64,000 nucleotides of DNA, taken from contig SUUK01000002.1 in the NCBI GenBank assembly GCA_015062535.1, positions 250,493 through 314,492 of the forward strand. Reading direction: 5' to 3'. How positions within the stretch are numbered: position 1 is the first letter of the stretch; each line of letters opens with the position of its first letter. Under the pieces are notes generated by a model. That model was not told where the DNA came from. It made no database searches and saw only the letters and a list, made by a program, of their open reading frames with translations. The stretch comes from Alphaproteobacteria bacterium (lineage in GTDB: Bacteria > Pseudomonadota > Alphaproteobacteria > RF32 > CAG-239). Positions 1 to 64,000 of the stretch are shown piece after piece. The translations under genes and the position numbers were made by a program.

Positions 1-435
1 GCTAATGAGGTTTAACTTAAGATCCCCAAAAAAAGGATTAAGCCATTTTTCATATAAGCCAATTTCTCTCTCAACAGTTGATTTTTTATTCTTTCTTTTA
101 ATATGAGGTTTGTAATAATTTTCAAATAAATCTGAAAAAGTTATTTCTTTAAGTTGTTTTTGTTTTAAGGCTTCCTCATTAGCTATTTTTTCCTGTTGGC
201 GTTGTTCTCTTTGTTCTTTATAAGAAAAGGCTTTACCAGTCTCAATATCTTTAATAAGGGCTGAACGAATGTTGTAAACTTCTTCGGCTGTATATCCTTC
301 TGACTTCCAACCTATAGTTTCTTCACGTCTTACACCATTAACAGTATAACGAATAGAATATGATATATCTTTTTTATTTAAAATGTGTCCGTAAGTAACT
401 TTTTCTCTGACACCTGGAAATTTATTTTTTCTCAT
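1..435 (-). CDS. Tyrosine recombinase/phage integrase, N-terminal part (runs off the window start; not in the ORF track)
   Basis: Manual translation from ATG at 435 is open to base 1: MRKNKFPGVREKVTYGHILNKKDISYSIRYTVNGVRREETIGWKSEGYTAEEVYNIR...ITFSDLFENYYKPHIKRKNKKSTVEREIGLYEKWLNPFFGDLKLNLIS. This resembles an integrase arm-binding domain followed by a core-binding domain. RBS AGAAAGGA upstream; lies beside a tRNA fragment. Catalytic domain is outside the window. Confidence 0.8.
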   Translation of the reverse strand, partial: MRKNKFPGVREKVTYGHILNKKDISYSIRYTVNGVRREETIGWKSEGYTAEEVYNIRSALIKDIETGKAFSYKEQREQRQQEKIANEEALKQKQLKEITFSDLFENYYKPHIKRKNKKSTVEREIGLYEKWLNPFFGDLKLNLIS

Positions 436-594
436 TAAAAATCCTTTCTTGTTTTTCAATTTATCCTCAGTATATCCCCTTTGGATTGCAAAGAAAATGT
501 CGCTACGTTACACGTAGATACGATTTGGAGAAAAAAATTTTAAAAATAAGTGATTGTTTTTGTTTGTTTTGTGTATCAGTGTGTGTAAAATTTG

Positions 595-643
595 CGGTTT
601 GTGGTACCGGTTGTCGTCGGTTCGAGCCCGATCGTTCGCCCCA
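595..643 (+). pseudogene. 3' half of tRNA-His(GTG), attachment-site copy
   Basis: CGGT-TTGTGGT-ACCG anticodon arm (GTG), variable loop TTGTC, T-arm GTCGG-TTCGAGC-CCGAT, acceptor strand CGTTCGC, discriminator C, CCA. No D-arm or 5' acceptor strand upstream. Confidence 0.85.
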
Positions 644-1445
644 GATAATGCCCTAGCTTGTGCTGGGGCTTTTTTTTGTGCGAACAATCGGGCTCTTGCA
701 AGTTCTCGCCCGTCTTGTTTTGTAGGGCTCGCTTTTTAATAAAAGCTTGCCAACTTCACTTCGGGCAAGTCATTGTAACATTTGCATTGACGCCGTTTCC
801 GGCTAATGCAAATTAACAAAGCCTGATAGTTTATGGCAAAAACAATTCACTGGATTGTTTTTGCTCATAAGCTCGTTCGCCCCAGATAATGCCCTAGCTT
901 AATGTTGGGGCTTTTTTTGTGCGAACAATCGGGTTCTTGCAAGTTCTCGCCCGTCTTGTTTCGTAGGGCTCGCTTTTTAATAAAAGCTTGCCAACTTCAC
1001 TTCGGGCAAGTCATTGTAACATTTGCATTGACGCCGTTTCCGGCTAATGCAAATTAACAAAGTCTGATAGTTTATGGTAAAAACAATTCACTGGATTGTT
1101 TTTGCTCATAAGCTCGTTCGCCCCAGATAATGCCCTAGCTTAATGTTGGGGCTTTTTTTGTGCGAACAATCGGGCTCTTGCAAGTTCTCGCCCGTCTTGT
1201 TTCGTAGGGCTCGCTTTTTAATAAAAGCTTGCCAACTTCACTTCGGGCAAGTCATTGTAACATTTGCATTGACGCCGTTTCCGGCTAATGCAAATTAACA
1301 AAGTCTGATAGTTTATGGCAAAAACAATTCACTGGATTGTTTTTGCTCATAAGCTCGTTCGCCCCAGATAATGCCCTAGCTTGTGCTGGGGCTTTTTTTG
1401 TGCGAACAATCGGGCTCTTGCAAGTTCTCGCCCGTCTTGTTTCGT
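633..1445 (+). repeat. tRNA-linked tandem repeat, 241-bp period, 3 full copies plus one partial
   Basis: CGTTCGCCCCAGATAATGCCCTAGC starts at 633, 874, 1115 and 1356. Copies are near-identical; each holds a terminator-like hairpin with a T-run plus several further hairpins. Confidence 0.97.
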
Positions 1446-1535
1446 TTATCTGTTTTTAATATATCGGTTTTATAGGTTGACATAAGGGGGAGAAGATAAT
1501 AGTCTGTTTTTAGGATTTTTTTATTTTGGACTATT

Positions 1536-2075
1536 TTGATGACTTGGACTTTTTTTATTCGTAAATTAAGAAGCTTTGCATTTGGCTCGACAGATGCTTT
1601 GCTTTTTGATGATAGATTTATTATTGATGATATATATTTTAAGCGCCGTTTAAAGTTTCGCAATATTGATAAATATGAATTATCAAAAATGAAAGTTAAA
1701 GATATTAAAAGGTGTACAGGAGATGGTAATCACTCTTTGTATGATGTTGAGGCTTATAAATATCTTGATGGTGCATATAAAGAATATGATGAATATTGTG
1801 AATTTCACAGAGCACATGGTCATGAAGAAATGGATGTTGCGCATTATGATGCGTTGATAAAAAGTATTGAAGAAAATGGGTATGACAATAAACACGTTAT
1901 AATTGTTGATTATAATGATGTTGTTAAAGATGGACAACATAGGTCTTGTTGTTTGCTCCATAATTTTGGTCCCGATTTTGAAGTTCCGGTGCTAAGGGTT
2001 AAGCTTGCTAAAAGAACTTTAATTAATAAACTTATGAGATTTTTCTATAAATATTTTGTGGGGTTTGTAGATTAA
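1536..2075 (+). CDS. Hypothetical protein with ParB/sulfiredoxin-like motif, possibly 5'-truncated
   Basis: LIKSIEENGY...IIVD...VKDGQHR resembles the ParB N-terminal signature; no clear RBS; in-frame stop at 1500. Confidence 0.5.
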   Translation: MMTWTFFIRKLRSFAFGSTDALLFDDRFIIDDIYFKRRLKFRNIDKYELSKMKVKDIKRCTGDGNHSLYDVEAYKYLDGAYKEYDEYCEFHRAHGHEEMDVAHYDALIKSIEENGYDNKHVIIVDYNDVVKDGQHRSCCLLHNFGPDFEVPVLRVKLAKRTLINKLMRFFYKYFVGFVD

Positions 2076-2100
2076 TAGGTTGGAAAAGGTTATATATTAA

Positions 2101-2128
2101 AACCGCCGAGACTTTTATCTCGGCGGTT
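2101..2128. terminator. Hairpin between convergent genes, probable terminator
   Basis: AACCGCCGAGA/TCTCGGCGGTT perfect stem. Confidence 0.65.
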
Positions 2129-2132
2129 GAGG

Positions 2133-2876
2133 TTATTTAAGTATTGAGCGAAGAGAATATTCTACTTCGGTCATACTTGTTTTGGTTCGCATTCCATGTG
2201 TGTCGTTAGAAATTATCTTGATAATAGTTTCTGGTGAAGAAATTTTATCAGATAAATTTAAGACATCTGTTACTTTAACAGCTGGATCATTTCTTCCAAC
2301 AAACAGGTGTACAGGGCAAGCAAGGGATAAGCTTTCTTGTTTGCGAATTTCTTCAGTTGATGAAATAAATTTTTCTGTTAGTTTGAATGGAATACGTTTG
2401 TCTTGTAAATAAAAAACAGTATATCCCTGTTTTTCTAGGTCTTTTTGTTGGTCTTGGCTCAATTTTTGTCGCCAATCAATGTCTGCTGCGCTTAGGGTTA
2501 TTACACCTTTAATGCGTTCCTTAAAATAGGGCGCTGTAAATAAGCTTATAATACCACCTAGGCAAGAGCCGACGAGAATAACGTTGCCAGTTATGACATT
2601 TGTCAGCAGGTATTTTAATTGGTTTATCCAAATAAATAAATCTGCATTGTCATATTGTTCTAGATTGTTAGAATGACCAGCGAGTTCGTACCAGCAAAAA
2701 GAAGAGTTTAAGCGAGTTACAATCTCGCAAACCATTTTAGGTTTACGATGTTGATTGCGCGCTTGTTGACCGTGAACGTAGATAACCGTTAAATCGGTTG
2801 GGGTAACATCAGGAGTTGTGATTTGTACTTCAAAATCAAACCCTTGAAAAACTTCAGTTGACCTAAAAGTTTTCAT
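2133..2876 (-). CDS. Alpha/beta hydrolase fold protein
   Basis: YVHG oxyanion motif, GSCLG nucleophile elbow, GRND Asp, DTHG His. Confidence 0.8.
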   Translation of the reverse strand: MKTFRSTEVFQGFDFEVQITTPDVTPTDLTVIYVHGQQARNQHRKPKMVCEIVTRLNSSFCWYELAGHSNNLEQYDNADLFIWINQLKYLLTNVITGNVILVGSCLGGIISLFTAPYFKERIKGVITLSAADIDWRQKLSQDQQKDLEKQGYTVFYLQDKRIPFKLTEKFISSTEEIRKQESLSLACPVHLFVGRNDPAVKVTDVLNLSDKISSPETIIKIISNDTHGMRTKTSMTEVEYSLRSILK

Positions 2877-3141
2877 AATTGTAAAGTTTATGATAATATA
2901 TTAAGCAAGGTTAGTATAGAGTTATTTATTTTAAAATCAATAATATAATTATTGTTTTTTTTATGAGGTAAATAGAGTTTTTTTGTATTTAAATATATAA
3001 TAAAGAGTCAAAATAGGGGATTTTTGAGTTAAAAAAGAGCTAAAAATGATTTTTTTGTCAATATGATTCAACGTGAATCTCTATAAGGGTTTTTAAAAGA
3101 TATTTTTTTTAATTTTTTTTCGTTTTTTGTGCATTTTTTGC

Positions 3142-3304
3142 TTGCATTATTAAAATTTAAATGTTACAAAGGCCAAGCAACAAAAAAGTTAAGGAAGTGT
3201 TAACTTTCTTGCGAATCAAATATAACCCATAATGCAGACGAATGTTGCTAAAGTTTGCAGTAATTTTTTAGATGGCAAATTCCATTGTGGAGTTTTTTGC
3301 CATT
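3142..3304 (+). promoter_or_regulatory. Putative S10 operon promoter and structured 5' leader
   Basis: TTGCAT-17-TACAAA with TG extension; three hairpins at 3177-3212, 3233-3259 and 3271-3304. Confidence 0.45.
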
Positions 3305-3329
3305 TAGTTATAGGAAAAGTGTTAAAATG

Positions 3330-3638
3330 ATGGATACACAAAATATCAGAATCCGCCTTAAGGCTTTTGATCATCGTTTATTAGACTTGTCTACTAAAGA
3401 GATTGTTCATACAGCTAAAAGAACCGGAGCTAATGTTAGAGGACCAATTCCTCTTCCAACTAAAATTGAGAAGTTTACGATTAACCGTTCTCCTCACGTT
3501 GATAAAAAATCTCGTGAACAGTTCGAAATCAGAACTCACAAAAGACTTCTTGATATTGTAGATCCTACACCACAAACAGTTGATGCGTTGATGAAATTAG
3601 ACCTTGCAGCTGGTGTGAATGTAGAAATTAAGTTATAA
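3330..3638 (+). CDS. rpsJ: 30S ribosomal protein S10
   Basis: [16 protein letters not shown]...[14 protein letters not shown]; start taken at the MDTQN ATG. Confidence 0.98.
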
Positions 3639-3695
3639 TTTTTAATGTTGGTTTTTGAAAGATAAAATCAACCTATTGAAAAAGGAAAAATAATA

Positions 3696-4418
3696 ATGCG
3701 TACTGGTTTAATCGCAAAAAAACTTGGGATGACTAGAATTTTTGAAGCTGATGGGACACATGTTCCTGTTACAGTTTTGGCTGTTGAAGGCTTAAAAGTT
3801 GTTAATGTCAGAACAAATGATAAAGATGGTTATACAGCTGTTCAATTAGGAACAGGCGCTATTAAAGCGAAAAATGTATCTAAACCAATGAAGGGATACT
3901 TCACCAAGGCTAACGTTGAGCCAAAGAAGAAAATTGCTGAATTTAGAGTAAGCGAAGATTGTCTTCTTTCTGTTGGTGATGAATTGTCTGCAGAACACTT
4001 TGTTGCAGGTCAATTTGTAGATGTTTGTGCAACTTCTATCGGTAAAGGTTTTGCCGGTGTTATGAAACGTCACAACTTTGCAGGTTTGGAAGCAACACAC
4101 GGTGTGTCTATTTCTCACCGTTCACATGGTTCTACAGGACAAAGACAAGATCCAGGTAAAGTATTCAAAGGTAAAAAGATGGCTGGACATATGGGTGATG
4201 AACGTGTTACTGTTCAAAACTTAAAAGTTGTAGCTGTTGATGGAAATCGTGGTTTGATTATGGTTAAAGGTGGCGTTCCTGGTGCTGAAAATGCATGGGT
4301 TAGAGTTACTGATGCTATTAAGAAAACTCAAGATGTTAAATTACCAATGCCTGCAGGTCTTAAAAAGGTTGATGAACCTGTTGCAGTTATAGCTGAAGAA
4401 GCAGCTGATAATGCATAG
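3696..4418 (+). CDS. rplC: 50S ribosomal protein L3
   Basis: [28 protein letters not shown]. Confidence 0.98.
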
Positions 4419-4437
4419 AGATTAAGGATTTTTGAAA

Positions 4438-5058
4438 ATGAAACAGGACATCTTAAATTTGAATAATGAAAACGTTGGTAGCATTGAACTTAATGATGCT
4501 ATTTTCGGCTTAGAAGTTCGTGCTGACGTTTTGCACCGCGTTGTAAATTGGCAATTGGCTATGCGTCAATGCGGTAACCACCAAACTAAAGGTCGTTCAG
4601 ACGTTGCTTTGACACCTGCAAAACCATTCAAACAAAAAGGTAGTGGTAATGCTCGTCAAGGTAGCCGTAAGGGTACTCAATTTAGAAAAGGTGGAATTGT
4701 TTTTGGTCCAGTTGTAAGAGATCACTCTCATGACTTGACTAAGAAATTTAGAAAATTAGGTCTAAAAATTGCTCTTTCAGCTAAAGCTAAAGAGGGTAAT
4801 CTTGTTATCGTAGATGAAGCAAAGCTTTCAAATCCAAAGACAAAAGATTTGATTCAAAAATTAAATGCTTGTGGTTTGAATAACTGCTTATTTATCGATG
4901 GTAAGGAAGTAGACATGAACTTTGCATTAGCTAGCCGTAACATTGTTGGTGTAGATGTATTACCTACAATTGGTGCTAATGTGTACGATATTTTGAAAAA
5001 AGAGAAGTTGGTATTAACTAAAGAAGCTGTTACATGCTTGGAGGAAAGATTACAATGA
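4438..5058 (+). CDS. rplD: 50S ribosomal protein L4
   Basis: [22 protein letters not shown]; operon position. Confidence 0.97.
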
Positions 5059-5372
5059 AAAAATCAGAAAAAACAAACAATGTAACTGCAGCTATGTATG
5101 ATACATTACTTCGTCCGGTAATTACAGAAAAGTCTATGACATCTTCTGAAAGTGGTAAAGTTGTATTTACTGTACCTTTATCAGCTACTAAAGAAGAAAT
5201 TAAAGCAGCTATTGAAGCTATCTTTAATGTAAAAGTTAAGAAGGTAAATACCGTTAAACAAGCTGGTAAGGTAAAACGCTTTAGAGGTTATGAGGGCGTT
5301 CGCTCTGATTACAAAAAGGCTGTTATTACTCTTGCCGATGGTCAAAATATTGATGTTACAGCAGGAATTTAG
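5055..5372 (+). CDS. rplW: 50S ribosomal protein L23
   Basis: RPVITEKS...YKKAVITL; ATG overlaps the rplD stop. Confidence 0.97.
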
Positions 5373-5374
5373 TC

Positions 5375-6211
5375 ATGGCTTTGAGAACATTTAAGCCCGC
5401 TACTCCAGGTCTTCGTCAACTAGTTATTGTTGATAGAAGTGAGCTTTATAAGGGCAAACCTGAGAAGAGTTTGACTGTTGGTCTTACAAAAACAGGTGGG
5501 CGTGATAATTTCGGACACGTTACAAGTCGTAGAATCGGTGGCGGTCACAAACGTAAATACCGTGTAATTGACTTCAAACGTAATAAATTTGATTGTGAAG
5601 CAACTGTTGAGAGAATCGAATATGATCCAAACCGCACATCTTTCATTGCTTTAATTAGCTATGAAGATGGCGAGAAGGCTTATATCTTGGCTCCTCAAAG
5701 ATTAAAAGCTGGTGATAAAGTTATCTCTTCTGAGAAAGCTGATATTAAACCAGGTAACGCAATGCCATTAAAGAGCATGCCAGTTGGTACTATCGTTCAC
5801 AACGTTGAGTTAAGATCTGGCAAAGGCGGACAATTAGTTCGTTCTGCTGGTTGTTATGCTCAAGTTGTTGGTAAAGATGGTGGTTATGCGCAACTTAAAC
5901 TTTCTTCTGGCGAATTAAGAATCGTTAGAGAAGAATGTTTAGCTACTGTTGGTGCTGTATCTAACCCTGATAACCAAAACGTTTCTTTGGGTAAAGCAGG
6001 TCGTGCTAGATGGTTAGGTGCTCGTCCAGTATCTCGTGGTGTTGCAATGAACCCAGTTGATCACCCACATGGTGGTGGTGAAGGCCGTACTTCAGGTGGT
6101 CGTCATCCAGTTACTCCTTGGGGTAAACCAACTAAGGGTGCAAAAACTCGTTCTAACAAGAAGACAGATCGCTTTATTATGAGATCTCGTCATGAAAACA
6201 AGAAGAAATAA
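5375..6211 (+). CDS. rplB: 50S ribosomal protein L2
   Basis: [23 protein letters not shown]. Confidence 0.99.
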
Positions 6212-6223
6212 GGAGGTAAACAA

Positions 6224-6502
6224 ATGACACGTTCTGTATGGAAAGGACCTTTCGTTGATGGTTATCTTCTTAAAAAAGCTGATGCAGCAAGAGCATCTAC
6301 TCGTAATGAAGTGATTAAAATTTGGTCTCGTCGTTCAACAATGTTACCACAATTTGTTGGTTTAACATTTGGTGTTCACAATGGTCATAAATTTATCCCA
6401 GTACTTGTTACTGAAGAAATGGTTGGCCATAAATTTGGTGAATTTGCTCCAACACGTACCTTCTATGGTCACGCTGCAGATAAAAAAGTTAAGAGAGGTT
6501 AA
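6224..6502 (+). CDS. rpsS: 30S ribosomal protein S19
   Basis: [23 protein letters not shown]. Confidence 0.99.
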
Positions 6503-6504
6503 TT

Positions 6505-6879
6505 ATGGGAAAAAGTAAAGACTTAAGAAGACTTTCTGACAACCAAGCAATGGCTCAGAATAATTCTATTCGCTCTAGCTCTCGTAAATTGAACCTTGTT
6601 GCACAATCAATCAGAGGCTTAAGCGCTGAGAAAGCTGTTGCAGAACTTAGCTTTTCTAAGAAAAGAATCGCAAAGGTTGCATTAGAAGTATTGAAATCCG
6701 CTATTGCTAATGCTGAAAACAACCACAAACTTAACATTGATAAGTTAGTAGTTGCAGAAGCTTATACTGGTAATGGCATTGTTATGAAACGTATGCATGC
6801 ACGTGGAAGAGGCAGAGGTGCAAGGGTTTTAAAACCTTTCTCTAAATTGACTATCGTTGTTGCTGAGCGTGGGGAGTAA
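6505..6879 (+). CDS. rplV: 50S ribosomal protein L22
   Basis: SAIANAENNH, RGRGRG; operon position. Confidence 0.97.
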   Translation: MGKSKDLRRLSDNQAMAQNNSIRSSSRKLNLVAQSIRGLSAEKAVAELSFSKKRIAKVALEVLKSAIANAENNHKLNIDKLVVAEAYTGNGIVMKRMHARGRGRGARVLKPFSKLTIVVAERGE

Positions 6880-6884
6880 AATAA

Positions 6885-7553
6885 ATGGGACAGAAAGTAA
6901 ATCCTATCAGTCTTCGTTTAGGCGTTAACCGCACGTGGGATTCTCGTTGGTATGCTGATGAGGAATTCACAGATTACCTCCACGAAGATTTGAAAATTAG
7001 AAAATTTTTGAAAGAAAAATTAGCTCAAGCTGGTATTAGTAAGATTGTTATTGAACGTCCTACTAAAAAAGCAAGAGTTACAATTCATTCAGCAAGACCA
7101 GGTGTTGTAATTGGTAAGAAGGGTCAAGACATTGAGTTGTTAAGAAAAGACATTCAAAAGTTGACTGCTTCTGAGGTTCAATTAAACATCATGGAAGTAA
7201 GAAAGCCAGAATTAGACGCTCAGTTAGTTGCTGACAGTGTTGCACAACAATTGGAAAGACGTGTTGCTTTCCGTCGTGCGATGAAGAGAGTTATGCAATC
7301 AGCTTTACGTTTGGGTGCTGAAGGTATTAAGGTTGCATGTTCAGGTCGTTTAGGCGGTGCTGAAATTGCAAGAACTGAATACTATCGTGAAGGAAGAGTT
7401 CCTTTACACACACTTCGTGCTGATATTGACTATGCTACTTCAACTGCTCACACCACATATGGTGCTTGTGGCGTTAAAGTTTGGATTTATAAAGGCGAAA
7501 TTATGTCTCATGATCCAATGGCACAAGACAAGAAATTGGCTGAACAAAAGTAA
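6885..7553 (+). CDS. rpsC: 30S ribosomal protein S3
   Basis: [28 protein letters not shown]. Confidence 0.99.
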
Positions 7554-7568
7554 GAATGAGGTTTTAAA

Positions 7569-7997
7569 ATGTTAAGTCCAAAACGCGTAAAGTTCCGCAA
7601 GCAACACAAAGGTCGTATTCACGGCCTTGCTAAGGGCGGTTCTGAATTAAGTTTCGGTTCATTTGGTCTAAAAGCTCTTACACCTGAGCGCGTTACAGCT
7701 CGCCAAATTGAGGCTGCTCGTCGTGCTATCACTCGTGAAATGAAGAGAGCAGGTAGACTATGGATTAGAATTTTCCCAGATGTACCTGTAACAGATAAAC
7801 CTGCTGAGGTTCGTATGGGTAAAGGTAAAGGTGCTGTCGAATTTTGGGTAGCAAGAGTTAAACCTGGTCGTATAATGTTCGAATTGGGTGATGTTGATGA
7901 AGAACTCGCTCGCAGAGCATTTGCATTGGGTGCAGCAAAATTGCCTGTAAAGTGCAAATTTGTTAAACGCTTGAATTCAGATAATGGAGAAGCATAA
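7569..7997 (+). CDS. rplP: 50S ribosomal protein L16
   Basis: [25 protein letters not shown]. Confidence 0.99.
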
Positions 7998-8194
7998 TGG
8001 TTAAAATTAAAGATTTGAGAGCTATGAGTGATGATGAATTAGAAGCAAGACTCGTAGAGTGCAAGAAAGAGCAATTAAGTTTGCGCATTCAACAAGCTAC
8101 TGGTCAATTGCAAAATACATCAGCTATCTCTAAAGTTCGTAAAGAAGTAGCTCAAATCAATACGCTTTTAACAGAGCGTAAGAAGAATAGTTAG
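7997..8194 (+). CDS. rpmC: 50S ribosomal protein L29
   Basis: [10 protein letters not shown]...[10 protein letters not shown]; operon position. Confidence 0.95.
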
Positions 8195-8205
8195 GAGAAA
8201 AACAG

Positions 8206-8448
8206 ATGCCTAAAAGAATTCTTCAAGGTGTTGTAGTAAGTGCTAAACAGGATAAAACTGTCGTAGTCAGCGTAGAGCGTCAGGTTATGCATCCTGTTTA
8301 CAAAAAATTCGTGAAGAAAAGTAAGAAATTTGCTGCTCACGATGAGAACAATCAGTGCAAGGAAGGTGATATGGTTTCTATTGTTGAATCTAAACCATAT
8401 TCAAAAACTAAAACTTGGACTGTAATTAACAATAATGAAAATGCCTAG
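8206..8448 (+). CDS. rpsQ: 30S ribosomal protein S17
   Basis: [26 protein letters not shown]. Confidence 0.98.
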
Positions 8449-8465
8449 TTAGGAAGGAATGAATT

Positions 8466-8834
8466 ATGATACAGATGCAAACCAACCTAGATGTTGCAGA
8501 TAATTCTGGCGCACGTCAGGTGCAGTGCATTAAAGTTCTTGGTGGTTCCAAGAGAATGCATGCTTCAGTCGGTGATATTATCATCGTTTCTGTTAAAGAT
8601 GCAATGCCTAAAGGGCGTGTAAAGAAAGGTGATGTTCAACGTGCAGTTATCGTTAGAACAGCCAGCGACATCAGACGTAAAGACGGTAGTGTAATCCGTT
8701 TTGATAGCAATGCAGCTGTTTTGGTAAACAAAGATGGTGAACCAATTGGTACACGTATTTTTGGCCCAGTAACAAGAGAGTTGCGTGCTAAAAAATTCAT
8801 GAAAATTATTTCTTTAGCGCCGGAGGTTTTGTAA
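8466..8834 (+). CDS. rplN: 50S ribosomal protein L14
   Basis: [22 protein letters not shown]. Confidence 0.99.
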
Positions 8835-8835
8835 T

Positions 8836-9150
8836 ATGAGCAAAATGAAAATCAAAAAAGGTGATAAAGTAATCGTTATCGCAGGAAATGACAAAGGCAA
8901 AACTGGTGAAGTTTTGAAAGCTATGCCAAAAGAAGGTAAAGTTGTTGTTCAAGGTGTTAACCTTGTAAAAAGACATACTAAACCAAGCCAAACAAATCCT
9001 GGTGGTATTGTTACTAAAGAAGCAGCAATTCAGGTTTCTAATGTAGCAGCAGTTACAGCTGATGGCAAACCTACAAAAGTTGGCTATAAAGTTGTTGACG
9101 GCGTTAAAAAACGCGTTGCTCGTAAAACTGGCGAAGTAATCGATAATTAG
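8836..9150 (+). CDS. rplX: 50S ribosomal protein L24
   Basis: [22 protein letters not shown] motif. Confidence 0.98.
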
Positions 9151-9161
9151 GAGATAATTTG

Positions 9162-9701
9162 ATGACAAATTTTGAACAATTATATAATGATGTCATTAAG
9201 AAGGCTCTTGTGGAAAAATTCGGTTACAAGAACCCACATGAGATTCCTAAGTTGACAAAGATTGTCTTGAATATGGGCGTTGGTGACGCTATTACAGACA
9301 AGAAAAAATTAAATAACGCTGTAGAAGAAATGGCTATGATTGCTGGTCAAAAACCAGTTGTTACAGAAGCTAGAAAATCTATTGCTACTTTCAAATTAAG
9401 AGAAGGTATGCCAATTGGATGTAAAGTTACTCTTCGTTCAGACAGAATGTATGAGTTCTTAGAGCGTTTAATCAACATGGCACTTCCACGTATCAGAGAC
9501 TTCCACGGAATTAGTGGTAAGAACTTTGATGGAAGAGGAAACTTTGCTTTTGGCATTAAAGAGCAAATTATTTTCCCTGAAATTAACTATGAAAAAGTTG
9601 AACAAGTAAGAGGTATGGATATTGTTATCTGTACATCTGCTAAGACTGATGAAGAAGCTAAGTTTCTTTTGACATCTTTCAACTTACCATATAAGAAATA
9701 A
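9162..9701 (+). CDS. rplE: 50S ribosomal protein L5
   Basis: [25 protein letters not shown]. Confidence 0.98.
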
Positions 9702-9715
9702 GCGGAGATTTTACT

Positions 9716-10021
9716 ATGTCAAAAACAAGTTCAGTATACAGAAACTTGAAGCGCGTAAAGATGGTTGCAAAATATGCAAATGTACGTGCTAAGTTAAAAG
9801 CCATTGCTGATGATAAGAATGCTTCTGAAGAAGATAGATTTCAAGCTACTTTGAAATTAGCAGCGTTACCTCGTAACTCTTCAAAGGTTAGAGTAAGAAA
9901 CCGTTGTAAAGTTACAGGTCGTTCACGTAGTTACAACAGAAAATTTGGTGTTAGCCGTGTTGAATTAAGAGACATGGCAAGCTTCGGCGAAATACCAGGT
10001 TTAGTAAAATCAAGCTGGTAA
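9716..10021 (+). CDS. rpsN: 30S ribosomal protein S14 (101 aa, non-zinc type)
   Basis: [24 protein letters not shown]. Confidence 0.98.
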
Positions 10022-10033
10022 GGAGTTGATATT

Positions 10034-10432
10034 ATGTCTATGACTGATCCTTTGGGCGATATGCTCACACGCATTAGAAACGCACAAAGAGCGAAGAAAA
10101 GTGATGTTGTATCACCTGCATCTCGCTTGCGTGAAAATGTATTAGAAGTTTTGAAAAGAGAAGGTTACATTTTAGGTTATGAAAAAGTAAATGTACGTTC
10201 TGGTATTGATGAACTTCATATTCAATTAAAGTACCATGAAGGTACTGGTGTAATTACTGAAATTTACCGCGTGTCTACTCCAGGCCGTAGAGTATATTCC
10301 AGTGTTCGTGACTTGCCAAGAGTTTATAATGGTCTCGGTATTTCTATCGTTTCTACTCCAAAAGGTGTTATGAGCGATAACGAAGCTAGAAAAGCAAACG
10401 TTGGCGGCGAAATTTTGTGTCAAGTTTTCTAG
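10034..10432 (+). CDS. rpsH: 30S ribosomal protein S8
   Basis: [21 protein letters not shown]. Confidence 0.99.
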
Positions 10433-10443
10433 GGAGATAACGG

Positions 10444-10980
10444 ATGTCAAGAGTAGGAAAATATCCGGTAATTATCCCGGAAGGTGTTAACGCTTCCATC
10501 AATGGAAATGTTGTTAACGTAAAAGGAAAATTAGGTGAATTAAGTTTTGCATTTGATGATTCATATGTAAGTGTTGAATTGAATGAAGGCAAAATTGTTG
10601 TAACACCTCATTCTCAAAGCCGTACAGCTAGAACATTATGGGGTACAACTCGTGCACAAATTAACTCAATTGTTAAAGGTGTTAGCGTTGGTTACTCTAA
10701 AAGCATTGAATTATTCGGCGTTGGTTACAAAGCCCGCATGGACGGTAAAAACGTTGTTTTGAGTTTAGGCTTTTCTCATGATGTTCCATTTGAAACACCA
10801 AAAGGCATTACAATTGTTTGCGAAAGCCCAACTGTATTAAAAGTTAGCGGTGTAGATAAACAATTAGTAGGTCAAGTTGCGGCAGAAATTCGTAAATACA
10901 GAAAACCTGAACCTTACAAAGGAAAAGGTATCCGTATTGACAACGAATATGTACGTCGTAAAGAAGGCAAGAAGAAATAG
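10444..10980 (+). CDS. rplF: 50S ribosomal protein L6
   Basis: [15 protein letters not shown]. Confidence 0.99.
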
Positions 10981-10991
10981 GATGTAAAGCA

Positions 10992-11354
10992 ATGAATACA
11001 CCAAGAAAATTATATGAAAAAAGAAGAGCTCGTGTAAGAACAGCTTTGAAGGCTGCTGCTAATGGAAAGATGAGATTATCTGTATTTCGCAGTGGCAAAC
11101 ATATCTATGCACAAGTTATAGATGATGTTAAAGGTGCAACAGTTGCTTCTGCTTCTACTTTGGATAAAGAAGTAAGAGCTAACATTACTAAGACTTCAAA
11201 TATTGAAGCTGCTCAGTATGTTGGTAAAGTTGTTGCTGAGCGCGCCGTTAAGAATGGCGTTAGCGAAGTTGTGTTTGACCGTGGCGGTTATGTATATCAT
11301 GGCCGTGTGAAGGCTTTAGCAGATTCTGCTCGTGAAGCCGGATTGAAGTTTTAG
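10992..11354 (+). CDS. rplR: 50S ribosomal protein L18
   Basis: [24 protein letters not shown]. Confidence 0.99.
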
Positions 11355-11363
11355 GAGGTTATC

Positions 11364-11930
11364 ATGGCACAATCTTTAGATCGTCATAATAAGGCAGAAA
11401 AGAAAGAAGAATTGGTTGAGAAACTCGTTTTCGTAAACCGCGTAGCAAAAACCGTAAAAGGTGGACGTACAATGTCTTTTGCTGCTTTGGTAGTTGTTGG
11501 TGACCAAAAAGGTCGTATCGGATTTGGTTCTGGTAAGGCTGCTGAGGTTCCTGAAGCTATTGTTAAAGCTACTAACGAAGCTAAGAAGAACATGGTTCGT
11601 ATCCCACTTCGTGAAGGTAGAACACTTCACCATGATATTACAGGTCGTTTCGGCGCTGGTAAAGTGGTATTAAGAAGTGCTCCTGCCGGTACTGGTGTGA
11701 TTGCCGGTGGTCCTATGCGTGCAGTATTTGAAGTATTGGGCGTTCAGGACGTTGTTGCGAAATCATTAGGTTCTAACAACCCTTACAATATGATTAAAGC
11801 TACTTTTGTTGCTTTACAATCAATCAACAGCCCACGTATGGTTGCTGCTAAACGTGGTAAAAAAGTTGGTGACATTGTAAGTCGTCGTGAGAACACTTCT
11901 AACGTTAAGATGGAAAAAGAGGAGGCTTAA
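11364..11930 (+). CDS. rpsE: 30S ribosomal protein S5
   Basis: [19 protein letters not shown]. Confidence 0.99.
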
Positions 11931-11932
11931 TC

Positions 11933-12118
11933 ATGGCTAGTAAAAAGACTGTTAAGGTTACTCAAGTAAAGAGTTCCATCGGCCACACTAAAGATCAAAT
12001 TGCGACTTTAAAAGGCCTTAAATTAAACAAAGTTGGTAGAACTTCTGAATTAGAAGATACATCAGCTGTTAGAGGTATGATTAGAAAGGTAGCTCACCTC
12101 GTTAAAGTTGAAGAATAA
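11933..12118 (+). CDS. rpmD: 50S ribosomal protein L30
   Basis: VTQVKSSIG...[13 protein letters not shown]. Confidence 0.96.
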
Positions 12119-12234
12119 TTGCTTTTAAGGGTTAGGGGTAAAGTTTTATTTACCCCGAGCCCGGAAGTATATTCGGGCGACCTTAGAGTAAATTTTTTGA
12201 TATTTAACTAGAGTTATTTATAAAGGTGAAGAAA

Positions 12235-12690
12235 ATGAAACTTAATGAATTAAGAGATAACGAAGGCGCTACAAAGAACCGCATCCGCGTTGGTCGTGGT
12301 ATTGGTTCTGGCAAAGGTAAAACTGGTGGCCGTGGCGTTAAGGGTCAAAAATCTCGTTCTGGTGTTTCTATCCACGGTTTTGAAGGCGGTCAAATGCCTA
12401 TTTACCGTAGATTGCCAAAACGTGGTTTTAAAAACCCATTTGCAAAGACATTTGCAGTTGTTAACTTGGATACAATCCAAAAGGCAATTGATGCTGGTAA
12501 ATTGAATGCAAATGAAATTACAGAAGATAGCTTGATTGCTTCTAATGTTATTTCTAAAAAATTAGATGGTGTTCGTTTGCTTGCACGTGGTGCTTTAACT
12601 GTTGCTGTTAACATTACTGTTAATTCTGCTTCTAAAGCAGCTGTTGAAGCTGTTGAAAAAGCAGGTGGTAAAGTTACTGTTAACGCATAA
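12235..12690 (+). CDS. rplO: 50S ribosomal protein L15
   Basis: [21 protein letters not shown]. Confidence 0.99.
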
Positions 12691-12712
12691 TTTTAGCATT
12701 ATAGCGATTTAG

Positions 12713-12743
12713 AAAGGGTAGGCTTATTTGCCTACCTTTTTTT
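12713..12743 (+). terminator. Intrinsic terminator ending the ribosomal cluster after rplO
   Basis: AAAGGGTAGGC-TTATTT-GCCTACCTTT followed by a T-run. Confidence 0.85.
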
Positions 12744-12813
12744 GTATTTAAAAAAATTGTTGAAAAAAATAGGAGGTGGTTGTAGTTTGGAATAAAGTAA
12801 AAGAGGAGCATTG

Positions 12814-13281
12814 ATGATTGAAGTTTTTTATATAAATGAAAATGATATAAATGATGTTGCAGAACTATCATTTATAGTTGGGAAAATGCATGATGAGGCA
12901 TTGCCTAAATATTTTAATAAGACAACTAAAGCAGAGCATTTAAGAATTATTGAAAATATGATAAAAGATGAAAATGCTCAAATTTTGGTTGCGAAAAATA
13001 AAGAGCAAGTTGTAGGTTTTGCGTGTTTATGTGTACAGAAAAATGAACATAAGGGATATAAGGTTAATAAGATTGGATATATTTATAACTTTGGGGTTGA
13101 TGAAAGCTTTAGGTGCAAAGGTATTGGCAAAAAATTAGTTGAAAGTGCGATAGATTATTTTAAGGATAATGAATGTGAAGCGGTTGATTTAAATGTATTT
13201 ATGTTTAATAGAGGGGCTTTAGAATTTTATAAAAGTTTAGGTTTTGAAGTGATTGATGTTAATTTAAGGAAAATGTTGTAA
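12814..13281 (+). CDS. GNAT family N-acetyltransferase
   Basis: GVDESFRCKGIGKKL acetyl-CoA motif A; N..ALEFYKSLGF motif B. Confidence 0.9.
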   Translation: MIEVFYINENDINDVAELSFIVGKMHDEALPKYFNKTTKAEHLRIIENMIKDENAQILVAKNKEQVVGFACLCVQKNEHKGYKVNKIGYIYNFGVDESFRCKGIGKKLVESAIDYFKDNECEAVDLNVFMFNRGALEFYKSLGFEVIDVNLRKML

Positions 13282-13956
13282 ATGTTGATTAATAAAGCGT
13301 TTGATTTTATGGAAGAATGTCTTGGAGCAGATAACTCTGGACATGATGTTGAGCACATAAATAGAGTGGTAAAAAACGCTGAAAGAATTTTAGAATTTGA
13401 GAAAGATGCAGACAAAGATGTTGTGTTATTGAGTGCAATTTTGCATGATGTTGATGATTATAAATTAGGGGGAAATGGGGAGAATTTAGAGAGATTTTTT
13501 AGCGAAAATGATGTTGATGAAAATTTAAGAACAAAAATTAGCGATGTTATAGAAAATATTAGTTTTAGTAAAAGTGGTGAAAAGCCAGAATTTAGTTCGT
13601 TAGAACAAAAAATTGTTTCTGATGCAGATAAGCTTGATGCAATGGGGGCAATTGGGATTTGTAGAACAATTATGTATTCGGCTAAAACAAAAAGAAAATT
13701 GTTTGATGATAATGAATTTCCAAGCGAAAATTTAAGCAAAGAAGAGTATAAAAACAAAGATAGAAAGAACAATCATTCGATTAATCATTTTTTTGATAAG
13801 TTGTTGAAATTAAAAGGGGCTATGCAAACAAATGAGGGGAAAGTAGAGGCAGAAAAAAGACATAGATTTATGGTTATGTTTTTAAGAGAATTTTTTGATG
13901 AAGTTGATGCAAGCCAAAATTGGGGTGAAATTTTAAGTAAATTTGACAAAAAATAG
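13282..13956 (+). CDS. HD-domain phosphohydrolase
   Basis: SGHDVEHINRV, ILHDVDDYK, VSDADKLDAMGAIG, HFFDKLL. Confidence 0.9.
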   Translation: MLINKAFDFMEECLGADNSGHDVEHINRVVKNAERILEFEKDADKDVVLLSAILHDVDDYKLGGNGENLERFFSENDVDENLRTKISDVIENISFSKSGEKPEFSSLEQKIVSDADKLDAMGAIGICRTIMYSAKTKRKLFDDNEFPSENLSKEEYKNKDRKNNHSINHFFDKLLKLKGAMQTNEGKVEAEKRHRFMVMFLREFFDEVDASQNWGEILSKFDKK

Positions 13957-13975
13957 CTTTTGAGGGCGATTTTGT

Positions 13976-14125
13976 TTGACTAAGGGGCAATTTTGTGATA
14001 TATTTATAGTGTTTACAAATTATTGTCTCTATAGATATGGATGTGTTCTTAAGGCTATTGCTTTAAGGGTTTGTCTTTGTTTGTGAGGTAATGTTTGTGG
14101 CCGTCAATAGGAAAATCTTGTTGAT
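13976..14125 (+). promoter_or_regulatory. Sigma70 promoter plus long-hairpin leader of the 528-aa orphan
   Basis: TTGACT-17-TATATT; interrupted stem 14014-14099; second stem GTCAATAGGA/TCTTGTTGAT at 14103-14125. Confidence 0.55.
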
Positions 14126-14159
14126 GTAAATTTTATTTATTTTTTAAATTTTTAAAATT

Positions 14160-15746
14160 ATGAAGAAAAACATTCTTCGCGACATGTTTGTCGTATTGGC
14201 GAAAGCCATCGCACCCAATTGGGTAATTACTAACAAAACAAAGAAGTCAAACCCTGATGCTACTGACTGGCTTCTGGGCTATGACAAGGAAATGGCCTAC
14301 ATTGACAAGTATCAGCCAACTCCATCAGAGATGAAGGAGCGACTTTGGTCTGACAGAACAAGGTTGGAGATCTTGAAGCAGGAGAATCATACTCTTGTCG
14401 CAGACTGGAAGAGAGATGAGGAGTTTATGCTTCTTGTTGAGCGGGCGGATAAGCTTGGGGCTGATGTATTTTTCGAAGCTATTAACGGCAAGACACCTAG
14501 TGTCAAGCTGCTGAAGGCTATGATAAAGGCAATGCCTCAGACCACATTGATGAAAGTGGCTGACGTTAAGCCTCAGGCCTTTAACGACATGCGAGTGCAT
14601 GAAGTTTTGGGCTATGATGAGCCGGTATTTCTCCTCGACTCAGCTGAGAAGCTTGAGAAGAACTGGGCTCTTGCAAAGAGGCTTGTGGAGTATAGACCCA
14701 AACTCTGGGCAAAAGGCTTCTTGGATATTATCCTAGGTGAGACATCAGGTGATTATCAATCACTTTACACATGGCTCTTTTATGAGTGCATGAAACGAGG
14801 TGAGAACATGGTCAATCATGTTGCTTATACGTATAGCAAATATCCTGTGTTGTATGCTTATTTGAGAAGAAGTATGCTTCATAAGGAGGATGTTGCGGAA
14901 TATGTAAAAGTGATGTTGCCAAAGCTGATGGACTCGCTTACAACCTTAACCCCTGTTGAGCTTTGGACAAGAGCTGAAAAGCAAGATGATGCAGTAGAGG
15001 CATACTACTGGTATACTATTGCTTTAGGTAGAATCCAAGGTGGTGGAACCTATCCGTTTATGATGGGAAACCTTGGGAACTTCAAATCTCGTTTGGAGGC
15101 TGTTGAGTTTGCCTTACTCGTTTCATATCTCAGTGAGAATGCATGCAGTATTCCTGATATTGAGGCTCTATTGAAAGAGACTAAGAAGGATACTGATATT
15201 GACATTCTACACGAAAGAATGTGGAGTATCTCAAAAGGCAATGCTTCAACTATTGAGGAGGTTGCTAAAAAGTACTTCCCGTTTGAGGATTGGAAAAACA
15301 AAGGTGCGATGTACCGAAACATGGTTGTTCATAATCTTATGACACCCGAAAGGTTGAATAAGATATCAGATACTGATGTTAGGGCTAAAGTCATCGAAAT
15401 GATGCAGACAAAGGCTCAAACTGAAGTGCTGAAAAGAAATGACCATAATGAGTGGATCGCTCTTTTCGATGAGGGTGGTAAACTTACTCCTGAGGCAGAA
15501 TGCACTATGCTTTCTTGCCACTTCTACAGAGGTGAGGATAAGAAGTATTATATCAAGAAATATAAATTGTCCGAGAGGGCTTTTCGATATCTTCTTGATA
15601 TGAAGCCTGCCTCTATGAGCGAGGGATTTTCGTACCTTCTTACCTATGCACAGGCATATGGTTTGACAGAGGAAGAGTATCTTCTCGTTTTGCAGAGCCA
15701 GTATTTTGACAAGGCTCACTTTATTGTGAAGTTTGTCAAAAAGTAA
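14160..15746 (+). CDS. Hypothetical protein, probably alpha-helical, atypical codon usage
   Basis: 528-aa ORF with no recognisable motif; AAG/GAG-rich; no SD upstream. Confidence 0.8.
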   Translation: MKKNILRDMFVVLAKAIAPNWVITNKTKKSNPDATDWLLGYDKEMAYIDKYQPTPSEMKERLWSDRTRLEILKQENHTLVADWKRDEEFMLLVERADKLGADVFFEAINGKTPSVKLLKAMIKAMPQTTLMKVADVKPQAFNDMRVHEVLGYDEPVFLLDSAEKLEKNWALAKRLVEYRPKLWAKGFLDIILGETSGDYQSLYTWLFYECMKRGENMVNHVAYTYSKYPVLYAYLRRSMLHKEDVAEYVKVMLPKLMDSLTTLTPVELWTRAEKQDDAVEAYYWYTIALGRIQGGGTYPFMMGNLGNFKSRLEAVEFALLVSYLSENACSIPDIEALLKETKKDTDIDILHERMWSISKGNASTIEEVAKKYFPFEDWKNKGAMYRNMVVHNLMTPERLNKISDTDVRAKVIEMMQTKAQTEVLKRNDHNEWIALFDEGGKLTPEAECTMLSCHFYRGEDKKYYIKKYKLSERAFRYLLDMKPASMSEGFSYLLTYAQAYGLTEEEYLLVLQSQYFDKAHFIVKFVKK

Positions 15747-15772
15747 TGAACCAAGCTTTAAGAACATTAATT

Positions 15773-15797
15773 AGGGTGGCATTTGCCACCCTTTTTT
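15773..15797. terminator. Intrinsic terminator between convergent genes
   Basis: AGGGTGGCA/TGCCACCCT plus T-run. Confidence 0.75.
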
Positions 15798-17208
15798 ATT
15801 TGATTGGAAGGTATATTGAAAATTCGGTTATATTATCGCTTGATGATATGGTTATGTTGCCTTGATGACGTTTAATAATTTGTGAAACAATTGCAAGACC
15901 AAGACCTGTACCTTTTATGTTTTGGTTTTTATGAGTTTGCAGGCGATAGAAACGTTCTGTTAGGCGTTCTAAATCTTCTTTGGGAATAGTATTGCTATGG
16001 TTTTTTATGGTTATTTTTATTGCTTCGCCTTCTTTTACATCATAATAACGGTGAGGGGGGATGTGATCTGTCTTTTGAGTGGTTATGGTTATTTCGGTTG
16101 AAGGAAAAGCATATTTTACCGCATTATCCATAAGGTTTTGGAAAACTTGAGTTATTTGGTGAGTATCTCCTATAATGTGAGGAATACGAGCAAATTTAGT
16201 TGTTAGTTTTAGGTTGTTTTGCTTTAGTTTTAATTCTAGGGCAGATTTTATTTCTTTTATAATAGAATTAAGATTGGATTTTTCTGTTGGTGGAGTGTTT
16301 AGAGATAATTCTATTTTTGAAAGTGATAAAAGATTTTCAATAAGTGCTGTCATATATGAGGTTTGTTCTTGAATGATGTGTAAGAACTTTTCACGAGCTT
16401 TTTCATCATCTTTGGCAGAGGTTTGAAGAGTTTCTATAAAGCCTGATATAACAGATAAAGGGGTACGTAGCTCGTGTGAGGCATTGGCTACGAAATCTTG
16501 TTGAAGTTTTTCAAGCTGTAAAGCTTTTGATAAATCACTAAACAAAACAACCGCAACAATTTCACCTTTGGTAAACCAAGGAAGGGTTGTTATTTGTACA
16601 TATACTTTGGTTTTGTTTTTGGTGTTTAGTAGATTTAGGTTTAAATCTTCTTTTCGGCTTTGTCCGTTTAGAACTTTGGAAAGGGATATTTTTAATTTCT
16701 CATCATTAATGGTGGTTATAAAATCTACACCGTTTAGATCTTTGTTAAAAAGTTTTCTTGCAGCAAGGTTTGAACCTATGACAATACCATCTTTTGATAT
16801 CATAAAGAGTGGTTCTGGAAGAGTATCTAAAACGGCGGCATCTGAAAGGGTTCTGTTTTCTAGAGTTTCAGTTTTATCTGCCCAAAATTTGTGCATAGAG
16901 TTTATGGCGGTAATTAAGTTTTGGGTTTCTTTTTCGGTTAGGTTTTCTAAAAGAGTATCTTCTGTTGTGCCGGTTGAGAGTTTAGATATATATTTTTTTA
17001 TTTGTTGAATTTCGGTTGAGATAGGCATTAAGAATATCACATTAAAAAATATAACAGATATATATGAATATAATGCAAGGTAAACATCTAATACATTAAA
17101 TATGGCTAAAAGTAAAAAAATAGAGCCGGCTGGGATTGATAATATCAAAACTCTGGTTGCAAATCCGGAGTTTTTATCAATTCCAAGTAATTCATCATCA
17201 TTAAACAT
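15796..17208 (-). CDS. PhoR-like sensor histidine kinase
   Basis: Two N-terminal TM segments, PAS-like region, DFVANASHELRTPL H-box, NLMDNAVKY N-box, ERFYR, GTGLGLAIV. Confidence 0.88.
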   Translation of the reverse strand: MFNDDELLGIDKNSGFATRVLILSIPAGSIFLLLAIFNVLDVYLALYSYISVIFFNVIFLMPISTEIQQIKKYISKLSTGTTEDTLLENLTEKETQNLITAINSMHKFWADKTETLENRTLSDAAVLDTLPEPLFMISKDGIVIGSNLAARKLFNKDLNGVDFITTINDEKLKISLSKVLNGQSRKEDLNLNLLNTKNKTKVYVQITTLPWFTKGEIVAVVLFSDLSKALQLEKLQQDFVANASHELRTPLSVISGFIETLQTSAKDDEKAREKFLHIIQEQTSYMTALIENLLSLSKIELSLNTPPTEKSNLNSIIKEIKSALELKLKQNNLKLTTKFARIPHIIGDTHQITQVFQNLMDNAVKYAFPSTEITITTQKTDHIPPHRYYDVKEGEAIKITIKNHSNTIPKEDLERLTERFYRLQTHKNQNIKGTGLGLAIVSQIIKRHQGNITISSSDNITEFSIYLPIK

Positions 17209-17312
17209 TCTGATATCTCGAAAATTTTTGTGGACTGAAAAAGTTGGCTTTATTATATTTAGGCTTAGGTTTAGATTTAGTTAATTTATAGAGCTTTTAT
17301 GGATAAAAGAAA

Positions 17313-20087
17313 ATGACTACAGATACTTTAAGTGATGAAGAAATAATGAAATTATTAAAGGATGGTCCAAAAGCGCAAGTTTTTAATGAAAGAGCGACAT
17401 TTAAGGATACAGAAAATGTAAAAACAACTCCGGCTATGGATAGATATTTAGAATTAAAAAGAGAGCATTTTGAATATCTATTGTTTTATAGAATGGGAGA
17501 TTTTTATGAGCTCTTTTTTGATGATGCAGTAAAAGTATCTGAAGTTTTAGGTTTAACCTTAACAACAAGAAGTAAATTGGGTGATAAAGATATTCCTATG
17601 TGTGGAGTTCCTTTTCATGCATATGAGTTATATTTGGCTCGCTTGATAAAAATGGGATTTAAGGTAGCAATAGCTGAGCAAGTTGAAGATGCTAAAGAAG
17701 CTAAAAAAAGAAAAGGCGCTAGTGCTATTGTGAAGCGTGATGTTGTAAGACTTGTAACAGCAGGTACTCTTACTGAAGAAACATTGCTAGATGCAAAGAA
17801 AAATAACTATATCGTGGCAAGCTTTGTTAGAGAAAAGGAAATAGGTCTTGCTTGGGTTGATATTTCTACTGGTGCATTTTTTATGCAAAGAGTAGAAGTT
17901 GGTAGACAACGTCCAGTTGAGGTGTTGAGTTCTGCTTTGTCTAGATTTGAACCTGAAGAAGTTTTGTTTGATGATGCACTTCTTGAAAAGCCAGAGTATA
18001 TTCCTTTGTTTGGTGAATATAGAGATAAATTTGCAATGCGCTCTAAGACTTTGTATAACTATGATAGTGCAGTTAATACACTTCTTAAAGCTTATGGTGT
18101 ACAAACAATGCAGTCTTTTGGTGATTTTTCTAGATGCGAAATAATTGCTGCTGGTGTTTTGTTCTCATATATTGAAACAACTCAAAAAGGCAAAATGCCT
18201 AAGATGCAAATGCCAAAGCATATTGTTGGTGATGCAATTATGGAAGTTGATGGCAATACTAGACATAGTCTTGAAATTTTATCTCCAACAACACAAGGAG
18301 GGCTTAGTCTATTAAAGGTTATGGATAGAACTATTACAAGTTCTGGTGGTAGATTGCTTGCTGAAAGATTGGCAATGCCTTTGATGGATATTGGTAAGAT
18401 TAATGATAGGTTTGATTGCGTTTCTTTCTTTTTAGATAACCCAATGGTTAGACGTGAGGTTAGAGAGGTTTTACGTAGATGTATGGATGCAGAAAGAGCT
18501 ATTGGTCGTTTGGGAATTGAAAGAGGTGGTCCAAGAGATTTATATGATTTGGCGGTGACATTAAATGTTATTCCAAAGTTAAAAAATATAATTATTGGAT
18601 TTAAGACATATCAAAGAGATAGTATCTATGCATCAACACCTTTAAGTTTGTTTGAACTTGCAAATGAGTTTTATAACCACCAAGAACTGGTTATGGATAT
18701 ATTAGATAAATTAGTTATGGATAGAGAAAGACTTCCTTTATTACCTCGAAATGGTGGTTTTATTAGAGAAGATGCATATGCTCCTCTTGATTATCTTAGA
18801 AATATTAGAGGGTTAAGCGAAACAAAATCTGAAGAATTGCGCAAAAAATATGCAGAAATAACAGGTGTATCTGCTTTGAAGGTGAAAAATAACTCAATTA
18901 TTGGTTATTATGTTGAAGTTCCTTCTAAGAATGCAACGGCGCTTCTTGATGATAAGAGATTTATACATAAACAATCTGTTTTGAATGCTGTTCGCTTTAC
19001 AACAGAAGAATTGGAGGCTCTTGAAAGAGAAGTTATTAGTGCAGAAGAAGAAGCCTTAAAAATTGAGATAGAGATTTTTGAAAAAATAAGAGAATTTGCT
19101 TTAGGTCAGGCAAAACATATTATTCGCTCATCTGAAATTATTGCAGAAATTGATGTGGCAAGTGCTTTGGCAGAACTTGCTGCAGAGTGCAATTATGTTA
19201 GACCTGTTGTTGATAATAGCTTTGACTTTAATATTGAAGAGGGAAGACACCCTGTTGTTGAGGCTGCATTAAAAAGAGATGCAAAAGGTGGCTTTGTTGG
19301 AAATGATTGTAAGCTAAATTTTGATAATGATAGAATTTGGCTTTTAACTGGTCCTAATATGGCTGGTAAATCTACATTTTTGAGACAAAATGCTTTGATT
19401 GCAATTATGGCGCAGATGGGTAGTTTTGTGCCAGCTAAAAGTGCTAAGATTGGTGTGATTGATAAGGTATTTTCTAGAGTTGGGGCTAGTGATGATTTAT
19501 CAAGAGGACGTTCTACTTTTATGGTGGAGATGGTAGAAACGGCAGCTATTCTTAATCGTGCAACTAAGAGGTCGTTTGTGATACTTGATGAAATTGGAAG
19601 AGGAACAGCAACATTTGATGGCTTGTCTATTGCGTGGGCAGTTGTTGAACAATTGTCTGAGGTTAATAAATGTAGAACAATTTTTGCAACTCACTACCAT
19701 GAATTAACTAAGCTAAAAGATAGACTTGAGGCACTTAGCTTAAGATGTATGAAGATTAAAGAATATAATGGGGAGGTTATCTTTATGCATGAAGTAATAA
19801 GCGGGGCGGCAGATAGATCTTATGGTATTCATGTGGCAAAACTTGCAGGACTTCCAAGTTTGACAATTAATAGAGCAGAGCAGGTTTTAAGTCTGTTAGA
19901 GGAAGAAAAACAAAATAAAGTTATGAGTTCGGTTGAACTTGATTTACCATTGTTTGCAACCTTAAAAGAAGCAGAAAAAGAAGAAGAGCCAAACCCAGTT
20001 CTACTTGAGCTTGAAGACCTTGATGTTGATAGTTTAAGCCCAAGAGAAGCTTTAGATATGCTTTATAAATTAAAGGCAAAGTTATAA
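17313..20087 (+). CDS. mutS: DNA mismatch repair protein MutS
   Basis: FYRMGDFYELF, TGPNMAGKSTFLRQ, STFMVEM, DEIGRGT, FATHYHEL. Confidence 0.98.
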   Translation: MTTDTLSDEEIMKLLKDGPKAQVFNERATFKDTENVKTTPAMDRYLELKREHFEYLLFYRMGDFYELFFDDAVKVSEVLGLTLTTRSKLGDKDIPMCGVPFHAYELYLARLIKMGFKVAIAEQVEDAKEAKKRKGASAIVKRDVVRLVTAGTLTEETLLDAKKNNYIVASFVREKEIGLAWVDISTGAFFMQRVEVGRQRPVEVLSSALSRFEPEEVLFDDALLEKPEYIPLFGEYRDKFAMRSKTLYNYDSAVNTLLKAYGVQTMQSFGDFSRCEIIAAGVLFSYIETTQKGKMPKMQMPKHIVGDAIMEVDGNTRHSLEILSPTTQGGLSLLKVMDRTITSSGGRLLAERLAMPLMDIGKINDRFDCVSFFLDNPMVRREVREVLRRCMDAERAIGRLGIERGGPRDLYDLAVTLNVIPKLKNIIIGFKTYQRDSIYASTPLSLFELANEFYNHQELVMDILDKLVMDRERLPLLPRNGGFIREDAYAPLDYLRNIRGLSETKSEELRKKYAEITGVSALKVKNNSIIGYYVEVPSKNATALLDDKRFIHKQSVLNAVRFTTEELEALEREVISAEEEALKIEIEIFEKIREFALGQAKHIIRSSEIIAEIDVASALAELAAECNYVRPVVDNSFDFNIEEGRHPVVEAALKRDAKGGFVGNDCKLNFDNDRIWLLTGPNMAGKSTFLRQNALIAIMAQMGSFVPAKSAKIGVIDKVFSRVGASDDLSRGRSTFMVEMVETAAILNRATKRSFVILDEIGRGTATFDGLSIAWAVVEQLSEVNKCRTIFATHYHELTKLKDRLEALSLRCMKIKEYNGEVIFMHEVISGAADRSYGIHVAKLAGLPSLTINRAEQVLSLLEEEKQNKVMSSVELDLPLFATLKEAEKEEEPNPVLLELEDLDVDSLSPREALDMLYKLKAKL

Positions 20088-20165
20088 ATTTTTTGATAAA
20101 TATAGATGTTGAAATAATTTAGTATTTGTGCTAGTATATCAGAATGTACTAGCAGGAGGTTGTGT

Positions 20166-22322
20166 ATGGCTAAAGCAAATAAAAAAGAAAATTATCTTCA
20201 ATATGAAAAAAAGGAAATACTTGAAAGTATTCATAAAATTAGAAATCGATTAGATAAAAAGCGTAAAGAAGAATTAGCTAATGAAGCCCCAAAAGAAGAA
20301 ACAGTTTTTTCGATGGTTCGTAGTGTTTTTTCTTTTGCCTTAAAAAAATCTAAAAAAGAAACTATGAAATATGTTAGCTCAAAAGTGGCTGAGTCCGTTT
20401 TTAAAGGGGCTGGACCATATAGTGGTAAATTGTTATATGGAAGTTTGGGTAATTTGATATTAAAATCAGTAAATGCTATAAATTTTTGGTCAACAGCGAG
20501 TTTTGTTGCATTGGAAGCTATTCGAGGTAGATTACAACATTTTTATGCAACCAAGGGTAAATTGCATGAAAAAGTTTTAACTGATAAATATAAAGATACA
20601 ATGACAAGTAACTTATTTGGAGATTTGTTACGTAATAAGTCTAGGCCTTATTTTAAAAAAAATGATTCAGCATCTTTATTTACAAATATTAATTCTATAG
20701 CTTCTAGTAAAGCATCGCTTTTGACTAGTAGTGTAAATTTAGGATCAGAGATTTTAGTTTTTTGTATGGCAACAGGTAGTATGATGCTTGTTTCTCCAAA
20801 ATTGGCTGGTGCTGTTTTGGGTGTTACGATTGTTGCGGATAGATTTGAAAAATATATGAATGCTCGTTTAAGAAAAAGTAAAAGTAGAGCTCAAACTTGG
20901 TCTAATAAAATGGGAAGTGAAAATAGAGATTCTGTAACAAATGCGACATTAGTGCAAGAAGTTACAAAGGTAGATGAAGAATCTCGAAGAATAAAAATTA
21001 GACAAAGTAGGATGTCTGGTGTTTCTCAAAAAATTAATAAAGCACAAATGTTTAGTAGTTTAAAATTTAGAAGTGCAATTATTTTAGGAATGCAGGCGAT
21101 AATTTCTTTTGCTGCTATTGTAGAAGTTATTGAAACTAAAGATATAGGACGTTTTGCGCTTATAAATAATGCAGCATGGCAAGCTTTAAATGCTGGAATT
21201 GGGTTATCGATGTATTATTCGGATATGCAAAAAATTGCACATCAAGTAATAGATACTGAGAAAAAATTAAAAACTCCAAAAGCTCTAGAAAGAGAAATTG
21301 GTAGAAAAAACTTAGATGAGAATGATACAAAAATTAGTGTTAGAAATGTTAGTTTTGCATATCCTAGGTTTGATGCTGTTACTAATATAGATATAAACAA
21401 AGAAGAAGGTGATACTATTGAAAGAGGAAAGTCTGCATTAAAAAATATTAGTGTAGATTTTGATAGAGGTCAATTAACGTCAGTTATTGGTGAATCTGGT
21501 GGTGGTAAGTCTACATTAGTGAATCTTATAAGACATGATTATGATGTAGAGAGCGGTGAAATCTATATTGGTGATAAAGAAATTAGAACTGTTTCTGATG
21601 AAGAATTAAATGGGCAAATTTCTTTTGTGGATCAAAATGTACAATTTTTTAATCAGTCAATAAAATACAATTTAAGATATTACAATGAAAATGCTACAGA
21701 TGAAGAAATTTGGGAAGTTTTAGAAAAAGTTTGCCTAAAAGATACTATTTTAGAAAAATTTGAAAAAGGATTAGATCATAATATTGGGTTTGCTGGAAAA
21801 GAGTTATCTGGAGGTCAAAGGCAAAGATTAGCTTTAGCAAGGGCAATTTTGTGTGATAAACCAATTGTTATTATGGATGAGCCTACAATAGGTTTGGATC
21901 CAGAAACGAGTTATAGTTTAATGAATACTATAAAAGAATTGTCTAAAGAAAAAACTATTATATTGGTTACACACAATCCAGCAGAAATAGCGCTGTCTGA
22001 TAGAGTTGTGATGATTGATAAAGGTCGCTTAATAGCAGATGGAAGTCCTTTAGAACTTGTCGAAAAAGGATGTTTGGATTCTGTTTTAACTAAAAAAGGT
22101 ATTGAAAGCTATGAAGAACTTTATGATGGGGTTTGCAAAAAATTAAAAGAACGTGAATTAATTGAAAATATTTTTGCTAGCGAAGAAGAAAAGCCTTTGA
22201 GTGATGAAGCCTTACAAGAAAAGCGTAAATTTTTAGAAGAGAAAAGAGATAAATATATACACACAAGGAAAATACAAATCTTATCTCAAAAAACGATGAG
22301 AAAAAAGAAAAATGGTAGGTGA
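20166..22322 (+). CDS. ABC exporter (TMD-NBD fusion) with charged N- and C-terminal extensions
   Basis: Walker A GESGGGKS, LSGGQRQR, IVIMDEPT, VTH; AGGAGG before ATG 20166. Confidence 0.88.
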   Translation: MAKANKKENYLQYEKKEILESIHKIRNRLDKKRKEELANEAPKEETVFSMVRSVFSFALKKSKKETMKYVSSKVAESVFKGAGPYSGKLLYGSLGNLILKSVNAINFWSTASFVALEAIRGRLQHFYATKGKLHEKVLTDKYKDTMTSNLFGDLLRNKSRPYFKKNDSASLFTNINSIASSKASLLTSSVNLGSEILVFCMATGSMMLVSPKLAGAVLGVTIVADRFEKYMNARLRKSKSRAQTWSNKMGSENRDSVTNATLVQEVTKVDEESRRIKIRQSRMSGVSQKINKAQMFSSLKFRSAIILGMQAIISFAAIVEVIETKDIGRFALINNAAWQALNAGIGLSMYYSDMQKIAHQVIDTEKKLKTPKALEREIGRKNLDENDTKISVRNVSFAYPRFDAVTNIDINKEEGDTIERGKSALKNISVDFDRGQLTSVIGESGGGKSTLVNLIRHDYDVESGEIYIGDKEIRTVSDEELNGQISFVDQNVQFFNQSIKYNLRYYNENATDEEIWEVLEKVCLKDTILEKFEKGLDHNIGFAGKELSGGQRQRLALARAILCDKPIVIMDEPTIGLDPETSYSLMNTIKELSKEKTIILVTHNPAEIALSDRVVMIDKGRLIADGSPLELVEKGCLDSVLTKKGIESYEELYDGVCKKLKERELIENIFASEEEKPLSDEALQEKRKFLEEKRDKYIHTRKIQILSQKTMRKKKNGR

Positions 22323-22328
22323 TATTTG

Positions 22329-24068
22329 TTATAAATAGCCTTCGGTTTGGAGTTTATAAAGATGGTAGAAAGTGCCATCTTTATTTTTTAGGAGCTCTTT
22401 GATTGTGCCTTCTTCTATGATTTTGCCATTGTCAAGAACGATGATTCTATCCATGTTTTTTAAGGTTGATAGGCGGTGGGCAATGGCGATTACGGTTTTG
22501 TTTTTCATAATGTTTGAAAGGGCTTTTTCTATGGCAAGCTCCGAATCGCTATCAAGAGCTGAGGTTGCTTCATCAAGGATTAAAATTGGAGTATTTTTTA
22601 AGATACTTTGAGCAATAGAGATGCGTTGGCGCTCTCCACCTGAAAGCTTTACTCCACGCTCGCCTATAATACTATCGTAACTTAAAGGCATTTTTTCTAT
22701 TGTGTCATGAATGTGGGCTAGTTTGCAGGCATTTATGATGTCGTCAAAGGTGGCGTTTTTGCTGGCAAATTTTAGGTTATCCATAATTGAGCGATTAAAT
22801 AAGCAAGGCTCTTGTGAGATTAGGGATATATTTTGATGAAGTGAAAAGAGGGTTGTTTTTGAGATATCTTGGTTTGAGATTAAGATTTTTCCTTTGTTTA
22901 AGTTATATGAACGAAGGATTAATTTTATTAAGGTTGATTTACCACTACCTGACAAACCGACTAGACCTACTTTTTCGTTTGGTTTGATAGAAAGATTTAG
23001 GTTATTAAATAATGGTTTGTCTTTGGAGTATTGGAAGGACACATTCTTAAAACAAATAGAATTGTCTTTTAGTTTAAGCTTTTTGGCATTTGGGATATCT
23101 TTTATTTCAAATGGCTGATATAGTAGTTCTAGAGCATCATCTATGGAGGCTTTAATAGAGATTATTTCACCAATTAAGTGTGCAGTTTGTTCTATATGGT
23201 CATTTAGACGCATGGAAAGAGTTGTAGCTAGTATAATATGTTCTAAAGATAGGTTTTGGTAGTAGTAAAAAGCAATTATGACTGCTAAATTTAGTACCAT
23301 AAATAAGGTAATTAATAAGGTATTTTGAAGATTGGAGATACCTCTTACATGTGCTTCTTTTTGGCGGGCTCGTATGTAGATGTTTGCTTGATTACGGAGT
23401 TTCTTTTTTTCATGATAAAGTGATGATGTTGATTTTACTAATCTTGCATTAGCAATAGAATCAACTAATATTCCCATTATTTTGGAGTTTTCATTACTTC
23501 TTACTTTAACATAACTTTTTACTTTTTGAAGGACTTTGTATGTGATAGATAAATTTATAACGCTTAAAATAAATAAAATACCACAAAGTAGAGGTGAAAT
23601 ATTATAAAAAATGAAAAAAGTTACAACAAAAGTACTTAAATTTGGTAATATATAAGCTCTTATTTGACCAAATAATTGACACATTGAATTAACGAGGTTT
23701 CCGGTTTTGCCTAAAATTACACCACTTTGGTTTATATCAAAAAAGTTTGGTGAATGAGAGTGATTGTGAGCAAACATGGTATTATGTAGAGACATTTGGT
23801 AGCGGATTTTTACCCTTGCATCAATTTTAATGCGAATGTAGTTAATAAAGTCTATGACTATTTGAATAAGGGCAAAGATTATTATGTATGATAAAAGGGT
23901 TGAGTTAAAAGAGTTGCTTAAATCTTTTGCAATAAAATTCAATATTTTGGCATAATAAATATGTGCAAAAGATGAAAGAGCATCTGGAAGCAATGCTAAA
24001 ATTGAGGAAGTGATAAAAAACAATTTGCATTTTTTTACGATAGAGATGAAAAATTTATAGATGTTCAT
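22329..24068 (-). CDS. ABC exporter (TMD-NBD fusion, MsbA/MdlB-like)
   Basis: Hydrophobic N-half; GLSGSGKS, LSGGERQR, ILILDEATSALD, IAHRLST. Confidence 0.93.
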   Translation of the reverse strand: MNIYKFFISIVKKCKLFFITSSILALLPDALSSFAHIYYAKILNFIAKDLSNSFNSTLLSYIIIFALIQIVIDFINYIRIKIDARVKIRYQMSLHNTMFAHNHSHSPNFFDINQSGVILGKTGNLVNSMCQLFGQIRAYILPNLSTFVVTFFIFYNISPLLCGILFILSVINLSITYKVLQKVKSYVKVRSNENSKIMGILVDSIANARLVKSTSSLYHEKKKLRNQANIYIRARQKEAHVRGISNLQNTLLITLFMVLNLAVIIAFYYYQNLSLEHIILATTLSMRLNDHIEQTAHLIGEIISIKASIDDALELLYQPFEIKDIPNAKKLKLKDNSICFKNVSFQYSKDKPLFNNLNLSIKPNEKVGLVGLSGSGKSTLIKLILRSYNLNKGKILISNQDISKTTLFSLHQNISLISQEPCLFNRSIMDNLKFASKNATFDDIINACKLAHIHDTIEKMPLSYDSIIGERGVKLSGGERQRISIAQSILKNTPILILDEATSALDSDSELAIEKALSNIMKNKTVIAIAHRLSTLKNMDRIIVLDNGKIIEEGTIKELLKNKDGTFYHLYKLQTEGYL

Positions 24069-24070
24069 AA

Positions 24071-25837
24071 TTATTTATCTCCTTTTTGAGTATTAATGTT
24101 TAAGTAGCCATCTGCTTGGAGAGAGTAGAAGTGCTTAAAAGTACTTTTTTTCTTCTTTAAGAGATTTTGAGGTGTATCGTCTTCTATTATTTTTCCATTA
24201 TCAAGGACGATTATTCTATCCATTGAGCGAAGAGTTGATAGGCGGTGAGCTATGGCAATTACCGTTTTGTTGTTCATTAGATTTGAAAGTGCTTGTTGAA
24301 TAGCAATTTCTGCCTCGCTGTCTAGAGCAGAGGTTGCTTCATCTAGGATTAAAATAGGAGCATCTTGGAGAATAGCTCGAGCTATGGCAATACGTTGGCG
24401 TTCGCCACCAGAAAGAAGTATGCCTCGTTCTCCTACAATACTATCGTAGCCGTTTTTTAGTTCCATAATGGTATCATGAATGTGGGCAAGTTTGCAGGCA
24501 TTGATAATTTCTTCATTTGATGCTTTGGGTTTGGTAATTTTTAGGTTTTCAAGCAAACTTCGGTTAAATAGGGTTACATCTTGTGGAACATAAGAGATAT
24601 TTTTATGAAGTGAAAATTCGGTTATGTCTGATATATCTTGATTGTCTATAAGAATTTTTCCTTTTTGTGGAACATAAGAGCGAAGAAGAAGATTAATTAA
24701 ACTTGATTTACCGGAACCGGATAAACCAACAAGCCCTACTTTTTGATATGGTTTTATAGATAATTTCAAGTTTTTGAAAACTTCTTTTTCTTTGATGTAT
24801 GAAAAAGTTATATCTTGATATTCAATAGATGGTGATTTTATTTTTAAGGCATAGGCATTTTCTTTGTCTTTTATTTCTATTGGTTTATAGATTAAGTCTA
24901 TATTTGATTTTAGTTCACCTAAATCTTGAAAGAAAGATGTAGAAACTCTTGATAAATTACCTAGCTCAGAAAGTAGCATATTTATGGCACTAAAAGAAAA
25001 ATATGCTAAACCTAAATTTAAGTTATCATAAATAGCAAAATAAATGATGGCAAAATAGCAAGAGATTGTAAATATAGTTTCTGTAAATCCTAGAATAAAA
25101 GTTGATGAAGCACGATTATTTTCGCACTCATAAGTGGAATGAAGATATTTTTTTAAGATTTTGAACGCATTAATCTTTTCAGAAAATATAGAGCCTGTGT
25201 ATTTTACGAGTTTGTAGTTTGTGATACTATCTGTATTAAATGCAATATAGTCTTTTTCTAATTTTCCACGTGTAGCCCATAAATTATGAATAGTTTTACC
25301 TAATTTTTTGATGATTAAATAAAAGGGAATTGACAATATTATAATTGTAAGGGCAAGTTTGGGGCAGCTATTGCCAATAATTGAAAAGGCAAAAATAAAG
25401 TTAATGATTGGGCGAATTAAACCAAAAAGTAAGACCGTTGATAGATAGTTAAATGTGCTAGAGGCAGAAGTAATGGCAGTTGAGATACGGCCAGTCATTT
25501 CATCATCAAAATAACGAGTGTTATGGTGGTGAACATGATTAAACATTTCTAGAGTTATGTTGAAGGTAAATGTTGATTCTGCATCAATCTTTATGGTACT
25601 TAAAAAATATTGATTGATAGCTTGAAGCACTTTTAAGATGATAAATAAAATAAACCAAAATAAAATGCTATCTATGGCAAGTGATTTTGTTTCTATACTA
25701 AAACAGTTTATGATTTTAGATGTTACGTATGGGGTTATGCTTAAAGCTATGGAAGCTAGTATAAAGCTCAAGGCATAAGGGATAAATAAGTGTTTTAATT
25801 TTTTGATATTAGTAAAAATAAGTTTTGTTAAATTCAT
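24071..25837 (-). CDS. ABC exporter (TMD-NBD fusion, MsbA/MdlB-like), paralog of the adjacent gene
   Basis: Same motifs as 22329-24068; 2-bp gap suggests a co-transcribed pair; start taken at MNLTKL. Confidence 0.92.
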   Translation of the reverse strand: MNLTKLIFTNIKKLKHLFIPYALSFILASIALSITPYVTSKIINCFSIETKSLAIDSILFWFILFIILKVLQAINQYFLSTIKIDAESTFTFNITLEMFNHVHHHNTRYFDDEMTGRISTAITSASSTFNYLSTVLLFGLIRPIINFIFAFSIIGNSCPKLALTIIILSIPFYLIIKKLGKTIHNLWATRGKLEKDYIAFNTDSITNYKLVKYTGSIFSEKINAFKILKKYLHSTYECENNRASSTFILGFTETIFTISCYFAIIYFAIYDNLNLGLAYFSFSAINMLLSELGNLSRVSTSFFQDLGELKSNIDLIYKPIEIKDKENAYALKIKSPSIEYQDITFSYIKEKEVFKNLKLSIKPYQKVGLVGLSGSGKSSLINLLLRSYVPQKGKILIDNQDISDITEFSLHKNISYVPQDVTLFNRSLLENLKITKPKASNEEIINACKLAHIHDTIMELKNGYDSIVGERGILLSGGERQRIAIARAILQDAPILILDEATSALDSEAEIAIQQALSNLMNNKTVIAIAHRLSTLRSMDRIIVLDNGKIIEDDTPQNLLKKKKSTFKHFYSLQADGYLNINTQKGDK

Positions 25838-25967
25838 AAGTATAGTCCTAATTATTATTTTTAATAAGGCGGATAATATCACAAAATTGTGGTATAGTCA
25901 ACTTTAAAAATGTGGGGAATTTTTTTTTAAGGTTGCAGTTTATTGGTTTTCGAAATAGTGTAGGGAT

Positions 25968-26978
25968 ATGAAGAGGATTTTATTTATAGTATTGTTTTTG
26001 ATATGTGTTGCAGGAGGCTGGCTTCTTTTTGCAAATAGGCTTGATTATAATAAAATAGTTTTGGTTTTGCCATCATCAAACAGAGCGTCTTCTCCATATT
26101 TTTATAAAAAAGATGGTGATTTCTTTTTAGCTAATGATTTGAAACTTGGATTTGAAAAGCTTGGATATGAAGTAGAGTATAGGTTTAGAGAAGACTATGA
26201 TGATTTAAGGCTTAAAAATGCAGGTAATGTAATTTATTTTAAGGGATATTATAATTTTGAGAAATTGCCGATTGATGATAAAAAAGGGCGAAAAACTATT
26301 TTATATGTATATTATTTAGAGGGGTTGCATCCTAAGATATTAGGTGAGGTAGATGCGGTGGCTAGCGCTTCTAAGCGGTTTATTGAAGAATATGTCTTGG
26401 GCAATGGTTATAAAGGGCAATATATTCCTCAATATACCAACAAAGAGCGTTTTAAGGATGCAAATAGTGAAATAGGTAAACAATTTGAAGTGTTGTTTGT
26501 GGGTTCTGACCATACAGGTAAAGGGCGCAAAAGTGTAGATTATGCTTTGATGGCAAATGCGAATTTAAGTGTTTTTGGTAAGTTTTGGGATAAAAGCTTA
26601 GGACGAGATGTACTAAAAGGTAGTTATATTGATAATGACGAGTTGTATAAATATTATGGAAATGCCAAAATTGTTTTAAATGATCATAGAAAAGATATGG
26701 CATATTGGGGATTTGTTTCTAATAGAATTTATGACGTGAGTGCTAGTGGCGGATTTGTTTTTACAGATTATGTTAAAGAAATTGAAGTTGAATATGGCGA
26801 TAGCATTGTGATGTATAAAAATAAAGAAGAATTCAAAGAAAAACTAGAGTATTATTTAGAACATGAAGATGAACGTAAAACTCTTGCTAGGAAGGCTCAA
26901 AAAATTACGCTAGAGAAGTTTACCAACGAAGTTGCGGCTAAAAAATTTGTAGAAATCTTTAAAAATATAAAAAAATAG
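25968..26978 (+). CDS. Glycosyltransferase, CgeB/Glyco_trans_1_2-like
   Basis: N-terminal anchor; LFVG, AKIVLNDH, VSNRIYD, YYLEHEDER. Confidence 0.8.
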   Translation: MKRILFIVLFLICVAGGWLLFANRLDYNKIVLVLPSSNRASSPYFYKKDGDFFLANDLKLGFEKLGYEVEYRFREDYDDLRLKNAGNVIYFKGYYNFEKLPIDDKKGRKTILYVYYLEGLHPKILGEVDAVASASKRFIEEYVLGNGYKGQYIPQYTNKERFKDANSEIGKQFEVLFVGSDHTGKGRKSVDYALMANANLSVFGKFWDKSLGRDVLKGSYIDNDELYKYYGNAKIVLNDHRKDMAYWGFVSNRIYDVSASGGFVFTDYVKEIEVEYGDSIVMYKNKEEFKEKLEYYLEHEDERKTLARKAQKITLEKFTNEVAAKKFVEIFKNIKK

Positions 26979-26997
26979 AAAAATATTTTTAATATCG

Positions 26998-27027
26998 CTT
27001 GATTTTTTTTAAACTAAACACTAACTA
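26998..27027 (+). promoter_or_regulatory. Putative RpoH (sigma32) promoter of groESL
   Basis: CTTG-N17-CACTAACTA, same spacing as the dnaK and ftsH motifs. Confidence 0.5.
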
Positions 27028-27067
27028 AAGTATTAGTTGTAATAAACTTAATTTGTAGGAGTTGTAA

Positions 27068-27358
27068 ATGATAGTTAAACCATTAAGAGAAAATATCTTA
27101 ATCAAAAGAGTAGAAGAAGAAAATAAAACTGCTGGTGGAATTATTTTACCAGATACAGCAAAAGAAAAACCAAGTGAAGGAACGGTTATTGCTGTTGGTG
27201 AGGGACGAGTTACTACAGATGGTAGAGTATTGCCTATGAGCGTTAAAGTAGGTGATGTTGTTTTATTTAGTAAATGGACTGGAACTGAAGTTAAAGTTGA
27301 TGGTGAGCCTTGCTTAATTATTAAAGAAGGCGATATTTTAGCCATTATTGAAAGATAA
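27068..27358 (+). CDS. groES: Co-chaperonin GroES
   Basis: KTAGGIILPDTAKEKP, VGDVVLFSKW. Confidence 0.98.
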   Translation: MIVKPLRENILIKRVEEENKTAGGIILPDTAKEKPSEGTVIAVGEGRVTTDGRVLPMSVKVGDVVLFSKWTGTEVKVDGEPCLIIKEGDILAIIER

Positions 27359-27377
27359 GTTTTAGAAAGGAAAATAA

Positions 27378-29027
<1,650 letters not shown>

Positions 29028-29048
29028 TTTAGAGCTATATTATAAGCT

Positions 29049-29077
29049 GAGCGGCACGAAAGTGTCGCTCTTTTTTT
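29049..29077 (+). terminator. Intrinsic terminator after groEL
   Basis: GAGCGGCAC-GAAA-GTGTCGCTC followed by T7. Confidence 0.85.
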
Positions 29078-29079
29078 GC

Positions 29080-30876
29080 TTAAAAGTTTAATTTTATACC
29101 AAAAAGAGTTTCTTTGTTATCATGAAAATCGGTGTTAAAGGTTTGATGTTTTGCATAGAGATTAAGATTGTTATTTATGCTATATGATGCTTCTAGAGAA
29201 TATGTTTCACCCTTGGTTTGGTGTGTAGTTGTGTAGTTTTTTTGGATATATGAATGGAGGCGAAATTTTGATTTGTTATAATAAAAACCGCCTTTTAGTG
29301 CAAAACCAATGTAGCCATTTTCTTTTAGCCCGCCACCATATGAAGCGTTAGGCACTGTCATTACATAAATTAATGCATTTTTAGTTAAATTATAGGCTTC
29401 ACCAACACCTGTTTCTAGTTTGAGGGCAAGAGTGTCTTTGTTTGTTTTGGGATTAAATACTTCTTTTAAGCCAAAATTTATATCATAAGAAAATGGGCTA
29501 AACATAACATTTTTGCCATTTAGTGATTTTATGGAAAGAATGTTTAGTTCGCTTAAGGTGTATTTATCGTCATTGTCAAGGTGTCGAATCTTTGTTTCTA
29601 ATACATTAATTTCTGCGCCGTCTAGTAGTCCATAGCTATTTTCTAATAAGTCATTATATGCAGGTTTTAAGGCTATTTCTTGGAAAAAGTTACCATTTTT
29701 TGAACCAATTGAAAAGCTTATACTATGTTCTTTATGTGAAAAAAGAGGGTTTTGACCAGTTTTTAGGTCTTCAAAGTATAAATTATTATCGTTTATTTGG
29801 CTTCGCTGTTTTAAGAGGTCAAAACTTTTTTTGCGATAATTTTTTAGTTCAAGATTTCCTTCTACATATTGGTATTGGATGTATTGGTAAGCTGTTTCTA
29901 ATACATCTGACTTTTCGCTATCTTTAAGGGGTGTGAGGTTTATGTTATTGTTTTTTATAATATCAACTAGAGCTTTTTTTTGCGCTGTATTCATTTGATT
30001 ATAGCGATGATTTAATTTTGACTGGCGAGAAGGTCTGTAATTGGTGTTTTTTATGAGTTTTTCATTATTTACAGCCTTTAGGGTAGATAGGGGGATGACG
30101 TGGGTTGTAAATTTGTCTTTTAAGTTTAGGGTTGGTCTTGTTGCTTCTAACATTGAAAGCAATATATATGAGCAATTTTTAGTAAAGAAATAGTAGCGAA
30201 TCTTAGCTTGCTTTAGCTCCCACATTAGGGCTAAGAATAGCTCTTGTTCGGTTTTTGTTAAATCTAGCTCATATTCCCAAATATCTCTATTTTCGATATT
30301 GTTATATAAGTTAATTACATCATAATAAGGCTTTATGCCAAATGTACCATAATAGCCCCCATATAATCCTTTTATGGCATATAAAACACCTGTTTCATCA
30401 CCGGTGTCTGCCCCAAAATTTGCACCATGTGCTAAGAGTTGTGAACCTTTTCTTTTGGTATCTATTCTAAAAAGTGTGTGCCCAAATAAAGACGATGGAT
30501 TTGACATATAGGCGTTTGTAAAGAGCATTGTTATAGATTTTGCCTGTAAATCGTTTAAGTATTGTTGGTAATCTTTGCAATTATTAAGGTTGCCTTTAAC
30601 TAGTCCTTTTTGCTTTAGATAAATAAATCGAGCTGGAAAATCACATTTTTTGGTGTTATTGGGAGTGTTAAATTGATTTATAGCTTCGTTTAATTCATCA
30701 AGAGGGGAATATCTGCCATTTGGGGTTAAAAAATATTCATTGTTTTCTACTAAAGATGTGTAGTTTTTATCATTTTTTTCGTAATGAAGTAGTTTTTGCC
30801 ACTCGATAGGAGTTGTTGAGTTAGCAATATTTGGAATAAGTGTAATTAAGCATAAATAAATAAAAAAACGTTTCAT
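29080..30876 (-). CDS. DUF4105 (Lnb N-terminal-like) domain outer-membrane protein
   Basis: Signal peptide; CDFPARF, SSLFGHTL, ENRDIWEYEL, YYFFTKNCSY; beta-rich C-terminus ending in F. Confidence 0.78.
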   Translation of the reverse strand: MKRFFIYLCLITLIPNIANSTTPIEWQKLLHYEKNDKNYTSLVENNEYFLTPNGRYSPLDELNEAINQFNTPNNTKKCDFPARFIYLKQKGLVKGNLNNCKDYQQYLNDLQAKSITMLFTNAYMSNPSSLFGHTLFRIDTKRKGSQLLAHGANFGADTGDETGVLYAIKGLYGGYYGTFGIKPYYDVINLYNNIENRDIWEYELDLTKTEQELFLALMWELKQAKIRYYFFTKNCSYILLSMLEATRPTLNLKDKFTTHVIPLSTLKAVNNEKLIKNTNYRPSRQSKLNHRYNQMNTAQKKALVDIIKNNNINLTPLKDSEKSDVLETAYQYIQYQYVEGNLELKNYRKKSFDLLKQRSQINDNNLYFEDLKTGQNPLFSHKEHSISFSIGSKNGNFFQEIALKPAYNDLLENSYGLLDGAEINVLETKIRHLDNDDKYTLSELNILSIKSLNGKNVMFSPFSYDINFGLKEVFNPKTNKDTLALKLETGVGEAYNLTKNALIYVMTVPNASYGGGLKENGYIGFALKGGFYYNKSKFRLHSYIQKNYTTTHQTKGETYSLEASYSINNNLNLYAKHQTFNTDFHDNKETLFGIKLNF

Positions 30877-30934
30877 TTGTTTTTATTAAAAAGGGTGCAA
30901 AAAAAACTTTACACCCTTTTTTGTATCAAAAAAA

Positions 30935-31393
30935 TTAAGCGTTTGCTAATTCAATGATTTTTAATGTTAAATCAACTGCTTCAACATTTTCATCAACGAA
31001 TAAGTATGCAAAGCTTTGTTGTGCTTTAAGACCTAAATCTTTGCTATCAACATTTAAGATGCCAGCGATTGTTTCAATTGTTTCGCCTTGACCACGAGAT
31101 GCATCCATAGCAAATTGTTCCATGTTGTTTTCAATAACAGCAAGAACGAGTTTGCCTGTTCCGCCAGTTACACGGCCGTTAGGGTCACAACCTGATGTAC
31201 CAAGTGTAACACCAACTGTGTTTAAGAACATAGAGTTAGTTGTCATAGCTAAAACTTGTGGAATGATACCAGAGTGACCTTTCCAAGCCATAGAACCAAG
31301 ACCGCAACCACCTGTTGAGTCAATAGCAAATGATGGAGTTGATATCATCATAACAGCACCTAAAACTGTGCTAAGTAGTAGAGATTTTTTCAT
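30935..31393 (-). CDS. DUF3015-like exported protein
   Basis: Signal peptide; GCGLGS, AMTTN, GTSGC, DASRGQGE; commonly found next to DUF4105. Confidence 0.78.
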   Translation of the reverse strand: MKKSLLLSTVLGAVMMISTPSFAIDSTGGCGLGSMAWKGHSGIIPQVLAMTTNSMFLNTVGVTLGTSGCDPNGRVTGGTGKLVLAVIENNMEQFAMDASRGQGETIETIAGILNVDSKDLGLKAQQSFAYLFVDENVEAVDLTLKIIELANA

Positions 31394-31609
31394 CTATTTT
31401 CTCCTTAAAATGTAATACGGTTTAATTTTAACTTTTATAAAATGGTTGTATAGCACAAAGTTTAAGTAATTAACAGAAGTTAGAGTAATTTATTGATTAT
31501 AAGATGTTTTTTTTGAGAGTTTAGAAATGTTTTTCACATTGAAATAAAAATATTACTTGATTTTTAAAATAATGGGTATTATAAGACTTCATAACTTAAA
31601 TAGAGATTG

Positions 31610-31688
31610 TTGGCTGCTAGTATAAAAAAGGCAGTCAAATTTTTTCGAACTTTTTTAAAAAACAACGTACCCGCAAGTAATTTTGCGG
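31610..31688 (+). promoter_or_regulatory. greA leader with terminator-like hairpin (possible attenuator)
   Basis: TTGGCTGC/GCAGTCAA stem followed by T6; second hairpin CCGCAA/TTGCGG. Confidence 0.45.
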
Positions 31689-31714
31689 AAAACATTATTT
31701 TTAGGAGAAGTAAA

Positions 31715-32188
31715 ATGGATAAATTTCCTCTAACCAAAAAAGGTTTTTTAAGATTGGAACAAGAACTTAAAGACCTTAAAGGCATTGAGCGTCCTAATGT
31801 TATTGCTGCAATTGCAGAGGCTCGTTCTCATGGTGATTTATCAGAGAATGCAGAATATTCTGCGGCTAAAGAAAAGCAAGGCTTTATTGAAGGTAGAATT
31901 CAAGAATTAGAAGCTGTGATTAGCCGTGCACAAGTAATTGACCCAAGCGAAATAAAAGGAGATGTTATTCGCTTTGGTGCTACTGTTAATGTAGTTGATG
32001 TTGATACAGATGTAGAAAACTCATATCAAATTGTTGGTGATTATGAGGCTGATATTAATGAAAATAAGATTTCTCTTTCTTCTCCACTTGCAAAAGCTTT
32101 GATTGGTAAAGAAGTTGGTGATGAAGTTGAATATGTTGCTCCTGGTGGCAAAAAGACTTTTGAAATTTTAGAAGTATCTTACATCTAA
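31715..32188 (+). CDS. greA: Transcription elongation factor GreA
   Basis: ARSHGDLSENAEY, SSPLAKALIGK; AGGAG before ATG 31715. Confidence 0.97.
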   Translation: MDKFPLTKKGFLRLEQELKDLKGIERPNVIAAIAEARSHGDLSENAEYSAAKEKQGFIEGRIQELEAVISRAQVIDPSEIKGDVIRFGATVNVVDVDTDVENSYQIVGDYEADINENKISLSSPLAKALIGKEVGDEVEYVAPGGKKTFEILEVSYI

Positions 32189-32259
32189 AAAAAATACTAT
32201 TTCGGACTATATATAGAAGCTGGAAATTATTCTAGCTTTTATTTTTTTAGGAGGAAAAG

Positions 32260-32493
32260 ATGAAAAGATCGCCATTTGTAAGTAGTTGTAAGTATGATTA
32301 TGAGCATAAATGTGATTGCTCTGAAGATGATAATTGCGGGTGTGATTATCCAAACAATATGGTGCACGGATATACAAAAGAATGTTTGGATGATAAATTT
32401 GATGAAAAAATAACGGATGAGAAACTTCATATTAAAATTAATGAAGTGAAAATTTTTAATAAAAAAGAAAAAAGTTTTAGAGCAAATTTGTGA
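32260..32493 (+). CDS. Small Cys-rich hypothetical protein
   Basis: Strong RBS GGAGGA; CKYDYEHKCDCSEDDNCGC. Confidence 0.65.
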   Translation: MKRSPFVSSCKYDYEHKCDCSEDDNCGCDYPNNMVHGYTKECLDDKFDEKITDEKLHIKINEVKIFNKKEKSFRANL

Positions 32494-32735
32494 TTTCTTG
32501 CTATCATGTTGAAAATGCTCAATTTAGGGTTGCTAATTTTAAATTAAAAAAATATTGACAAAAAATATTTTTTGTATATATTGAAGGTGTTAATATACAA
32601 TTATGGCTCTTATTTTCAATCAAATGCTCTTTTTCATAAAAGTTTTTTGTTTAGATGTTTTTTTATTAATTAATCAATGTATTGTCCTTTTGAGATGATA
32701 CAAATCAGAAGTTAAACCAGAAAAAGACAAAAGCT

Positions 32736-33029
32736 ATGAGAAAGAAAATCATGGAGTACATCGGTTGGGGTGTAACAACTATCGCAAGTGTTTATGTGGT
32801 TATTGTTTCAGTATATGCTTTATGCGTATCTGTTTCGGACCTTAAACGACTAGTTATGGTTGTCACAAGTATTGGAATTGCGATTTGTTTGGGTGCTACT
32901 TTAAAAAGGTACCTAGACAGCGAATGCGATACTCCACCCTCGCGGATTTGTATAGAAGTTTTGGCCTTGTTGCCGATATTTTCTATAGTCTACCTATGTG
33001 TGAGAGTAGGATTATACTACTTCGCATAA
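32736..33029 (+). CDS. Small membrane protein (3 predicted TM segments), no SD
   Basis: Three hydrophobic stretches; own TTGACA promoter; downstream hairpin TAGGCTGTT/AACAGCCTA. Confidence 0.65.
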   Translation: MRKKIMEYIGWGVTTIASVYVVIVSVYALCVSVSDLKRLVMVVTSIGIAICLGATLKRYLDSECDTPPSRICIEVLALLPIFSIVYLCVRVGLYYFA

Positions 33030-33157
33030 CCTATAAAATAGGCTGTTTACTTAGAACAGCCTAAAGTGCTTGCAAAATAAAAAATCTTTTGTTAGAAAAA
33101 ATTAAGAGGCGGTTGTAATGTGTGGGAGAAACCGCCTCTTAATCGTTTTAATTGAAA

Positions 33158-33844
33158 CTATTTCTTTTCATCAGGGTCTTTTAAGATATAACCTCTACCC
33201 CAAACAGTTTCAATATAGTTCTTTCCGCCAGATGCTTTTTCGAGTTTTTTGCGGAGTTTGCAAATAAACACGTCAATAATTTTTAGCTCTGGCTCGTCAA
33301 TACCGCCATATAGGTGATTTAAGAATTGTTCTTTGTTTAAGGTTGAACCTTTACGCAAAGAAAGTAATTCCATAATTCCGTATTCTTTACCTGTTAAGTG
33401 TAAATCTTTGCCAGCAACACTAACAGTTTGTGTGTCAAGATTTACTTCTACAAGACCAGTTTGAATAACTGAATTTGAGTGACCTTTTGAACGACGAACA
33501 ATTGCTTGAATACGAGCTAGAAGTTCGCTCTTGTCAAATGGTTTTGTTAAATAGTCATCTGCACCATAGCCTAAACCTTTAACTTTTTTATCTGGTTCAT
33601 AAAGACCGGATAAAATAAGAACAGGAGTTGCAACTTTGGCATTTCTTAAACTTTTTAGTACTTCGTAGCCATTCATACCTGGTAGGTTTAAATCTAAGAT
33701 AATGATGTCGTAATCATAAAGTTTACCACAATCAAGTCCATCTTCACCATCATCTGTTGTATCTACAACCATTCCTTCTTTTTTTAAGATGGTTTCAACG
33801 CTTTGTGATACGGCATAATCATCTTCAATTAAAAGAACTCTCAT
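33158..33844 (-). CDS. ctrA: Cell-cycle response regulator CtrA
   Basis: [69 protein letters not shown]. Confidence 0.96.
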
Positions 33845-34011
33845 CTTTCCTCTCCATTTTGTTTATTGTTAATTGTATAATAATGTATAAATTTTATTTG
33901 TGAATCATAGATATTGGGTTGTTAACAATTATTAATAAAAATAAAAAACTATTGTAAAAATAATATCTTAATTGTAATAAAAAAGTAGTTTATGTAAAAA
34001 GGGAGAAAAAA

Positions 34012-34575
34012 ATGATAAAGTTTATGGATTTAGATTTTAAAAAAAATGAATTAGAACCAGTGATTTCTGAAAATACAATTAACTTTCATTATGGTAAGCA
34101 CCATAAAGCTTATGTTGATAAAACAAATGAACTTATTAAAGGAACAGAACTTCAAGATATGAGCTTGGAAGATATTATTGAGGCAAGTTTTGGTAAGTTA
34201 GAGCTTATGGTATTATATAATAATGCAGGTCAAGTTTTTAACCATAATGTTTATTGGAATAGTGTTGGAATTGGTGAAAAATTTGATGAAAAAATGTATA
34301 AAGAAATTAATGATACATTTGGCAGTTTAGATGATTTTAGAAACAAGCTTGTTGATGAGGGGGTAAAGCTCTTTGGAAGTGGCTGGGTTTGGTGTGTTAG
34401 AAATGAAGACGGGAAGCTTGAAATTATGACAACCAAAAATGGTGATACTCCTTTGGTTTTAGGTAAAAAAGCTATTTTTAATATAGATGTATGGGAGCAT
34501 GCATATTATCTTGATTATCAAAATTTAAGAAAAAAATATTTAGAAGAATTTATCTTAAATGTCTTAAAAATATAA
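34012..34575 (+). CDS. sodB: Fe/Mn superoxide dismutase
   Basis: HYGKHHKAYV, NNAGQVFNH, FGSGW, DVWEHAYY; the AGQ motif favours the Fe type. Confidence 0.88.
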   Translation: MIKFMDLDFKKNELEPVISENTINFHYGKHHKAYVDKTNELIKGTELQDMSLEDIIEASFGKLELMVLYNNAGQVFNHNVYWNSVGIGEKFDEKMYKEINDTFGSLDDFRNKLVDEGVKLFGSGWVWCVRNEDGKLEIMTTKNGDTPLVLGKKAIFNIDVWEHAYYLDYQNLRKKYLEEFILNVLKI

Positions 34576-34644
34576 GTATTTTCTTGAAAATAAAATATTT
34601 TGATATATAAAGCAAAATATTTATGAACTATTTGGAGATTTCTA

Positions 34645-34878
34645 ATGAAAAAGTTTTTTTTGATTTTGTTGTTGGCACTTGTGTCTGCGTGTTCTAGTAA
34701 AGCAGTTTATCCATATGGGTTAACAGAAAAAGAATGGGAATCTCTTTCTATTCGTGATCAAACAAGATTAAGACGTGATTTTTATTTTTATGAAAAAGGT
34801 TCTACAAATTATGTAAATCCTAGATTAGAAGTAGAAGGAAAAGATAGTCAGCCTACACAAAATGTGTATGCTCAGTAG
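34645..34878 (+). CDS. Small lipoprotein
   Basis: Signal peptide with lipobox LVSAC; GGAG RBS. Confidence 0.75.
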   Translation: MKKFFLILLLALVSACSSKAVYPYGLTEKEWESLSIRDQTRLRRDFYFYEKGSTNYVNPRLEVEGKDSQPTQNVYAQ

Positions 34879-35025
34879 TAAAAAAAGGTATTTTTTTAAG
34901 AAACGCACTTTAGGAGTGCGTTTTTTTATGATATTTAGTAGATATTTGTGTGGATATTATACATTTGTTAAGAAAGATTGTTTTAGAATCGCTTGAAAGC
35001 AATTGTTTTTGAATGTGTAAAGACT

Positions 35026-38000
35026 ATGAATGTTAAAGTTTTAAAGTGCCTTTTAGCTATCTTTTGTGGGGTTTTAGTGCCCATAAGGGATGGTTTTGCT
35101 GTAACTGGAAGGCTACGTCCTCAAGACTTTAATAAAATGTATCACTTGGCTGCTTTAGGTAAAGTAGGTATTTTAAGAAATGCTGTAAATAGAGGACTTA
35201 ATATTGATAGTGTTAACCCAAATGGTGATACAGGGCTTTGTATTGCAGTAAAACGCAAAAATTATGTGGCTTATAATAGCTTTAGGATGAGTGGAGCAAA
35301 CCCAAGACACCAATGTACATATAGAATATATAAAGAGTATCAAGAATTTTTAGATTCTACTAAAACTGCTAGAGAAGAGAAGATTTTAGGTAATAAAGAA
35401 TCTTTGTATTATAATGAAGAAGAAAGAAATTGGTGGCCTTGGATTCTTGGTGGTGTAGCATTAGGGGGTGGAGCTCTTGCCTTGAGTGGTGGAGGCGGTG
35501 GTGGTAGCCATGCTCCTGTTGTTGAAGAAATTACTCCTATTGAGACTGGTACAGGTTTAGGTGGGTATGTTGTTAATTATAAGGAATTGATTTCTGGTCA
35601 AAATGGCGGAAACTTATTAGACATTACTTTTGAAAATGATGGTTTAACAAATCCTGATAAAATAAGATTATTACCTAATACTTTGGATATGGCTGATTAT
35701 TTGAAAGCTTATGTAAAAATTGAAGATGGCGGTAATTTTGATAACTGGGGAACTTTATCTTTAGGTAATGGGACAATTGGTATGTCTGCTTATGATAATG
35801 GTTCTAGAGCAGAAAACAATGGTACTATTGACATTAAGGCAGAAAATGGCGCTATTGGTATGGTTGCAAGTAATGGGGCAACAGCTTATAATAGTCCGGA
35901 TTTAGGTGAAAAAGATTCTGGCCATGGTAATATAAATATGTCATTTAAGGGTGATAAAGAAGGTGATTCCCTTATAGGTATGTATGCAGATACTAATTCT
36001 AAAATTGTAAATTATGGTAAGATTACAGGTACAACGTCTGAAGTTGTTGACGATAAAAAGAATAATGGTGGGAATGTTACGGGAATTTTGATTGGAGATA
36101 AAACTACATTTGCAGCAACAACAGATGATATAATTATAGATGAAGGCACAGGTGATGAAGTAGCAGAAGAAGATGAAGAAGAAAAAACGGTATCGCCTAA
36201 CTCTGGTAGTATGGTTGGTATGGGAGTATTTAACTTTTATAGCGGAACAGATTTAAGTAAAAATATTGTTAGTGCAGAAAACTGGGGAAGTATAAATCTT
36301 TCTGCTGGTTATAATGCAGCAACAGATGTTGGTGTTAATCTTGTTGGTATGGGTAGCTATATTGATGATAAGTTTTTGCATGAAAACTATAATCCTAGTT
36401 TTGCAGAGCAAATGAAACTTTATAATAATGGAAATATAAGTTTAAAATATCAAGGGTCTTATAAAATATCTGAAGGAGCATTGAAACTTGGTGATGGTGG
36501 TTTGATTGGTATTAGGGCAGATGCATCAACAGAAGCTACAAATACAGGAAATATTAGTATTGATTTAACATCAACAACTTTAGAAGAAGGTATTGATGTG
36601 GCATCTGGTATGCTTGCGGTTCATGGTGCAGAGCTTATTAATGGAAATAAAAATAGTATTTATGATGGCTCAACAGATGTACCAAGTGGTTCTATTATAG
36701 TTTATAATGATGCAAAAAGTGGCGGTATATCTTATGGTATGCTCGCAGCAAAAGGTGATGGTTCTCAAACAAGGGTTTATAATTGGAAAGATCCAAAATT
36801 GGCAAACTATGGTTTGATTGATATGCAAGTTAGCAACTCTTATGCTATGGCTTCTTTTGATGGTGGTGAAGTAACAAACTATGGTGTTATTAATCTTGGT
36901 GTTGAAAATGGTCATTCTTATTATTCAAATAACTATGGAATGTATTCTGAAGGTAAAGATAAGGCAGATGCTGCAAAGTTAGTTAATAAAGGTATTATTA
37001 ATGTAAATTCAGAGTTATCTGTTGCAATGCAACAAATGTTCTCTGGTTCTGTTGATATGGTAAATGATGGTGAGATTTATCTATCAAGTAAAGCAACAAA
37101 TTCTATGGCAATGGGAGGAAGTTTTTCTACAGCAACAAATAATAATAAGATATATTATGAAGTAGATAATAGTAAAAGTTTTATATATCCAACAGATAAA
37201 TCTGATAAGCCTGATTGGAATGTTCAAAAAGATCCAGTTGCAGCATCAGTAAAGATTTCAACAGAAAATGGTGTTACAAAGCAGTTCTTTATTAATGATG
37301 GCGAAATGACTGTTGGTAAAAAGGTTATTGATGAAAATGACTATAATGGTACTTTTGGTACAGCAGCTGTACATGTTTCACAACAAGGTGGCGCAATAAA
37401 TAATGGCAAGATTTTGATTAAAAAAGCTGATCTTACATATAGACAATTAAATGTCGGTATGTATTTGGATAGTAATTCAGAAAGAACAGCATATGTTAGA
37501 AATAAGGGAGATATTATTGTTGATGCATTCCATTCTATGGGTATGTTAAATAAATCTTCTAAATCTGCAACAGCATTTAATCTTGGAAATATTTCTGTAG
37601 CATCACAGCGCTCACATGGAATGGCTGGAACAGCAGGTTCTTATTTGTCAAATGGTAGCAGTGATGATAAGAGTGCAAATATTAATGTAAACGGATTAGA
37701 TTCGGTTGGTATGTATCTTAAAGATGCTGAAGGATTTAATTGGGGAAATATTTATTTAAGTAAAGAAAAAACAACAGCAGTTTTATTAGATGGATCTGAG
37801 GCTGTATATAATGAATTTGGAAATATTTACCATGATACAGATGATGAACTTAAGGAAATGGTTTATTATGGATTTACCAATGACGCTGAAGCAAGATTTG
37901 ATTATGAAGGTGTAACAGAGATAGATGGCTATATTTTAGGAAAAGCTTTTACTGATGATGCTGGTGGACATGTTTATTGGGGAGAAGATAGCGTTGCTAA

Positions 38001-40599
38001 TGTTACTAAAGAATATGGTAGATTGTTTTTAGTGGAAGGTAAAGGTAGTGAAGGCTATGTATTAGGTGAAGCTAATGTTTCTAATAAAGCAACAGGAATA
38101 GAAATTAAGAAAGGTGCTAATGGTGGCATAGAAACGTTAGGTGTAATTAATGTAAAAGATGAAACAGCTACAGGAATTGATGTTGTTGATAATGGTAGTA
38201 CTGCAAACGTAAATTCTGGTGGTTATCTTGATGTTAAGGATGGTATTGGAATTCAAGCAGATAGTCTAGCTATAGTAAATAATAATGGTGAAATATCTGT
38301 TGATTCTGGGGTTGGTATTATTAATGGAACTAAGGTAACAACAACTAATAATGGAGTAATAAATGTTAATAATGGTAGAGGAGCTATTTTGAATGGTGGA
38401 CAATTTACAAATAGCTCTACAGGAAACATAAGTATAAGCTCAGATACAGAATGGGATATTAATGGACATGGATTTAGTAATATAGATATGTTTAGTATAG
38501 GTGGAATTATTAATTCAGGTTACTTTACTAATAAGGGTAAAATAGTGGCTAATGATACGCAAAAGGCAAATATTGGTTTATATGTGAAGGGTAGTGGTAG
38601 TGTAGTTGAAAATAATGGTGATGTAAAGGGGGCTGCAATAGGGATTTATGCGGATGAAGGGTCTGAAGTAATTAATGATAAAAATATCAAATATAATAAG
38701 GTAGGTGTATATAATAAGAATGCAACTGTTGTAGGTGGTGGTACAGTCGAGGGTAATACGTATGGGTATTATTTGGATGGTGGTACATCTGATTTGACAA
38801 TAAATGGTGATGTTGAAGGTAATACTTATGGAGTATATGCAAAAGGAGGTAATATTACTTTAACGGGAACACTTTCAACAGGATCTACTGGAGCATATTT
38901 AGAGAATTCATCAACAATGACTAATGAATCTGGTAGTGTAATTGTTAGTGGGGGGGTAGGTGTAGATGTTGGAAGTGGAGGTGCTTTTTCTAATTATAGT
39001 GGAATTACTGTAAATAGTGGTACAGGTATAAATGTAAGAAAAGGTGGTTCTGCAGTTAATGGCTCGACAGGGGTAATTGATGTTGTAGGTGAAAGTGCTA
39101 TAGGAGTTAATGTTGAAAGCGGTGGTAGCTTTACTAATGGTGGTAAAATTAATTTTGATAGCAATAAAAATAGTTGTGTTATAGGTGGAAGTGATGCTGG
39201 GTGTGAAGATTCTGCTAAAGGTCTATCAAGTACAGTCGGTCAAAAAATAATTTCTTTAGAAGAAGGGGCTAGTTTTATAAATAAAGGTATAGTTGATTTT
39301 GATGAGGAAGAAATTGATTTTAATGAAATTGTGAATGCTGAAGATGCAAACATAGTGATTGCCAAAGGTGGTAGTTATCAAGCAGAGAGCTTTAAGGGTG
39401 ATGTTGTTGCAAGTAAAGATATTGTAGAAGGTGGTTTTGATGATACCTATACAAATAAAGACTCTTTTGTAGGTGAGAATAAGGGAATTAATGTAAAATC
39501 ACAATCTTATATGTTTGATGCAAAACTAAATAATGATGGGGATGTTGAGTTAAATCGTAAAAGCTTTGAGGAATTAGTTGAAGAAAAAGATTTAAGTGAA
39601 TTTTTTGAGATGAACTATAATTTAGCTCATAATGAAAAAATGTATAATAGCTTGAAATCAGCAGAAAACAAAGAAGAATTTGATGAGATTAAAGAAAGTG
39701 AATCAGGAAAGAAATTTTATGCAAACCTTCCTCGTGAGAATATGGCTGTTTTAAGAGGTTTGAGTTCTAATGAGCAAAAGAGAATTTTAGAAGATGGGAT
39801 TAAAGACGTTAGCATTGGAGCTAATTACTTTAGAACTGGAAAAGATGGTTTAGGTAATTTAAGTAGTTATGAAGATGATGTTTATAGTGCATATATTGGC
39901 TATGGTCATAAATTAAATAAAAATTGGAGTATGGGTGCAACTGTTATGGGGGCATACCAAGATAGTGCTTATGATGATATTGATTCAACAAAAGAAAATA
40001 AAATCTTGATGGCGTTTATGCCAATATTATATCAAAATAGTAGATTTAAATATCTTGCTATGCCAAATGTTGGTGTTGGCTTTGGAGAATATACTCGTCA
40101 TGCAAACTCTGGCAATTATGATGCAGATACATTTGATATCTATTATGGATTATCTAACACTATGGAATATAGTGTAGATATGAAAGTTGCAGAGCTTGTT
40201 GCAGAAGCAGAACTTAATTTGCAAGGTATACACTCAGATGATGCAAAAGAAAAGGGAGGTTTGGTATTAAAAGCAAATGATAGTGTGTCTTTAGAAGCTG
40301 GTGTTGGTTTGAAGGTTCGTAAAAACATTAGGCTTGCAAAAGAACGCTCTTTAATGCTTGCGGTTGGTGCTAAATATTATCATGAATTTTTAGACCCATA
40401 TAAGAAGCTTGATGTAACAATGAAGGGTAGTCCAGTTAGTTTTGATGCAGGCTATTATGAAGAAAATAAAAATCGCATTAAAACAACAGCAGAAGCCGTA
40501 TATAAAGATGGTGATTTAAGTGTTAGCGCAGAAATTTCTCATAACAACGAAAATAAGAGCAACGTTGAAGGTGGTGTTGGAGTGAGATATAATTTCTAA
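35026..40599 (+). CDS. Large autotransporter/adhesin with N-terminal ankyrin-like domain
   Basis: Signal peptide; ankyrin-like GLNIDSVNPNGDTGLCIAV; hydrophobic segment plus poly-Gly; many N-x-G-x-I passenger repeats; barrel-like C-terminus GVGVRYNF. Confidence 0.82.
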   Translation: MNVKVLKCLLAIFCGVLVPIRDGFAVTGRLRPQDFNKMYHLAALGKVGILRNAVNRGLNIDSVNPNGDTGLCIAVKRKNYVAYNSFRMSGANPRHQCTYRIYKEYQEFLDSTKTAREEKILGNKESLYYNEEERNWWPWILGGVALGGGALALSGGGGGGSHAPVVEEITPIETGTGLGGYVVNYKELISGQNGGNLLDITFENDGLTNPDKIRLLPNTLDMADYLKAYVKIEDGGNFDNWGTLSLGNGTIGMSAYDNGSRAENNGTIDIKAENGAIGMVASNGATAYNSPDLGEKDSGHGNINMSFKGDKEGDSLIGMYADTNSKIVNYGKITGTTSEVVDDKKNNGGNVTGILIGDKTTFAATTDDIIIDEGTGDEVAEEDEEEKTVSPNSGSMVGMGVFNFYSGTDLSKNIVSAENWGSINLSAGYNAATDVGVNLVGMGSYIDDKFLHENYNPSFAEQMKLYNNGNISLKYQGSYKISEGALKLGDGGLIGIRADASTEATNTGNISIDLTSTTLEEGIDVASGMLAVHGAELINGNKNSIYDGSTDVPSGSIIVYNDAKSGGISYGMLAAKGDGSQTRVYNWKDPKLANYGLIDMQVSNSYAMASFDGGEVTNYGVINLGVENGHSYYSNNYGMYSEGKDKADAAKLVNKGIINVNSELSVAMQQMFSGSVDMVNDGEIYLSSKATNSMAMGGSFSTATNNNKIYYEVDNSKSFIYPTDKSDKPDWNVQKDPVAASVKISTENGVTKQFFINDGEMTVGKKVIDENDYNGTFGTAAVHVSQQGGAINNGKILIKKADLTYRQLNVGMYLDSNSERTAYVRNKGDIIVDAFHSMGMLNKSSKSATAFNLGNISVASQRSHGMAGTAGSYLSNGSSDDKSANINVNGLDSVGMYLKDAEGFNWGNIYLSKEKTTAVLLDGSEAVYNEFGNIYHDTDDELKEMVYYGFTNDAEARFDYEGVTEIDGYILGKAFTDDAGGHVYWGEDSVANVTKEYGRLFLVEGKGSEGYVLGEANVSNKATGIEIKKGANGGIETLGVINVKDETATGIDVVDNGSTANVNSGGYLDVKDGIGIQADSLAIVNNNGEISVDSGVGIINGTKVTTTNNGVINVNNGRGAILNGGQFTNSSTGNISISSDTEWDINGHGFSNIDMFSIGGIINSGYFTNKGKIVANDTQKANIGLYVKGSGSVVENNGDVKGAAIGIYADEGSEVINDKNIKYNKVGVYNKNATVVGGGTVEGNTYGYYLDGGTSDLTINGDVEGNTYGVYAKGGNITLTGTLSTGSTGAYLENSSTMTNESGSVIVSGGVGVDVGSGGAFSNYSGITVNSGTGINVRKGGSAVNGSTGVIDVVGESAIGVNVESGGSFTNGGKINFDSNKNSCVIGGSDAGCEDSAKGLSSTVGQKIISLEEGASFINKGIVDFDEEEIDFNEIVNAEDANIVIAKGGSYQAESFKGDVVASKDIVEGGFDDTYTNKDSFVGENKGINVKSQSYMFDAKLNNDGDVELNRKSFEELVEEKDLSEFFEMNYNLAHNEKMYNSLKSAENKEEFDEIKESESGKKFYANLPRENMAVLRGLSSNEQKRILEDGIKDVSIGANYFRTGKDGLGNLSSYEDDVYSAYIGYGHKLNKNWSMGATVMGAYQDSAYDDIDSTKENKILMAFMPILYQNSRFKYLAMPNVGVGFGEYTRHANSGNYDADTFDIYYGLSNTMEYSVDMKVAELVAEAELNLQGIHSDDAKEKGGLVLKANDSVSLEAGVGLKVRKNIRLAKERSLMLAVGAKYYHEFLDPYKKLDVTMKGSPVSFDAGYYEENKNRIKTTAEAVYKDGDLSVSAEISHNNENKSNVEGGVGVRYNF

Positions 40600-40615
40600 T
40601 CAGAATTAAAAAAAG

Positions 40616-40642
40616 AAAGCCGAAGCATTAAACTTCGGCTTT
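40616..40642. terminator. Bidirectional terminator
   Basis: AAAGCCGAAG/CTTCGGCTTT with flanking A and T runs. Confidence 0.75.
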
Positions 40643-40646
40643 TATG

Positions 40647-40928
40647 TTATTTAGTTGCTTTGTTTTGTTCTGCAAATTTTTGTTTTTGCTCGTTGGTTAA
40701 TAGATTCCAAAATTGTTCAAAATACTTTTTTTCTATTTCTAGGATACGTGCTTTTCCTGCTTGTATTTCTTCCCAAATTGGTTCTATTTCTGCTTTGAGA
40801 TTTGCTTTTAATTCAGTTAACTTTTGGTTTTGCTCAGATGATAAACCTAAAGTTTTTGCCTCTATATTTTGAGCATTGGCATTAAAACTTAATGTTAATG
40901 CTAGCATAAAACAAATTATCTTTTTCAC
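40647..40928 (-). CDS. Small periplasmic protein, Spy/CpxP-like
   Basis: Signal peptide ending ANA; LGLSSEQ and LLTNEQK (LTxxQ) motifs. Confidence 0.65.
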   Translation of the reverse strand: MKKIICFMLALTLSFNANAQNIEAKTLGLSSEQNQKLTELKANLKAEIEPIWEEIQAGKARILEIEKKYFEQFWNLLTNEQKQKFAEQNKATK

Positions 40929-41088
40929 CTTTATCTCCTAATTGTTACTTTATCATTTTAGTATAGTCTACGATAAGATTGCTAAAGGTGCAAATTTATT
41001 GTGAGTGTTATGAACACTATGCTAATTTTGCTTGAAAATAGGGGAGAATTGAAATATAGAGAAACTATATTAATTTAGGAGATAAAAT

Positions 41089-42390
41089 ATGAGAGTAACG
41101 GTTATTGGTACAGGTTATGTGGGCTTGCCTACAGGTGTTGGCTTGGCCGAACTTGGTAATGATGTTATTTGTTTAGATGTTGATGAAAAGAAAATCAATT
41201 CCTTAAAAGAAGGAAAGCTTACTATTTTTGAAGAAGGGCTTGATAGTTTGTTTGAAAAACACTCTAAAAGTGGTAAAATTAAATTTTCTACTTCTTTTAG
41301 TGAAAGTATTCCTGAGGCAGATTTAGTTATTTTGGCGGTTGGAACTCCTCCTCACCCAATAACTAAAGAAGCAGATATGCGCTATATTAAACAAGCATCA
41401 GAAGAACTTGCTAAATATTTGAGCGGATATACTGTTGTTGCAATAAAATCTACTGTTCCTGTTAATACAGGTGATATGGTTGAAAATCTTATTAGAAAAA
41501 CAAATCCAAGTGCTGAGTTTGATGTTATCTCGTTGCCAGAGTTCTTAAGAGAAGGTTTTGCAGTGCAAGATTTCTTTAATCCAGATAGAATTGTTGTTGG
41601 GGCAAATAGCGAAAGAGCAAAAGCTTTGATTGCAGATTTGTATTTACCTTTTAAGGATAGATGTCCAATTTTGTATGTTAAACGCCAAAGCTCAGAAACT
41701 ATCAAATATGCTTCTAATGCATTTTTAGCAATGAAAATCCAATATATTAATGAAATGGCAGATTTTTGTGAAACATCAGGAGCTGATGTGTACGAAGTTG
41801 CTCGTGGTATGGGTATGGATTCTAGAATTGGGGCAAAATTTTTAGTTCCAGGTCCTGGTTATGGTGGTTTTTGCTTCCCTAAAGATACTAATGCTATGGC
41901 ATATATGGGTAAATTTAATGGAGTTGATTTGTCTTTGATTGAAGCGACAATCAAAGGTAATGAAAAACGCAAAATCAATATGGCAAAACGTATTCTTGAT
42001 ATGGTTGAAGATGTTAAAAACCCAACAGTTGCAGTGCTTGGTAGTGCCTTTAAAGGGGGAACAGATGACTGCAGAGAAAGTCCTGCTCTTCAAATTATAG
42101 AAATTATGCTTGCGCATGATGTTAATATTAAGCTTTATGACCCTGAGGCTATGGGAAATACAAAAGCAATCTTGGGTGATATGGTTACATATTGTAATTC
42201 TTCTTATGAGGCAATTGGTGGTGCAGATGTTTTAGCTGTTTTAACAGATTGGGAAGAATTTAAATCTCTTGAATTAGAAAAAATTAAGCAATTAATGAAA
42301 CGTCCTCAAATTGCGGATTATCGCAATGTTTTTGACTTTAATAAAGCAAAAGAATTGGGATTTGATATAAGGTCTCTTGGTCGCATCTAA
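41089..42390 (+). CDS. ugd: UDP-glucose 6-dehydrogenase
   Basis: GTGYVG, KSTVP, PEFLREG, GYGGFCFPKD, TDDCRESP. Confidence 0.93.
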   Translation: MRVTVIGTGYVGLPTGVGLAELGNDVICLDVDEKKINSLKEGKLTIFEEGLDSLFEKHSKSGKIKFSTSFSESIPEADLVILAVGTPPHPITKEADMRYIKQASEELAKYLSGYTVVAIKSTVPVNTGDMVENLIRKTNPSAEFDVISLPEFLREGFAVQDFFNPDRIVVGANSERAKALIADLYLPFKDRCPILYVKRQSSETIKYASNAFLAMKIQYINEMADFCETSGADVYEVARGMGMDSRIGAKFLVPGPGYGGFCFPKDTNAMAYMGKFNGVDLSLIEATIKGNEKRKINMAKRILDMVEDVKNPTVAVLGSAFKGGTDDCRESPALQIIEIMLAHDVNIKLYDPEAMGNTKAILGDMVTYCNSSYEAIGGADVLAVLTDWEEFKSLELEKIKQLMKRPQIADYRNVFDFNKAKELGFDIRSLGRI

Positions 42391-42392
42391 AT

Positions 42393-42692
42393 TTAAAGGG
42401 GAAAATTTGAGTGTCTAGAGCGACCTTTGCGGGTCGCTCAAAATTCATTTACTTCTTTGTAAACTAAAATTTTGAGTGTCCTTAAGCTCATCTCTATCCA
42501 TCTCAAATTTTCCGCCTTTAAGTGTCTAGGGTGACCTTTGTTGGGTGTTCAAGATTCATTTACTTCTTTGTAAACTAAAATTTTGAGCACTTTAAAGCTC
42601 ATCTTTATCCATCTCAAATTTTCCGCCTTTAAGTGTCTAGAGTGACCTTTATGGGTGCTAAATTCATTTATTTCTTTGTAAACTAAAATTTT
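42393..42692. repeat. Inverted-repeat-bounded element expanded as a 111-bp tandem repeat (about 2.6 copies)
   Basis: AGTGTCTAG at 42410, 42521 and 42632; left end TTAAAGGGGAAAATTTGAG is complementary to CTCAAATTTTCCGCCTTTAA (42502-42521, again at 42613-42632). Confidence 0.9.
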
Positions 42693-42783
42693 AAGACATT
42701 TGACAAAAAATGTTGACATAAATCTAAAAATGTGGTATTTTGCGTGCTAGTTATTTGTTTATATGTTTTTTGAGGAGAAGAAA

Positions 42784-43902
42784 ATGCAATATAACGAAGA
42801 GTTTGAAACAAGAGATGATGTATTTAAATATCAACTAAAAGGGGTTACTTTTTATTTTGTGCCAAATGGTGATGGTAAATATGAGTTTTGTACCAAAGAA
42901 GAAACAAAAGAAGATTTTCAAGTAGCTTTATGGATGACTAGAGTTAAAAATAAAGAAGTAAGCTTAGATAGTACTCCATTTGTGGTAAGAGATGCTTTAT
43001 TAAAAGCTGTTAAAAAAGATATTTCAAAAAGAGATTTAATTGAATTTAGAAAAGAAGCAAACAGATTTGCAGATACAAATGGTGTTGAATTTAAAGAAAA
43101 ACCAATTTCTAACAAAATATATCCTTCTTTATCTAGATCTATTAAGGTATTGGGATTGGCCGAAGAATATTATGTAGAAGATTGGGTTGATTGTAATGGG
43201 CATAGTAGGAAATCTGATAATGTTAAATATAAATTTGTAGTTCAAGATGTGAATAATAAAAATACATATATGATTGAACTTAAATCTTTAAATGGTTCTT
43301 GTGGTAGTGGATATTGTAATGCAACAGTTGGTTGTTTAACTATAGATAAGTTTGATGGTAAAAAAATGCCTTTTACTCATATGCCTAAGTCAACTATGTA
43401 TATTGAAGGTTTTGCAATTGATCCTGTCACACTAGAATACAGTCAAGAAGAAACAGCTAAATCTGCAAATGAAAAGATGTGGTTTCATCCAGTGGGTGAT
43501 TTTGTTTATAACAATGTTTTTTACTATAATAGTTTAGGCAGTGATAGTTATTATCCAAGTGGCAGTGTAGGTATTGAGAAGGATAAATTTAATAAATTAG
43601 AGCGAGCTATGGATAAACGCCCTGTTTGGATTATTAAAGGTCCTTCTGGAAGTGGTAAATCAAGTTTAGCTCGTCATCTTGAAGGATTATCTGTGTTTGA
43701 AACTGATAGTGTTGATAAGTTACCTGAAGTTATTTATGATGATGTTGTTGTTTTGGGAAATCGTTCTGGTTTTAGTGTAGAAGATGTAAAAGGTCGTTTA
43801 TTTGGAGAACACGAAGCAATTGTTGTATCTTTTGATAAAGATGATAGAACAAATGAGCGAAATAAATGTCAACAACCAATTAATAGAGATATTGAGAGAT
43901 AA
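42784..43902 (+). CDS. Hypothetical protein with a C-terminal P-loop-like motif
   Basis: GAGGAG before ATG 42784; WIIKGPSGSGKSS near the C-terminus; SCGSGYC motif. Confidence 0.75.
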   Translation: MQYNEEFETRDDVFKYQLKGVTFYFVPNGDGKYEFCTKEETKEDFQVALWMTRVKNKEVSLDSTPFVVRDALLKAVKKDISKRDLIEFRKEANRFADTNGVEFKEKPISNKIYPSLSRSIKVLGLAEEYYVEDWVDCNGHSRKSDNVKYKFVVQDVNNKNTYMIELKSLNGSCGSGYCNATVGCLTIDKFDGKKMPFTHMPKSTMYIEGFAIDPVTLEYSQEETAKSANEKMWFHPVGDFVYNNVFYYNSLGSDSYYPSGSVGIEKDKFNKLERAMDKRPVWIIKGPSGSGKSSLARHLEGLSVFETDSVDKLPEVIYDDVVVLGNRSGFSVEDVKGRLFGEHEAIVVSFDKDDRTNERNKCQQPINRDIER

Positions 43903-43905
43903 AAT

Positions 43906-43937
43906 AAAAAAAAGAGGAGTTTAACTCCTCTTTTTTT
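43906..43937. terminator. Bidirectional terminator
   Basis: A-run, GAGGAGT-TTA-ACTCCTC, T-run, between convergent genes. Confidence 0.8.
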
Positions 43938-45450
43938 AGTATGATTTGTTTATTAGCTCTAGTTCTTCTTTGGTCATAAGAACAGGATTTTTACCATGGT
44001 CTAAGCTATAACCTTTAATAGCTTTATCTTTATTAAACAATACTTTTGCCATTAATGTGCCATCTTTATTAAATGCATCTAGCATACCATGTTTTTTGCC
44101 TTTTTCATATGATACTTCACCCATTAATTTGCCAGTTGGATAGTAACGTTTTACTTTACCAGATTTGCGATTTCTTAAATAAGGGATTTCATATGATAGG
44201 TTGCCTTCGTTATCATAAATTAGTGTTAAACCATTTAAGATGCCTTTTTCATAAATAGCAGTTGATTTAATTTTGCCATCTTCAAAAAACTCTTTATATT
44301 CACCATCTAAAACGTCATCAACATATGTTTCTTCAGATAAAACAAAGCCATCTTTGGAATAATTTTTTTGGATGCCATTTTTTTTGCCATTTGTGTAATT
44401 TACTTCGGCAGTTAGCTTTCCTTCTTCATCATAAAATTTTGCAGGTCCTTCGGCTATGGCATTAACATATGTAATCTCACTTTTTAAGCCAGATGTTTCA
44501 TAGTAATCTCTTCCTAAACCATTGATGATGCCATTGATGTATGGTGTTTCAGTTTTGACTGTTCCTGTTTCATAATATTCAGTTTCTATGCCATTTTTCA
44601 TATCATTTGCATAGTTTGCAACTATCATTTTGGTTTGATTTGGGAAAAAGGCAATAGCTTCGCCTTCTCTTAAGTCATCTTTATAGGTAACTTTTAAGTT
44701 TAGTTCGCCGTTTTCTTTATAGAATGTTCCAACACCATTTATTAGGTCATTTTGGTAAGGTATTTCTGATTCTAAAACACCATCTTCATAGTAGTTGGTT
44801 GCAAGACCATTCTTTTTTCCTTGTGCATATTCTACTTTAGATTTTAAGTTGCCACTTTTGTAATAAATATAGCGCTCTCCGACAATGATGTCGTTTTCAT
44901 AATTTAATTGTTCTGCAATGTTTCCATCATAAAAATAAATAATTGAAGCACCATTTTTTTGATCATTTATATATCTTGTTTCTTCTTTTAAGTTCCCATC
45001 TTCAAAGTAAGTTTTTTTAGGACCATTTTGAACATTGGAACTATATGTGATACGTTCTTTAACATTTCCATTTTCAAAGAATATGCGTTTCTCGCCATCT
45101 ATAACACCGTTTTTAAATGGTGTTTTTTCTTTTAAGTTACCATTTGGATAGTAGGTTAGGGCAATACCTTCGGCTTTGCCATTAACGTATGGTAAGTCTG
45201 TGTCTTTGTGTCCTTCTGGGGCATAAAAAACAGCAACACCATTTAATATTCCATCTACATAAGATAGTTCACTTTTTTTGAAGTTGTTTTCATAAAAAGT
45301 CTCAAAAATGCCAGTTACAGGGTCACCATTAACATCATACAACACACCATTTACATTTCGGGTGTCTTCCATAGTGTATCTTGGTGTGGCGTTAGCATTT
45401 TCTATATTAATTATAAAGCCTAATAACAAATATAATGGAAAAAATTTCAT
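43936..45450 (-). CDS. Exported MORN-variant repeat protein (YwqK-like)
   Basis: Signal peptide then many ~24-aa repeats of type G-x-x-x-x-YY-x-NG-x-L-K-x-E-x-x-Y. Confidence 0.85.
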   Translation of the reverse strand: MKFFPLYLLLGFIINIENANATPRYTMEDTRNVNGVLYDVNGDPVTGIFETFYENNFKKSELSYVDGILNGVAVFYAPEGHKDTDLPYVNGKAEGIALTYYPNGNLKEKTPFKNGVIDGEKRIFFENGNVKERITYSSNVQNGPKKTYFEDGNLKEETRYINDQKNGASIIYFYDGNIAEQLNYENDIIVGERYIYYKSGNLKSKVEYAQGKKNGLATNYYEDGVLESEIPYQNDLINGVGTFYKENGELNLKVTYKDDLREGEAIAFFPNQTKMIVANYANDMKNGIETEYYETGTVKTETPYINGIINGLGRDYYETSGLKSEITYVNAIAEGPAKFYDEEGKLTAEVNYTNGKKNGIQKNYSKDGFVLSEETYVDDVLDGEYKEFFEDGKIKSTAIYEKGILNGLTLIYDNEGNLSYEIPYLRNRKSGKVKRYYPTGKLMGEVSYEKGKKHGMLDAFNKDGTLMAKVLFNKDKAIKGYSLDHGKNPVLMTKEELELINKSY

Positions 45451-45548
45451 TTTTACTTCCTTAAAAGATATATCTTTAAAGAGTTTAAACCATGTTTTGG
45501 TATATAATCAAGCAAAAATATATTTTTACCACACCATAAAAAATAAAT

Positions 45549-46274
45549 TTATTCTTGTTTTTCTAAATTGTTTTTTAGGTATATTAAAGAGAGTAAAAAT
45601 GCTAATAAAAATGTACTTAACTCGTTTATCTCTAGGTTAATTGTTTTTGCTATTAAAAGGTTTAATAGCTCTATAAAAGATATGCAAAGAGCAGATAATC
45701 TCATTAGTATTTCTTTATTAATTGGAGTTTTTCTTATTTTTAATATGAGTGAATTTAAGAAAGTTAGTATGAGACTTTTTAATAATAAAATTATAAAAAA
45801 TAAGCATATTGCGAGTAATGAAAAAGTTGATGTAGTAGATTGAATAGATTTATCTAAAAAGCTCTTGAAATAATTTATATCATAAGTGCCATCAGTATAT
45901 TCAAGTTTTTTGATATCCGAGGGGGAGGTGATATAAAAATATTTTTTGGTAATGATAATGGCTGTTTTTTCTTTAGTTAATTCTTCTGGTGAATTTTTAG
46001 TATCTAGGATAACTGGCAAAATAAAATTATCTTTATCGGTTATACCAAAATTTAGGTCTACTCTTTTGTATGTATCAGGGTGTGAAACTATTTCTTGGTT
46101 TTTTATTTCTATAGGAAGAAAATCTTCTGCGACAAGAAGAGCTTTGGGTTTTATATCATCTATTACTGTTTTTATGGAAAATAAAAATACGATAGTAATT
46201 ACTATAGCTGTTGCTAGTAAAAATAATAGACCATGACCTTTTCCTTGTTTTATGTATAAGAATATTTTTTCCAT
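45549..46274 (-). CDS. Membrane protein (DUF1189-like topology)
   Basis: One N-terminal TM, a soluble loop, three C-terminal TM segments. Confidence 0.6.
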   Translation of the reverse strand: MEKIFLYIKQGKGHGLLFLLATAIVITIVFLFSIKTVIDDIKPKALLVAEDFLPIEIKNQEIVSHPDTYKRVDLNFGITDKDNFILPVILDTKNSPEELTKEKTAIIITKKYFYITSPSDIKKLEYTDGTYDINYFKSFLDKSIQSTTSTFSLLAICLFFIILLLKSLILTFLNSLILKIRKTPINKEILMRLSALCISFIELLNLLIAKTINLEINELSTFLLAFLLSLIYLKNNLEKQE

Positions 46275-46288
46275 TTTTACCTCAAAAA

Positions 46289-49200
46289 TTAAAATTTATA
46301 TTGCATTCCGGCATCTATTGTTATTCCATCAATAGCGCCAAATTCTTTTTCAATATTTCCATATAAGGTTATATTTTCATAATTATATGTTGCATTTAGG
46401 GATAAAACACCTCGATTAGAGTTTTGTTTTTTGATAATATCAAAGTTGTTATTCATTGCAACTATTGAACCTTTTAAGGCTTTATCAGGTTCTAAAAACT
46501 CAACATAATATATTCCGCCAATTTTTAATTTTAATGATTTATCTTTATCAAAAGAAAACTCTTTGGTTAAATATGAGCCAAGTCCTAGTTCTAGTGATGT
46601 GGCATTGTTCGATTTTATGTTAAGTGCATTTTCTTTATTTTTTTCTGAAATATCTTCTTGATAGTAGTTAATTAGGTTTAGTTCTGCAAGTGGCTCAAAT
46701 TTTAGGGAGTTTGCAAGGTTTAGTGTATAACGAACTTCGTTATTTAATCCAAATTGATATTCGTTATAATCAGCAGAATTTTCACCGGTTAGTGTTTTTC
46801 TATCATATGAGTTGTCATTGTATCCGGCATGTAGTTTTGAATACCACTTTAAGCCGTTATTAAAGTCATAACCAAATGGCAACCACAAGCCAAATTGATT
46901 GGATTTGCGTTTAGAATGGTCATCATAATCTGTTTTTAATTGACTGATTGATGCACCCAAACCATAAGTTATGCCAGAAGTTGTTTTATTTTTTAATAAA
47001 CCATAAGCGCTATGTGCGGTTCCTTTACTTTCTTCTAATGATTTATCAGAATCGTTTGAAATATCTATGAACTTATAACCTGCAACATAGTTTTTGTTTG
47101 GTTCATTAAATAGGATATCACTAAACTGGCGATTTAGGTTTTGGTGAACAATTTGGTTTTCTCTTCTAAATGATGGGAGAATGTTGTTTCCAGTTAAAGT
47201 ATCTATTTTTTTGTTTAAGCTAGATGAAGTTGAAGCTGTTTTTAAGTTATTGTAAAGTGCTAGATTTTTCTTTTCTTCGTAGTTTTGTTCTAAGAAGTTT
47301 GCAACACTTTTATTTGTTATTAGGTCATTAAAGTTTTGACGAGTTAAAACAACATCATGATTTTGGCTATCTTTTGAAACCAAAGATGCATTAAACATTG
47401 CTGATTTTGACTTTAAGTTTAGCTCAGATAAGTCGTTTGCTTTAAGTGAGTTAGAAAGAGTATGGTTATTTTCAAAATTGTCCATGAGAGGGGAATTTGT
47501 GACAGATAAATCTCCTTTTATCGTGTCGCCAAAGAATTTACCAGTTGCTCCAAGTATTACCTCACCTTTACCCATATCATTAAAGTTTGTAACAGATTGA
47601 GGAGTGCGAGAGCCATAGATATCTATCATATCACCTGTTTCGGATTCTTTTTCTTCTCCATTAAATGTGATTGTACCTGTATTTTCTAGGGTAGCATCAT
47701 CTTCTAAGTATATACCTTTTCCAGAGCTTGCATTTGTTATGGTTATTGTTCCGCTATTTTTTACACTAGCACCATTTTCGGCATATATACCATAGGCTGT
47801 TCCGCCAATTTCTGATGATGGAGTAAGTGTTTCGTTTGTTTTTTCGTCTTTATATTCTTGGCGATAGATATTTATTTGACCGCTATTTTCTATTTTTGAA
47901 AATGCTTCTCCGTAAATACCAACAGCTGTACCATTTCCTAAGTTGTTTATGTTTATAATTCCGCTATTGGTGATTTTGTTAAATCTTCCACCACGAAGTC
48001 CTGTTGTTATGCCATCTCCAGTATTTATTAGGTTTATAGTAGATTGTACACCGGTTTTGCCTAAGGTTTCGTGAGCATAACCTTCTTCGGTGATGTTAGC
48101 AATAACTCCATTGGCATCTTCTTCTGGCATATACATACCATATACATCACCATTGCCTTGATTTATAATACTGATTGTACCAACGGCTTTTCCTGTGGGA
48201 TGTCCTTCTTCAGTTTTTCCGCCATAGTGCAGTCCATTCCATAATTGTTGACCTCCGTACATACCATAAACATTTCCGGTGCCTTTATTTCTTATTGTTA
48301 TATTACCCTCTACGTAATCTCCGCCACCTGATGCAGCATTGATGGCAAACCATTGTTGAGCATTGCTTTCAACATCCTTGATATCTTTTTGAATATTTAT
48401 TCCATAGATATTTCCGTTACCTTTAGAATCTATGTTAATATTAGCAATAGCTTCACGTCCTAAGTAGAATTGGTGAGATGTTGCATTCATTGCTGCCATA
48501 TAGCCACCAATACCATATATATCGCCATATGATTCGATATTTATGTCACCATAGGATTTTCCACCGGTTATGGCGATAGCATTGTAGGCTCTGTCATCTC
48601 CAAAAATACCATAGGTTTTACCAGTTCCTTTATTTGTTATATTTATTTGACCATGAGCAATACCACCATCTGAACCTTCTGAATTTACAGCTTCCCATGA
48701 ATTTTGTGCATCTAAAATTTTTGAATATATACCATATACTTCACCATTTTTTTGGTGAGTAATATTTATAATGCCTGTTGCTTCAGAGATGGGGTTTATT
48801 TCATCTTCATAGCGTTTTCCGTCAACAAGAGCATTTGTTACATGACGTTCGCCGTACATACCTATGGTTTTTCCGTTTCCGGAATTGTTTAAATTAATTT
48901 CTTGATAGTCATCAGGGTGTACATATACAGAATATAGGTTATATACGTCTTGGTCTGTTGAATATACACCATAGAGGTCTTCGTCACCAGTGTTTTCTTT
49001 TTCTGTATTACCAACGGCTACACAAATGTTGTTTGATTGCTCAAATCCCTCTGGGCATTCAATTATTAGTATGCAGACATTATCTTGTAAGAAATAGCCG
49101 TCATTACATTCTGTACATACATTTGCTGTTGGGCTGTATGCAATACAATTTGGAACATGAGAATGTGGTAAGCATTCTTTTAGTAGAGTTTCTCCTGATA

Positions 49201-50482
49201 AGCAGGTATTTCCTGTTTCGTATTGATTTTCGTTACATAAAGTTAAATAGTTTGAACCACAATCTGTTGGCTGGCATTCATCATCTTTGGTTATTGTATA
49301 ACCTTCATCACAAGTATTTAATAAGCACTCATTACCAACTAGAGCATAATTTTCATTACATTCAGAACAAGTATTAGATGTAGGGCTATATGTTTTGCAG
49401 TTTGGAACATCTGTATGGGGTAAACATTCTTTTAGTAAAGTTTCACCAGATAAACAAGTATTTCCTGTTTCATATTGGTTTTCGTTGCAAGAACTTAAAT
49501 AATTTTCACCACAAATGGTTATTTCGCAAGTATTTCCAGTTAATGTATAACCATCATTACATATTGCGCATGCATCTTCTAATGGACTATATGTTTTGCA
49601 GTTTGGAACATCTGTATGGGGTAAACATTCTTTTAATAAATTATTTCCAGATAAACAAGTATTTCCTGTTTCGTATTGATTTTCGTTGCAGGAACTTAAA
49701 TAATTTTCACCACAAACGTTTGGTTCACAAGTGCTTCCAACTAATGTAAATCCCTCATCACAGATGATTGGTTTACACTCATTTCCGACAAGCTCTTCAC
49801 CCTCTGGGCAAACGATTGGTTTACATTCGTTTCCAACAAGCTCTTCACCTTCAGGGCAAACGATTGGTTTACACTCGTTTCCAACAAGCTCTTCACCATC
49901 TGGGCAGATGATTGGTTTACAAATTCCATCTACACGTTCTTGTCCTTCTGGGCAATCTATTTGTTCGCATTTGCCATTTACAAGTTCTTCTCCGTCAGGG
50001 CAAGTAATTGGATTTTTATTATTAGAATCATTAGATGATGAGCCTCCACCACCTCCGCCTCCGCCGGCAAGGGCTGCGATACCTGCAACTGCTAAACCTG
50101 AAGCAATATAAATCCCCGTATTGCTGTCATCGGAAGACTTATAAATACTTTCTTTTTTAGTGGTAGATTTTTGAGTTGTTAGTTTTTGGTTTTTAAATTT
50201 TTTTGTGCAAGGGTGGTTTGTTTTTGCACCAAGAGATTTTATTTTACGATATGCAAAAATGTCATTTTTTGATATAGCAATGCATAGTGCAGAATTGCCT
50301 TCTTTATCAACCGAATCGAGATTATAACCACGATATAAATATTTATGTATGGTTTGGATATCACCTGTTCTTGCTTTGTGATATACAAATTCTGCAAATG
50401 ATATAGCTTTTGCGTTTTCTATATTTAAGAAAAAGCTAAATAAAATAAGGCTTATTGATAAAATATATTTTTTAATAATCAT
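46289..50482 (-). CDS. Large autotransporter/adhesin with ankyrin-like N-terminus and Cys-rich repeats
   Basis: Signal peptide; GYNLDSVDKEGNSALCIAI; IASGLAVAGIAALAGGGGGGGG; Cys repeats; YGIY passenger repeats; barrel end DAGMQYKF. Confidence 0.82.
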   Translation of the reverse strand: MIIKKYILSISLILFSFFLNIENAKAISFAEFVYHKARTGDIQTIHKYLYRGYNLDSVDKEGNSALCIAISKNDIFAYRKIKSLGAKTNHPCTKKFKNQKLTTQKSTTKKESIYKSSDDSNTGIYIASGLAVAGIAALAGGGGGGGGSSSNDSNNKNPITCPDGEELVNGKCEQIDCPEGQERVDGICKPIICPDGEELVGNECKPIVCPEGEELVGNECKPIVCPEGEELVGNECKPIICDEGFTLVGSTCEPNVCGENYLSSCNENQYETGNTCLSGNNLLKECLPHTDVPNCKTYSPLEDACAICNDGYTLTGNTCEITICGENYLSSCNENQYETGNTCLSGETLLKECLPHTDVPNCKTYSPTSNTCSECNENYALVGNECLLNTCDEGYTITKDDECQPTDCGSNYLTLCNENQYETGNTCLSGETLLKECLPHSHVPNCIAYSPTANVCTECNDGYFLQDNVCILIIECPEGFEQSNNICVAVGNTEKENTGDEDLYGVYSTDQDVYNLYSVYVHPDDYQEINLNNSGNGKTIGMYGERHVTNALVDGKRYEDEINPISEATGIINITHQKNGEVYGIYSKILDAQNSWEAVNSEGSDGGIAHGQINITNKGTGKTYGIFGDDRAYNAIAITGGKSYGDINIESYGDIYGIGGYMAAMNATSHQFYLGREAIANINIDSKGNGNIYGINIQKDIKDVESNAQQWFAINAASGGGDYVEGNITIRNKGTGNVYGMYGGQQLWNGLHYGGKTEEGHPTGKAVGTISIINQGNGDVYGMYMPEEDANGVIANITEEGYAHETLGKTGVQSTINLINTGDGITTGLRGGRFNKITNSGIININNLGNGTAVGIYGEAFSKIENSGQINIYRQEYKDEKTNETLTPSSEIGGTAYGIYAENGASVKNSGTITITNASSGKGIYLEDDATLENTGTITFNGEEKESETGDMIDIYGSRTPQSVTNFNDMGKGEVILGATGKFFGDTIKGDLSVTNSPLMDNFENNHTLSNSLKANDLSELNLKSKSAMFNASLVSKDSQNHDVVLTRQNFNDLITNKSVANFLEQNYEEKKNLALYNNLKTASTSSSLNKKIDTLTGNNILPSFRRENQIVHQNLNRQFSDILFNEPNKNYVAGYKFIDISNDSDKSLEESKGTAHSAYGLLKNKTTSGITYGLGASISQLKTDYDDHSKRKSNQFGLWLPFGYDFNNGLKWYSKLHAGYNDNSYDRKTLTGENSADYNEYQFGLNNEVRYTLNLANSLKFEPLAELNLINYYQEDISEKNKENALNIKSNNATSLELGLGSYLTKEFSFDKDKSLKLKIGGIYYVEFLEPDKALKGSIVAMNNNFDIIKKQNSNRGVLSLNATYNYENITLYGNIEKEFGAIDGITIDAGMQYKF
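49061..50002 (-). repeat. Intragenic Cys-rich repeats: six 48-bp units (49715-50002) and three ~201-bp units (49061-49714)
   Basis: CPEGEELVGNECKPIV-type unit x6; 67-aa CGENYLSSCNENQYETGNTCLSG...C unit x3, conserved at DNA level. Confidence 0.93.
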
Positions 50483-50572
50483 AATAAATTCTCTTTAAGT
50501 GCACTAATTTAGTTTATTGTACATATGAAGTATTAAAAAATTATTTAGAGAAATAAAAAATGATACTTTAAT

Positions 50573-50602
50573 AAAAAAAAGAGGAACCAAAATGGTTCCT
50601 CT
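50573..50602 (-). terminator. Intrinsic terminator of the SPFH gene
   Basis: AGAGGAACCA/TGGTTCCTCT stem with a T-run on the - strand. Confidence 0.8.
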
Positions 50603-50620
50603 AAAAACGGCTGAGAGAAG

Positions 50621-52078
50621 TTACTTCTCCTCGTTTTTTGTGAGCTTGCTAAGAAGCTGTTGTCCGGCTTCAGTGCCTGCAAAAGCCTCGAGCATTGAGC
50701 CGAGAGCCTGACCACCCTTGGCAGTGAACAAGTCCATTACGGAGTTGACACCTTCGGGGATGCTTGAACCAGCGTTAGCGATAATCTTGATTTGAGCTGT
50801 GCCCAAGTTCTTAGCCTGCTCTACGCCGACAGCCTGAGAAGCCTCGACCTTCTTGATCTCGATGAGGTACTTCTGGTAACCCTCGTTCTCGCCGATCTCT
50901 TTTGCAAGAGTAATCTGCGGCTGAACTTCTGCAAGACCGGTCTTTTCCTTGGCGGTTGCTTCTGCAAGACCCTTGACCTCGATAGCCTTAGCGATGTTCT
51001 GCTCTCTTACGAGTTCTGCTTCAGCCTCTTTGGTCTTCTGGATGTAGAGTGCGTCAGCCTCGTGAGTTGCAGCATCCTTCTGTCTTTCGGCTACATCAAC
51101 CTTGGCATCAGCCTCAATCTTCTGGCGCTCACGAGATGCGTTAGCCTCGATAACGGTGCGCTCTTTTTCGATGTCAGCTTTCTTGACAGTTTCAACCTGA
51201 AGAACGGCCATTTGCTTTTCCTTGGTTGTTTTGGCCTGCTCCTGGATATCCTGCTGAGCTTTCTCCTGAGCGATACCTACCGATTTCTCACGTTCTGCGC
51301 GACGCTTACCGACGGTTTCCTGTTTTTCCTCTTCCTTCATCGCGATGGACTGCTCGGCAGCAATCTCTGCTTCTCTTGCCTCCTTGTTGTTTTTGGCAAC
51401 CTCTCTACGGCTTTCCATGTCGATGAAAGACTTCTTCTTCTCCATGATGTTCGAGATAACCTTCTCGTCTTCCTTGTCACGAACGTCCATGAGCTCGATA
51501 GACTTTACAGGAACGACACCCCACTCTTTGAGGTTGTCAGATACTTCCTTTGTGAACTCCTCACCATAGCGTGAGCGCTGAATCATGATTTCATCCAGCG
51601 TATCGTTTGCAAGGATTGAACGAACGGAAGACTGAACAATCTTGGTAAGATGCTCTTCAAGTGTCGAATTGTCTTCGATACGAGAAGCAGCCTGCTTGTA
51701 GTCTGCGATACGGAAGAACGCTGTTACGTCTACAACGAACGGAAGTTTGTCCTTATCGTATGCCTCATAGCCTTCAAGGTCTACAGAGAAGTTGTGAAGC
51801 GGAAGAACCTGAACCTCAACACCCCAGATTGGTACCCAAGTTGGAATGTGGTAGTATACGTTGCCAGATGAATCATCACCTCCAGCAACTTCACCGGTGG
51901 CGGCGTTGGTAACGGGCTTTACGTTTCCATATATCTCGGTTTGCTTGGAGCGTCGAACAACATGAACCTCAGAAGGTTTCACAACGCGGCGCTTCGAGAG
52001 AAGCCAAGAGATGAACCAGAATACGAGTACAGCAACAACGGCAATAGCCGAAATCAAAATAATAGTTTTTGTTTCCAT
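50621..52078 (-). CDS. SPFH/Band 7 flotillin-like membrane protein, atypical GC and codon usage
   Basis: N-terminal TM; AYDKDKLPFVVDVTAFFRI SPFH region; long Ala/Glu-rich coiled coil. Confidence 0.85.
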   Translation of the reverse strand: METKTIILISAIAVVAVLVFWFISWLLSKRRVVKPSEVHVVRRSKQTEIYGNVKPVTNAATGEVAGGDDSSGNVYYHIPTWVPIWGVEVQVLPLHNFSVDLEGYEAYDKDKLPFVVDVTAFFRIADYKQAASRIEDNSTLEEHLTKIVQSSVRSILANDTLDEIMIQRSRYGEEFTKEVSDNLKEWGVVPVKSIELMDVRDKEDEKVISNIMEKKKSFIDMESRREVAKNNKEAREAEIAAEQSIAMKEEEKQETVGKRRAEREKSVGIAQEKAQQDIQEQAKTTKEKQMAVLQVETVKKADIEKERTVIEANASRERQKIEADAKVDVAERQKDAATHEADALYIQKTKEAEAELVREQNIAKAIEVKGLAEATAKEKTGLAEVQPQITLAKEIGENEGYQKYLIEIKKVEASQAVGVEQAKNLGTAQIKIIANAGSSIPEGVNSVMDLFTAKGGQALGSMLEAFAGTEAGQQLLSKLTKNEEK

Positions 52079-52198
52079 TTTTTAACAAAATTTTTAATTA
52101 ATAATATAAGTTATCGGAAAGGTATATATCATAGTTTAAGAGTTTTGTCAATATGTCTAAACGAAAAAATTAAAAAAAAATTATTTTTTTTTGATTTT

Positions 52199-52231
52199 GC
52201 TATTGCAGGGGAAAAAAATGCTCCCTATATA
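52199..52231 (+). promoter_or_regulatory. Putative RpoH (sigma32) promoter of dnaK
   Basis: GCTATTG-N17-CCCTATATA, close to the alphaproteobacterial RpoH consensus. Confidence 0.65.
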
Positions 52232-52281
52232 AGGTGATAGAAAATGATTTTTTTATAACTTAAATATAAGGAATATTTAAT

Positions 52282-54204
52282 ATGAGCAATAAAGTTTTAG
52301 GTATTGACCTTGGTACAACAAACTCTTGTTTTGCAATTATGGAAGGCGGAGAAGCTAAAGTTTTAGAAAACTCAGAAGGTGCTAGAACAACTCCTTCTAT
52401 GGTTGCTTTTACAGATGCAGATAGACTTGTTGGTTATCCAGCAAAACGTCAAGCAGTTACAAACCCAGAAAATACATTATTTGCGATTAAACGTTTAATC
52501 GGTCGTAGATATAATTCTAAAGAAGTTGAAAAAGATAAAGCTACATCTCCTTTTAAGATTATTGAAGGTGATAATGGTGATGCTTGGGTTGAAGTTAAAG
52601 GCACAAAATATGCTCCATCTCAAATCTCTGCTATTGTTTTGCAAAAAATTAAAGAATTTGCAGAAAGCTATTTAGGTGAAAAAATTGAAAAAGCAGTTAT
52701 TACTGTTCCTGCTTATTTTAATGATAGCCAAAGACAAGCTACAAAAGATGCTGGTAAAATTGCAGGCTTAGAAGTTTTACGTATTATCAACGAGCCAACT
52801 GCAGCAGCACTTGCTTATGGTATGGATAAAAAAGCAACAGGTACTATTGCAGTATATGACCTTGGTGGTGGTACATTCGATATTTCAATTTTGGAAATTG
52901 GTGATGGTGTGTTTGAAGTTAAGTCTACTAATGGTGATACATTCCTTGGTGGTGAAGACTTTGACCAAAGATTAGTTAACTATTTAGCTGATGAATTCAA
53001 AAAAGAAAACAATATTGACCTTAAGGCTGATAGACTTGCTCTTCAAAGATTAAAAGAAGCTGCAGAAAAAGCTAAAATTGAGCTTTCTTCTACAACTCAA
53101 ACAGAAGTTAATCTTCCATTTATTACAGCAGATATGAGCACAGGTACTCCAATCCCAATGCACTTGAATATTAAACTTACTCGTGCAAAACTTGAATCTA
53201 TTGTTGAAGATTTGATTGAAAGAACTGTTGAACCTTGTAAAAAAGCTATGGCTGATGCTGGTATTAACCCAAGTGAAATTAGCGAAGTAATTCTCGTTGG
53301 TGGTATGACACGTATGCCAAAAGTACAAGAAAAAGTTAAAGAAATCTTCGGTAAAGAACCTCATAAAGGTGTTAACCCTGATGAAGTAGTGGCTGTTGGT
53401 GCTGCTATTCAAGGTGGTGTGTTAATGGGTGATGTTAAAGACGTTTTACTTCTTGACGTTACTCCTTTATCTCTCGGTATTGAAACTTTAGGTGGTGTGT
53501 TTACTCGTTTGATTGATAGAAATACAACTATCCCAACACGTAAATCTCAAGTATTCTCTACTGCAGAAGATGGTCAAACAGCTGTTACTATTAGAGTATT
53601 CCAAGGTGAACGTGAAATTGCAGCTCATAACAAATTGCTTGGTCAATTTGATTTGGTTGATATTCCACCAGCACCACGTGGTATGCCTCAAATTGAAGTA
53701 ACATTTGATATTGATGCTAATGGTATTGTTAATGTTTCTGCAAAAGATAAAGCAACAAATAAAGAACAATCTATTCGTATTCAAGCAAGCGGTGGTTTAA
53801 GTGACGCAGATATCGAAAAGATGGTTAAAGATGCAGAAGCAAATGCTGAAGCAGATAAGAAGAAAAAAGAACTTGTTGAAGCTAAAAACCATGCAGAAGG
53901 TTTAATCCACACAACAGAAAAAACATTAAAAGAAAATTCTGATAAGATTAGTTCTGCAGATAAAAGCGCTATTGAAACAGCTGTTAGTGAATTAAAGGCT
54001 GTTGTTGATGGCGAAGATGTGGAAGCTATTAAAGCTAAATCTGATGCATTAATGCAAGCATCATTGAAACTTGGCGAAGCTATGTATAAAGCTCAAGGTG
54101 CAGATATGGGTGCGCAAGGAACAGCACAAGGTGCGCCAGAGAGTGATGCAAGTGGTAATGCTGATGAGAAGGTTGTTGATGCAGACTTCGAAGAAGTTAA
54201 ATAA
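52282..54204 (+). CDS. dnaK: Chaperone DnaK
   Basis: [36 protein letters not shown]. Confidence 0.99.
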
Positions 54205-54311
54205 AATTTAAGTGTCTAATCGTGAATGGATGTCCCTCGTTGGTCAGGTTATGTAGATTTTACTACACTTACTTACTCGGGGGACATTTACTTCTATCTA
54301 TCTTAAATTTT
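54203..54311. repeat. Second member of the small inverted-repeat element family found after ugd
   Basis: Ends AAAATTTAAGTGTCTA and TCTATCTATCTTAAATTTT match the 42402/42511 ends; shared CATTTACTTCT; nested internal hairpin. Confidence 0.7.
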
Positions 54312-54402
54312 TAGAGGGGAAATATTGTGTCCCCCTTTTTTGTTTGCATAAAATGTTTTTTTAGTTTATGAGTTTGTGTAGACTAATTTTATGAGGTGAG
54401 TT

Positions 54403-54882
54403 ATGGAAAAAATTGCAAGTTTTATGGTTAATCATTTAAATTTATTGCCGGGGGTTTATGTTTCTAGAATTGATGATTTTGATGGTAAGTTTATTACAAC
54501 TTTTGATATTCGTATGACAAGACCAAATTTTGAGCCAGTGATGAATACTGCAGAAATTCATACTATTGAGCATCTTGGAGCTACATTCATGCGTAATCAT
54601 AAAGATTATGCAAAAAAAACAGTATATTTTGGACCTATGGGATGTAGAACAGGTTTTTATTTGCTTTTAGAGGGTAAATATAGTTCAAAAGAAGTAGTGC
54701 CATTGATGAAGGAAATGTTTGATTTTATTCGTAAATTTGAAGGTGAAGTTCCAGGGGCTGTTGCTCGTGATTGTGGTAATTATTTGGATATGAACCTTAA
54801 TATGGCAAAGTATCTTGCTAATAAATATTATGAAGAAGTGCTAGAAAATATTACAATTGAGCGATTAGAATATCAAGATTAA
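54403..54882 (+). CDS. luxS: S-ribosylhomocysteine lyase LuxS
   Basis: HTIEHL, GPMGCRTGFY, CGNY. Confidence 0.96.
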   Translation: MEKIASFMVNHLNLLPGVYVSRIDDFDGKFITTFDIRMTRPNFEPVMNTAEIHTIEHLGATFMRNHKDYAKKTVYFGPMGCRTGFYLLLEGKYSSKEVVPLMKEMFDFIRKFEGEVPGAVARDCGNYLDMNLNMAKYLANKYYEEVLENITIERLEYQD

Positions 54883-54887
54883 GACAT

Positions 54888-54916
54888 AAAAAAAGCGTCC
54901 CCTTGAGAGGGACGCT
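54888..54916. terminator. Terminator between convergent luxS and lipoprotein genes
   Basis: AGCGTCCC/GGGACGCT stem with an A-run upstream. Confidence 0.75.
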
Positions 54917-54939
54917 AATTTTTTTGGGACTTCTTAGCA

Positions 54940-56160
54940 TTATTCGTGCTGAAGAAGGGTGGTTCTTCCTGTGCCTTCAGTGAACTTAACACCGTTGCAG
55001 TATCCCTCAACAGAGAGTACGCGGGTGCCAAGATAACCTTCAGTTGAAACTTGCTCGTTTACAACCTCGTTCTTAACCACCTTTAATTCAGGGGTAAAGT
55101 TGAAGTGATACTCGCAATTTTCGTCCTTGTAGGTAACCTTCATGCCGTAAAGCATGAGGAGGTCAGTGTGACCGACTTCAAGTCCGTTATGGTTCCAATC
55201 GGCTCTGAAGTTGTTCTCCTGGGATGTTGAAATCCAAGAGAAAGCACCGCTTGCACCACTTTCTTCCATAACCTCACCTTTGGTGTAGGTATTAGAAGAC
55301 ATTTCGGAATTGAAAACCTTCAAGGTTTCGTCACCCGGAAGGCCCATCTCAGCAACGGTTAAGGTCTTTTGAGCTATCTTAACAGTGTCAGCAGGCTGTA
55401 AAGCCTTTGGTGTCACCTTATATACGATGAACTTGCATTTCATCGCGTTGTTCTTTACTGTGACAATAGTGTCACAGAAGAAATAAGGATCCTCCACCAC
55501 AGAGATTTCAGGCTGAGGGATTTCCTGATAATAATAAGGTGCCACCATAATGGTGTCTCGCTTATAACTATCAGTGGTACCGACAACTGAATAACTAACC
55601 TCATAGTTGAGGGTTACTCGGTTAAGGCGGTCATTATTCTCAACAGCTGAGAGTTCAGCATTTTTGAAAACAATGTTGTTGATTTCTACGTGAGCGCAAT
55701 CGTCGATTGACTCATCATAGTTTTCAACAAAACCATATACCCACTCTGCCTTAATTTCTGCAGACTGGCCGTCTGAGAAAGCGTCGTTTCCGGTCATGGA
55801 ATAACTCTTGTTAACTCCATTCCAATCCTTGAGCTCAGCATCACTGAGGTTCGAAGTCTTGATGCTAGGTGTTGAAAACTCCTCTACATCGACAGTGTCG
55901 AGAAGAAGAGAAATTTCAGCTTTAGCACTCACTTCAAACTTCTGGTTTTCTGCACCCACAGATGTGGTGGCGTTTCCAGACAACTTAGCTGTTGCAAAAC
56001 CCATCTCGTTCTTATAACTTACGTTATAAGACAGATTCTTGTTTGCAACGGGGTTGTAGTTTTCGAGGACGTCTTCACCTGAGCATGAGCTCATGAGGAA
56101 CATTACAACCATTCCCATTACACATGCCAAAAGGCTTGTGTTGTTTGTTCTTTTTGCCAT
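54940..56160 (-). CDS. Hypothetical lipoprotein, atypical codon usage
   Basis: Signal peptide with MSSC lipobox followed by acidic SGEDVLE; beta-rich; no SD. Confidence 0.78.
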   Translation of the reverse strand: MAKRTNNTSLLACVMGMVVMFLMSSCSGEDVLENYNPVANKNLSYNVSYKNEMGFATAKLSGNATTSVGAENQKFEVSAKAEISLLLDTVDVEEFSTPSIKTSNLSDAELKDWNGVNKSYSMTGNDAFSDGQSAEIKAEWVYGFVENYDESIDDCAHVEINNIVFKNAELSAVENNDRLNRVTLNYEVSYSVVGTTDSYKRDTIMVAPYYYQEIPQPEISVVEDPYFFCDTIVTVKNNAMKCKFIVYKVTPKALQPADTVKIAQKTLTVAEMGLPGDETLKVFNSEMSSNTYTKGEVMEESGASGAFSWISTSQENNFRADWNHNGLEVGHTDLLMLYGMKVTYKDENCEYHFNFTPELKVVKNEVVNEQVSTEGYLGTRVLSVEGYCNGVKFTEGTGRTTLLQHE

Positions 56161-56176
56161 ATTGATTTGGTTTTAT

Positions 56177-56403
56177 GCCAGGGCTTAAGGGGAAAGATGA
56201 CCTTCCTTAAACTACCTGGCTGGTTAATAAATAAATTAATTAATTCAAAGAAAAAAAATAGGTACTTTTCTTTTGATATCAATTAATTTTAAGCCTGAAA
56301 CTTAAAACAATATGACAACAAAAAGAAGAATAATTTACTTAAAAATTATACATAATACCTACTTTGACAAAAGTATAATAGCATATTTTTTAAGGCATTG
56401 CAA
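56177..56403 (-). promoter_or_regulatory. Sigma70 promoter plus long-hairpin leader of the orphan lipoprotein
   Basis: TTGCAA-17-TATTAT on - strand; interrupted stem 56245-56367; second stem 56177-56220. Confidence 0.55.
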
Positions 56404-56528
56404 TAGTTTTTTTAAATAAAATTGCCAAAAAACAAGTGGTTTCTTTAAATTGTCTAAAAGAAATAAGAAAAATAATTAAAGAAATTTAGGTATAAAAAAA
56501 GCAGGCTTTTTACCTGCTTTTTGTTTTT

Positions 56529-58400
56529 TTAGAGCTCTGGAACCGAGGCTTTGGTTTTCTTTTCTTCTGGAACAGGAGCATCTTTTGATTTATCAACTAT
56601 TTTACCATCTAAAACGTCTTTTATCTCATCTCCAGTTAATGTTTCATATTCCATAAGAGCAAGAGCTAGGGTTTCCCAATCTTTTTTGTGCTTGGTCAAG
56701 ATTTTTTTAGCCTCTTCATAACCATCTGTTACTAAGCGTTTTATCTCTGCGTCAACTAAACGAGCTGTTTCTTCACTCATGTTTTGATTTTGGGTAACAG
56801 AACGACCTAAGAATACTTCATTTGAGTTTTCTGAGTAACGGATTGGACCTAAAATATCGCTCATACCCCATTCTGTAACCATCGCACGAGCAAGGTTTGT
56901 AGCCGCATTGATATCTGATGAAGCACCAGATGTTACGGCTTCATAGCCAAACTTTAGTTCTTCGGCAACTCGTCCACCCATAAGGATTGCTAGACGTGAT
57001 AACATTTGTTGACGAGTGTATGAGTATTTGTCTTTTTCAGGAAGTTGCTGAACCATACCAAGCGCACGTCCACGTGGGATAATGGTTGCTTTGTGAATTG
57101 GGTCAGTGTCTTTTACGTTTAATGAGCAAATAGCATGACCTGCTTCATGGTAAGCAGTTAGCTGTTTTTCTTTTTCATCCATTGCCATAGATTTGCGCTC
57201 ATTGCCCATTAGAACTTTGTCTTTAGCATCATCAAAATCTATAGATGATACTTTTAATTTGTTTTTACGAGCGGCAAGAAGAGCTGCCTCATTAACAAGG
57301 TTTGCTAAATCTGCACCAGAAAAGCCAGGTGTTCCACGAGCAACAACACTTAAGTTTACATCTTTGGCAAGAGGAACTTTACGAGTGTGTACTTTTAAGA
57401 TTTCTTCTCTACCTTTTACGTCTGGATTGTTTACGGTTACTTGACGATCAAAACGTCCTGGACGAAGAAGAGCAGGGTCTAAAACGTCTGGTCTATTGGT
57501 TGCGGCAATTAAAATGATGTTTTCGTTTGCATCAAAACCATCCATTTCTACTAAGAGTTGGTTTAGGGTTTGCTCACGTTCATCATTTCCACCACCAAGA
57601 CCTGCACCACGATGACGACCAACAGCATCTATTTCGTCTATAAACAAAAGACATGGAGCATTCTTTTTAGCTTGAGCAAACATATCACGAACACGAGATG
57701 CACCAACACCTACAAACATTTCTACAAAGTCTGAACCAGAAATTGAGAAAAATGGTACATTTGCTTCACCTGCTACGGCTTTGGCAAGTAATGTTTTACC
57801 TGTTCCTGGAGGGCCAACAAGAAGTACACCCTTTGGAATTTTACCGCCTAAACGTTGGAATTTTTGTGGTTCTTTTAAGAAATCTATAATTTCTTCTAGT
57901 TCTTGTTTGCTCTCGTCAGCACCTGCAACATCTTTAAATGTAACTTTTTTTAGGTTTTCAACTAGTTTGGCACGAGATTTACCAAAACTCATAGCCTTGT
58001 TGTTACCAGAGTTTGCTTGGCGCATAAAGAATATCCATACACCAATTAATAAAAGCATAGGGAACCATGAGATTAAAATTCCCCAAAAAGTAGTTTCTGC
58101 AGTTTCAATTGGTTTGGCTTCTATTTTAACATTTTGCTTTCTTAAAGTTTCAACCATGTTAGGGTCAAATGGGGCATATGTTTTAAATTTTGTGCCATTT
58201 ACATATGTTCCAAAAATATCATTACCGATAATGGTTACGGTGTCTATTTGACCTTCTTCTGCGCTATTCATAAATTCTGAAAAAGCGATTTTAGAATTAG
58301 ATAATTGTCTTGTTTCGGGGTTAAAGCTATTTAGCATAACGCTCAGTAGTACAAAACTTATAATCCAAAATAAAATATGTTTTCCTGATTTCATAAACAA
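56529..58400 (-). CDS. ftsH: ATP-dependent zinc metalloprotease FtsH
   Basis: Two TM segments, [29 protein letters not shown]. Confidence 0.99.
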
Positions 58401-58457
58401 TATACCTTGTAGATAATATGGTTAAAACTTTGACGATAATATATCGAACTTTTATAC

Positions 58458-58490
58458 TATATAGAGTGTTTGGAAGTAAAACTCAATAGC
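58458..58490 (-). promoter_or_regulatory. Putative RpoH (sigma32) promoter of ftsH
   Basis: GCTATTG-N17-CTCTATATA on - strand, nearly identical boxes to the dnaK motif. Confidence 0.62.
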
Positions 58491-58571
58491 AATTTTTATT
58501 TTTTAGCTAAAAAGTTTTTAACTACAATTTAACATAGTTCTTCTAGTCTTTTAAAAGAGGTTTTAGTTAAG

Positions 58572-59537
58572 ATGATTAAGAAGTTTAAAAAAGAATTTGT
58601 TGCTTTTTTGATTGCTATTTTGGGAATCGCTTTAGCAAGTTTTTTGTTTTGGGATAAAAAAGTAAAAGTAAGTGTGATTGTGCCGGTTTATAATACTGAA
58701 ATGTATTTGGAAAAATGTTTAAGTTCGTTGAAAAATCAAACCTTAAAAGAAATGGAGTTTATTGTTATAGATGATGGTTCAACAGATAAATCTTTTGAGA
58801 TAATGAAAAAATATGCAAAAGAGGATAAACGTTTTAGAGTATATTCAAAAGAAAATGAAGGGGTTGGTAAAACTAGAAATTTAGGAATTGAGCTTGCTAA
58901 AGGTGAATATATAGGGTTTGTTGATAGTGATGACTTTGTAAGTAATGATTATTTTGAAGAATTATATAATAGCGCTAAAAAAATGGATGCAGAAATTAGT
59001 GTTAGTCCAAATGTTTATATGATAGAAAATAATAAATCAAAAAAAATATCTCGTCCGATAGATAGTCATAGAAATAAAGAGGTTATTGATGATTTTTCAT
59101 TTTTGATATCAGATGCTGGTGAACAATGGGATAAGATTTATAAAAAAAGCTTTTTAGATAAATATAATATTAGATGTTTAGAAGACAGAGTTTGGTTTGA
59201 AGATGTATGGTTTTCAACCTTGGTTGCTATATATGCTAAAAAAGTTGTGGTGGCAAAAAAGGGGGAATATTATTGCCTTTTAAGACCGGGGAGTCTTAGT
59301 GAGTTTTGGAATATTAGTGAAGAATTTTTATTTAAAGGTCTAAAGCTTTATAAAGATTTTTTTGTGGTAGTTAAAGATTTAGATGTAGATGAAAAAAGGA
59401 GATTACATTTAAGGCTAAAGCTCCGTGAGAAAATGTATATGTTTGTATCAATATTTAAAGAAACATTTGATGGTAATGAAAATGTAAAAAATAAAGTTAA
59501 CGAGTACATTTTGAGTTTAGAAGATTTAGTTAAATAG
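58572..59537 (+). CDS. Glycosyltransferase family 2
   Basis: VSVIVPVYN, IDDGSTD, GFVDSDD, FED; N-terminal anchor. Confidence 0.92.
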   Translation: MIKKFKKEFVAFLIAILGIALASFLFWDKKVKVSVIVPVYNTEMYLEKCLSSLKNQTLKEMEFIVIDDGSTDKSFEIMKKYAKEDKRFRVYSKENEGVGKTRNLGIELAKGEYIGFVDSDDFVSNDYFEELYNSAKKMDAEISVSPNVYMIENNKSKKISRPIDSHRNKEVIDDFSFLISDAGEQWDKIYKKSFLDKYNIRCLEDRVWFEDVWFSTLVAIYAKKVVVAKKGEYYCLLRPGSLSEFWNISEEFLFKGLKLYKDFFVVVKDLDVDEKRRLHLRLKLREKMYMFVSIFKETFDGNENVKNKVNEYILSLEDLVK

Positions 59538-59694
59538 TGTAAAAAAAGTATTTGTAAAAATTAAATTTTAAAACACAAGATTTAGTAATAATCCGAAATA
59601 TTAAGTGTTCTGATGAGGGTTTTAAACGTCTTGTTAATTTATTTTAATGTATTATAGTGGCACTAGTTTTAATAAGTTAGGAGTATAGTAAATT

Positions 59695-62322
59695 ATGGCA
59701 AAAGAAAAAGAGGTTCAGACAGTAGAAGAACAAGAAAAACAATATATTGACAACTTAGTGGCAAGAGTTGCAGAAGCTCAAAAGAAGTATGCAGAATTTA
59801 GCCAAGAACAAGTTGACTATATTTTTAGAAGAGTAGCTTTAAAACTCAGTTCTTTGAGAATCCCTTTAGCAAAAATGGCTGTTAGTGAAACAGGTATGGG
59901 TGTTGTAGAAGATAAAGTAATTAAGAATCACTTTGCTTCTGAGTATATCTATAATAAGTATAAAAATGCAAAAACATGTGGCGTTTTAGAAGAAGATACT
60001 GCAAATGGTATGATTAAAATAGCTGAGCCAGTTGGTGTTATTGCTGGTGTTATTCCAACAACTAACCCAACATCTACAACTATTTTTAAGACATTGATTG
60101 CTCTTAAGACCAGAAATGGTATTATTTTCTCTCCACACCCAAGAGCAAAAAAATGTACAGTTGAAACAGCTCGTATTATGTTAGAAGAAGCTGTTAAAGC
60201 AGGTGCTCCAGAAGGTATTATTGGATGGATTGAAGAGCCATCAATTCTTAAAACACAATACTTAATGCAAGATGCTGATTTGATTTTGGCAACAGGTGGT
60301 CCTGGTATGGTAAAATCTGCATATAGTTCTGGTACTCCAGCACTTGGTGTTGGTGCAGGTAATACTCCTGCTGTTATTGATGAAACAGCTGATATTGAAA
60401 TGGCTGTATCTTCTGTTTTGATGAGTAAAACATTTGATAACGGTATGATTTGTGCATCAGAACAATCTGTTGTTATTGTTAAAGATATTTATGAAGATGT
60501 TAAAGCAGAATTCTTAAAAAGAGGCGCTTACATCTTAAATTCTAAAGAAAAAGAAAAATTAGCTGGCGTGATAATGGTTGATGGTCATTTGAATGCTGCA
60601 ATTGTTGGTCAAAGCGCTTATAAAATTGCTGAAATGGCTGGCATTAAAGTTAATGAAGAAACAAAAGCATTAATTGCTGAATGTTCAAAAGTTGGTACAG
60701 AAGAACCATTTTCTGCTGAGAAGTTATCACCAGTTCTTGCTATGTATAAGGCTGATGATTTTGAAAAAGCTGTTGTGCTTGCAAAATCTTTAGTTTCTTT
60801 TGGTGGTAAAGGACATACTTCTGTTTTATATACCAACCCAATGAATAATGATAGAATTAAACATTATGGTCATGTTATGATTACTGGTCGTGTGTTGATT
60901 AACTGTCCTGCATCTCAAGGTGCTATTGGTGACGTATATAACTTTAGATTAGAACCATCTCTTACATTAGGTTGTGGTTCTTGGGGCGGTAACTCTGTAA
61001 GTGAAAATGTGGGAGTAAAACATCTTATGAATATTAAAAGTGTAGCTAGTAGAAAAGAAAATATGTTATGGTTTAAGGTTCCACCAAAAGTTTACTTTAA
61101 ACCAGGTTGCTTAAGCCTTGCATTAAAAGAACTTAAAGGCAAGAAGAGAGCATTTATTGTAACAGATAAACCTTTGTTTGATTTAGGTTATACAAAGAAA
61201 GTTACAGATGTTTTGGATGAAATTGGTGTTCAATACAAAATATTCTCAGATGTTCACCCAGATCCAGACTTAACAACTGTTAATATGGCTATTGGTACTC
61301 TTCGTTCATTTGAGCCAGATGTAATTATTGCTCTTGGTGGTGGTTCACCAATCGACGCTGGTAAGATTATGTGGTTAATGTATGAACATCCAGAATTAAA
61401 ATTTGAAGATTTAGCAATGCGCTTTATGGATATTCGTAAACGTGTATTTGAATTCCCTAATTTAGGTGAAAAAGCAGATATGGTTGCTATTCCTACAACA
61501 TCTGGTACTGGTTCTGAAGTTACTCCATTCTCTATTATTACAGATGATGCAGAAGGCGTTAAATATGCAGTTGCAGATTATGTATTTACACCAACAATGG
61601 CAATTGTTGACTCTGATTTAGTTTTGTCAATGCCTAAGGGATTATGTGCAGCTTCTGGTATTGACGTATTAACTCACGCTATTGAGTCTTATGTATCTTC
61701 TATGGCAACAGACTTTACAAGACCACTTTCTATTGAGGCTGGTCGTGAGGTATTTGATTACTTACCACAATCTTATGCAACAGCTGATGTTGGCGCTAGA
61801 GAAAAAATGCACCATGCATCTACAATTGCTGGTATGGCTTTTGCTAATGCATTTTTAGGTGTATGTCACTCTATGGCTCACAAGTTAGGTTCTCAATTTA
61901 ACATTCCTCATGGTGTTGCTAATGCGCTTCTTATTTCTCAAGTTATTCGCTATAATGCAACAGAGAAACCTAATAAACAATGTGCATTTCCTCAATATCG
62001 TTTCCCTAATGCTAAAGAAGCTTATGCTAGTTATGCAACAGCTATGGGCTTTAAGGGTAAGACAGATGATGAGAAGGTTACAGCTCTTATCAATGGTATT
62101 GAAGAATTGAAGAAGAAAGTTGGTATTCCTTCTTCTATTAAAGATTGGTTTGCTATTCGTGGTGAATATACTAAAGAAGACTTCCAAAAAGCTATGGAAA
62201 CTCTTCCAGAATTAGCATTTGATGACCAATGTACTGGTTCTAACCCTCGTTATCCATTGATTAAAGAAATTAAAAAGCTTTATGAATTGGCTTATGAAGG
62301 TGTTACAGATTTTGATATTTAG
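59695..62322 (+). CDS. adhE: Bifunctional acetaldehyde-CoA/alcohol dehydrogenase
   Basis: PTTNPTST, ATGGPGMV, KTFDNGMICASEQ, GCGSWGGNS, GGGSPID, HSMAHKLG. Confidence 0.97.
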   Translation: MAKEKEVQTVEEQEKQYIDNLVARVAEAQKKYAEFSQEQVDYIFRRVALKLSSLRIPLAKMAVSETGMGVVEDKVIKNHFASEYIYNKYKNAKTCGVLEEDTANGMIKIAEPVGVIAGVIPTTNPTSTTIFKTLIALKTRNGIIFSPHPRAKKCTVETARIMLEEAVKAGAPEGIIGWIEEPSILKTQYLMQDADLILATGGPGMVKSAYSSGTPALGVGAGNTPAVIDETADIEMAVSSVLMSKTFDNGMICASEQSVVIVKDIYEDVKAEFLKRGAYILNSKEKEKLAGVIMVDGHLNAAIVGQSAYKIAEMAGIKVNEETKALIAECSKVGTEEPFSAEKLSPVLAMYKADDFEKAVVLAKSLVSFGGKGHTSVLYTNPMNNDRIKHYGHVMITGRVLINCPASQGAIGDVYNFRLEPSLTLGCGSWGGNSVSENVGVKHLMNIKSVASRKENMLWFKVPPKVYFKPGCLSLALKELKGKKRAFIVTDKPLFDLGYTKKVTDVLDEIGVQYKIFSDVHPDPDLTTVNMAIGTLRSFEPDVIIALGGGSPIDAGKIMWLMYEHPELKFEDLAMRFMDIRKRVFEFPNLGEKADMVAIPTTSGTGSEVTPFSIITDDAEGVKYAVADYVFTPTMAIVDSDLVLSMPKGLCAASGIDVLTHAIESYVSSMATDFTRPLSIEAGREVFDYLPQSYATADVGAREKMHHASTIAGMAFANAFLGVCHSMAHKLGSQFNIPHGVANALLISQVIRYNATEKPNKQCAFPQYRFPNAKEAYASYATAMGFKGKTDDEKVTALINGIEELKKKVGIPSSIKDWFAIRGEYTKEDFQKAMETLPELAFDDQCTGSNPRYPLIKEIKKLYELAYEGVTDFDI

Positions 62323-62339
62323 TAATATCAAACCAAAAG

Positions 62340-62369
62340 AAAAGAGGGTAAGAAATTGCCCTCTTTTTT
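62340..62369. terminator. Bidirectional terminator
   Basis: AAAAGAGGGTAA/TTGCCCTCTTTT. Confidence 0.78.
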
Positions 62370-62391
62370 GTTGCTTGAAAATTAAAATAAA

Positions 62392-62874
62392 TTAGCAATT
62401 AGTGTTTTTAGAATTGCGGATAAATTCGGCAACAATTAGAGCTGCTTTAATTGGGTTATTAAAATCTACTTGTAATTCTTTGTTTAGTTCGCAAACGCCA
62501 TTATTGATGTCATATTGGCAATATGGGGTTACAAAATATTTTCCATAAACGTTTGAGTCGTCAATATGAAAGCCTATATTTTCTTTTGCACAATATTCGG
62601 CTTTAGCTCTATTCCATAACTCAGTTGGAACTTGGAAACTTCCATCATCAAAGTATGAAACTTGTCCTTTGGTTTCACAATGGTCTAAAATTCCCCATAC
62701 ATTGTCATATTCAATATGATGTTGGTGAAGATAGCGGATAATATCTTTTTCGGGTCCTCCACTGATGATATATACTTTTATGCCATGCTTTCTAATCTCT
62801 CGGCAGAATTCTTTAAATGCGTCGGGATAACTTGAGATTACTCCATGAAAATCTAAACCTATTTTATTTTCCAT
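62392..62874 (-). CDS. HAD-like hypothetical protein
   Basis: IGLDFHGVI (variant motif I), IISG, KAEYC, HIDD. Confidence 0.65.
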   Translation of the reverse strand: MENKIGLDFHGVISSYPDAFKEFCREIRKHGIKVYIISGGPEKDIIRYLHQHHIEYDNVWGILDHCETKGQVSYFDDGSFQVPTELWNRAKAEYCAKENIGFHIDDSNVYGKYFVTPYCQYDINNGVCELNKELQVDFNNPIKAALIVAEFIRNSKNTNC

Positions 62875-62876
62875 AA

Positions 62877-63998
62877 CTATTCTCCTGATGAAAAAAGTTC
62901 TTTTACAGAATTTGGTGCTAGGGTTGAAAGCGGATTTATGGATATAACTGGTTTTTCTGATGTGCCAGTTATACTATAATTTGTAGCAAATACACTGCCG
63001 TCTTTACCTCTTAACATTTTGCCAACAAGAGGAATGCTTCCTATCATGGTGTTGAGGTTATAGGCTGGGATGATTAAGCCATTGGCATCGATTATTTCAT
63101 CTACAAGGTTGTATGTTCCGTTTAATCTTAAGCCAAGTACAGGACCAAAAATTCTAGCATCTGTTGTTTCGAGATTTTTTGTTGAGAAAACATAACTAAA
63201 TGGAGCGTTTAGGTGAGTAAAGCGTAAGCCTTCGCCGGTTAGCATATCAACAATACCAGAAAGGGAGGATAAGCTTAGAAGCTTTGCAAAAATAGGGGTG
63301 TCAGATAGTGAGAAATCTCTCATTTGAGCATGGCCTTTGAAGTTTTTGTATATATCTCGTTTGGCTTCAATTTTTAGGTTTCCGCCTTTCATATGGTCAT
63401 ATAAGCGCAACACTTTTAGGGTAGAGCCTGCATTGTTTGAATCTACAGTTAAGTAATATTCTTTGCCACGAGGTTCAAAGTCTAGCTTCATTTTAACATC
63501 TCTGCTTTTGCCATAGTTACCAACCATGTTTATACGATGAACACCTATGCCGTTTCTTAATTCGGCTTTTCCGGCAAAGTTTGTTACAGGCACTTTTTCG
63601 TTAGTCCATAACTTGTTAACTCCAATGATAATATCTGTATCCATAACATCTTCAAGAGGATCTTTTAGGCTCTTTTCTTTTTTCTTTGAGGTTTCTTTTG
63701 AAGTTGTTTTTTTAGAGCTAAAGAAGTCTGTTAGGTCGTATGAGTCACCATTTACGGTAACCTTTAATTTTAATTTTGGATTGTAAAGGAATTCTACTTT
63801 GGCTTTAGCAAAGGTTTTGGGGGATTTAATTTCTTTTATATCAACGGTTTTTATGTGGCCATCAGGGGTCATTTTGATATTGCCGGTTGCAGAAAATTGC
63901 GCTTTTAATAGCGAAAATTCTGGGATAGACTCGATTTTGTTTTTATCAATTATAAGTTTTACTTTAGCTCGACAAGGGTCGCCTTTATTTTTTGCAAA
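62877..63998 (-). CDS. AsmA-like/YhdP-type protein, C-terminal part (runs off the window end)
   Basis: Frame is open from the window end; GLIIPAYNLN..IGSIPLVG, FATNYSITG, INPLSTLAP resemble AsmA_2 C-termini. Confidence 0.8.
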   Translation of the reverse strand, partial: FAKNKGDPCRAKVKLIIDKNKIESIPEFSLLKAQFSATGNIKMTPDGHIKTVDIKEIKSPKTFAKAKVEFLYNPKLKLKVTVNGDSYDLTDFFSSKKTTSKETSKKKEKSLKDPLEDVMDTDIIIGVNKLWTNEKVPVTNFAGKAELRNGIGVHRINMVGNYGKSRDVKMKLDFEPRGKEYYLTVDSNNAGSTLKVLRLYDHMKGGNLKIEAKRDIYKNFKGHAQMRDFSLSDTPIFAKLLSLSSLSGIVDMLTGEGLRFTHLNAPFSYVFSTKNLETTDARIFGPVLGLRLNGTYNLVDEIIDANGLIIPAYNLNTMIGSIPLVGKMLRGKDGSVFATNYSITGTSEKPVISINPLSTLAPNSVKELFSSGE

Positions 63999-64000
63999 TC

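What the first reader, a model, noticed from the sequence alone, without database searches (positions are those of the whole stretch)
633..1445. 241-bp tRNA-linked tandem array of highly structured units, each regenerating the tRNA-His 3' end
Seen: 3.4 near-identical units. Each starts with TCGTTCGCCCCA (last 12 nt of tRNA-His) and a terminator hairpin, followed by stems CGGGC/GCCCG, GCTTTT/AAAAGC, CTTGCC/GGCAAG, ATTTGCATT..GCCG-TTTC-CGGC..AATGCAAAT and TTATG-GCAAAAACAAT-TCACTGG-ATTGTTTTTGC-T-CATAA. Almost the whole unit is paired. Several differences between copies fall in loops or keep G-U pairing (loop TTGT vs TTAAT; GCTGGGG vs GTTGGGG). Known: E. coli tyrT has tRNA-end-containing repeats. 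Inference: a structured ncRNA array or a tRNA-targeting non-autonomous element amplified in tandem; not a CRISPR.
Basis: partly seen in the sequence, partly recalled or inferred. Interest (0 to 1): 0.72.

Follow-up and report, generated by a model that had tools for sequence, protein, structure and literature searches.

The report
tRNA-linked repeat array behind tRNA-His
Three and a half head-to-tail copies of a 241-base unit, each re-copying the tail of the histidine tRNA gene and holding a tightly folded 159-base module, form a "tRNA-linked repeat" of the kind known but unexplained in E. coli since 1978, and here the folded module is also a dispersed insertion element found across a whole family of gut bacteria.

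Summary
Window 632-1445 is a 241-bp tandem array of 3.4 copies at 97% identity. Each unit holds the last 12 nt of tRNA-His, an intrinsic terminator, an inverted copy of the tRNA's T-arm/acceptor strand, and a 159-nt structured module that I call U.

One correction: the window has no intact tRNA-His. Bases 595-646 are the attR remnant of a 7.3-kb integrase island, and the whole tRNA lies 7.3 kb upstream. Contigs from other samples join an intact tRNA-His directly to the array.

The design matches E. coli tRNA-linked repeats (TLRs, RtT RNA), although no sequence model links them. At least seven further tRNA genes in this genome carry the same design with other bodies.

U is new to Rfam. It shows strong covariation and occurs in 133 of 151 sampled genomes of the order (19 of 20 genera). 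It sits after tRNA-His, Ala, Lys, Ser, Glu and Phe genes. It also occurs as a precise insertion, without target duplication, in REP-like hairpins.

Best reading: a TLR array whose body is a mobile structured module, expanded by unequal recombination. Expression is untested and the mobilising enzyme is unknown. This scan has already noted TLR-like arrays on other DNA (85 notes).

The parts
1..459 (-). 5' part of the tyrosine integrase gene of a 7.3-kb island (the gene runs off the window start). It is not part of the repeat, but it explains why the tRNA is cut off.
   Evidence: ORF. The full 394-aa protein hits PF00589 at E 1.4e-33.
595..646 (+). attR: a 52-nt direct repeat made of the 3' 49 nt of tRNA-His (anticodon stem to CCA, 595-643) plus GAT. 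The other copy lies in the intact tRNA-His 7.3 kb upstream.
   Evidence: Local alignment. Contigs of other samples break here and continue into the tRNA 5' half (loose ends at 595).
632..1445 (+). The tRNA-linked repeat array: units 632-872, 873-1113 and 1114-1354, and a partial unit 1355-1445.
632..643 (+). Copy of the last 12 nt of tRNA-His. It recurs at 873-884, 1114-1125 and 1355-1366.
650..677 (+). Intrinsic terminator hairpin plus T-run. It recurs at 891-918, 1132-1159 and 1373-1399.
680..712 (+). Inverted copy of the tRNA-His acceptor 3' strand and T-stem (GCGAACAATCGGGCTC, 15 of 16 matching the reverse complement), followed by the T-arm-like hairpin CGGGC...GCCCG. It recurs at 921-953, 1162-1194 and 1402-1434.
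   Evidence: Read. In the fold it pairs with the next tRNA-tail copy.
714..872 (+). Structured module U, copy 1 (159 nt).
   Evidence: Covariance model R1, 137.9 bits.
955..1113 (+). Structured module U, copy 2.
   Evidence: R1, 138.3 bits.
1196..1354 (+). Structured module U, copy 3.
   Evidence: R1, 140.3 bits.

Best explanation
This is a tRNA-linked repeat (TLR) array. Each unit holds a spare copy of the tRNA-His tail, a terminator, an inverted copy of the tRNA's T-arm/acceptor strand, and a body. The body is U, a 159-nt module with four helices and invariant single-stranded motifs.

U is a discrete, structure-conserved insertion module. It spreads within the genomes of one bacterial family. 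It lands in GC-rich hairpins, above all in the T-arm of spare tRNA 3'-end copies (inferred).

Once a unit exists, its 90-nt terminal direct repeat drives unequal homologous recombination, so copy number rises and falls (inferred). This is consistent with the 3 x 241 + 91 layout and with copy number differing between strains and genomes.

In strains without the island the array directly follows the tRNA-His promoter and gene. It would then be transcribed only by terminator read-through, as shown for E. coli TLRs. That would give an RNA whose ends pair like an acceptor stem with a free CCCA tail (inferred, untested).

In this genome a 7.3-kb integrase island has since split the tRNA. The array is now stranded behind the attR remnant (shown).
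For: Anatomy matches E. coli TLRs. In the tyrT locus each RtT unit reads inverted T-arm copy, CAA, GGTTCGA, body, ATCCTTCCCCCACCACCA. Rfam's RtT consensus pairs the inverted copy with the tail copy. The window unit folds the same way, with GCGAAC pairing GUUCGC and a free CCCA tail.

The design recurs in the same genome. All 9 of 9 copies of a second body (B) lie downstream of six tRNA genes on the tRNA strand, and tRNA-Lys(ttt) carries a third body.

U is a family. R1 hits 30 of 36 genomes of the genus, 250 copies, 0-51 per genome. It hits 133 of 151 genomes of the order sample, 19 of 20 genera.

U is tRNA-linked. In 11 of 14 loci that I picked from other genomes, a tRNA-His or tRNA-Ala gene lies directly upstream on U's strand. 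These include a 3.5-unit, 232-bp array behind tRNA-His in another genus. Among the best hit of each of 32 genomes, 10 have a same-strand tRNA 61-82 nt upstream whose last 12 nt recur after U.

U is a precise insertion. The G024 REP-like site CTCCCTTACCTC^CCCCGCCAAGGGGGGAG has 51 empty pattern matches. In 3 cases it is filled with A[CTTGC..CTGCGAG] and shows no duplication. In locus L033, removing U restores the exact tRNA-Glu 3' end. At an orthologous intergenic site, G000 has a 490-nt repeat cluster that includes U where G004 has 65 nt.

Structure is conserved. 95.1% of cells pair against 78.2% in shuffles. 23 of 27 pairs show two-sided changes. The covariation score is 0.475 against 0.170 in shuffles and at most 0.063 when the partners are slid, with 0 of 500 shuffles reaching it.

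Copy number varies. A shorter array is seen in X8, a tandem junction in X14, and a form ending after the first 90 nt in a second strain in X1. G004 and G020 have 1.35 units.
Against: No transposase or recombinase tracks U. Y1_Tnp is found in 2 of 5 genomes searched and is absent from G008 and G014, which hold 28 and 32 copies. IS110-type DEDD is found in 0 of 5.

U has no target duplication, no long inverted ends and no conserved flanking target word. The mode of movement is therefore unknown.

In the His units U sits after the T-stem 3' strand, not in the T-loop as for Ala, Lys and Glu.

Conservation of structure and of 24 unpaired positions across 19 genera is stronger than expected for a decaying selfish repeat. 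It fits a selected RNA equally well.

The inverted tRNA copy is not explained by insertion alone.

The alignment used for one search was fitted to the model, and the sequences are related.

No sequence model links U or B to E. coli RtT.
Confidence: 0.7

Rival explanations
1. The units are genes for a selected structured RNA. The RNA would be made by read-through from the tRNA promoter and cut out by tRNA-processing enzymes, because its ends mimic an acceptor stem with a CCA tail. Dispersed copies would be secondary. This partly overlaps with the best explanation.
For: Covariation is strong. G-U outnumbers A-C by 120 to 33 among 2138 paired cells, favouring the sense strand. All four stem substitutions between array copies keep G-U pairing. 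The + strand fold is 16.6 kcal/mol more stable than the - strand fold. 42 of 158 positions are at least 90% identical in 82 distinct copies, and 24 of these lie outside helices. The closing helix with a CCCA tail is predicted. His-linked arrays occur in two genera. E. coli TLRs RrA/B/F are transcribed by read-through and processed (PMC8144298, passages read).
Against: Every unit ends in a strong terminator, and no promoter-like site lies in the array. Distal units would therefore be made rarely. U also lies antisense to tRNA genes: Lys(ctt) in G000 and G004, Met and Arg in G002. It also sits inside REP-like repeats with no tRNA. The inverted tRNA copy has decayed at Lys and Glu loci. A strand-specific single-stranded DNA form would also give G-T pairs. 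No RNA data exist.
Confidence: 0.3
2. The array is a stack of miniature integrase products. Repeated site-specific integration at the tRNA-His 3' end, followed by deletion, left only att-bearing stubs (a CIME-like accretion).
For: An integrase island sits right beside the array and uses tRNA-His. tRNA-tail copies are what integrases leave. tRNA-Ser(gga) in the same genome is followed by tandem partial tRNA copies that start in the anticodon arm.
Against: The island's repeat is 52 nt and starts in the anticodon stem, while the array re-copies only 12 nt. Arrays exist in strains and genera without the island. Array ends differ from locus to locus. The same design occurs in E. coli TLRs and behind many tRNAs with unrelated bodies.
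Confidence: 0.08
3. The array is an assembly artefact, or a collapse or expansion of a single-copy sequence.
For: Short-read MAG assemblies often mis-handle tandem repeats, and the exact copy number is not proven.
Against: Array pieces have 1.6-3.4 times the flank depth in X1. A contig from another study crosses a unit junction. The copies differ at 8 or more positions. Arrays of the same design are assembled independently in at least 8 other genomes.
Confidence: 0.02
4. Each unit encodes a small protein (a 51-aa ORF per unit), like the tpr ORF annotated inside the E. coli tyrT repeats.
For: ORFs lie at 658-816, 902-1057 and 1143-1298. A similar frame is open in the G060 array.
Against: Start codons differ between copies (TTG or ATG inside the terminator loop). 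The frame is not kept in G004. There is no Pfam hit. The substitutions are compensatory for helices.
Confidence: 0.02

Closest known systems
E. coli tRNA-linked repeats (TLRs): the 178-bp tyrT repeats / RtT RNA (rttR, Rfam RF00391) and rrA/rrB/rrF behind rRNA operons (Egan and Landy 1978 and Rudd 1999 as cited in PMC8144298; passages read)
   Same: They lie directly downstream of a stable-RNA gene on its strand. They form tandem arrays of 1-5 units at several loci per genome. Each unit ends in a copy of the upstream gene's 3' end. An inverted T-arm copy lies upstream of a split T-arm, with the body in between. The inverted copy and the tail copy form a closing helix (for E. coli; here).
   Different: The tail copy is 12 nt here, against 18-19 in E. 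coli. In the His units the body sits after the T-stem rather than in the T-loop. Every unit carries its own strong terminator. The body (U, 159 nt) has no detectable similarity to RtT. It is more heavily paired. It also occurs away from tRNA genes as a dispersed insertion.
REP/REPIN-type and Rickettsia-palindromic-element-type dispersed structured repeats (recalled from general knowledge; earlier scan note e1-4543686 reports REP-type hairpins in this genome)
   Same: They are short and non-coding. They are hairpin-rich and mostly intergenic (44 of 47 copies here). They occur in many copies per genome, with copy number differing widely between sister genomes. They break assemblies.
   Different: U is a four-helix module with invariant unpaired motifs, not a simple palindrome. 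It inserts into REP-like hairpins rather than being one. A third of the best copies are tRNA-linked and re-copy the tRNA tail. No RAYT/Y1 gene tracks it.
Integrase att-site repeats at tRNA genes (genomic islands, CIME-like remnants)
   Same: Direct repeats of a tRNA 3' segment lie downstream of the gene. One true case (52-nt attL/attR of a 7.3-kb island) lies at the same tRNA.
   Different: The array units hold no recombinase gene and re-copy 12 nt only. They include an inverted tRNA copy and a structured body. They exist without the island.

Membership tests
tRNA-linked repeats (TLR), as defined for E. coli in PMC8144298 | Located immediately downstream of a tRNA or rRNA gene, in the same orientation | tested here: met
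   The array starts inside the tRNA-His 3' end. In contigs of runs X7, X8 and X14 the intact tRNA 5' half joins at base 595. The same arrangement is seen in G004, G020, G060 and G062. In this genome an island now separates the gene from the array.
tRNA-linked repeats (TLR), as defined for E. coli in PMC8144298 | The 3' end of each unit is identical to the 3' end of the upstream RNA gene (18-19 bp in E. coli) | tested here: met
   12 of 12 nt are identical in all four copies. This is shorter than in E. coli. Other hosts of U re-copy 12-16 nt of their own tRNA.
tRNA-linked repeats (TLR), as defined for E. coli in PMC8144298 | One to five units per locus, at several loci in one genome | tested here: met
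   There are 3.4 units here. At least 7 further tRNA genes of G000 (Ser-tga, Val-tac, Trp, Arg-acg, Met, Lys-ctt, Lys-ttt) carry 1-2.3 units.
tRNA-linked repeats (TLR), as defined for E. coli in PMC8144298 | Transcribed as part of the upstream operon by terminator read-through and processed | not testable with these tools
   No RNA run holds the stretch.
Rfam RF00391 RtT RNA | Match to the covariance model at or above its gathering score (45 bits) | tested here: not met
   The positive control gave 4 hits of 133-137 bits in E. coli tyrT. RtT is not among the 20 matches at E<=10 in window 400-1700. It does not appear at E<=0.1 in seven G000 TLR loci, nor at E<=0.05 in seven U loci.
Rfam RF00391 RtT RNA | Closing helix between an inverted T-arm copy and the tRNA-tail copy, with a free 3' tail | tested here: met
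   The MFE fold of window 678-884 pairs GCGAAC with GUUCGC and leaves CCCA free. This is a prediction only.
MITE (transposase-dependent miniature inverted-repeat element) | Terminal inverted repeats and a target-site duplication | tested here: not met
   Filled versus empty sites show no duplication. The ends are CTTGC...GCGAG only.
IS200/IS605-derived palindrome-associated element | A Y1 transposase in the genomes that hold many copies, and a fixed short target word at the left end | tested here: not met
   PF01797 is absent from G000, G008 (28 copies) and G014 (32 copies). Left flanks differ: GTTCG, CAAAT, CCTCA, CCCGT and others.
Integrase att-site array | The repeat equals the integrase's att core, and arrays depend on the integrase | tested here: not met
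   The island's core is 52 nt and the array repeat starts 37 nt further 3'. Arrays occur without the island.
CRISPR array | Short repeats separated by unique spacers | tested here: not met
   Whole 241-bp units repeat at 97% identity with no unique spacers.

The most novel reading that the evidence does not exclude
TLRs are the footprints of small structured modules that insert into the T-arm of a spare, folded-back copy of a tRNA's 3' end. U would be the first such body caught in both states: tRNA-linked, and freshly inserted elsewhere with matching empty sites.

If so, the 1978 E. coli tyrT repeats, family B here, and U would all be products of one hairpin-targeting insertion process that uses an enzyme not yet recognised.

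A bolder variant: the resulting RNA, an acceptor-stem mimic with a CCA tail plus a conserved four-helix domain, is a working tRNA-like RNA handled by RNase P, the CCA-adding enzyme or a synthetase.
Probability: 0.2. Interest if true: 0.8.

Novelty: new variant of a known kind. Interest (0 to 1): 0.58.

Why it matters
TLRs have had no explanation of origin since 1978. Function is known, at most, for three rRNA-linked members. In four full-text searches the only paper I found that treats them is PMC8144298.

This locus shows the same design far from the enterobacteria. Its body is conserved by compensatory change across 19 genera, is absent from Rfam, and can be seen as a precise insertion with empty sites.

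That makes two questions testable in available metagenomes and in simple expression tests. First, whether TLR bodies are mobile. Second, whether their RNAs are made and trimmed by the tRNA machinery.

It also matters for annotation. Such arrays break assemblies, mimic att sites and create pseudo-tRNA fragments.

Tried and rejected
- Rfam: nothing in the 64-kb window at gathering scores. Only chance-level sRNA hits at E<=10 around the array.
- Genome contigs pattern scan: the 18-mer was too degenerate.
- RNA evidence: no RNA holder listed.
- nhmmer between bodies: the E. coli RtT body against the G000 genome gave no hit at E<=10. The B body against the tyrT locus gave E 0.74. Homology of bodies is not shown.
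- Transposase search: Y1_Tnp in 2 of 5 genomes and IS110 DEDD in 0 of 5. No candidate enzyme.
- Guide-RNA idea (IS110 bridge-RNA-like): U's variable hairpins differ between copies that share one target, tRNA-His in G000 against G004 and G020. Dropped without a formal test.
- Neighbour orientation: with a crude stop-to-stop ORF caller, the upstream ORF is co-directional in 16 cases and opposite in 27. The downstream ORF is co-directional in 24 and opposite in 21, of 47 copies. No 3'-UTR-like bias.
- Strict count of tRNA genes whose last 12 nt recur (at most 1 mismatch) within 1200 nt downstream: 4 of 41, against 0 of 41 upstream. This undercounts, because most family-B tail copies have diverged.
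- Coding: rejected.
- Bosl and Kersten 1991 (PMC329039) is not held. What I say on RtT processing rests on PMC8144298 and on recall.
- Reverse-transcription and primer-binding-site idea for the inverted tRNA copy: dropped on inspection. In the E. coli tyrT units and the window His units the inverted copy lacks the complement of the terminal CCA, and I made no search for a reverse transcriptase.

Full report
**What is there**

Window 632-1445 is a head-to-tail array with period 241, 3.4 copies and 97% identity. Copies start at 632, 873 and 1114, and a 91-nt partial copy ends at 1445. The layout is three full units plus a 91-nt partial fourth (3 x 241 + 91). This is what unequal crossing-over between a 90-nt terminal direct repeat produces.

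Each unit reads as follows:
- the last 12 nt of tRNA-His (TCGTTCGCCCCA);
- an intrinsic terminator. The scan found four in the array and a fifth at 1578-1597, against a shuffle mean of 1.6;
- GCGAACAATCGGGCTC, which is the reverse complement of the tRNA's acceptor 3' strand and T-stem with one mismatch;
- a T-arm-like hairpin, CGGGC...GCCCG;
- a 159-nt module that I call U (714-872, 955-1113, 1196-1354).

The unit folds at -102.3 kcal/mol, z = -9.3 on the + strand, against z = -6.9 on the - strand. Differences between copies lie in loops or are C/T changes opposite G. All four stem substitutions are of the second kind.

**Correction to the setting**

ARAGORN finds no tRNA in the window. Bases 595-646 are one copy of a 52-nt direct repeat. 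The other copy lies inside the intact tRNA-His at G000:C10:243745-243820, 7.3 kb upstream.

Between the two copies lie:
- a tyrosine integrase (PF00589, E 1.4e-33);
- a Prim-Pol/DUF3987 protein;
- a DEDDh exonuclease;
- a PD-(D/E)XK protein.

So an integrative island has split the tRNA. The array follows the displaced native 3' end.

Contigs of three other runs (X7, X8, X14) continue from base 595 into the tRNA 5' half, so those strains lack the island. The same call gives three further results:
- array pieces have 1.6-3.4 times the flank depth in X1;
- a contig from another study crosses a unit junction;
- a shorter version occurs in X8.

These show that the array is real and variable in length. 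All runs were contigs, and no RNA run was available.

**It is one of many**

In this genome at least seven more tRNA genes are followed by the same design. The order is tRNA, terminator, inverted copy of the tRNA's 3' part, short spacer, 5' half of the T-arm, a body, then the rest of the tRNA 3' end and a terminator. Many of these loci are tandem.

All nine of nine copies of a second body (B) lie behind Ser(tga), Val(tac), Trp, Arg(acg), Met and Lys(ctt) on the tRNA's strand. The Lys(ctt) units hold an antisense U next to B. Lys(ttt) has a third body.

**The closest known thing**

PMC8144298 (passages read) describes E. coli tRNA-linked repeats:
- 22 units at ten loci, one to five per locus;
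- each unit ends in 18-19 bp identical to the 3' end of the upstream tRNA or rRNA;
- no known function, except that three rRNA-linked members are read-through transcripts that bind Hfq and CsrA.

I fetched the tyrT locus and found the same anatomy base for base. It has an inverted T-arm copy, then CAA, then GGTTCGA, a body, then ATCCTTCCCCCACCACCA. Rfam's RtT model hits it four times (133-137 bits), and its consensus pairs the inverted copy with the tail copy.

The window unit, read from 678 to 884, is predicted to close the same way. GCGAAC pairs with GUUCGC and a CCCA tail stays free.

The bodies are not detectably related. RtT does not hit the window, the B loci or seven U loci. nhmmer finds nothing either way. 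The locus therefore works like a TLR and meets its published definition, but it is not a member of the RtT sequence family.

**What U is**

BLAST with the unit found matches in 13 of 24 sister genomes and in none of 16 genomes of other families. Many matches lay at contig ends.

I built a covariance model from 23 copies. RNAalifold gave 27 pairs, 18 of them with compensatory changes. The model finds:
- 250 copies in 30 of 36 genomes of the genus, 0-51 per genome, and 7 in G000;
- 842 matches in 133 of 151 genomes sampled from the order, covering 19 of 20 genera of one family, and none in the single genome of the second family (at most 19 candidates were scored per genome).

On 82 distinct copies:
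- 95.1% of cells pair, against 78.2% in shuffles;
- 23 of 27 pairs show changes on both sides;
- the covariation score is 0.475, against 0.170 in shuffles (0 of 500 reach it) and at most 0.063 when partners are slid.

This alignment was fitted to the model and the copies are kin, so the numbers lean high.

G-U pairs outnumber A-C by 120 to 33. This points to folding of the sense strand, as RNA or as single-stranded DNA.

42 of 158 positions are at least 90% identical, and 24 of these lie outside helices. They include CGTA near the 5' end, AACT.C..T.CGG.CAA, and CT before the last hairpin.

**U is tRNA-linked but not only that**

Among 40 distinct copies first collected, 8 are followed by the last 12 nt of a same-strand tRNA upstream (His, Lys, Phe, Ala, Glu). 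The three window copies add to these.

Among the best copy of each of 32 genomes, 10 have this form (His, Ser, Lys, Ala). Two more show a tRNA-Met or tRNA-Phe tail but no tRNA within reach.

I then picked 14 loci for tandem or high-scoring hits in other genomes, so this sample is biased. In 11 of them a tRNA-His (2) or tRNA-Ala (9) lies directly upstream on U's strand. One is a 3.5-unit, 232-bp array behind tRNA-His in another genus.

The other copies sit in other repeats. In G024 the REP-like word CTCCCTTACCTC^CCCCGCCAAGGGGGGAG has 51 pattern matches, against 0 for the control. Three sites carry A[CTTGC...CTGCGAG] exactly at the caret with no duplication.

In locus L033, taking U out restores the exact tRNA-Glu 3' end.

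At an orthologous intergenic site, G000 has a 490-nt nest of repeats including U where G004 has 65 nt.

The same tRNA can hold different bodies in different genomes. Ser(tga) has B in G000 but U in G042 and G015. Lys(ctt) has sense U in G006 and G016 but antisense U plus B in G000 and G004.

**How it most likely works**

Shown:
- the TLR design;
- U as a discrete, structure-conserved module with filled and empty sites;
- variable copy number;
- the island insertion.

Inferred:
- U arrives by insertion into a GC-rich hairpin, typically the T-arm of a spare tRNA 3' copy;
- the unit then expands and contracts by unequal recombination between its 90-nt direct repeats;
- transcription, if any, comes from the tRNA promoter by read-through, and the tRNA-like end guides trimming.

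Unknown:
- the enzyme. Y1_Tnp is in 2 of 5 genomes and absent where U is most abundant, and IS110-type is in 0 of 5;
- the origin of the inverted tRNA copy;
- expression.

The rival that U is a selected RNA is not excluded and partly overlaps. The integrase-stub rival fails for three reasons: the 12-nt against 52-nt repeat, arrays without the island, and varying array ends. Artefact and coding readings are rejected.

**Earlier notes of this scan**

I had already reached the TLR reading. A word search then showed 85 earlier notes of TLR-like arrays in at least 71 other genomes. One note describes a structured element in T-loops of spare tRNA copies. These agree with my reading. I did not test them.

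**Verdict**

The locus is a new variant of a known but unexplained kind. Its added value is a body that is family-wide, covariation-supported, absent from Rfam, and demonstrably an insertion.

Noticed in passing
window 1-646, continuing upstream to G000:C10:243745: A 7.3-kb integrative island sits in tRNA-His, bounded by a 52-nt direct repeat. It encodes a tyrosine integrase, a Prim-Pol/DUF3987 primase-helicase-like protein, a DEDDh exonuclease and a PD-(D/E)XK protein. It is absent from the strains seen in runs X7, X8 and X14.
   Followed up: partly
G000:C2:98875-99500, C11:137900-138524, C10:227950-228652, C14:236793-237350, C14:324950-325537, C14:100641-101450 (loci L166-L171, L199): A second TLR body family (B, about 70-95 nt, CTACAAGCGAAAGG...GAGCGCCAGTG...GCGAAATCA) sits in the T-loop of spare tRNA 3' copies behind six tRNA genes. 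All 9 of 9 copies are tRNA-linked. It shares short motifs and the whole layout with E. coli RtT, but no significant similarity.
   Followed up: partly
G000:C10:219633-220200 (L172): tRNA-Ser(gga) is followed by tandem partial copies of itself. They start in the anticodon arm, each has a terminator, and there is no structured body. They look like stacked att remnants.
   Followed up: no
G024, e.g. L175-L185: A REP-like repeat, CTCCCTTACCTCCCCCGCCAAGGGGGGAG, has at least 51 copies in one sister genome and none in G008. It serves as a landing site for U. L178 holds a possible U footprint, with the first 5 and last 4 nt of U left behind.
   Followed up: partly
L020, L024, L193, L205, L218: ARAGORN calls an odd 74-nt 'tRNA-Val(gac)' whose 3' end (GTTACCTCTACGGTCCACCA) is repeated. 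In L020 and L205 antisense U lies beside it. It may be a tRNA-like element rather than a working tRNA.
   Followed up: no
L023 (G007): The U copy behind tRNA-Phe itself carries a 24-nt nested insertion (GTCGAGGAGGCTCGACACCCATAA-like) in its third helix region. The same short hairpin word also flanks another U copy in that genome (L011).
   Followed up: no
window 42406-42695 and 49131-49969: Other tandem repeats: 111-nt units (2-3 copies) at 42406-42695, and 182-nt and 48-nt periodic repeats at 49131-49969. Not examined. The second may be a repetitive coding region.
   Followed up: no
window 1536-2075 (+): A 179-aa ORF directly after the array has no Pfam match. It carries a DGQHR motif that recalls ParB/sulfiredoxin-type nucleases (recalled, not tested).
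   Followed up: no
G000:C2:50144-50465: ARAGORN reports a permuted (two-piece) tmRNA gene with tag ANDNFAPVAVAA. This fits an alphaproteobacterium.
   Followed up: no

Follow-up and report, generated by a model that had tools for sequence, protein, structure and literature searches.

Repeats of this kind have been known in Escherichia coli since 1978, and PMC8144298 describes their function as not established. According to this paper, such tRNA-linked repeats (TLRs; among them rttR downstream of tyrT and tyrV) lie directly downstream of a tRNA or rRNA gene, occur as one to five tandem copies per locus and consist of units ending in an 18-19 bp copy of the 3' end of the upstream gene (PMC8144298). 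The rRNA-linked TLRs RrA, RrB and RrF, which follow 5S rRNA, sit between two terminators; their co-transcription and processing are reported, and the repeated 3' end has been suggested as a processing signal, whereas the origin of TLRs is not a topic of the paper (PMC8144298). A preprint reports raised mobilome coverage of the tyrT-rttR region and no evidence of circles. At the E. coli tyrV region we find a 178-bp repeat in 3.1 copies, the unit of which reads, in order, GGGGAAGGAT (inverted), AAGGTTCGA, a body and AATCCTTCCCCCACCACCA. These repeats score 133-137 bits with the Rfam RtT model (RF00391, gathering score 45 bits), in the consensus of which the inverted and direct parts close a stem followed by a 9-nt tail ending in CCACCA.

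The region considered here stands near the beginning of the window (the whole stretch of 64,000 nucleotides that was analysed) and is probably a tandem array of TLR-type units joined to the 3' end of tRNA-His, with the origin and the read-through proposed below. By its architecture it appears to be of the same sort as the repeats long known, and unexplained, in E. coli, and here it spans a gut bacterial family. As in E. coli, the units follow a tRNA, are arranged in tandem and each end in the 3' end of the upstream tRNA; as in the tyrV repeats, an inverted tRNA segment, a direct T-arm start, a body and the remaining tRNA 3' end succeed one another. Unlike in E. coli, the tRNA-end copy measures 12 nt at His (16 nt at Phe and Lys in relatives) instead of 18-19 bp, a strong intrinsic terminator is present in every unit, a different element of about 160 nt, found also apart from tRNAs and in reverse, forms the body, and the host is a small-genome gut bacterium and not an enterobacterium.

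The likeness is one of architecture and not of shown homology, because RF00391 has no match here and a second body type in the source genome aligns with the E. coli repeats by nhmmer at E = 0.22, and only along a TGAGCGCCAG-type motif; deep homology of this second body type is therefore not supported. RF00391 was absent from the matches with E up to 10 for window positions 400-1700 and loci L046 and L047, and from those with E up to 0.1 for eight tRNA loci. Membership of the RtT family was thus rejected, the gathering score not being reached. A search of 400-1700 against Rfam at E up to 10 returned sub-threshold, chance-level matches only, mostly to terminators (NsiR1, SorY and others).

The array beside a displaced tRNA-His end

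The array adjoins no more than a fragment of tRNA-His, because a 7.3-kb integrase island has been inserted. All 49 nt of this fragment recur unchanged at the 3' end of the intact tRNA-His (G000:C10:243745-243820); ARAGORN finds no whole tRNA at 595-643 and no tRNA gene in 1-6000, and the only match of the Rfam tRNA model is a fragment (579-640) that scores 16 bits, below the cut-off of 29. The island is a tyrosine-recombinase element flanked by att-type, tRNA-derived repeats. Its integrase reading frame, complete at L054:6168-7352(-), matches Pfam Phage_integrase (1.4e-33) and Phage_int_SAM_3; the part within the window lies outside the repeat. The island is present in the source genome and absent from some metagenome contigs, so that a population polymorphism parts the array from its tRNA-His. 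One contig of run X7 fuses both tRNA-His copies, omitting 7315 bases, and the position of the joint is ambiguous over 52 bases; missing contig cover over the array is not evidence of its absence. Intact tRNA-His is followed directly by homologous units in genomes G004, G020, G104 (3.5 units), G115 and G201. In the relative L019 it is followed by the inverted segment without a full downstream unit, and by approximately the first 75 nt of the element only.

The first base of the array lies within the original 3' end of tRNA-His, and TRF reports a period of 241, 3.4 copies and 97% matches; the copy number falls within the range of one to five seen in E. coli. A repeat-family search placed all three full units in one family (D1), and pairwise comparison of the units gives 230, 232 and 239 identical positions out of 241. 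Each unit is made up of four parts: 12 nt from the very end of tRNA-His, the terminator of this tRNA, an inverted acceptor/T-arm copy and the element of about 160 nt (Table 1). The inverted copy is a pseudo-copy accompanied by a partial direct T-arm copy, and the element ends in a terminator-like 3' hairpin.

Table 1. Features at the tRNA-His locus (window coordinates)
Feature	Position	Strand	Basis or remark
Integrase gene, 5' part, at the right end of the 7.3-kb island	1..459	-	ORF running off the window
Displaced tRNA-His(GTG) 3' part, anticodon stem to CCA; attR-side direct repeat of the island	595..643	+	
tRNA-linked repeat array	632..1445	+	Full units 632-872, 873-1113, 1114-1354; partial unit 1355-1445
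Last 12 nt of tRNA-His, TCGTTCGCCCCA (acceptor 3' strand, C73, CCA)	632..643	+	Sequence and unit starts
tRNA-His intrinsic-terminator-like hairpin and T-run	650..677	+	Terminator scan
Inverted, slightly diverged copy of the tRNA-His acceptor-3'/T-arm, GCGAACAATCGGGCTC (compare 624-639)	680..695	+	Inverted repeat I1
Degenerate direct copy of the T-arm start, AAGTTCTCGCCCG here, AGGTTCGAGCCCG in relatives	701..713	+	Sequence; relatives L008, L009, L027
Structured element of about 160 nt ('family-1')	712..873	+	Covariance-model matches; also 953-1114, 1194-1355

Every unit is followed by TCGTTCGCCCCA, identical to the tRNA-His 3' end, which recurs at 873-884, 1114-1125 and 1355-1366. One terminator-like hairpin of 8 pairs, 5-6 of them G-C, is found per unit (650-669, 891-911, 1132-1152 and 1373-1392), with 7-8 T after each. 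The 16-nt inverted copy contains GCGAAC, matches tRNA-His at 15 of 16 positions and is repeated at 921-936, 1162-1177 and 1402-1417; together with its source it makes up a 34-nt inverted repeat (I1) around the terminator, with arms at 624-657 and 662-695. Its inverted-copy score of 27 at tRNA-His exceeds those of all 40 non-cognate tRNA tails (best 17). The direct T-arm-start copy pairs with the inverted copy into a short hairpin. The fourth GCGAAC (1402-1407) lacks a downstream partner because the array stops at 1445.

The same layout is repeated after at least 8 other tRNA genes of the source genome (Ser-tga twice, Val twice, Trp, Arg-acg, Met, Lys-ctt and Lys-ttt), and relatives have it at Phe, Lys, Ala-ggc, Ala-cgc and Ser-tga. 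An inverted-copy score of at least 16 was reached at 10 of 42 tRNA 3' ends, the background being 14 or less. For the second body type, 9 of 10 BLAST matches have the orientation of a tRNA located no more than approximately 570 nt upstream. The tmRNA of the source genome is a two-piece molecule, which suggests that the host is an alphaproteobacterium.

The structured element and its spread

Besides the conserved motifs CTTGYTNCGTARGG and AACTNCRCTTCGGNCAAG, copies of the element have in common a long hairpin interrupted by a GTAAC/CTAAC internal loop and, at the end, a hairpin composed of an A-run, a stem and a T-run (836-864 in the first unit). The covariance model scores 151-154 bits at the three full units (G000:C10:251204-251365, 251445-251606 and 251686-251847). 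RNAalifold predicted 26 pairs from 23 sequences, 20 of them with compensatory changes. In 44 further matches, which were aligned by fitting them to the model and include about 5 rows from loci also used in model building, 92.7% of cells are paired compared with 70.8% in shuffles, and both sides change in 22 of the 26 pairs. The covariation score, 0.568 against 0.172, was reached by none of 500 shuffles, and slid controls stayed at or below 0.092. G.T pairs outnumber A.C pairs by 52 to 10 in the element alignment, which points to the given strand as the folding one; in the tRNA-His array the element folds on the strand that has the sense of the tRNA.

The element is a family-wide, multi-copy one, with matches in 133 of 151 genomes and in all 23 genera of the bacterial family. 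It usually lies in tRNA-derived palindromic modules beside tRNA genes and is also found elsewhere, in either orientation. Within a sample of 27 loci with 44 copies, a tRNA is present in 23 loci, and 20 copies in 14 loci are followed by the 3'-end copy of the upstream tRNA. Locus L084 holds a head-to-tail array of five copies with a period of about 153 and without tRNA-end copies. Single genomes contain up to 24 or more copies, which cause contig breaks. The copies far from tRNAs and the reversed copies suggest that the DNA is mobile independently of any role of the RNA.

REP/BIME-type and MITE-type elements are likewise short, structured, multi-copy and intergenic, and occur in both orientations. 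The element differs from them in its three separate covarying hairpins with conserved loops, its strand-specific excess of G.T pairs and its strong bias towards tRNA flanks. At L034, the single pair of filled and empty sites, the insertion lies between CAGCC and GCCC, and no terminal inverted repeats or clear target duplication were seen; this one pair displays an ambiguous duplication of at most 3 bp and a subterminal inverted match of 7-8 nt only. Small RNAs excised from the trailers of tRNA or rRNA precursors, such as 3'ETS-leuZ (summarised in PMC8144298), are comparable in that a putative non-coding RNA stands 3' of a tRNA and would need the tRNA promoter and RNase processing. They lie before the terminator and are single-copy, unlike the present units, which come after a terminator, are repeated and carry tRNA-end copies.

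Formation of the units and competing accounts

The first unit may have arisen when an element landed in a duplicated 3' segment of the tRNA. The resulting direct repeats of 60-90 nt (tRNA end, terminator and inverted copy) could then have undergone unequal homologous recombination, expanding one unit to 3.4. If the E. coli TLRs are a guide, read-through transcription past the tRNA terminator would reach the units, whose recurring tRNA ends and terminators might serve as 3'-end processing or termination signals yielding discrete small RNAs. Counting against this account, a strong terminator heads each unit, the array holds no promoter-like site and, in the source genome, the tRNA promoter is 7.3 kb away. 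The island would have severed the array from the tRNA-His promoter, and the array is probably silent or weakly read in the source genome because of this 7.3-kb separation.

The terminal direct repeat has a right end that varies from locus to locus, which is at odds with both a precise recombinase and a single simple duplication. A single simple tandem duplication was rejected, since the tRNA-linked arrays examined end in a partial unit and the L084 array is without tRNA-end copies. A long target-site duplication between the direct and inverted T-loops fits the Val, L008, L037 and L089 loci and does not fit Ser-tga and Trp.

It is rather unlikely that the units are DNA features without RNA function, left as scars or as miniature derivatives by elements integrating at tRNA 3' ends and each bringing a replacement tRNA end and terminator, akin to integrase att sites or cis-mobilisable remnants, with the hairpins as recombination or binding sites. 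Directly repeated tRNA 3' ends are the usual mark of integrase action, and the units resemble att repeats in that a tRNA 3' end is duplicated as a direct repeat downstream of an intact tRNA and repeats have built up in tandem at one tRNA. The very same tRNA-His offers a genuine example, the integrase island with its 49-nt repeat. A different terminator follows the second tRNA-end copy at Lys-ttt, L073 and L074, as expected if the first had come with an element; the element of about 160 nt is moreover dispersed in both orientations and at contig ends, and L034 provides its filled and empty sites. However, no recombinase-type ORF is found inside the 241-bp units, the direct repeats extend 45-60 nt past the tRNA, crossing the terminator into the inverted tRNA copy, and their ends vary among loci, unlike those of att repeats or cargo-less remnants. 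The ends of the tRNA-His island lack the unit features, having neither the inverted copy nor the element, and for this reason a plain integrase att scar was rejected. The preponderance of G.T over A.C also fits a single-stranded fold better than a duplex binding site.

Nor did a search for mobilising enzymes favour such a DNA-only origin. Six tyrosine recombinases were found, none of them linked to units, and matches to reverse transcriptase (RVT_1), Y1 transposase (Y1_Tnp), TnpB-type (TNB) and IS110-type (DEDD) proteins were not found in the source genome. Y1 genes occur in 2 of 5 genomes checked (G043 and G024), not beside copies of the element, and are absent from the genome with most copies. 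In genome G014 we looked for a larger element whose end would be the right part of the unit; the adjacent 420-aa ORF is not a recombinase and has a weak pentapeptide match only. In this genome tRNA-His is inverted relative to the unit remnant.

A further account, very unlikely, treats every unit as a small-RNA gene in its own right that has a promoter and a terminator and was multiplied into an array, the tRNA parts being passengers. In its favour stand a structured, conserved core with a terminator-like hairpin at its end and the L084 array, which shows that copies can stand head to tail without tRNA ends. Against this, a promoter scan found no promoter-like site in the array (three in 400-1700, all at 1609-1663, compared with 2.6 in shuffles), the sequence upstream of the conserved 5' motif differs among copies, and the tie to tRNA flanks is strong in the sampled loci.

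We also put forward a broader proposal tentatively: TLRs might form a general class of mobile, structured RNA/DNA elements that settle at tRNA 3' ends and use or create an inverted-plus-direct T-arm/acceptor duplication, the body interrupting the duplicated T-arm. Finding the TLR architecture in a distant lineage, with unrelated bodies and with hundreds of copies at many different tRNAs, suggests a general mechanism at tRNA 3' ends and not an accident of one locus. If this is true, the element would constitute an RNA family not described before, its several hundred copies being spread over 151 genomes of a single gut bacterial family, and its independent insertions, empty sites and arrays would suffice to work out how TLRs form and what their RNA does. 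For comparison, the bacterial family provides what E. coli does not: many tRNA targets, covariation, arrays of varied length and the polymorphism in which the island parts an array from its tRNA. In practice, these arrays break short-read assemblies, and they can mislead annotation because they resemble tRNA fragments, pseudo att sites and small-RNA candidates.

Pairing of the unit ends

A sequence-only reading had singled out the complementary hexamers GCGAAC (680-685) and GTTCGC (875-880), the latter followed by C-CCA (881-884). Both lie where it placed them, and the geometry returns in the second and third units (921-926 with 1116-1125 and 1162-1167 with 1357-1366). The complementarity is not a matter of chance; it exists because both strands stem from the tRNA 3' end. 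The 5' segment also tracks the adjacent tRNA from locus to locus, as the check proposed with the reading demanded, with GGGGATCGAACC at Phe, AAGGAGGATCGAAC at Ala and other segments at Lys, Val and Ser.

From these hexamers the reading had derived an acceptor-like closure of each unit, which is correct for an RNA cut at exactly 680-884: its minimum free energy fold (-82.5 kcal/mol, z = -8.9, with none of 200 shuffles as stable) has the 6-bp closing stem and a CCCA tail. In a longer RNA the upstream partner prevails. When the upstream tRNA-end copy and terminator are included (873-1125), it is the upstream GTTCGC that GCGAAC pairs with, and its downstream counterpart stays free. In 11 of 12 loci the 5' segment likewise pairs better with the genuine tRNA end than with the end of its own unit, and own-end duplexes, at a mean of -12.0 kcal/mol, are barely stronger than non-cognate ones (-10.5 +/- 3.6, n = 120).

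The further proposal was that each unit may yield a tRNA-His mimic of about 205 nt, with a 6-bp acceptor stem and C73-CCA, for RNase P, HisRS or other tRNA enzymes. Besides the closing stem and the specificity of the 5' segment, the analogous stem and CCA tail of the RtT model speak for it, and closure of a unit by pairing between a tRNA 3' end and an inverted tRNA segment is indeed a known kind of structure, without being that of a tRNA-His mimic. The CACTGG-loop hairpin, taken for a T-arm directly 5' of the acceptor strand, is the terminator-like hairpin at 836-864, which is retained in copies without an adjacent tRNA; ten bases (865-874) separate it from GTTCGC, and it has no T-loop. A G at position -1 opposite C73 is the identity rule for tRNA-His, and the base before G680 is T, so the caveats already attached to the reading (U at -1, no T-loop) hold. 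A 5' end at G680 would further require a cut or a start immediately after the terminator T-run. With no tRNA recognised by ARAGORN or Rfam, the stem lost to an upstream partner in longer RNA and no complement of the acceptor strand in the Phe units, the mimic is highly improbable. As for the other suggestion, that GCGAAC and GTTCGC are element termini linked to recombination, it comes near to what is seen, namely tRNA-derived ends at a tRNA end.

Array anatomy and the tRNA origin of its stem

The three full units of the array agree with each other at 230-239 of 241 positions, and every unit starts with TCGTTCGCCCCA, followed by a terminator-like hairpin of 8 pairs and 7-8 T. As described in the sequence-only reading, GCGAAC (680-685) is answered by GTTCGC (875-880) and C-CCA (881-884), and the same geometry recurs one and two periods on (921-926 with 1116-1125, 1162-1167 with 1357-1366). 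The two hexamers are complementary because both strands derive from a tRNA end. The 16-nt segment 680-695, which opens with GCGAAC, repeats the tRNA acceptor-3'/T-arm segment 624-639 in inverted form (15/16 positions match) and belongs to a 34-nt inverted repeat with the terminator at its centre. Behind it, at 701-713, the T-arm start is repeated in direct orientation and degenerate form (AGGTTCGAGCCCG in relatives). The inverted segment is found after tRNA-His in relatives even where a mere truncated unit follows (genome G013).

ARAGORN detected no tRNA in window 1-6000, yet positions 595-643 reproduce without a mismatch the final 49 nt of tRNA-His(GTG), which run from the anticodon stem to CCA. 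The island upstream of this copy encodes an integrase, a Prim-Pol/DUF3987 replication protein, a DEDDh exonuclease and a PD-(D/E)XK nuclease. A contig of metagenome run X7 lacks the island: it passes from one tRNA-His copy straight to the other, leaving out 7315 bases, and 52 bases at the junction are ambiguous. The island is thus a polymorphic insertion, and in the original state the array came after the intact gene. Intact tRNA-His directly precedes units in the relatives G004, G020, G104 (3.5 units), G115 and G201. In another relative, G014, tRNA-His is oriented opposite to a unit remnant, from which a 420-aa ORF of unknown function separates it; the arrangement suggests an inversion at the locus.

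Coordinates of the array and of related or neighbouring features (G000, source genome; second-body units are loci L046-L051)
Feature	Coordinates	Remarks
Tandem array	window 632-1445	period 241, 3.4 copies, 97% matches
Intact tRNA-His(GTG)	G000:C10:243745-243820	sole copy in G000; 7.3 kb upstream of 595-643
Integrated element at tRNA-His (L054)	window 1-594 and upstream, G000:C10:243821-251086	7.3 kb; flanked by 49-nt direct repeat
tRNA-His and unit remnant (L055)	G014:C25:13868-13943, 15728-15949	
Second-body unit, Ser-tga	G000:C2:98966-99384	
Second-body unit, Val-tac	G000:C11:138064-138447	
Second-body unit, Trp	G000:C10:228390-228576	
Second-body unit, Arg-acg	G000:C14:236870-237060	
Second-body unit, Met	G000:C14:325270-325460	
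Second-body unit, Lys-ctt	G000:C14:100717-101400	
Array after tRNA-Ser(gga) (L052)	G000:C10:219666-220146	period 129 x 3.8, effectively ~258 x 1.9
Repeat at tRNA-Arg(cct)	G000:C2:19549-19905	96 bp x 3.7
Element array (L084)	G196:C3:1-734	period ~153
Local duplication (L034)	G047:C62, around 1492-1665	
1397-aa ORF	window 46289-50482 (-)	no NCBIfam match at E up to 1e-5
Permuted (two-piece) tmRNA	G000:C2:50144-50465	tag ANDNFAPVAVAA (ARAGORN)

Pairing partners of the inverted segment

An RNA of exactly 680-884 does fold with the proposed 6-bp closing stem (-82.5 kcal/mol, z = -8.9), but once the upstream tRNA-end copy and terminator are included (873-1125), GCGAAC takes the upstream partner instead. 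At 11 of 12 tRNA-linked loci the genuine tRNA end is a better partner for the inverted segment than the end of the segment's own unit (in the window, -28.6 vs -15.3 kcal/mol), and own-end duplexes average -12.0 kcal/mol vs -10.5 +/- 3.6 for non-cognate ones (n=120 pairs). The earlier proposal of a tRNA-His mimic, with the long hairpin directly 5' of the acceptor strand, rested on an observation that stands with two corrections: 10 nt separate hairpin and strand, and the better partner lies in the upstream tRNA end. The mimic is unlikely.

tRNA-linked units in the source genome and in E. coli

Units of equal layout occur in G000 after Ser-tga (2 units), Val-tac (2), Trp, Arg-acg, Met, Lys-ctt (at least 2, composite) and Lys-ttt. 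Their order is terminator, inverted copy of the tRNA 3' end, short hairpin, direct T-stem/T-loop start, body, and remaining tRNA 3' end to CCA. The question raised earlier, whether the 5' segment follows the adjacent tRNA, is answered by these units, whose inverted copy matches the 3' end of each locus's own tRNA. Such cognate copies score at least 16 at 10 of 42 tRNA 3' ends, and at most 14 at all others. Most of the units carry a second body type, for which 9 of 10 BLAST matches have a tRNA within ~570 nt upstream, in the same orientation. On its left the body is flanked by the cognate T-stem and TTCGA (Ser GGGGTTCGA, Val GGGAGTTCGA, Met GTAGGTTCGA) and on its right the tRNA sequence resumes, so the body splits a direct, partial copy of the tRNA close to the T-loop. 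The end point of the terminal repeat differs between loci. Motifs of the second body type include ACTACAAGCGAAAGGCG and TATGAGCGCCAGTG; the unit at Lys-ctt is a fusion of this body with the window's ~160-nt element in reverse orientation.

The parallel with the tRNA-linked repeats of E. coli is clear. [quoted passage not shown] In the tyrV region of K-12, a 178-bp x 3.1 array gives four matches to the Rfam model RtT (RF00391; 133-137 bits), and its units, ordered GGGGAAGGAT (inverted tRNA-Tyr segment), AAGGTTCGA (direct T-arm start), body and AATCCTTCCCCCACCACCA, have the same layout as those of the window. In the RtT consensus the inverted part is paired with the direct one and a 9-nt CCA tail stays free, an analogue of the GCGAAC/GTTCGC stem. 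RF00391 has no match in the window or the other tRNA-linked loci searched, however, and nhmmer found no significant similarity to the E. coli repeats. The array is thus of the same kind by architecture, outside the RtT family: a variant new within a known, unexplained class, for which it is chiefly of value as comparative material. The second body type and the tyrV repeats have a 13-letter motif in common, with one letter different and no significant overall similarity.

The three rRNA-linked E. coli repeats sit between terminators T1 and T2; according to the same source, these rRNA-linked repeats are read via terminator read-through and then processed, and their repeated end is a proposed RNase E signal (PMC8144298). 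That RNAs may be bounded by tRNA-end signals is an idea with real precedent. Where the island is absent, transcription running past the tRNA terminator would produce precursors whose ends are set, by cleavage or termination, at the repeated copies of the tRNA end and of the terminator. As for the array itself, the element would have come to sit inside a duplicated tRNA 3' segment, and the long direct repeats would then have expanded it through unequal recombination. Array length differs among relatives, and X7 carries a different 402-base stretch in place of 756 array bases, both of which fit such expansion.

The structured element and its distribution

The ~160-nt element is structured and occurs family-wide. 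In an alignment of 23 copies, 20 of 26 predicted pairs have compensatory changes, and its covariance model matches 133 of 151 genomes, in 23/23 genera of the family. A search at order level matched 103 of 119 further genomes of the same family and 0/1 genome of the sole other family sampled in the order; at class level there were matches in 3 of 149 other families, one of them weak. One of these three, G219, has the same tRNA-derived repeat architecture. Among 44 matches from 27 loci, an alignment fitted to the model in which about 5 rows overlap training loci, pairing holds in 92.7% of cells vs 70.8% in shuffles, and 22/26 pairs show changes in both partners. The score for covariation, 0.568 vs 0.172, is reached by none of 500 shuffles (slid controls, at most 0.092). 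Since G.T pairs outnumber A.C pairs (52 vs 10), the folded strand is the one that runs in the tRNA's sense in the window array. The last hairpin consists of A-run, stem and T-run, and is a plain strong terminator in some copies (G046).

The element is biased towards tRNA flanks: a tRNA is present at 23 of the 27 sampled loci, and behind 20 of the 44 copies (14 loci; His, Ala-ggc, Ala-cgc, Ser-tga) the 3' end of the upstream tRNA is repeated. In relatives it adjoins His, Phe and Lys (BLAST, nhmmer); it is reversed beside Met, Pro and the Lys-ctt of G000, and also occurs at sites without a tRNA. Locus L084 holds five head-to-tail copies without tRNA-end copies between them, each ending in a strong terminator hairpin, and converges on tRNA-Leu(cag). 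At L034, a locally duplicated segment exists once with the element and once without; CAGCC and GCCC border the insertion, and no target duplication is clearly evident.

Other repeats were noticed in G000. The array after tRNA-Ser(gga) consists of partial tRNA copies, anticodon arm to CCA, with a terminator per copy in two alternating variants and no body between. The repeat at tRNA-Arg(cct) overlaps the 5' side of the gene, and is thus upstream, not downstream. Period-99 tandem repeats, at many places on contigs C13, C15, C3, C2, C14 and C10, make up 36 of the 54 long-period clusters of the genome and are probably 33-residue repeats inside large ORFs.

Follow-up and report, generated by a model that had tools for sequence, protein, structure and literature searches.

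A small set of stand-alone genes that lack a Shine–Dalgarno (SD) sequence was found to be inherited together with a GC-richer codon dialect, and is therefore an old, native class of an AT-rich genome; recent foreign import is rejected. The class comprises 34 clear members (GC3 of at least 0.36), dispersed over a genome of 1.73 Mb, and is estimated from the intermediate GC3 bin to have perhaps about 85 in total. We hold with high confidence that this is a vertically inherited class native to an uncultured gut alphaproteobacterial genus, and that all four genes described below belong to it. The fuller reading, in which vertical inheritance is joined by SD-independent initiation and by active maintenance of GC3, is on balance probable.

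Four genes of the window and the class to which they belong

The window, i.e. the whole stretch of DNA analysed, comprises 64,000 nucleotides. Four unlinked ORFs had been singled out in it by a first-pass annotation, and all are present as described (Table 1). Genes 3 and 4 lie on the minus strand, a detail that had been omitted. The atypical, GC-richer composition was borne out, with GC3 values of 0.461, 0.367, 0.533 and 0.474 for genes 1–4 against 0.131–0.309 in the other 49 window ORFs; the genome median is 0.21. No SD precedes the four ATGs (16S-tail duplex energies of +1.8, −1.5, +1.0 and −1.5 kcal/mol, respectively). Most neighbouring genes have GGAG-type SD sites, and the 16S rRNA 3′ end carries an intact anti-SD, CCUCC. 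Sigma70-like promoter sequences are predicted upstream of all four genes and hairpins follow all four, terminator-like for genes 1, 3 and 4. For gene 3, the promoter scan had rejected the promoter since its hexamer ends in A.

Table 1. Positions in the window of the four genes and of their predicted control features
Feature	Position	Strand	Remarks
Gene 1 promoter, TTGACT-17-TATATT	13976..14004	+	TG upstream of −10; promoter scan, 10/12 matches
Gene 1 leader, long imperfect 5′ hairpin	14014..14099	+	−41.9 kcal/mol, z = −6.6
Gene 1 leader, second hairpin, then U-rich tract	14102..14126	+	terminator-like
Gene 1 CDS (P0001), 528 aa	14160..15746	+	GC3 0.46; fast-evolving, clade-limited family
Terminator after gene 1	15773..15792	+	bidirectional; common to convergent histidine-kinase gene
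Gene 2 promoter, TTGACA-16-TATATT	32555..32582	+	promoter scan, 11/12; kept in nearest species
Gene 2 leader, long, AT-rich, SD-less, with TTATTAATTAA	32589..32735	+	no detectable structure, z = +0.19
Gene 2 CDS (P0002), 97 aa, small hydrophobic protein	32736..33029	+	GC3 0.37
Hairpin after gene 2	33039..33063	+	no T tail on own strand
Terminator after gene 3	50580..50602	-	terminator-like hairpin
Gene 3 CDS (P0003), 485 aa, SPFH/flotillin-type membrane protein	50621..52078	-	GC3 0.53; Band_7, 1.8e-16
Gene 3 leader, ~38 nt, unstructured, SD-less, motif AUUAUUAAUUAA	52079..52116	-	−0.2 kcal/mol
Gene 3 promoter, TTGACA-17-TATATA	52123..52151	-	read directly from sequence
Terminator after gene 4	54894..54916	-	bidirectional; common to luxS
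Gene 4 CDS (P0004), 406 aa, lipoprotein, clade-limited family	54940..56160	-	GC3 0.47; signal peptide with ...MSSC
Gene 4 leader hairpin	56177..56220	-	−21.3 kcal/mol, z = −3.05
Gene 4 second promoter candidate, TTGATA-16-TATTTT	56255..56282	-	9/12
Gene 4 promoter candidate of the first-pass annotation, TTGCAA-17-TATTAT	56375..56403	-	9/12

Genome-wide, the proposed second gene population, with its own codon dialect and self-contained units of promoter, SD-less leader, ORF and terminator, was recovered. An SD was present in 2 of 34 class genes and in 271 of 600 bulk genes that have an upstream region to themselves (Fisher p = 1.2e-6), and in bulk genes at the first start in 646/1402 and at some candidate start in 938/1402; these frequencies are approximate, as gene models and start codons came from purpose-run ORF calling. 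Conversely, SD-less stand-alone genes had a median GC3 of 0.251 versus 0.202 (p = 6e-13). Class genes are mostly singleton units (28/34 versus 404/1373) and share leader features, namely promoter type and a promoter-proximal motif. Near-consensus promoters were seen for 15/28 versus 179/600, TTGACAAA promoters for 8/28 versus 22/600, and TTATGTT occurred in 8/34 leaders versus 23/1411, a 14-fold enrichment. The preference for AAG and GAG noted for the window genes extends to the class (0.48 versus 0.18 and 0.47 versus 0.20). Members include adenylate kinase, CoaD, an M16 peptidase and flotillins.

From these features, a member would consist of a stand-alone transcription unit with a predicted near-consensus sigma70 promoter, often TTGACAAA; a predicted leader with ATTAT(G/T)nTTAAC about 17–20 nt 3′ of the −10; a very AU-rich, G-poor run without SD before the AUG; and then one ORF and a terminator. 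An integron gene cassette was rejected as a description, each gene having its own predicted promoter and standing alone between housekeeping genes, not in a promoterless array.

Inheritance of the class

The first-pass annotation had proposed acquisition one gene at a time, possibly via a dedicated capture or translation route. Recent foreign expression cassettes, inserted one by one from a Bacteroidota or other SD-less donor, would suit the autonomous layout, the exact stop of the atypical GC3 at ORF borders, the presence of a Pfam family in only 4 of 28 scanned class proteins and the patchy distribution of the lipoprotein (gene 4; 11 of 35 genus genomes) and of gene 2 (1 of 35). Such an origin is nevertheless highly improbable. 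Three of the four genes keep their syntenic position in relatives throughout the genus or a wider clade, with promoters and leaders conserved, and are vertically inherited, the very outcome that the first-pass annotation had named as refuting its proposal; gene 2 was matched only in the nearest species. No empty sites were found in the relatives examined, relatives were found only within the same clade, promoters are of the host sigma70 type, and no integrase or transposase domain was detected among 32 window neighbours scanned. A capture device is unsupported; an SD-independent translation route is plausible.

Composition and divergence also contradict recent import. The GC1/GC2 values of the class (0.456/0.314) are close to those of bulk genes (0.435/0.319), amino-acid frequencies are host-like, and NCG, CTG, CGG and GGG codons are as rare as in the host; an island on contig C14 is unlike the class in both the GC1/GC2 and the rare-codon respects. 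Values of dS to the nearest species (0.29–0.90) match those of neighbours (0.07–0.74), and there is no drift of GC3 down to the host level. In a second AT-rich species (443 kb), GC3 correlates between orthologs (Spearman rho 0.66, n = 311), and the 11 class orthologs all have GC3 of 0.30–0.57, where the genome as a whole has a median of 0.235. When high-GC3 genes are picked from that species itself, their promoters and leaders are laid out alike, and an SD occurs in 4/36 versus 164/348. Median identity to the second species is 46% for class proteins and 77% for the comparison proteins.

The individual families were followed further. The gene 1 family was present in 21 of 24 same-genus genomes, at 22–31% identity beyond the nearest species, and most of the 19 relatives' loci that were retrieved have it next to the same genes as here; the family has 121 representative clusters among 1.84 billion. 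Its protein had no Pfam or NCBIfam match and is modelled as an all-alpha solenoid, consisting entirely of helices (AF2, pLDDT 84), with only weak ARM/HEAT-type matches. Flotillin orthologs were collected from 20 related loci (65–90% identity), in 16 of which dnaK adjoins, and upstream they have conserved a TTGACAAA-type box, in many cases as tandem copies. The gene 4 protein had no family match; it has 36 relatives among 5.8 billion sequences, none named, and occupies the same site in four relatives. The only homologue of gene 2 found in the genus was the partial match in the nearest species, where promoter, leader, start and ends are the same, ~136 nt are deleted internally and the downstream hairpin has a T tail.

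Two known kinds of deviant gene resemble the class. Horizontally acquired 'alien' genes are recognised by codon usage and ameliorate over time; class genes are likewise genome outliers in GC3 and codon usage, but their shift is synonymous only, and amelioration, foreign relatives and empty sites were not found in the relatives examined. Of the traits of a recently acquired gene or islet they share the deviant composition, but not absence from the syntenic site in relatives, closest relatives in other taxa, foreign amino-acid composition or decay towards the host. Phage 'morons' are autonomous promoter–ORF–terminator units of deviant composition, and class genes are alike in that a single ORF has a sigma70 promoter and a terminator to itself and differs in composition from its neighbours. 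Unlike morons, they are chromosomal, vertically inherited and syntenic across the genus, lie between housekeeping genes and not in a prophage, and have host-like amino-acid composition.

Maintenance of synonymous composition

Synonymous sites of class ORFs are held at a GC3 of ~0.35–0.55 whatever the genome background. Regression of target on neighbour GC3 gave a slope of 0.27 and an intercept of 0.34 for flotillin (n = 20), and 0.35 and 0.33 for gene 1 (n = 15). Targets stand 0.21 above their neighbours in AT-rich backgrounds (~0.2 in all 16 examined) and 0.01 below them in GC-rich ones. In three to four related loci, flotillin GC3 is no higher than that of its neighbours. Polarised synonymous changes, counted by parsimony and in small numbers (7–35 per class), gave an equilibrium GC3 of 0.54–0.75 for flotillin, the one class gene so analysed; the nearby genes dnaK and luxS, at a distance of a few hundred bases, gave 0.18–0.30 and 0.22. 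The GC3 floor is probably actively kept up, perhaps by selection.

The 4-fold GC of the class, 0.324, is close to intergenic GC (0.24–0.31), bulk genes being at 0.157, so that a near-neutral reading is conceivable. Class genes would then be weakly selected, poorly translated and lineage-specific genes near mutational equilibrium, and selection for A/U-ending codons would hold bulk genes below it. This is consistent with the behaviour of GroEL, DnaK and ribosomal-protein genes, in which C/G-ending codons of 4-fold families are avoided more strongly than in bulk genes; with the fast evolution of class proteins, most of them without a Pfam family; and with the missing SD, which would suit low translation. 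We consider it unlikely. At 2-fold pyrimidine sites, ribosomal-protein genes use NNC more than bulk genes (AAC 0.49 versus 0.25) and the class does so as much or more (0.39–0.56), so that one selection gradient cannot place the class at neutrality. Class promoters are also nearer consensus than those of bulk genes, leaders are conserved, and the presence of adenylate kinase, CoaD, the M16 peptidase and flotillins among the members counts against it too. As a faint hint in the same direction, RNA-library assemblies contain flotillin (one gut metatranscriptome contig spans 50646–51982) and part of the lipoprotein gene, whereas most neighbouring sequence is absent. The codon usage of highly expressed genes was likewise rejected as a model: the class shares only the 2-fold NNC preference with ribosomal-protein genes, and in 4-fold families has GCC at 0.22, ACC at 0.33 and GTC at 0.18 where those genes have 0.04, 0.05 and 0.02.

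GC-biased gene conversion, or repeated allele replacement from GC-richer congeners, could in principle raise GC3 as well; the loci would then be hot spots of recombination, as might arise where surface or effector proteins are under diversifying selection. GC-richer donors exist, since neighbour GC3 spans 0.18–0.56 in the genus, class genes are fast-evolving, and substitution in flotillin favours GC. This origin is very unlikely, however, because the GC step falls at start and stop codons, with the adjoining leader the most AT-rich DNA nearby, and conversion tracts should ignore ORF borders. In addition, the class shows no rise in NCG, CTG or GGG codons, and class identity declines along with that of neighbours, only faster, which recent exchange would not give.

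Start regions, leader motif and the structured leader of gene 1

The start regions of the class match those of the Bacteroidetes type: there is no SD, the leader is open and low in GC, and the start is more accessible than internal AUGs. Along class ORFs, GC3 shows no trend between codon 1 and the stop; in the 30 leader bases just before the start, GC is 15–19%. The openness of the start window exceeded that of internal AUG windows by 3.63 kcal/mol (1.59 for SD-led bulk genes), and the most open AUG was the start in 13/27 class genes versus 28/150; this folding contrast follows arithmetically from the GC enrichment and is not independent evidence.

Class mRNAs may be initiated independently of an SD, by a ribosomal protein S1/open-leader type of mechanism, beside SD-dependent bulk genes. 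The start would then stand out because an open, AU-rich leader meets a more structured body, and messages that are initiated sparsely would need the protection that the GC3 floor gives. That the floor is selected for these two reasons, marking the SD-less start and shielding the sparsely initiated message, is a tentative proposal, somewhat doubtful as it stands. More speculative still, and less likely than not, is the general form of this idea: one bacterium would run two initiation regimes, and in the SD-less one the synonymous composition of the whole CDS would help to signal the start, in that selection would keep a GC3 floor and so leave the AU-rich leader as the only open landing site. 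If so, the codon dialect of the class would depend on initiation mode and not on gene origin or expression level, and this dialect would be stable across a genus whose background GC3 runs from about 0.2 to 0.55.

Start selection by leader/body contrast is the model already proposed for Bacteroidetes, where, in the account of Accetto and Avgustin (2011, PMC3155529), initiation relies on ribosomal protein S1 and an unstructured, low-GC 5′ UTR set against a structured coding region. As far as that account goes, the two systems are alike in lacking an SD despite an intact 16S anti-SD, in a sharp GC drop just before the start and in a start region more open than internal AUGs. They differ in that only a minority class is concerned here, bulk genes having clear SDs, that class coding regions stand compositionally apart from the genome, and that a specific promoter-proximal motif is common. 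A genome-wide absence of SDs as in Bacteroidetes was rejected by the bulk gene counts above.

The motif ATTAT(G/T)nTTAAC lies a median of 19.5 nt 3′ of the −10. The first-pass annotation had noted ATTAATTAA in three leaders; it does occur there and is a variant of this broader motif, but its count in the window is not above chance (7 matches versus 5.05 ± 2.76 expected; 27 of 100 shuffles reach 7). Being anchored to the promoter and not to the AUG, the motif is as compatible with a regulator site or 5′-end element as with a signal for translation, and may be a regulator site instead or additionally. The class could then be a regulon, co-controlled by one regulator through an operator or 5′-RNA site, with SD absence and GC3 as side features of separate cause. 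Fixed spacing (17–20 nt), promoter-proximal placement even in the long leaders of genes 1 and 4, constant orientation, occasional tandem copies and conservation in ortholog leaders all argue for this. It is still unlikely: the motif holds only 6 bits over 12 positions in very AT-rich DNA, a good copy is found in only ~20 of 34 class leaders, no candidate regulator was found, CtrA-type TTAA-N7-TTAA is absent (0/30), and the GC3 floor would be left unexplained. Some SD-less, motif-bearing genes have a GC3 of only 0.19–0.23, so high GC3 is not obligatory for this leader type. AU-rich translational enhancers are known, such as the 'epsilon' of phage T7 gene 10, UUAACUUUA; it resembles the class motif, in sequence only, as a U/A-rich leader element with UUAAC upstream of the start, but the class motif is anchored to the promoter.

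The leader of gene 1 is predicted to be a genus-specific structured RNA of ~115 nt. Rfam gave no match to it at the gathering score in the window and, at E ≤ 10 over 13900–14260, nothing beyond an Lnt match at chance level on the opposite strand. A model of the structure (R1) detected a single copy in each of 8/8 genus genomes, whereas 93 genomes from 22 other genera had no copy. The promoter is kept in 17 genus leaders, and the fold has the same architecture in 14/14 species (z of −4.4 to −7.3 in 13, −1.2 in one), with the class motif, AUUAUUGUCUC, in the 5′ arm of the long hairpin (about 14020–14030). Such a conserved, covarying, structured 5′ UTR that ends in a terminator-like hairpin and U tract recalls riboswitch and attenuator leaders, and the second hairpin is possibly an attenuator. 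It differs from them in having no Rfam family, a single copy per genome and one genus only, and, where riboswitch aptamers are multi-helix, in being a long rod-like hairpin. Double changes were seen at 7 of 17 predicted pairs. Compensatory changes are present in the base helix of the 5′ hairpin (GUUUAC.../...GUGRGC); in the second hairpin, which has a conserved GGRAAAAUCUU loop, both sides of five stem pairs were changed yet paired in 1–5 of 14 sequences (at least four at three pairs). In gene 4, the motif UUUAUUUAUUAACC precedes the leader hairpin (about 56222–56235), and relatives have, by eye, a hairpin of different sequence at the same place in the leader.

Start regions and leaders of the four genes

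The window is C10:250493-314492 of its assembly (1.73 Mb, 15 contigs, 32% GC), which has its closest related loci in uncultured gut and rumen Alphaproteobacteria. The anti-SD is intact, the only 16S gene having the 3′ end ...GGAUCACCUCCUUUC. Window genes include the S10-spc ribosomal-protein operon, mutS, groEL, greA, a sodB-like gene, dnaK, luxS, ftsH, an adhE-like gene, an ABC exporter and an autotransporter, and Pfam families were found in 26 of 32 window neighbours scanned. Four genes stand apart, as the first-pass annotation had proposed from their layout and codon usage: GC3 is 0.461, 0.367, 0.533 and 0.474 for genes 1 to 4, versus 0.131–0.309 in the other 49 window ORFs listed. The 30 nt upstream of each are A/T-rich and carry no GGAG-type site, a site present in most of their neighbours, including nearly every ribosomal-protein gene. 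All four predicted sigma70 promoters named earlier are present.

Other parts of the proposed common layout were borne out less evenly. Terminator-like hairpins follow the stop codons of genes 1, 3 and 4, but the hairpin after gene 2 has no T tail. The string ATTAATTAA does occur in three leaders, but its 7 matches against 5.05 expected are within chance, which rules it out as a specific signal. Structured leaders were confirmed for genes 1 and 4 (hairpin z = −3.05 for the latter), but those of genes 2 and 3 are unstructured; structure is hence not a class feature.

For the gene 1 leader, folding gives two hairpins (−41.9 kcal/mol, z = −6.6), the first of ~85 nt and the next resembling a terminator. 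The shape is the same in 14 of 14 species examined, with compensatory changes in 7 of 17 consensus pairs. With a covariance model, every one of 8 genus genomes yielded a single copy, two of these copies being in genomes where the gene 1 protein search was weak or empty, and 93 genomes from 22 other genera of the family yielded none. No Rfam match was obtained for this leader, an uncatalogued structured RNA.

Coordinates of the genes and other features discussed (window positions, or positions on contigs C9, C10, C12 and C14 of assembly G000, GCA_015062535.1; L002 is a relative's locus)
Feature	Sequence	Position	Strand
Gene 1 (product P0001)	window	14160-15746	plus
Gene 2	window	32736-33029	plus
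Gene 3 (flotillin)	window	50621-52078	minus
Gene 3 promoter, TTGACA-17-TATATA	window	52151-52123	minus
Gene 4 (lipoprotein)	window	54940-56160	minus
S10-spc operon with the GNAT and HD-domain genes	window	3285-13956	
1868-aa ORF	window	34993-40599	
MORN-repeat and autotransporter genes	window	43936-50482	
Adenylate kinase gene	C10	129028-129681	
Outer-membrane-type paralogs (four)	C10	28855-33014	
High-GC3 block	C14	about 420000-472000	
Helical-repeat paralog	C10	321974	
Helical-repeat paralog	C14	330669	
Helical-repeat paralog	C14	333804	
Helical-repeat paralog	C14	537924	
Helical-repeat paralog	C12	11228	
Helical-repeat paralog	C9	21763	
Helical-repeat paralog	C9	23941	
dnaK, as two ORFs	L002	3884-5800 (3884-5173, 5186-5800)	

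Contigs with 90–96% identity to flotillin and to parts of the lipoprotein gene are present in gut metatranscriptome assemblies; one flotillin contig, 1349 nt long, covers window positions 50646-51982. These give a weak hint that both genes are transcribed; seven RNA runs share 5–14% of words and four of them were aligned, and such contigs cannot give starts, strand or level, nor do gaps in them carry meaning.

Several features of the window were noted in passing. The last gene of the S10-spc operon is L15, after which GNAT acetyltransferase and HD-domain genes come in place of secY-adk; adenylate kinase (Cys4 lid) is encoded elsewhere on the contig, by a gene that is itself SD-less with high GC3. 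An ORF of 1868 aa without a Pfam family shows a very pronounced skew of G over C at a host-like GC3 (0.16). Flotillin is adjoined by genes for a MORN-repeat protein and a 1397-aa autotransporter, which, with the alpha-solenoid P0001, suggest a host-associated lifestyle.

Vertical inheritance of the class

Deviant codon usage is routinely taken as a mark of horizontal transfer, and the four genes had been read as foreign expression cassettes captured one at a time. Synteny, host-like amino-acid usage, clade-limited relatives and neighbour-range dS contradict this. Flotillin orthologs (65–90% identity) were found in 20 related loci, with dnaK adjoining in 16. In about 18 of the 20, the ORF is preceded by a promoter of the TTGACAAA type, frequently a tandem one, and by a leader that lacks an SD but has the motif described below; the other two are unclear, their start call being off. 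In one locus, L002, dnaK reads as two ORFs through a frameshift or an assembly error. The gene 1 family is present in 21 of 24 same-genus genomes and 0 of 16 sampled genomes of other families, and lies beside the same neighbours (HD-domain gene upstream) in most of 19 relatives' loci, at a protein identity of 22–31% past the nearest species. The lipoprotein occurs in 11 of 35 genus genomes, at the same syntenic site in four relatives, and gene 2 is matched in the nearest species only, where promoter, leader, start and ends are kept around an internal deletion.

Database relatives are of clade type only, amounting to 36 proteins among 5.8 billion for the lipoprotein and 121 representative clusters among 1.84 billion for gene 1. 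The lipoprotein signal ...SSCSGED had pointed to Bacteroidota; this origin was rejected, since the 36 relatives (40–92% identity) include none outside the clade, as far as records show. Copies of one mobile element were likewise dismissed as the source of shared upstream regions, in which, by eye, only motifs recur. In comparison with the nearest species, gene 1 has a dS of 0.29, gene 3 of 0.50 and gene 4 of 0.90; nine neighbours span 0.07–0.74, and dN of the three genes is raised (0.054–0.126).

Across the 34 dispersed genes of this genome with GC3 of at least 0.36, genes 1 to 4 included (the class), GC1 and GC2 are 0.456 and 0.314 versus 0.435 and 0.319 in the host, and amino-acid usage is host-like. 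The codon shift is synonymous only, with NNC and AAG/GAG/CAG up two- to five-fold, while NCG, CTG, CGG and GGG are as rare as in the remaining (bulk) genes. The class is therefore not foreign but vertically inherited, and the transfer reading of codon deviation fails for all of it, the deviation being synonymous and inherited over long divergence.

Genome-wide extent and products of the class

Genome-wide analysis used 1598 gene models from our own ORF caller, so that starts are approximate. GC3 has a median of 0.212 and a distribution that tails off towards about 0.6. Three groups make up the 86 ORFs at or above 0.36: spurious ORFs, such as those inside the rRNA operon, the ORFs of a block on contig C14, and the 34 dispersed genes. 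The C14 block (~50 kb, GC3 0.36–0.54) has SD sites in 13 of 22 genes and an amino-acid composition unlike that of the dispersed class (GC2 0.396, CCG 0.44). An SD site precedes the first start in 2 of 34 class genes versus 271 of 600 bulk genes whose upstream spacer measures at least 100 nt (Fisher p = 1.2e-6), and among stand-alone genes median GC3 is 0.251 without and 0.202 with an SD (p = 6e-13). The intermediate bin (GC3 0.30–0.36) has SD in 13 of 73; if it mixes both populations, the class would take in ~50 further genes.

Class genes are mostly singleton units (28 of 34, versus 404 of 1373 in the bulk), and their promoters are more often near consensus (15 of 28 versus 179 of 600, p = 0.011) or of the TTGACAAA type (8 of 28 versus 22 of 600). 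Their leaders share a motif, roughly ATTAT(G/T)nTTAAC, with TTATGTT in 8 of 34 versus 23 of 1411; a 6-bit Gibbs model finds good copies in about 20 of 34. Where a promoter could be called, the motif starts a median 19.5 nt past the −10 box, a position unchanged in long leaders, and it may accordingly be a regulator's or 5′-end element instead of an initiation signal. A CtrA box (TTAA-N7-TTAA) was discarded as its identity (0 of 30 class leaders, 33 of 776 in the bulk), and no pair of 4-mers separated by a gap occurred as often as 8 times.

Pfam families were assigned to 4 of 28 class proteins scanned (adenylate kinase, an M16 peptidase and two SPFH/flotillin proteins), and a CoaD-HD fusion was identified from sequence. 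Members without an identity include lipoproteins, a four-gene outer-membrane family, small membrane proteins and a paralogous helical-repeat family; the class forms a co-organised set of some 30 or more fast-evolving, uncharacterised proteins, among them helical-repeat, lipo- and outer-membrane proteins, in an abundant gut lineage. P0001 has a predicted all-alpha solenoid structure (pLDDT 84). It matched nothing in Pfam or NCBIfam and scored below 0.8 against a protein atlas, and an ARM/HEAT-type identity was set aside on weak Foldseek hits to the PDB (best E = 1.6e-3, TM about 0.16–0.25); "alpha-solenoid" is the assignment we retain. The helical-repeat paralogs carry recurring aromatic 'YY' motifs (GC3 0.31–0.45), several with the leader motif. 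The outer-membrane-type paralogs lie in tandem (GC3 all 0.32–0.46), and two of them are nearly the same in signal peptide and in the 140 nt upstream.

Apparent maintenance of GC3 and its possible basis

The synonymous-only GC enrichment persists across species, as followed in one further AT-rich congener (443 kb compared, bulk orthologs 77% identical) and three gene neighbourhoods. Ortholog GC3 is correlated between the two genomes (Spearman rho 0.66, n = 311), with 11 of 11 congener orthologs of class genes at 0.30–0.57 against a genome median of 0.235; the congener's own high-GC3 set has SD in 4 of 36 versus 164 of 348, with the same promoter and leader layout. Neighbour-gene GC3 in the genus and wider clade (L002-L048) ranges from about 0.18 to 0.56, unusually wide for close relatives with 1.3–2.0 Mb genomes. 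When target GC3 is regressed on that of the neighbours, the slope is 0.27 for flotillin (n = 20) and 0.35 for gene 1 (n = 15), with intercepts at 0.33–0.34; the two genes exceed their neighbours by about 0.2 in 16 of 16 AT-rich backgrounds and roughly equal them in GC-rich ones.

The deviation appears to be actively maintained. Synonymous changes in flotillin, polarised by parsimony in the two closest lineages (small counts), run at 0.073–0.107 per site from AT to GC and 0.033–0.065 from GC to AT, implying an equilibrium GC3 of 0.54–0.75, versus 0.18–0.30 for adjacent dnaK and 0.22 for luxS. The class has only the 2-fold NNC preference in common with ribosomal-protein genes, and these avoid C/G-ending 4-fold codons, which places the class off the usual highly expressed optimum. 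Fourfold GC is 0.157 in the bulk, below the intergenic 0.24–0.31, and 0.324 in the class; this closeness to intergenic DNA keeps a near-neutral reading of class GC3 alive at 4-fold sites, but 2-fold sites are left unexplained by it, and we rate it, like gene conversion as a source of the GC3, a minor alternative.

Class mRNAs would be initiated independently of SD on an AU-rich leader, and the GC3 floor may have a selective reason. No GC3 ramp follows the start codon; GC3 stays level across the ORF from its first codon to its last, and the last 30 leader bases have 15–19% GC, so that GC steps at the ORF borders. The start window is more open than internal AUG windows by 3.63 kcal/mol in the class and 1.59 in SD-led bulk genes, and in 13 of 27 class genes, versus 28 of 150, no other AUG is as open as the start; as this follows from composition, it is not independent proof. 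It agrees with a start-selection model proposed for Bacteroidetes (PMC3155529). Ordinary coding sequence at 32% GC would contrast little with the leader, which would account for the class standing out solely in AT-rich members of the genus. This link of the GC3 floor to start contrast is a tentative proposal, rather less likely than not. Were the SD-less link true, initiation mechanism would shape codon usage within one genome, SD-dependent and SD-independent mRNAs would coexist in a natural system, and composition-based foreign-gene calls in AT-rich, uncultured host-associated bacteria would call for caution. A full-text literature search, mostly at title level, returned nothing linking SD absence to raised GC3 within a genome and nothing on codon usage of this gut lineage.

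Single-copy tRNAs with CUU, CUC and CUG anticodons are kept, so AAG, GAG and CAG are directly decodable. Genome-wide there are 41 tRNA genes, with single-copy dedicated tRNAs for AAG, GAG, CAG, CUG, CCG, UCG, ACG, CGG, AGG and GGG despite a bulk GC3 of 0.21.
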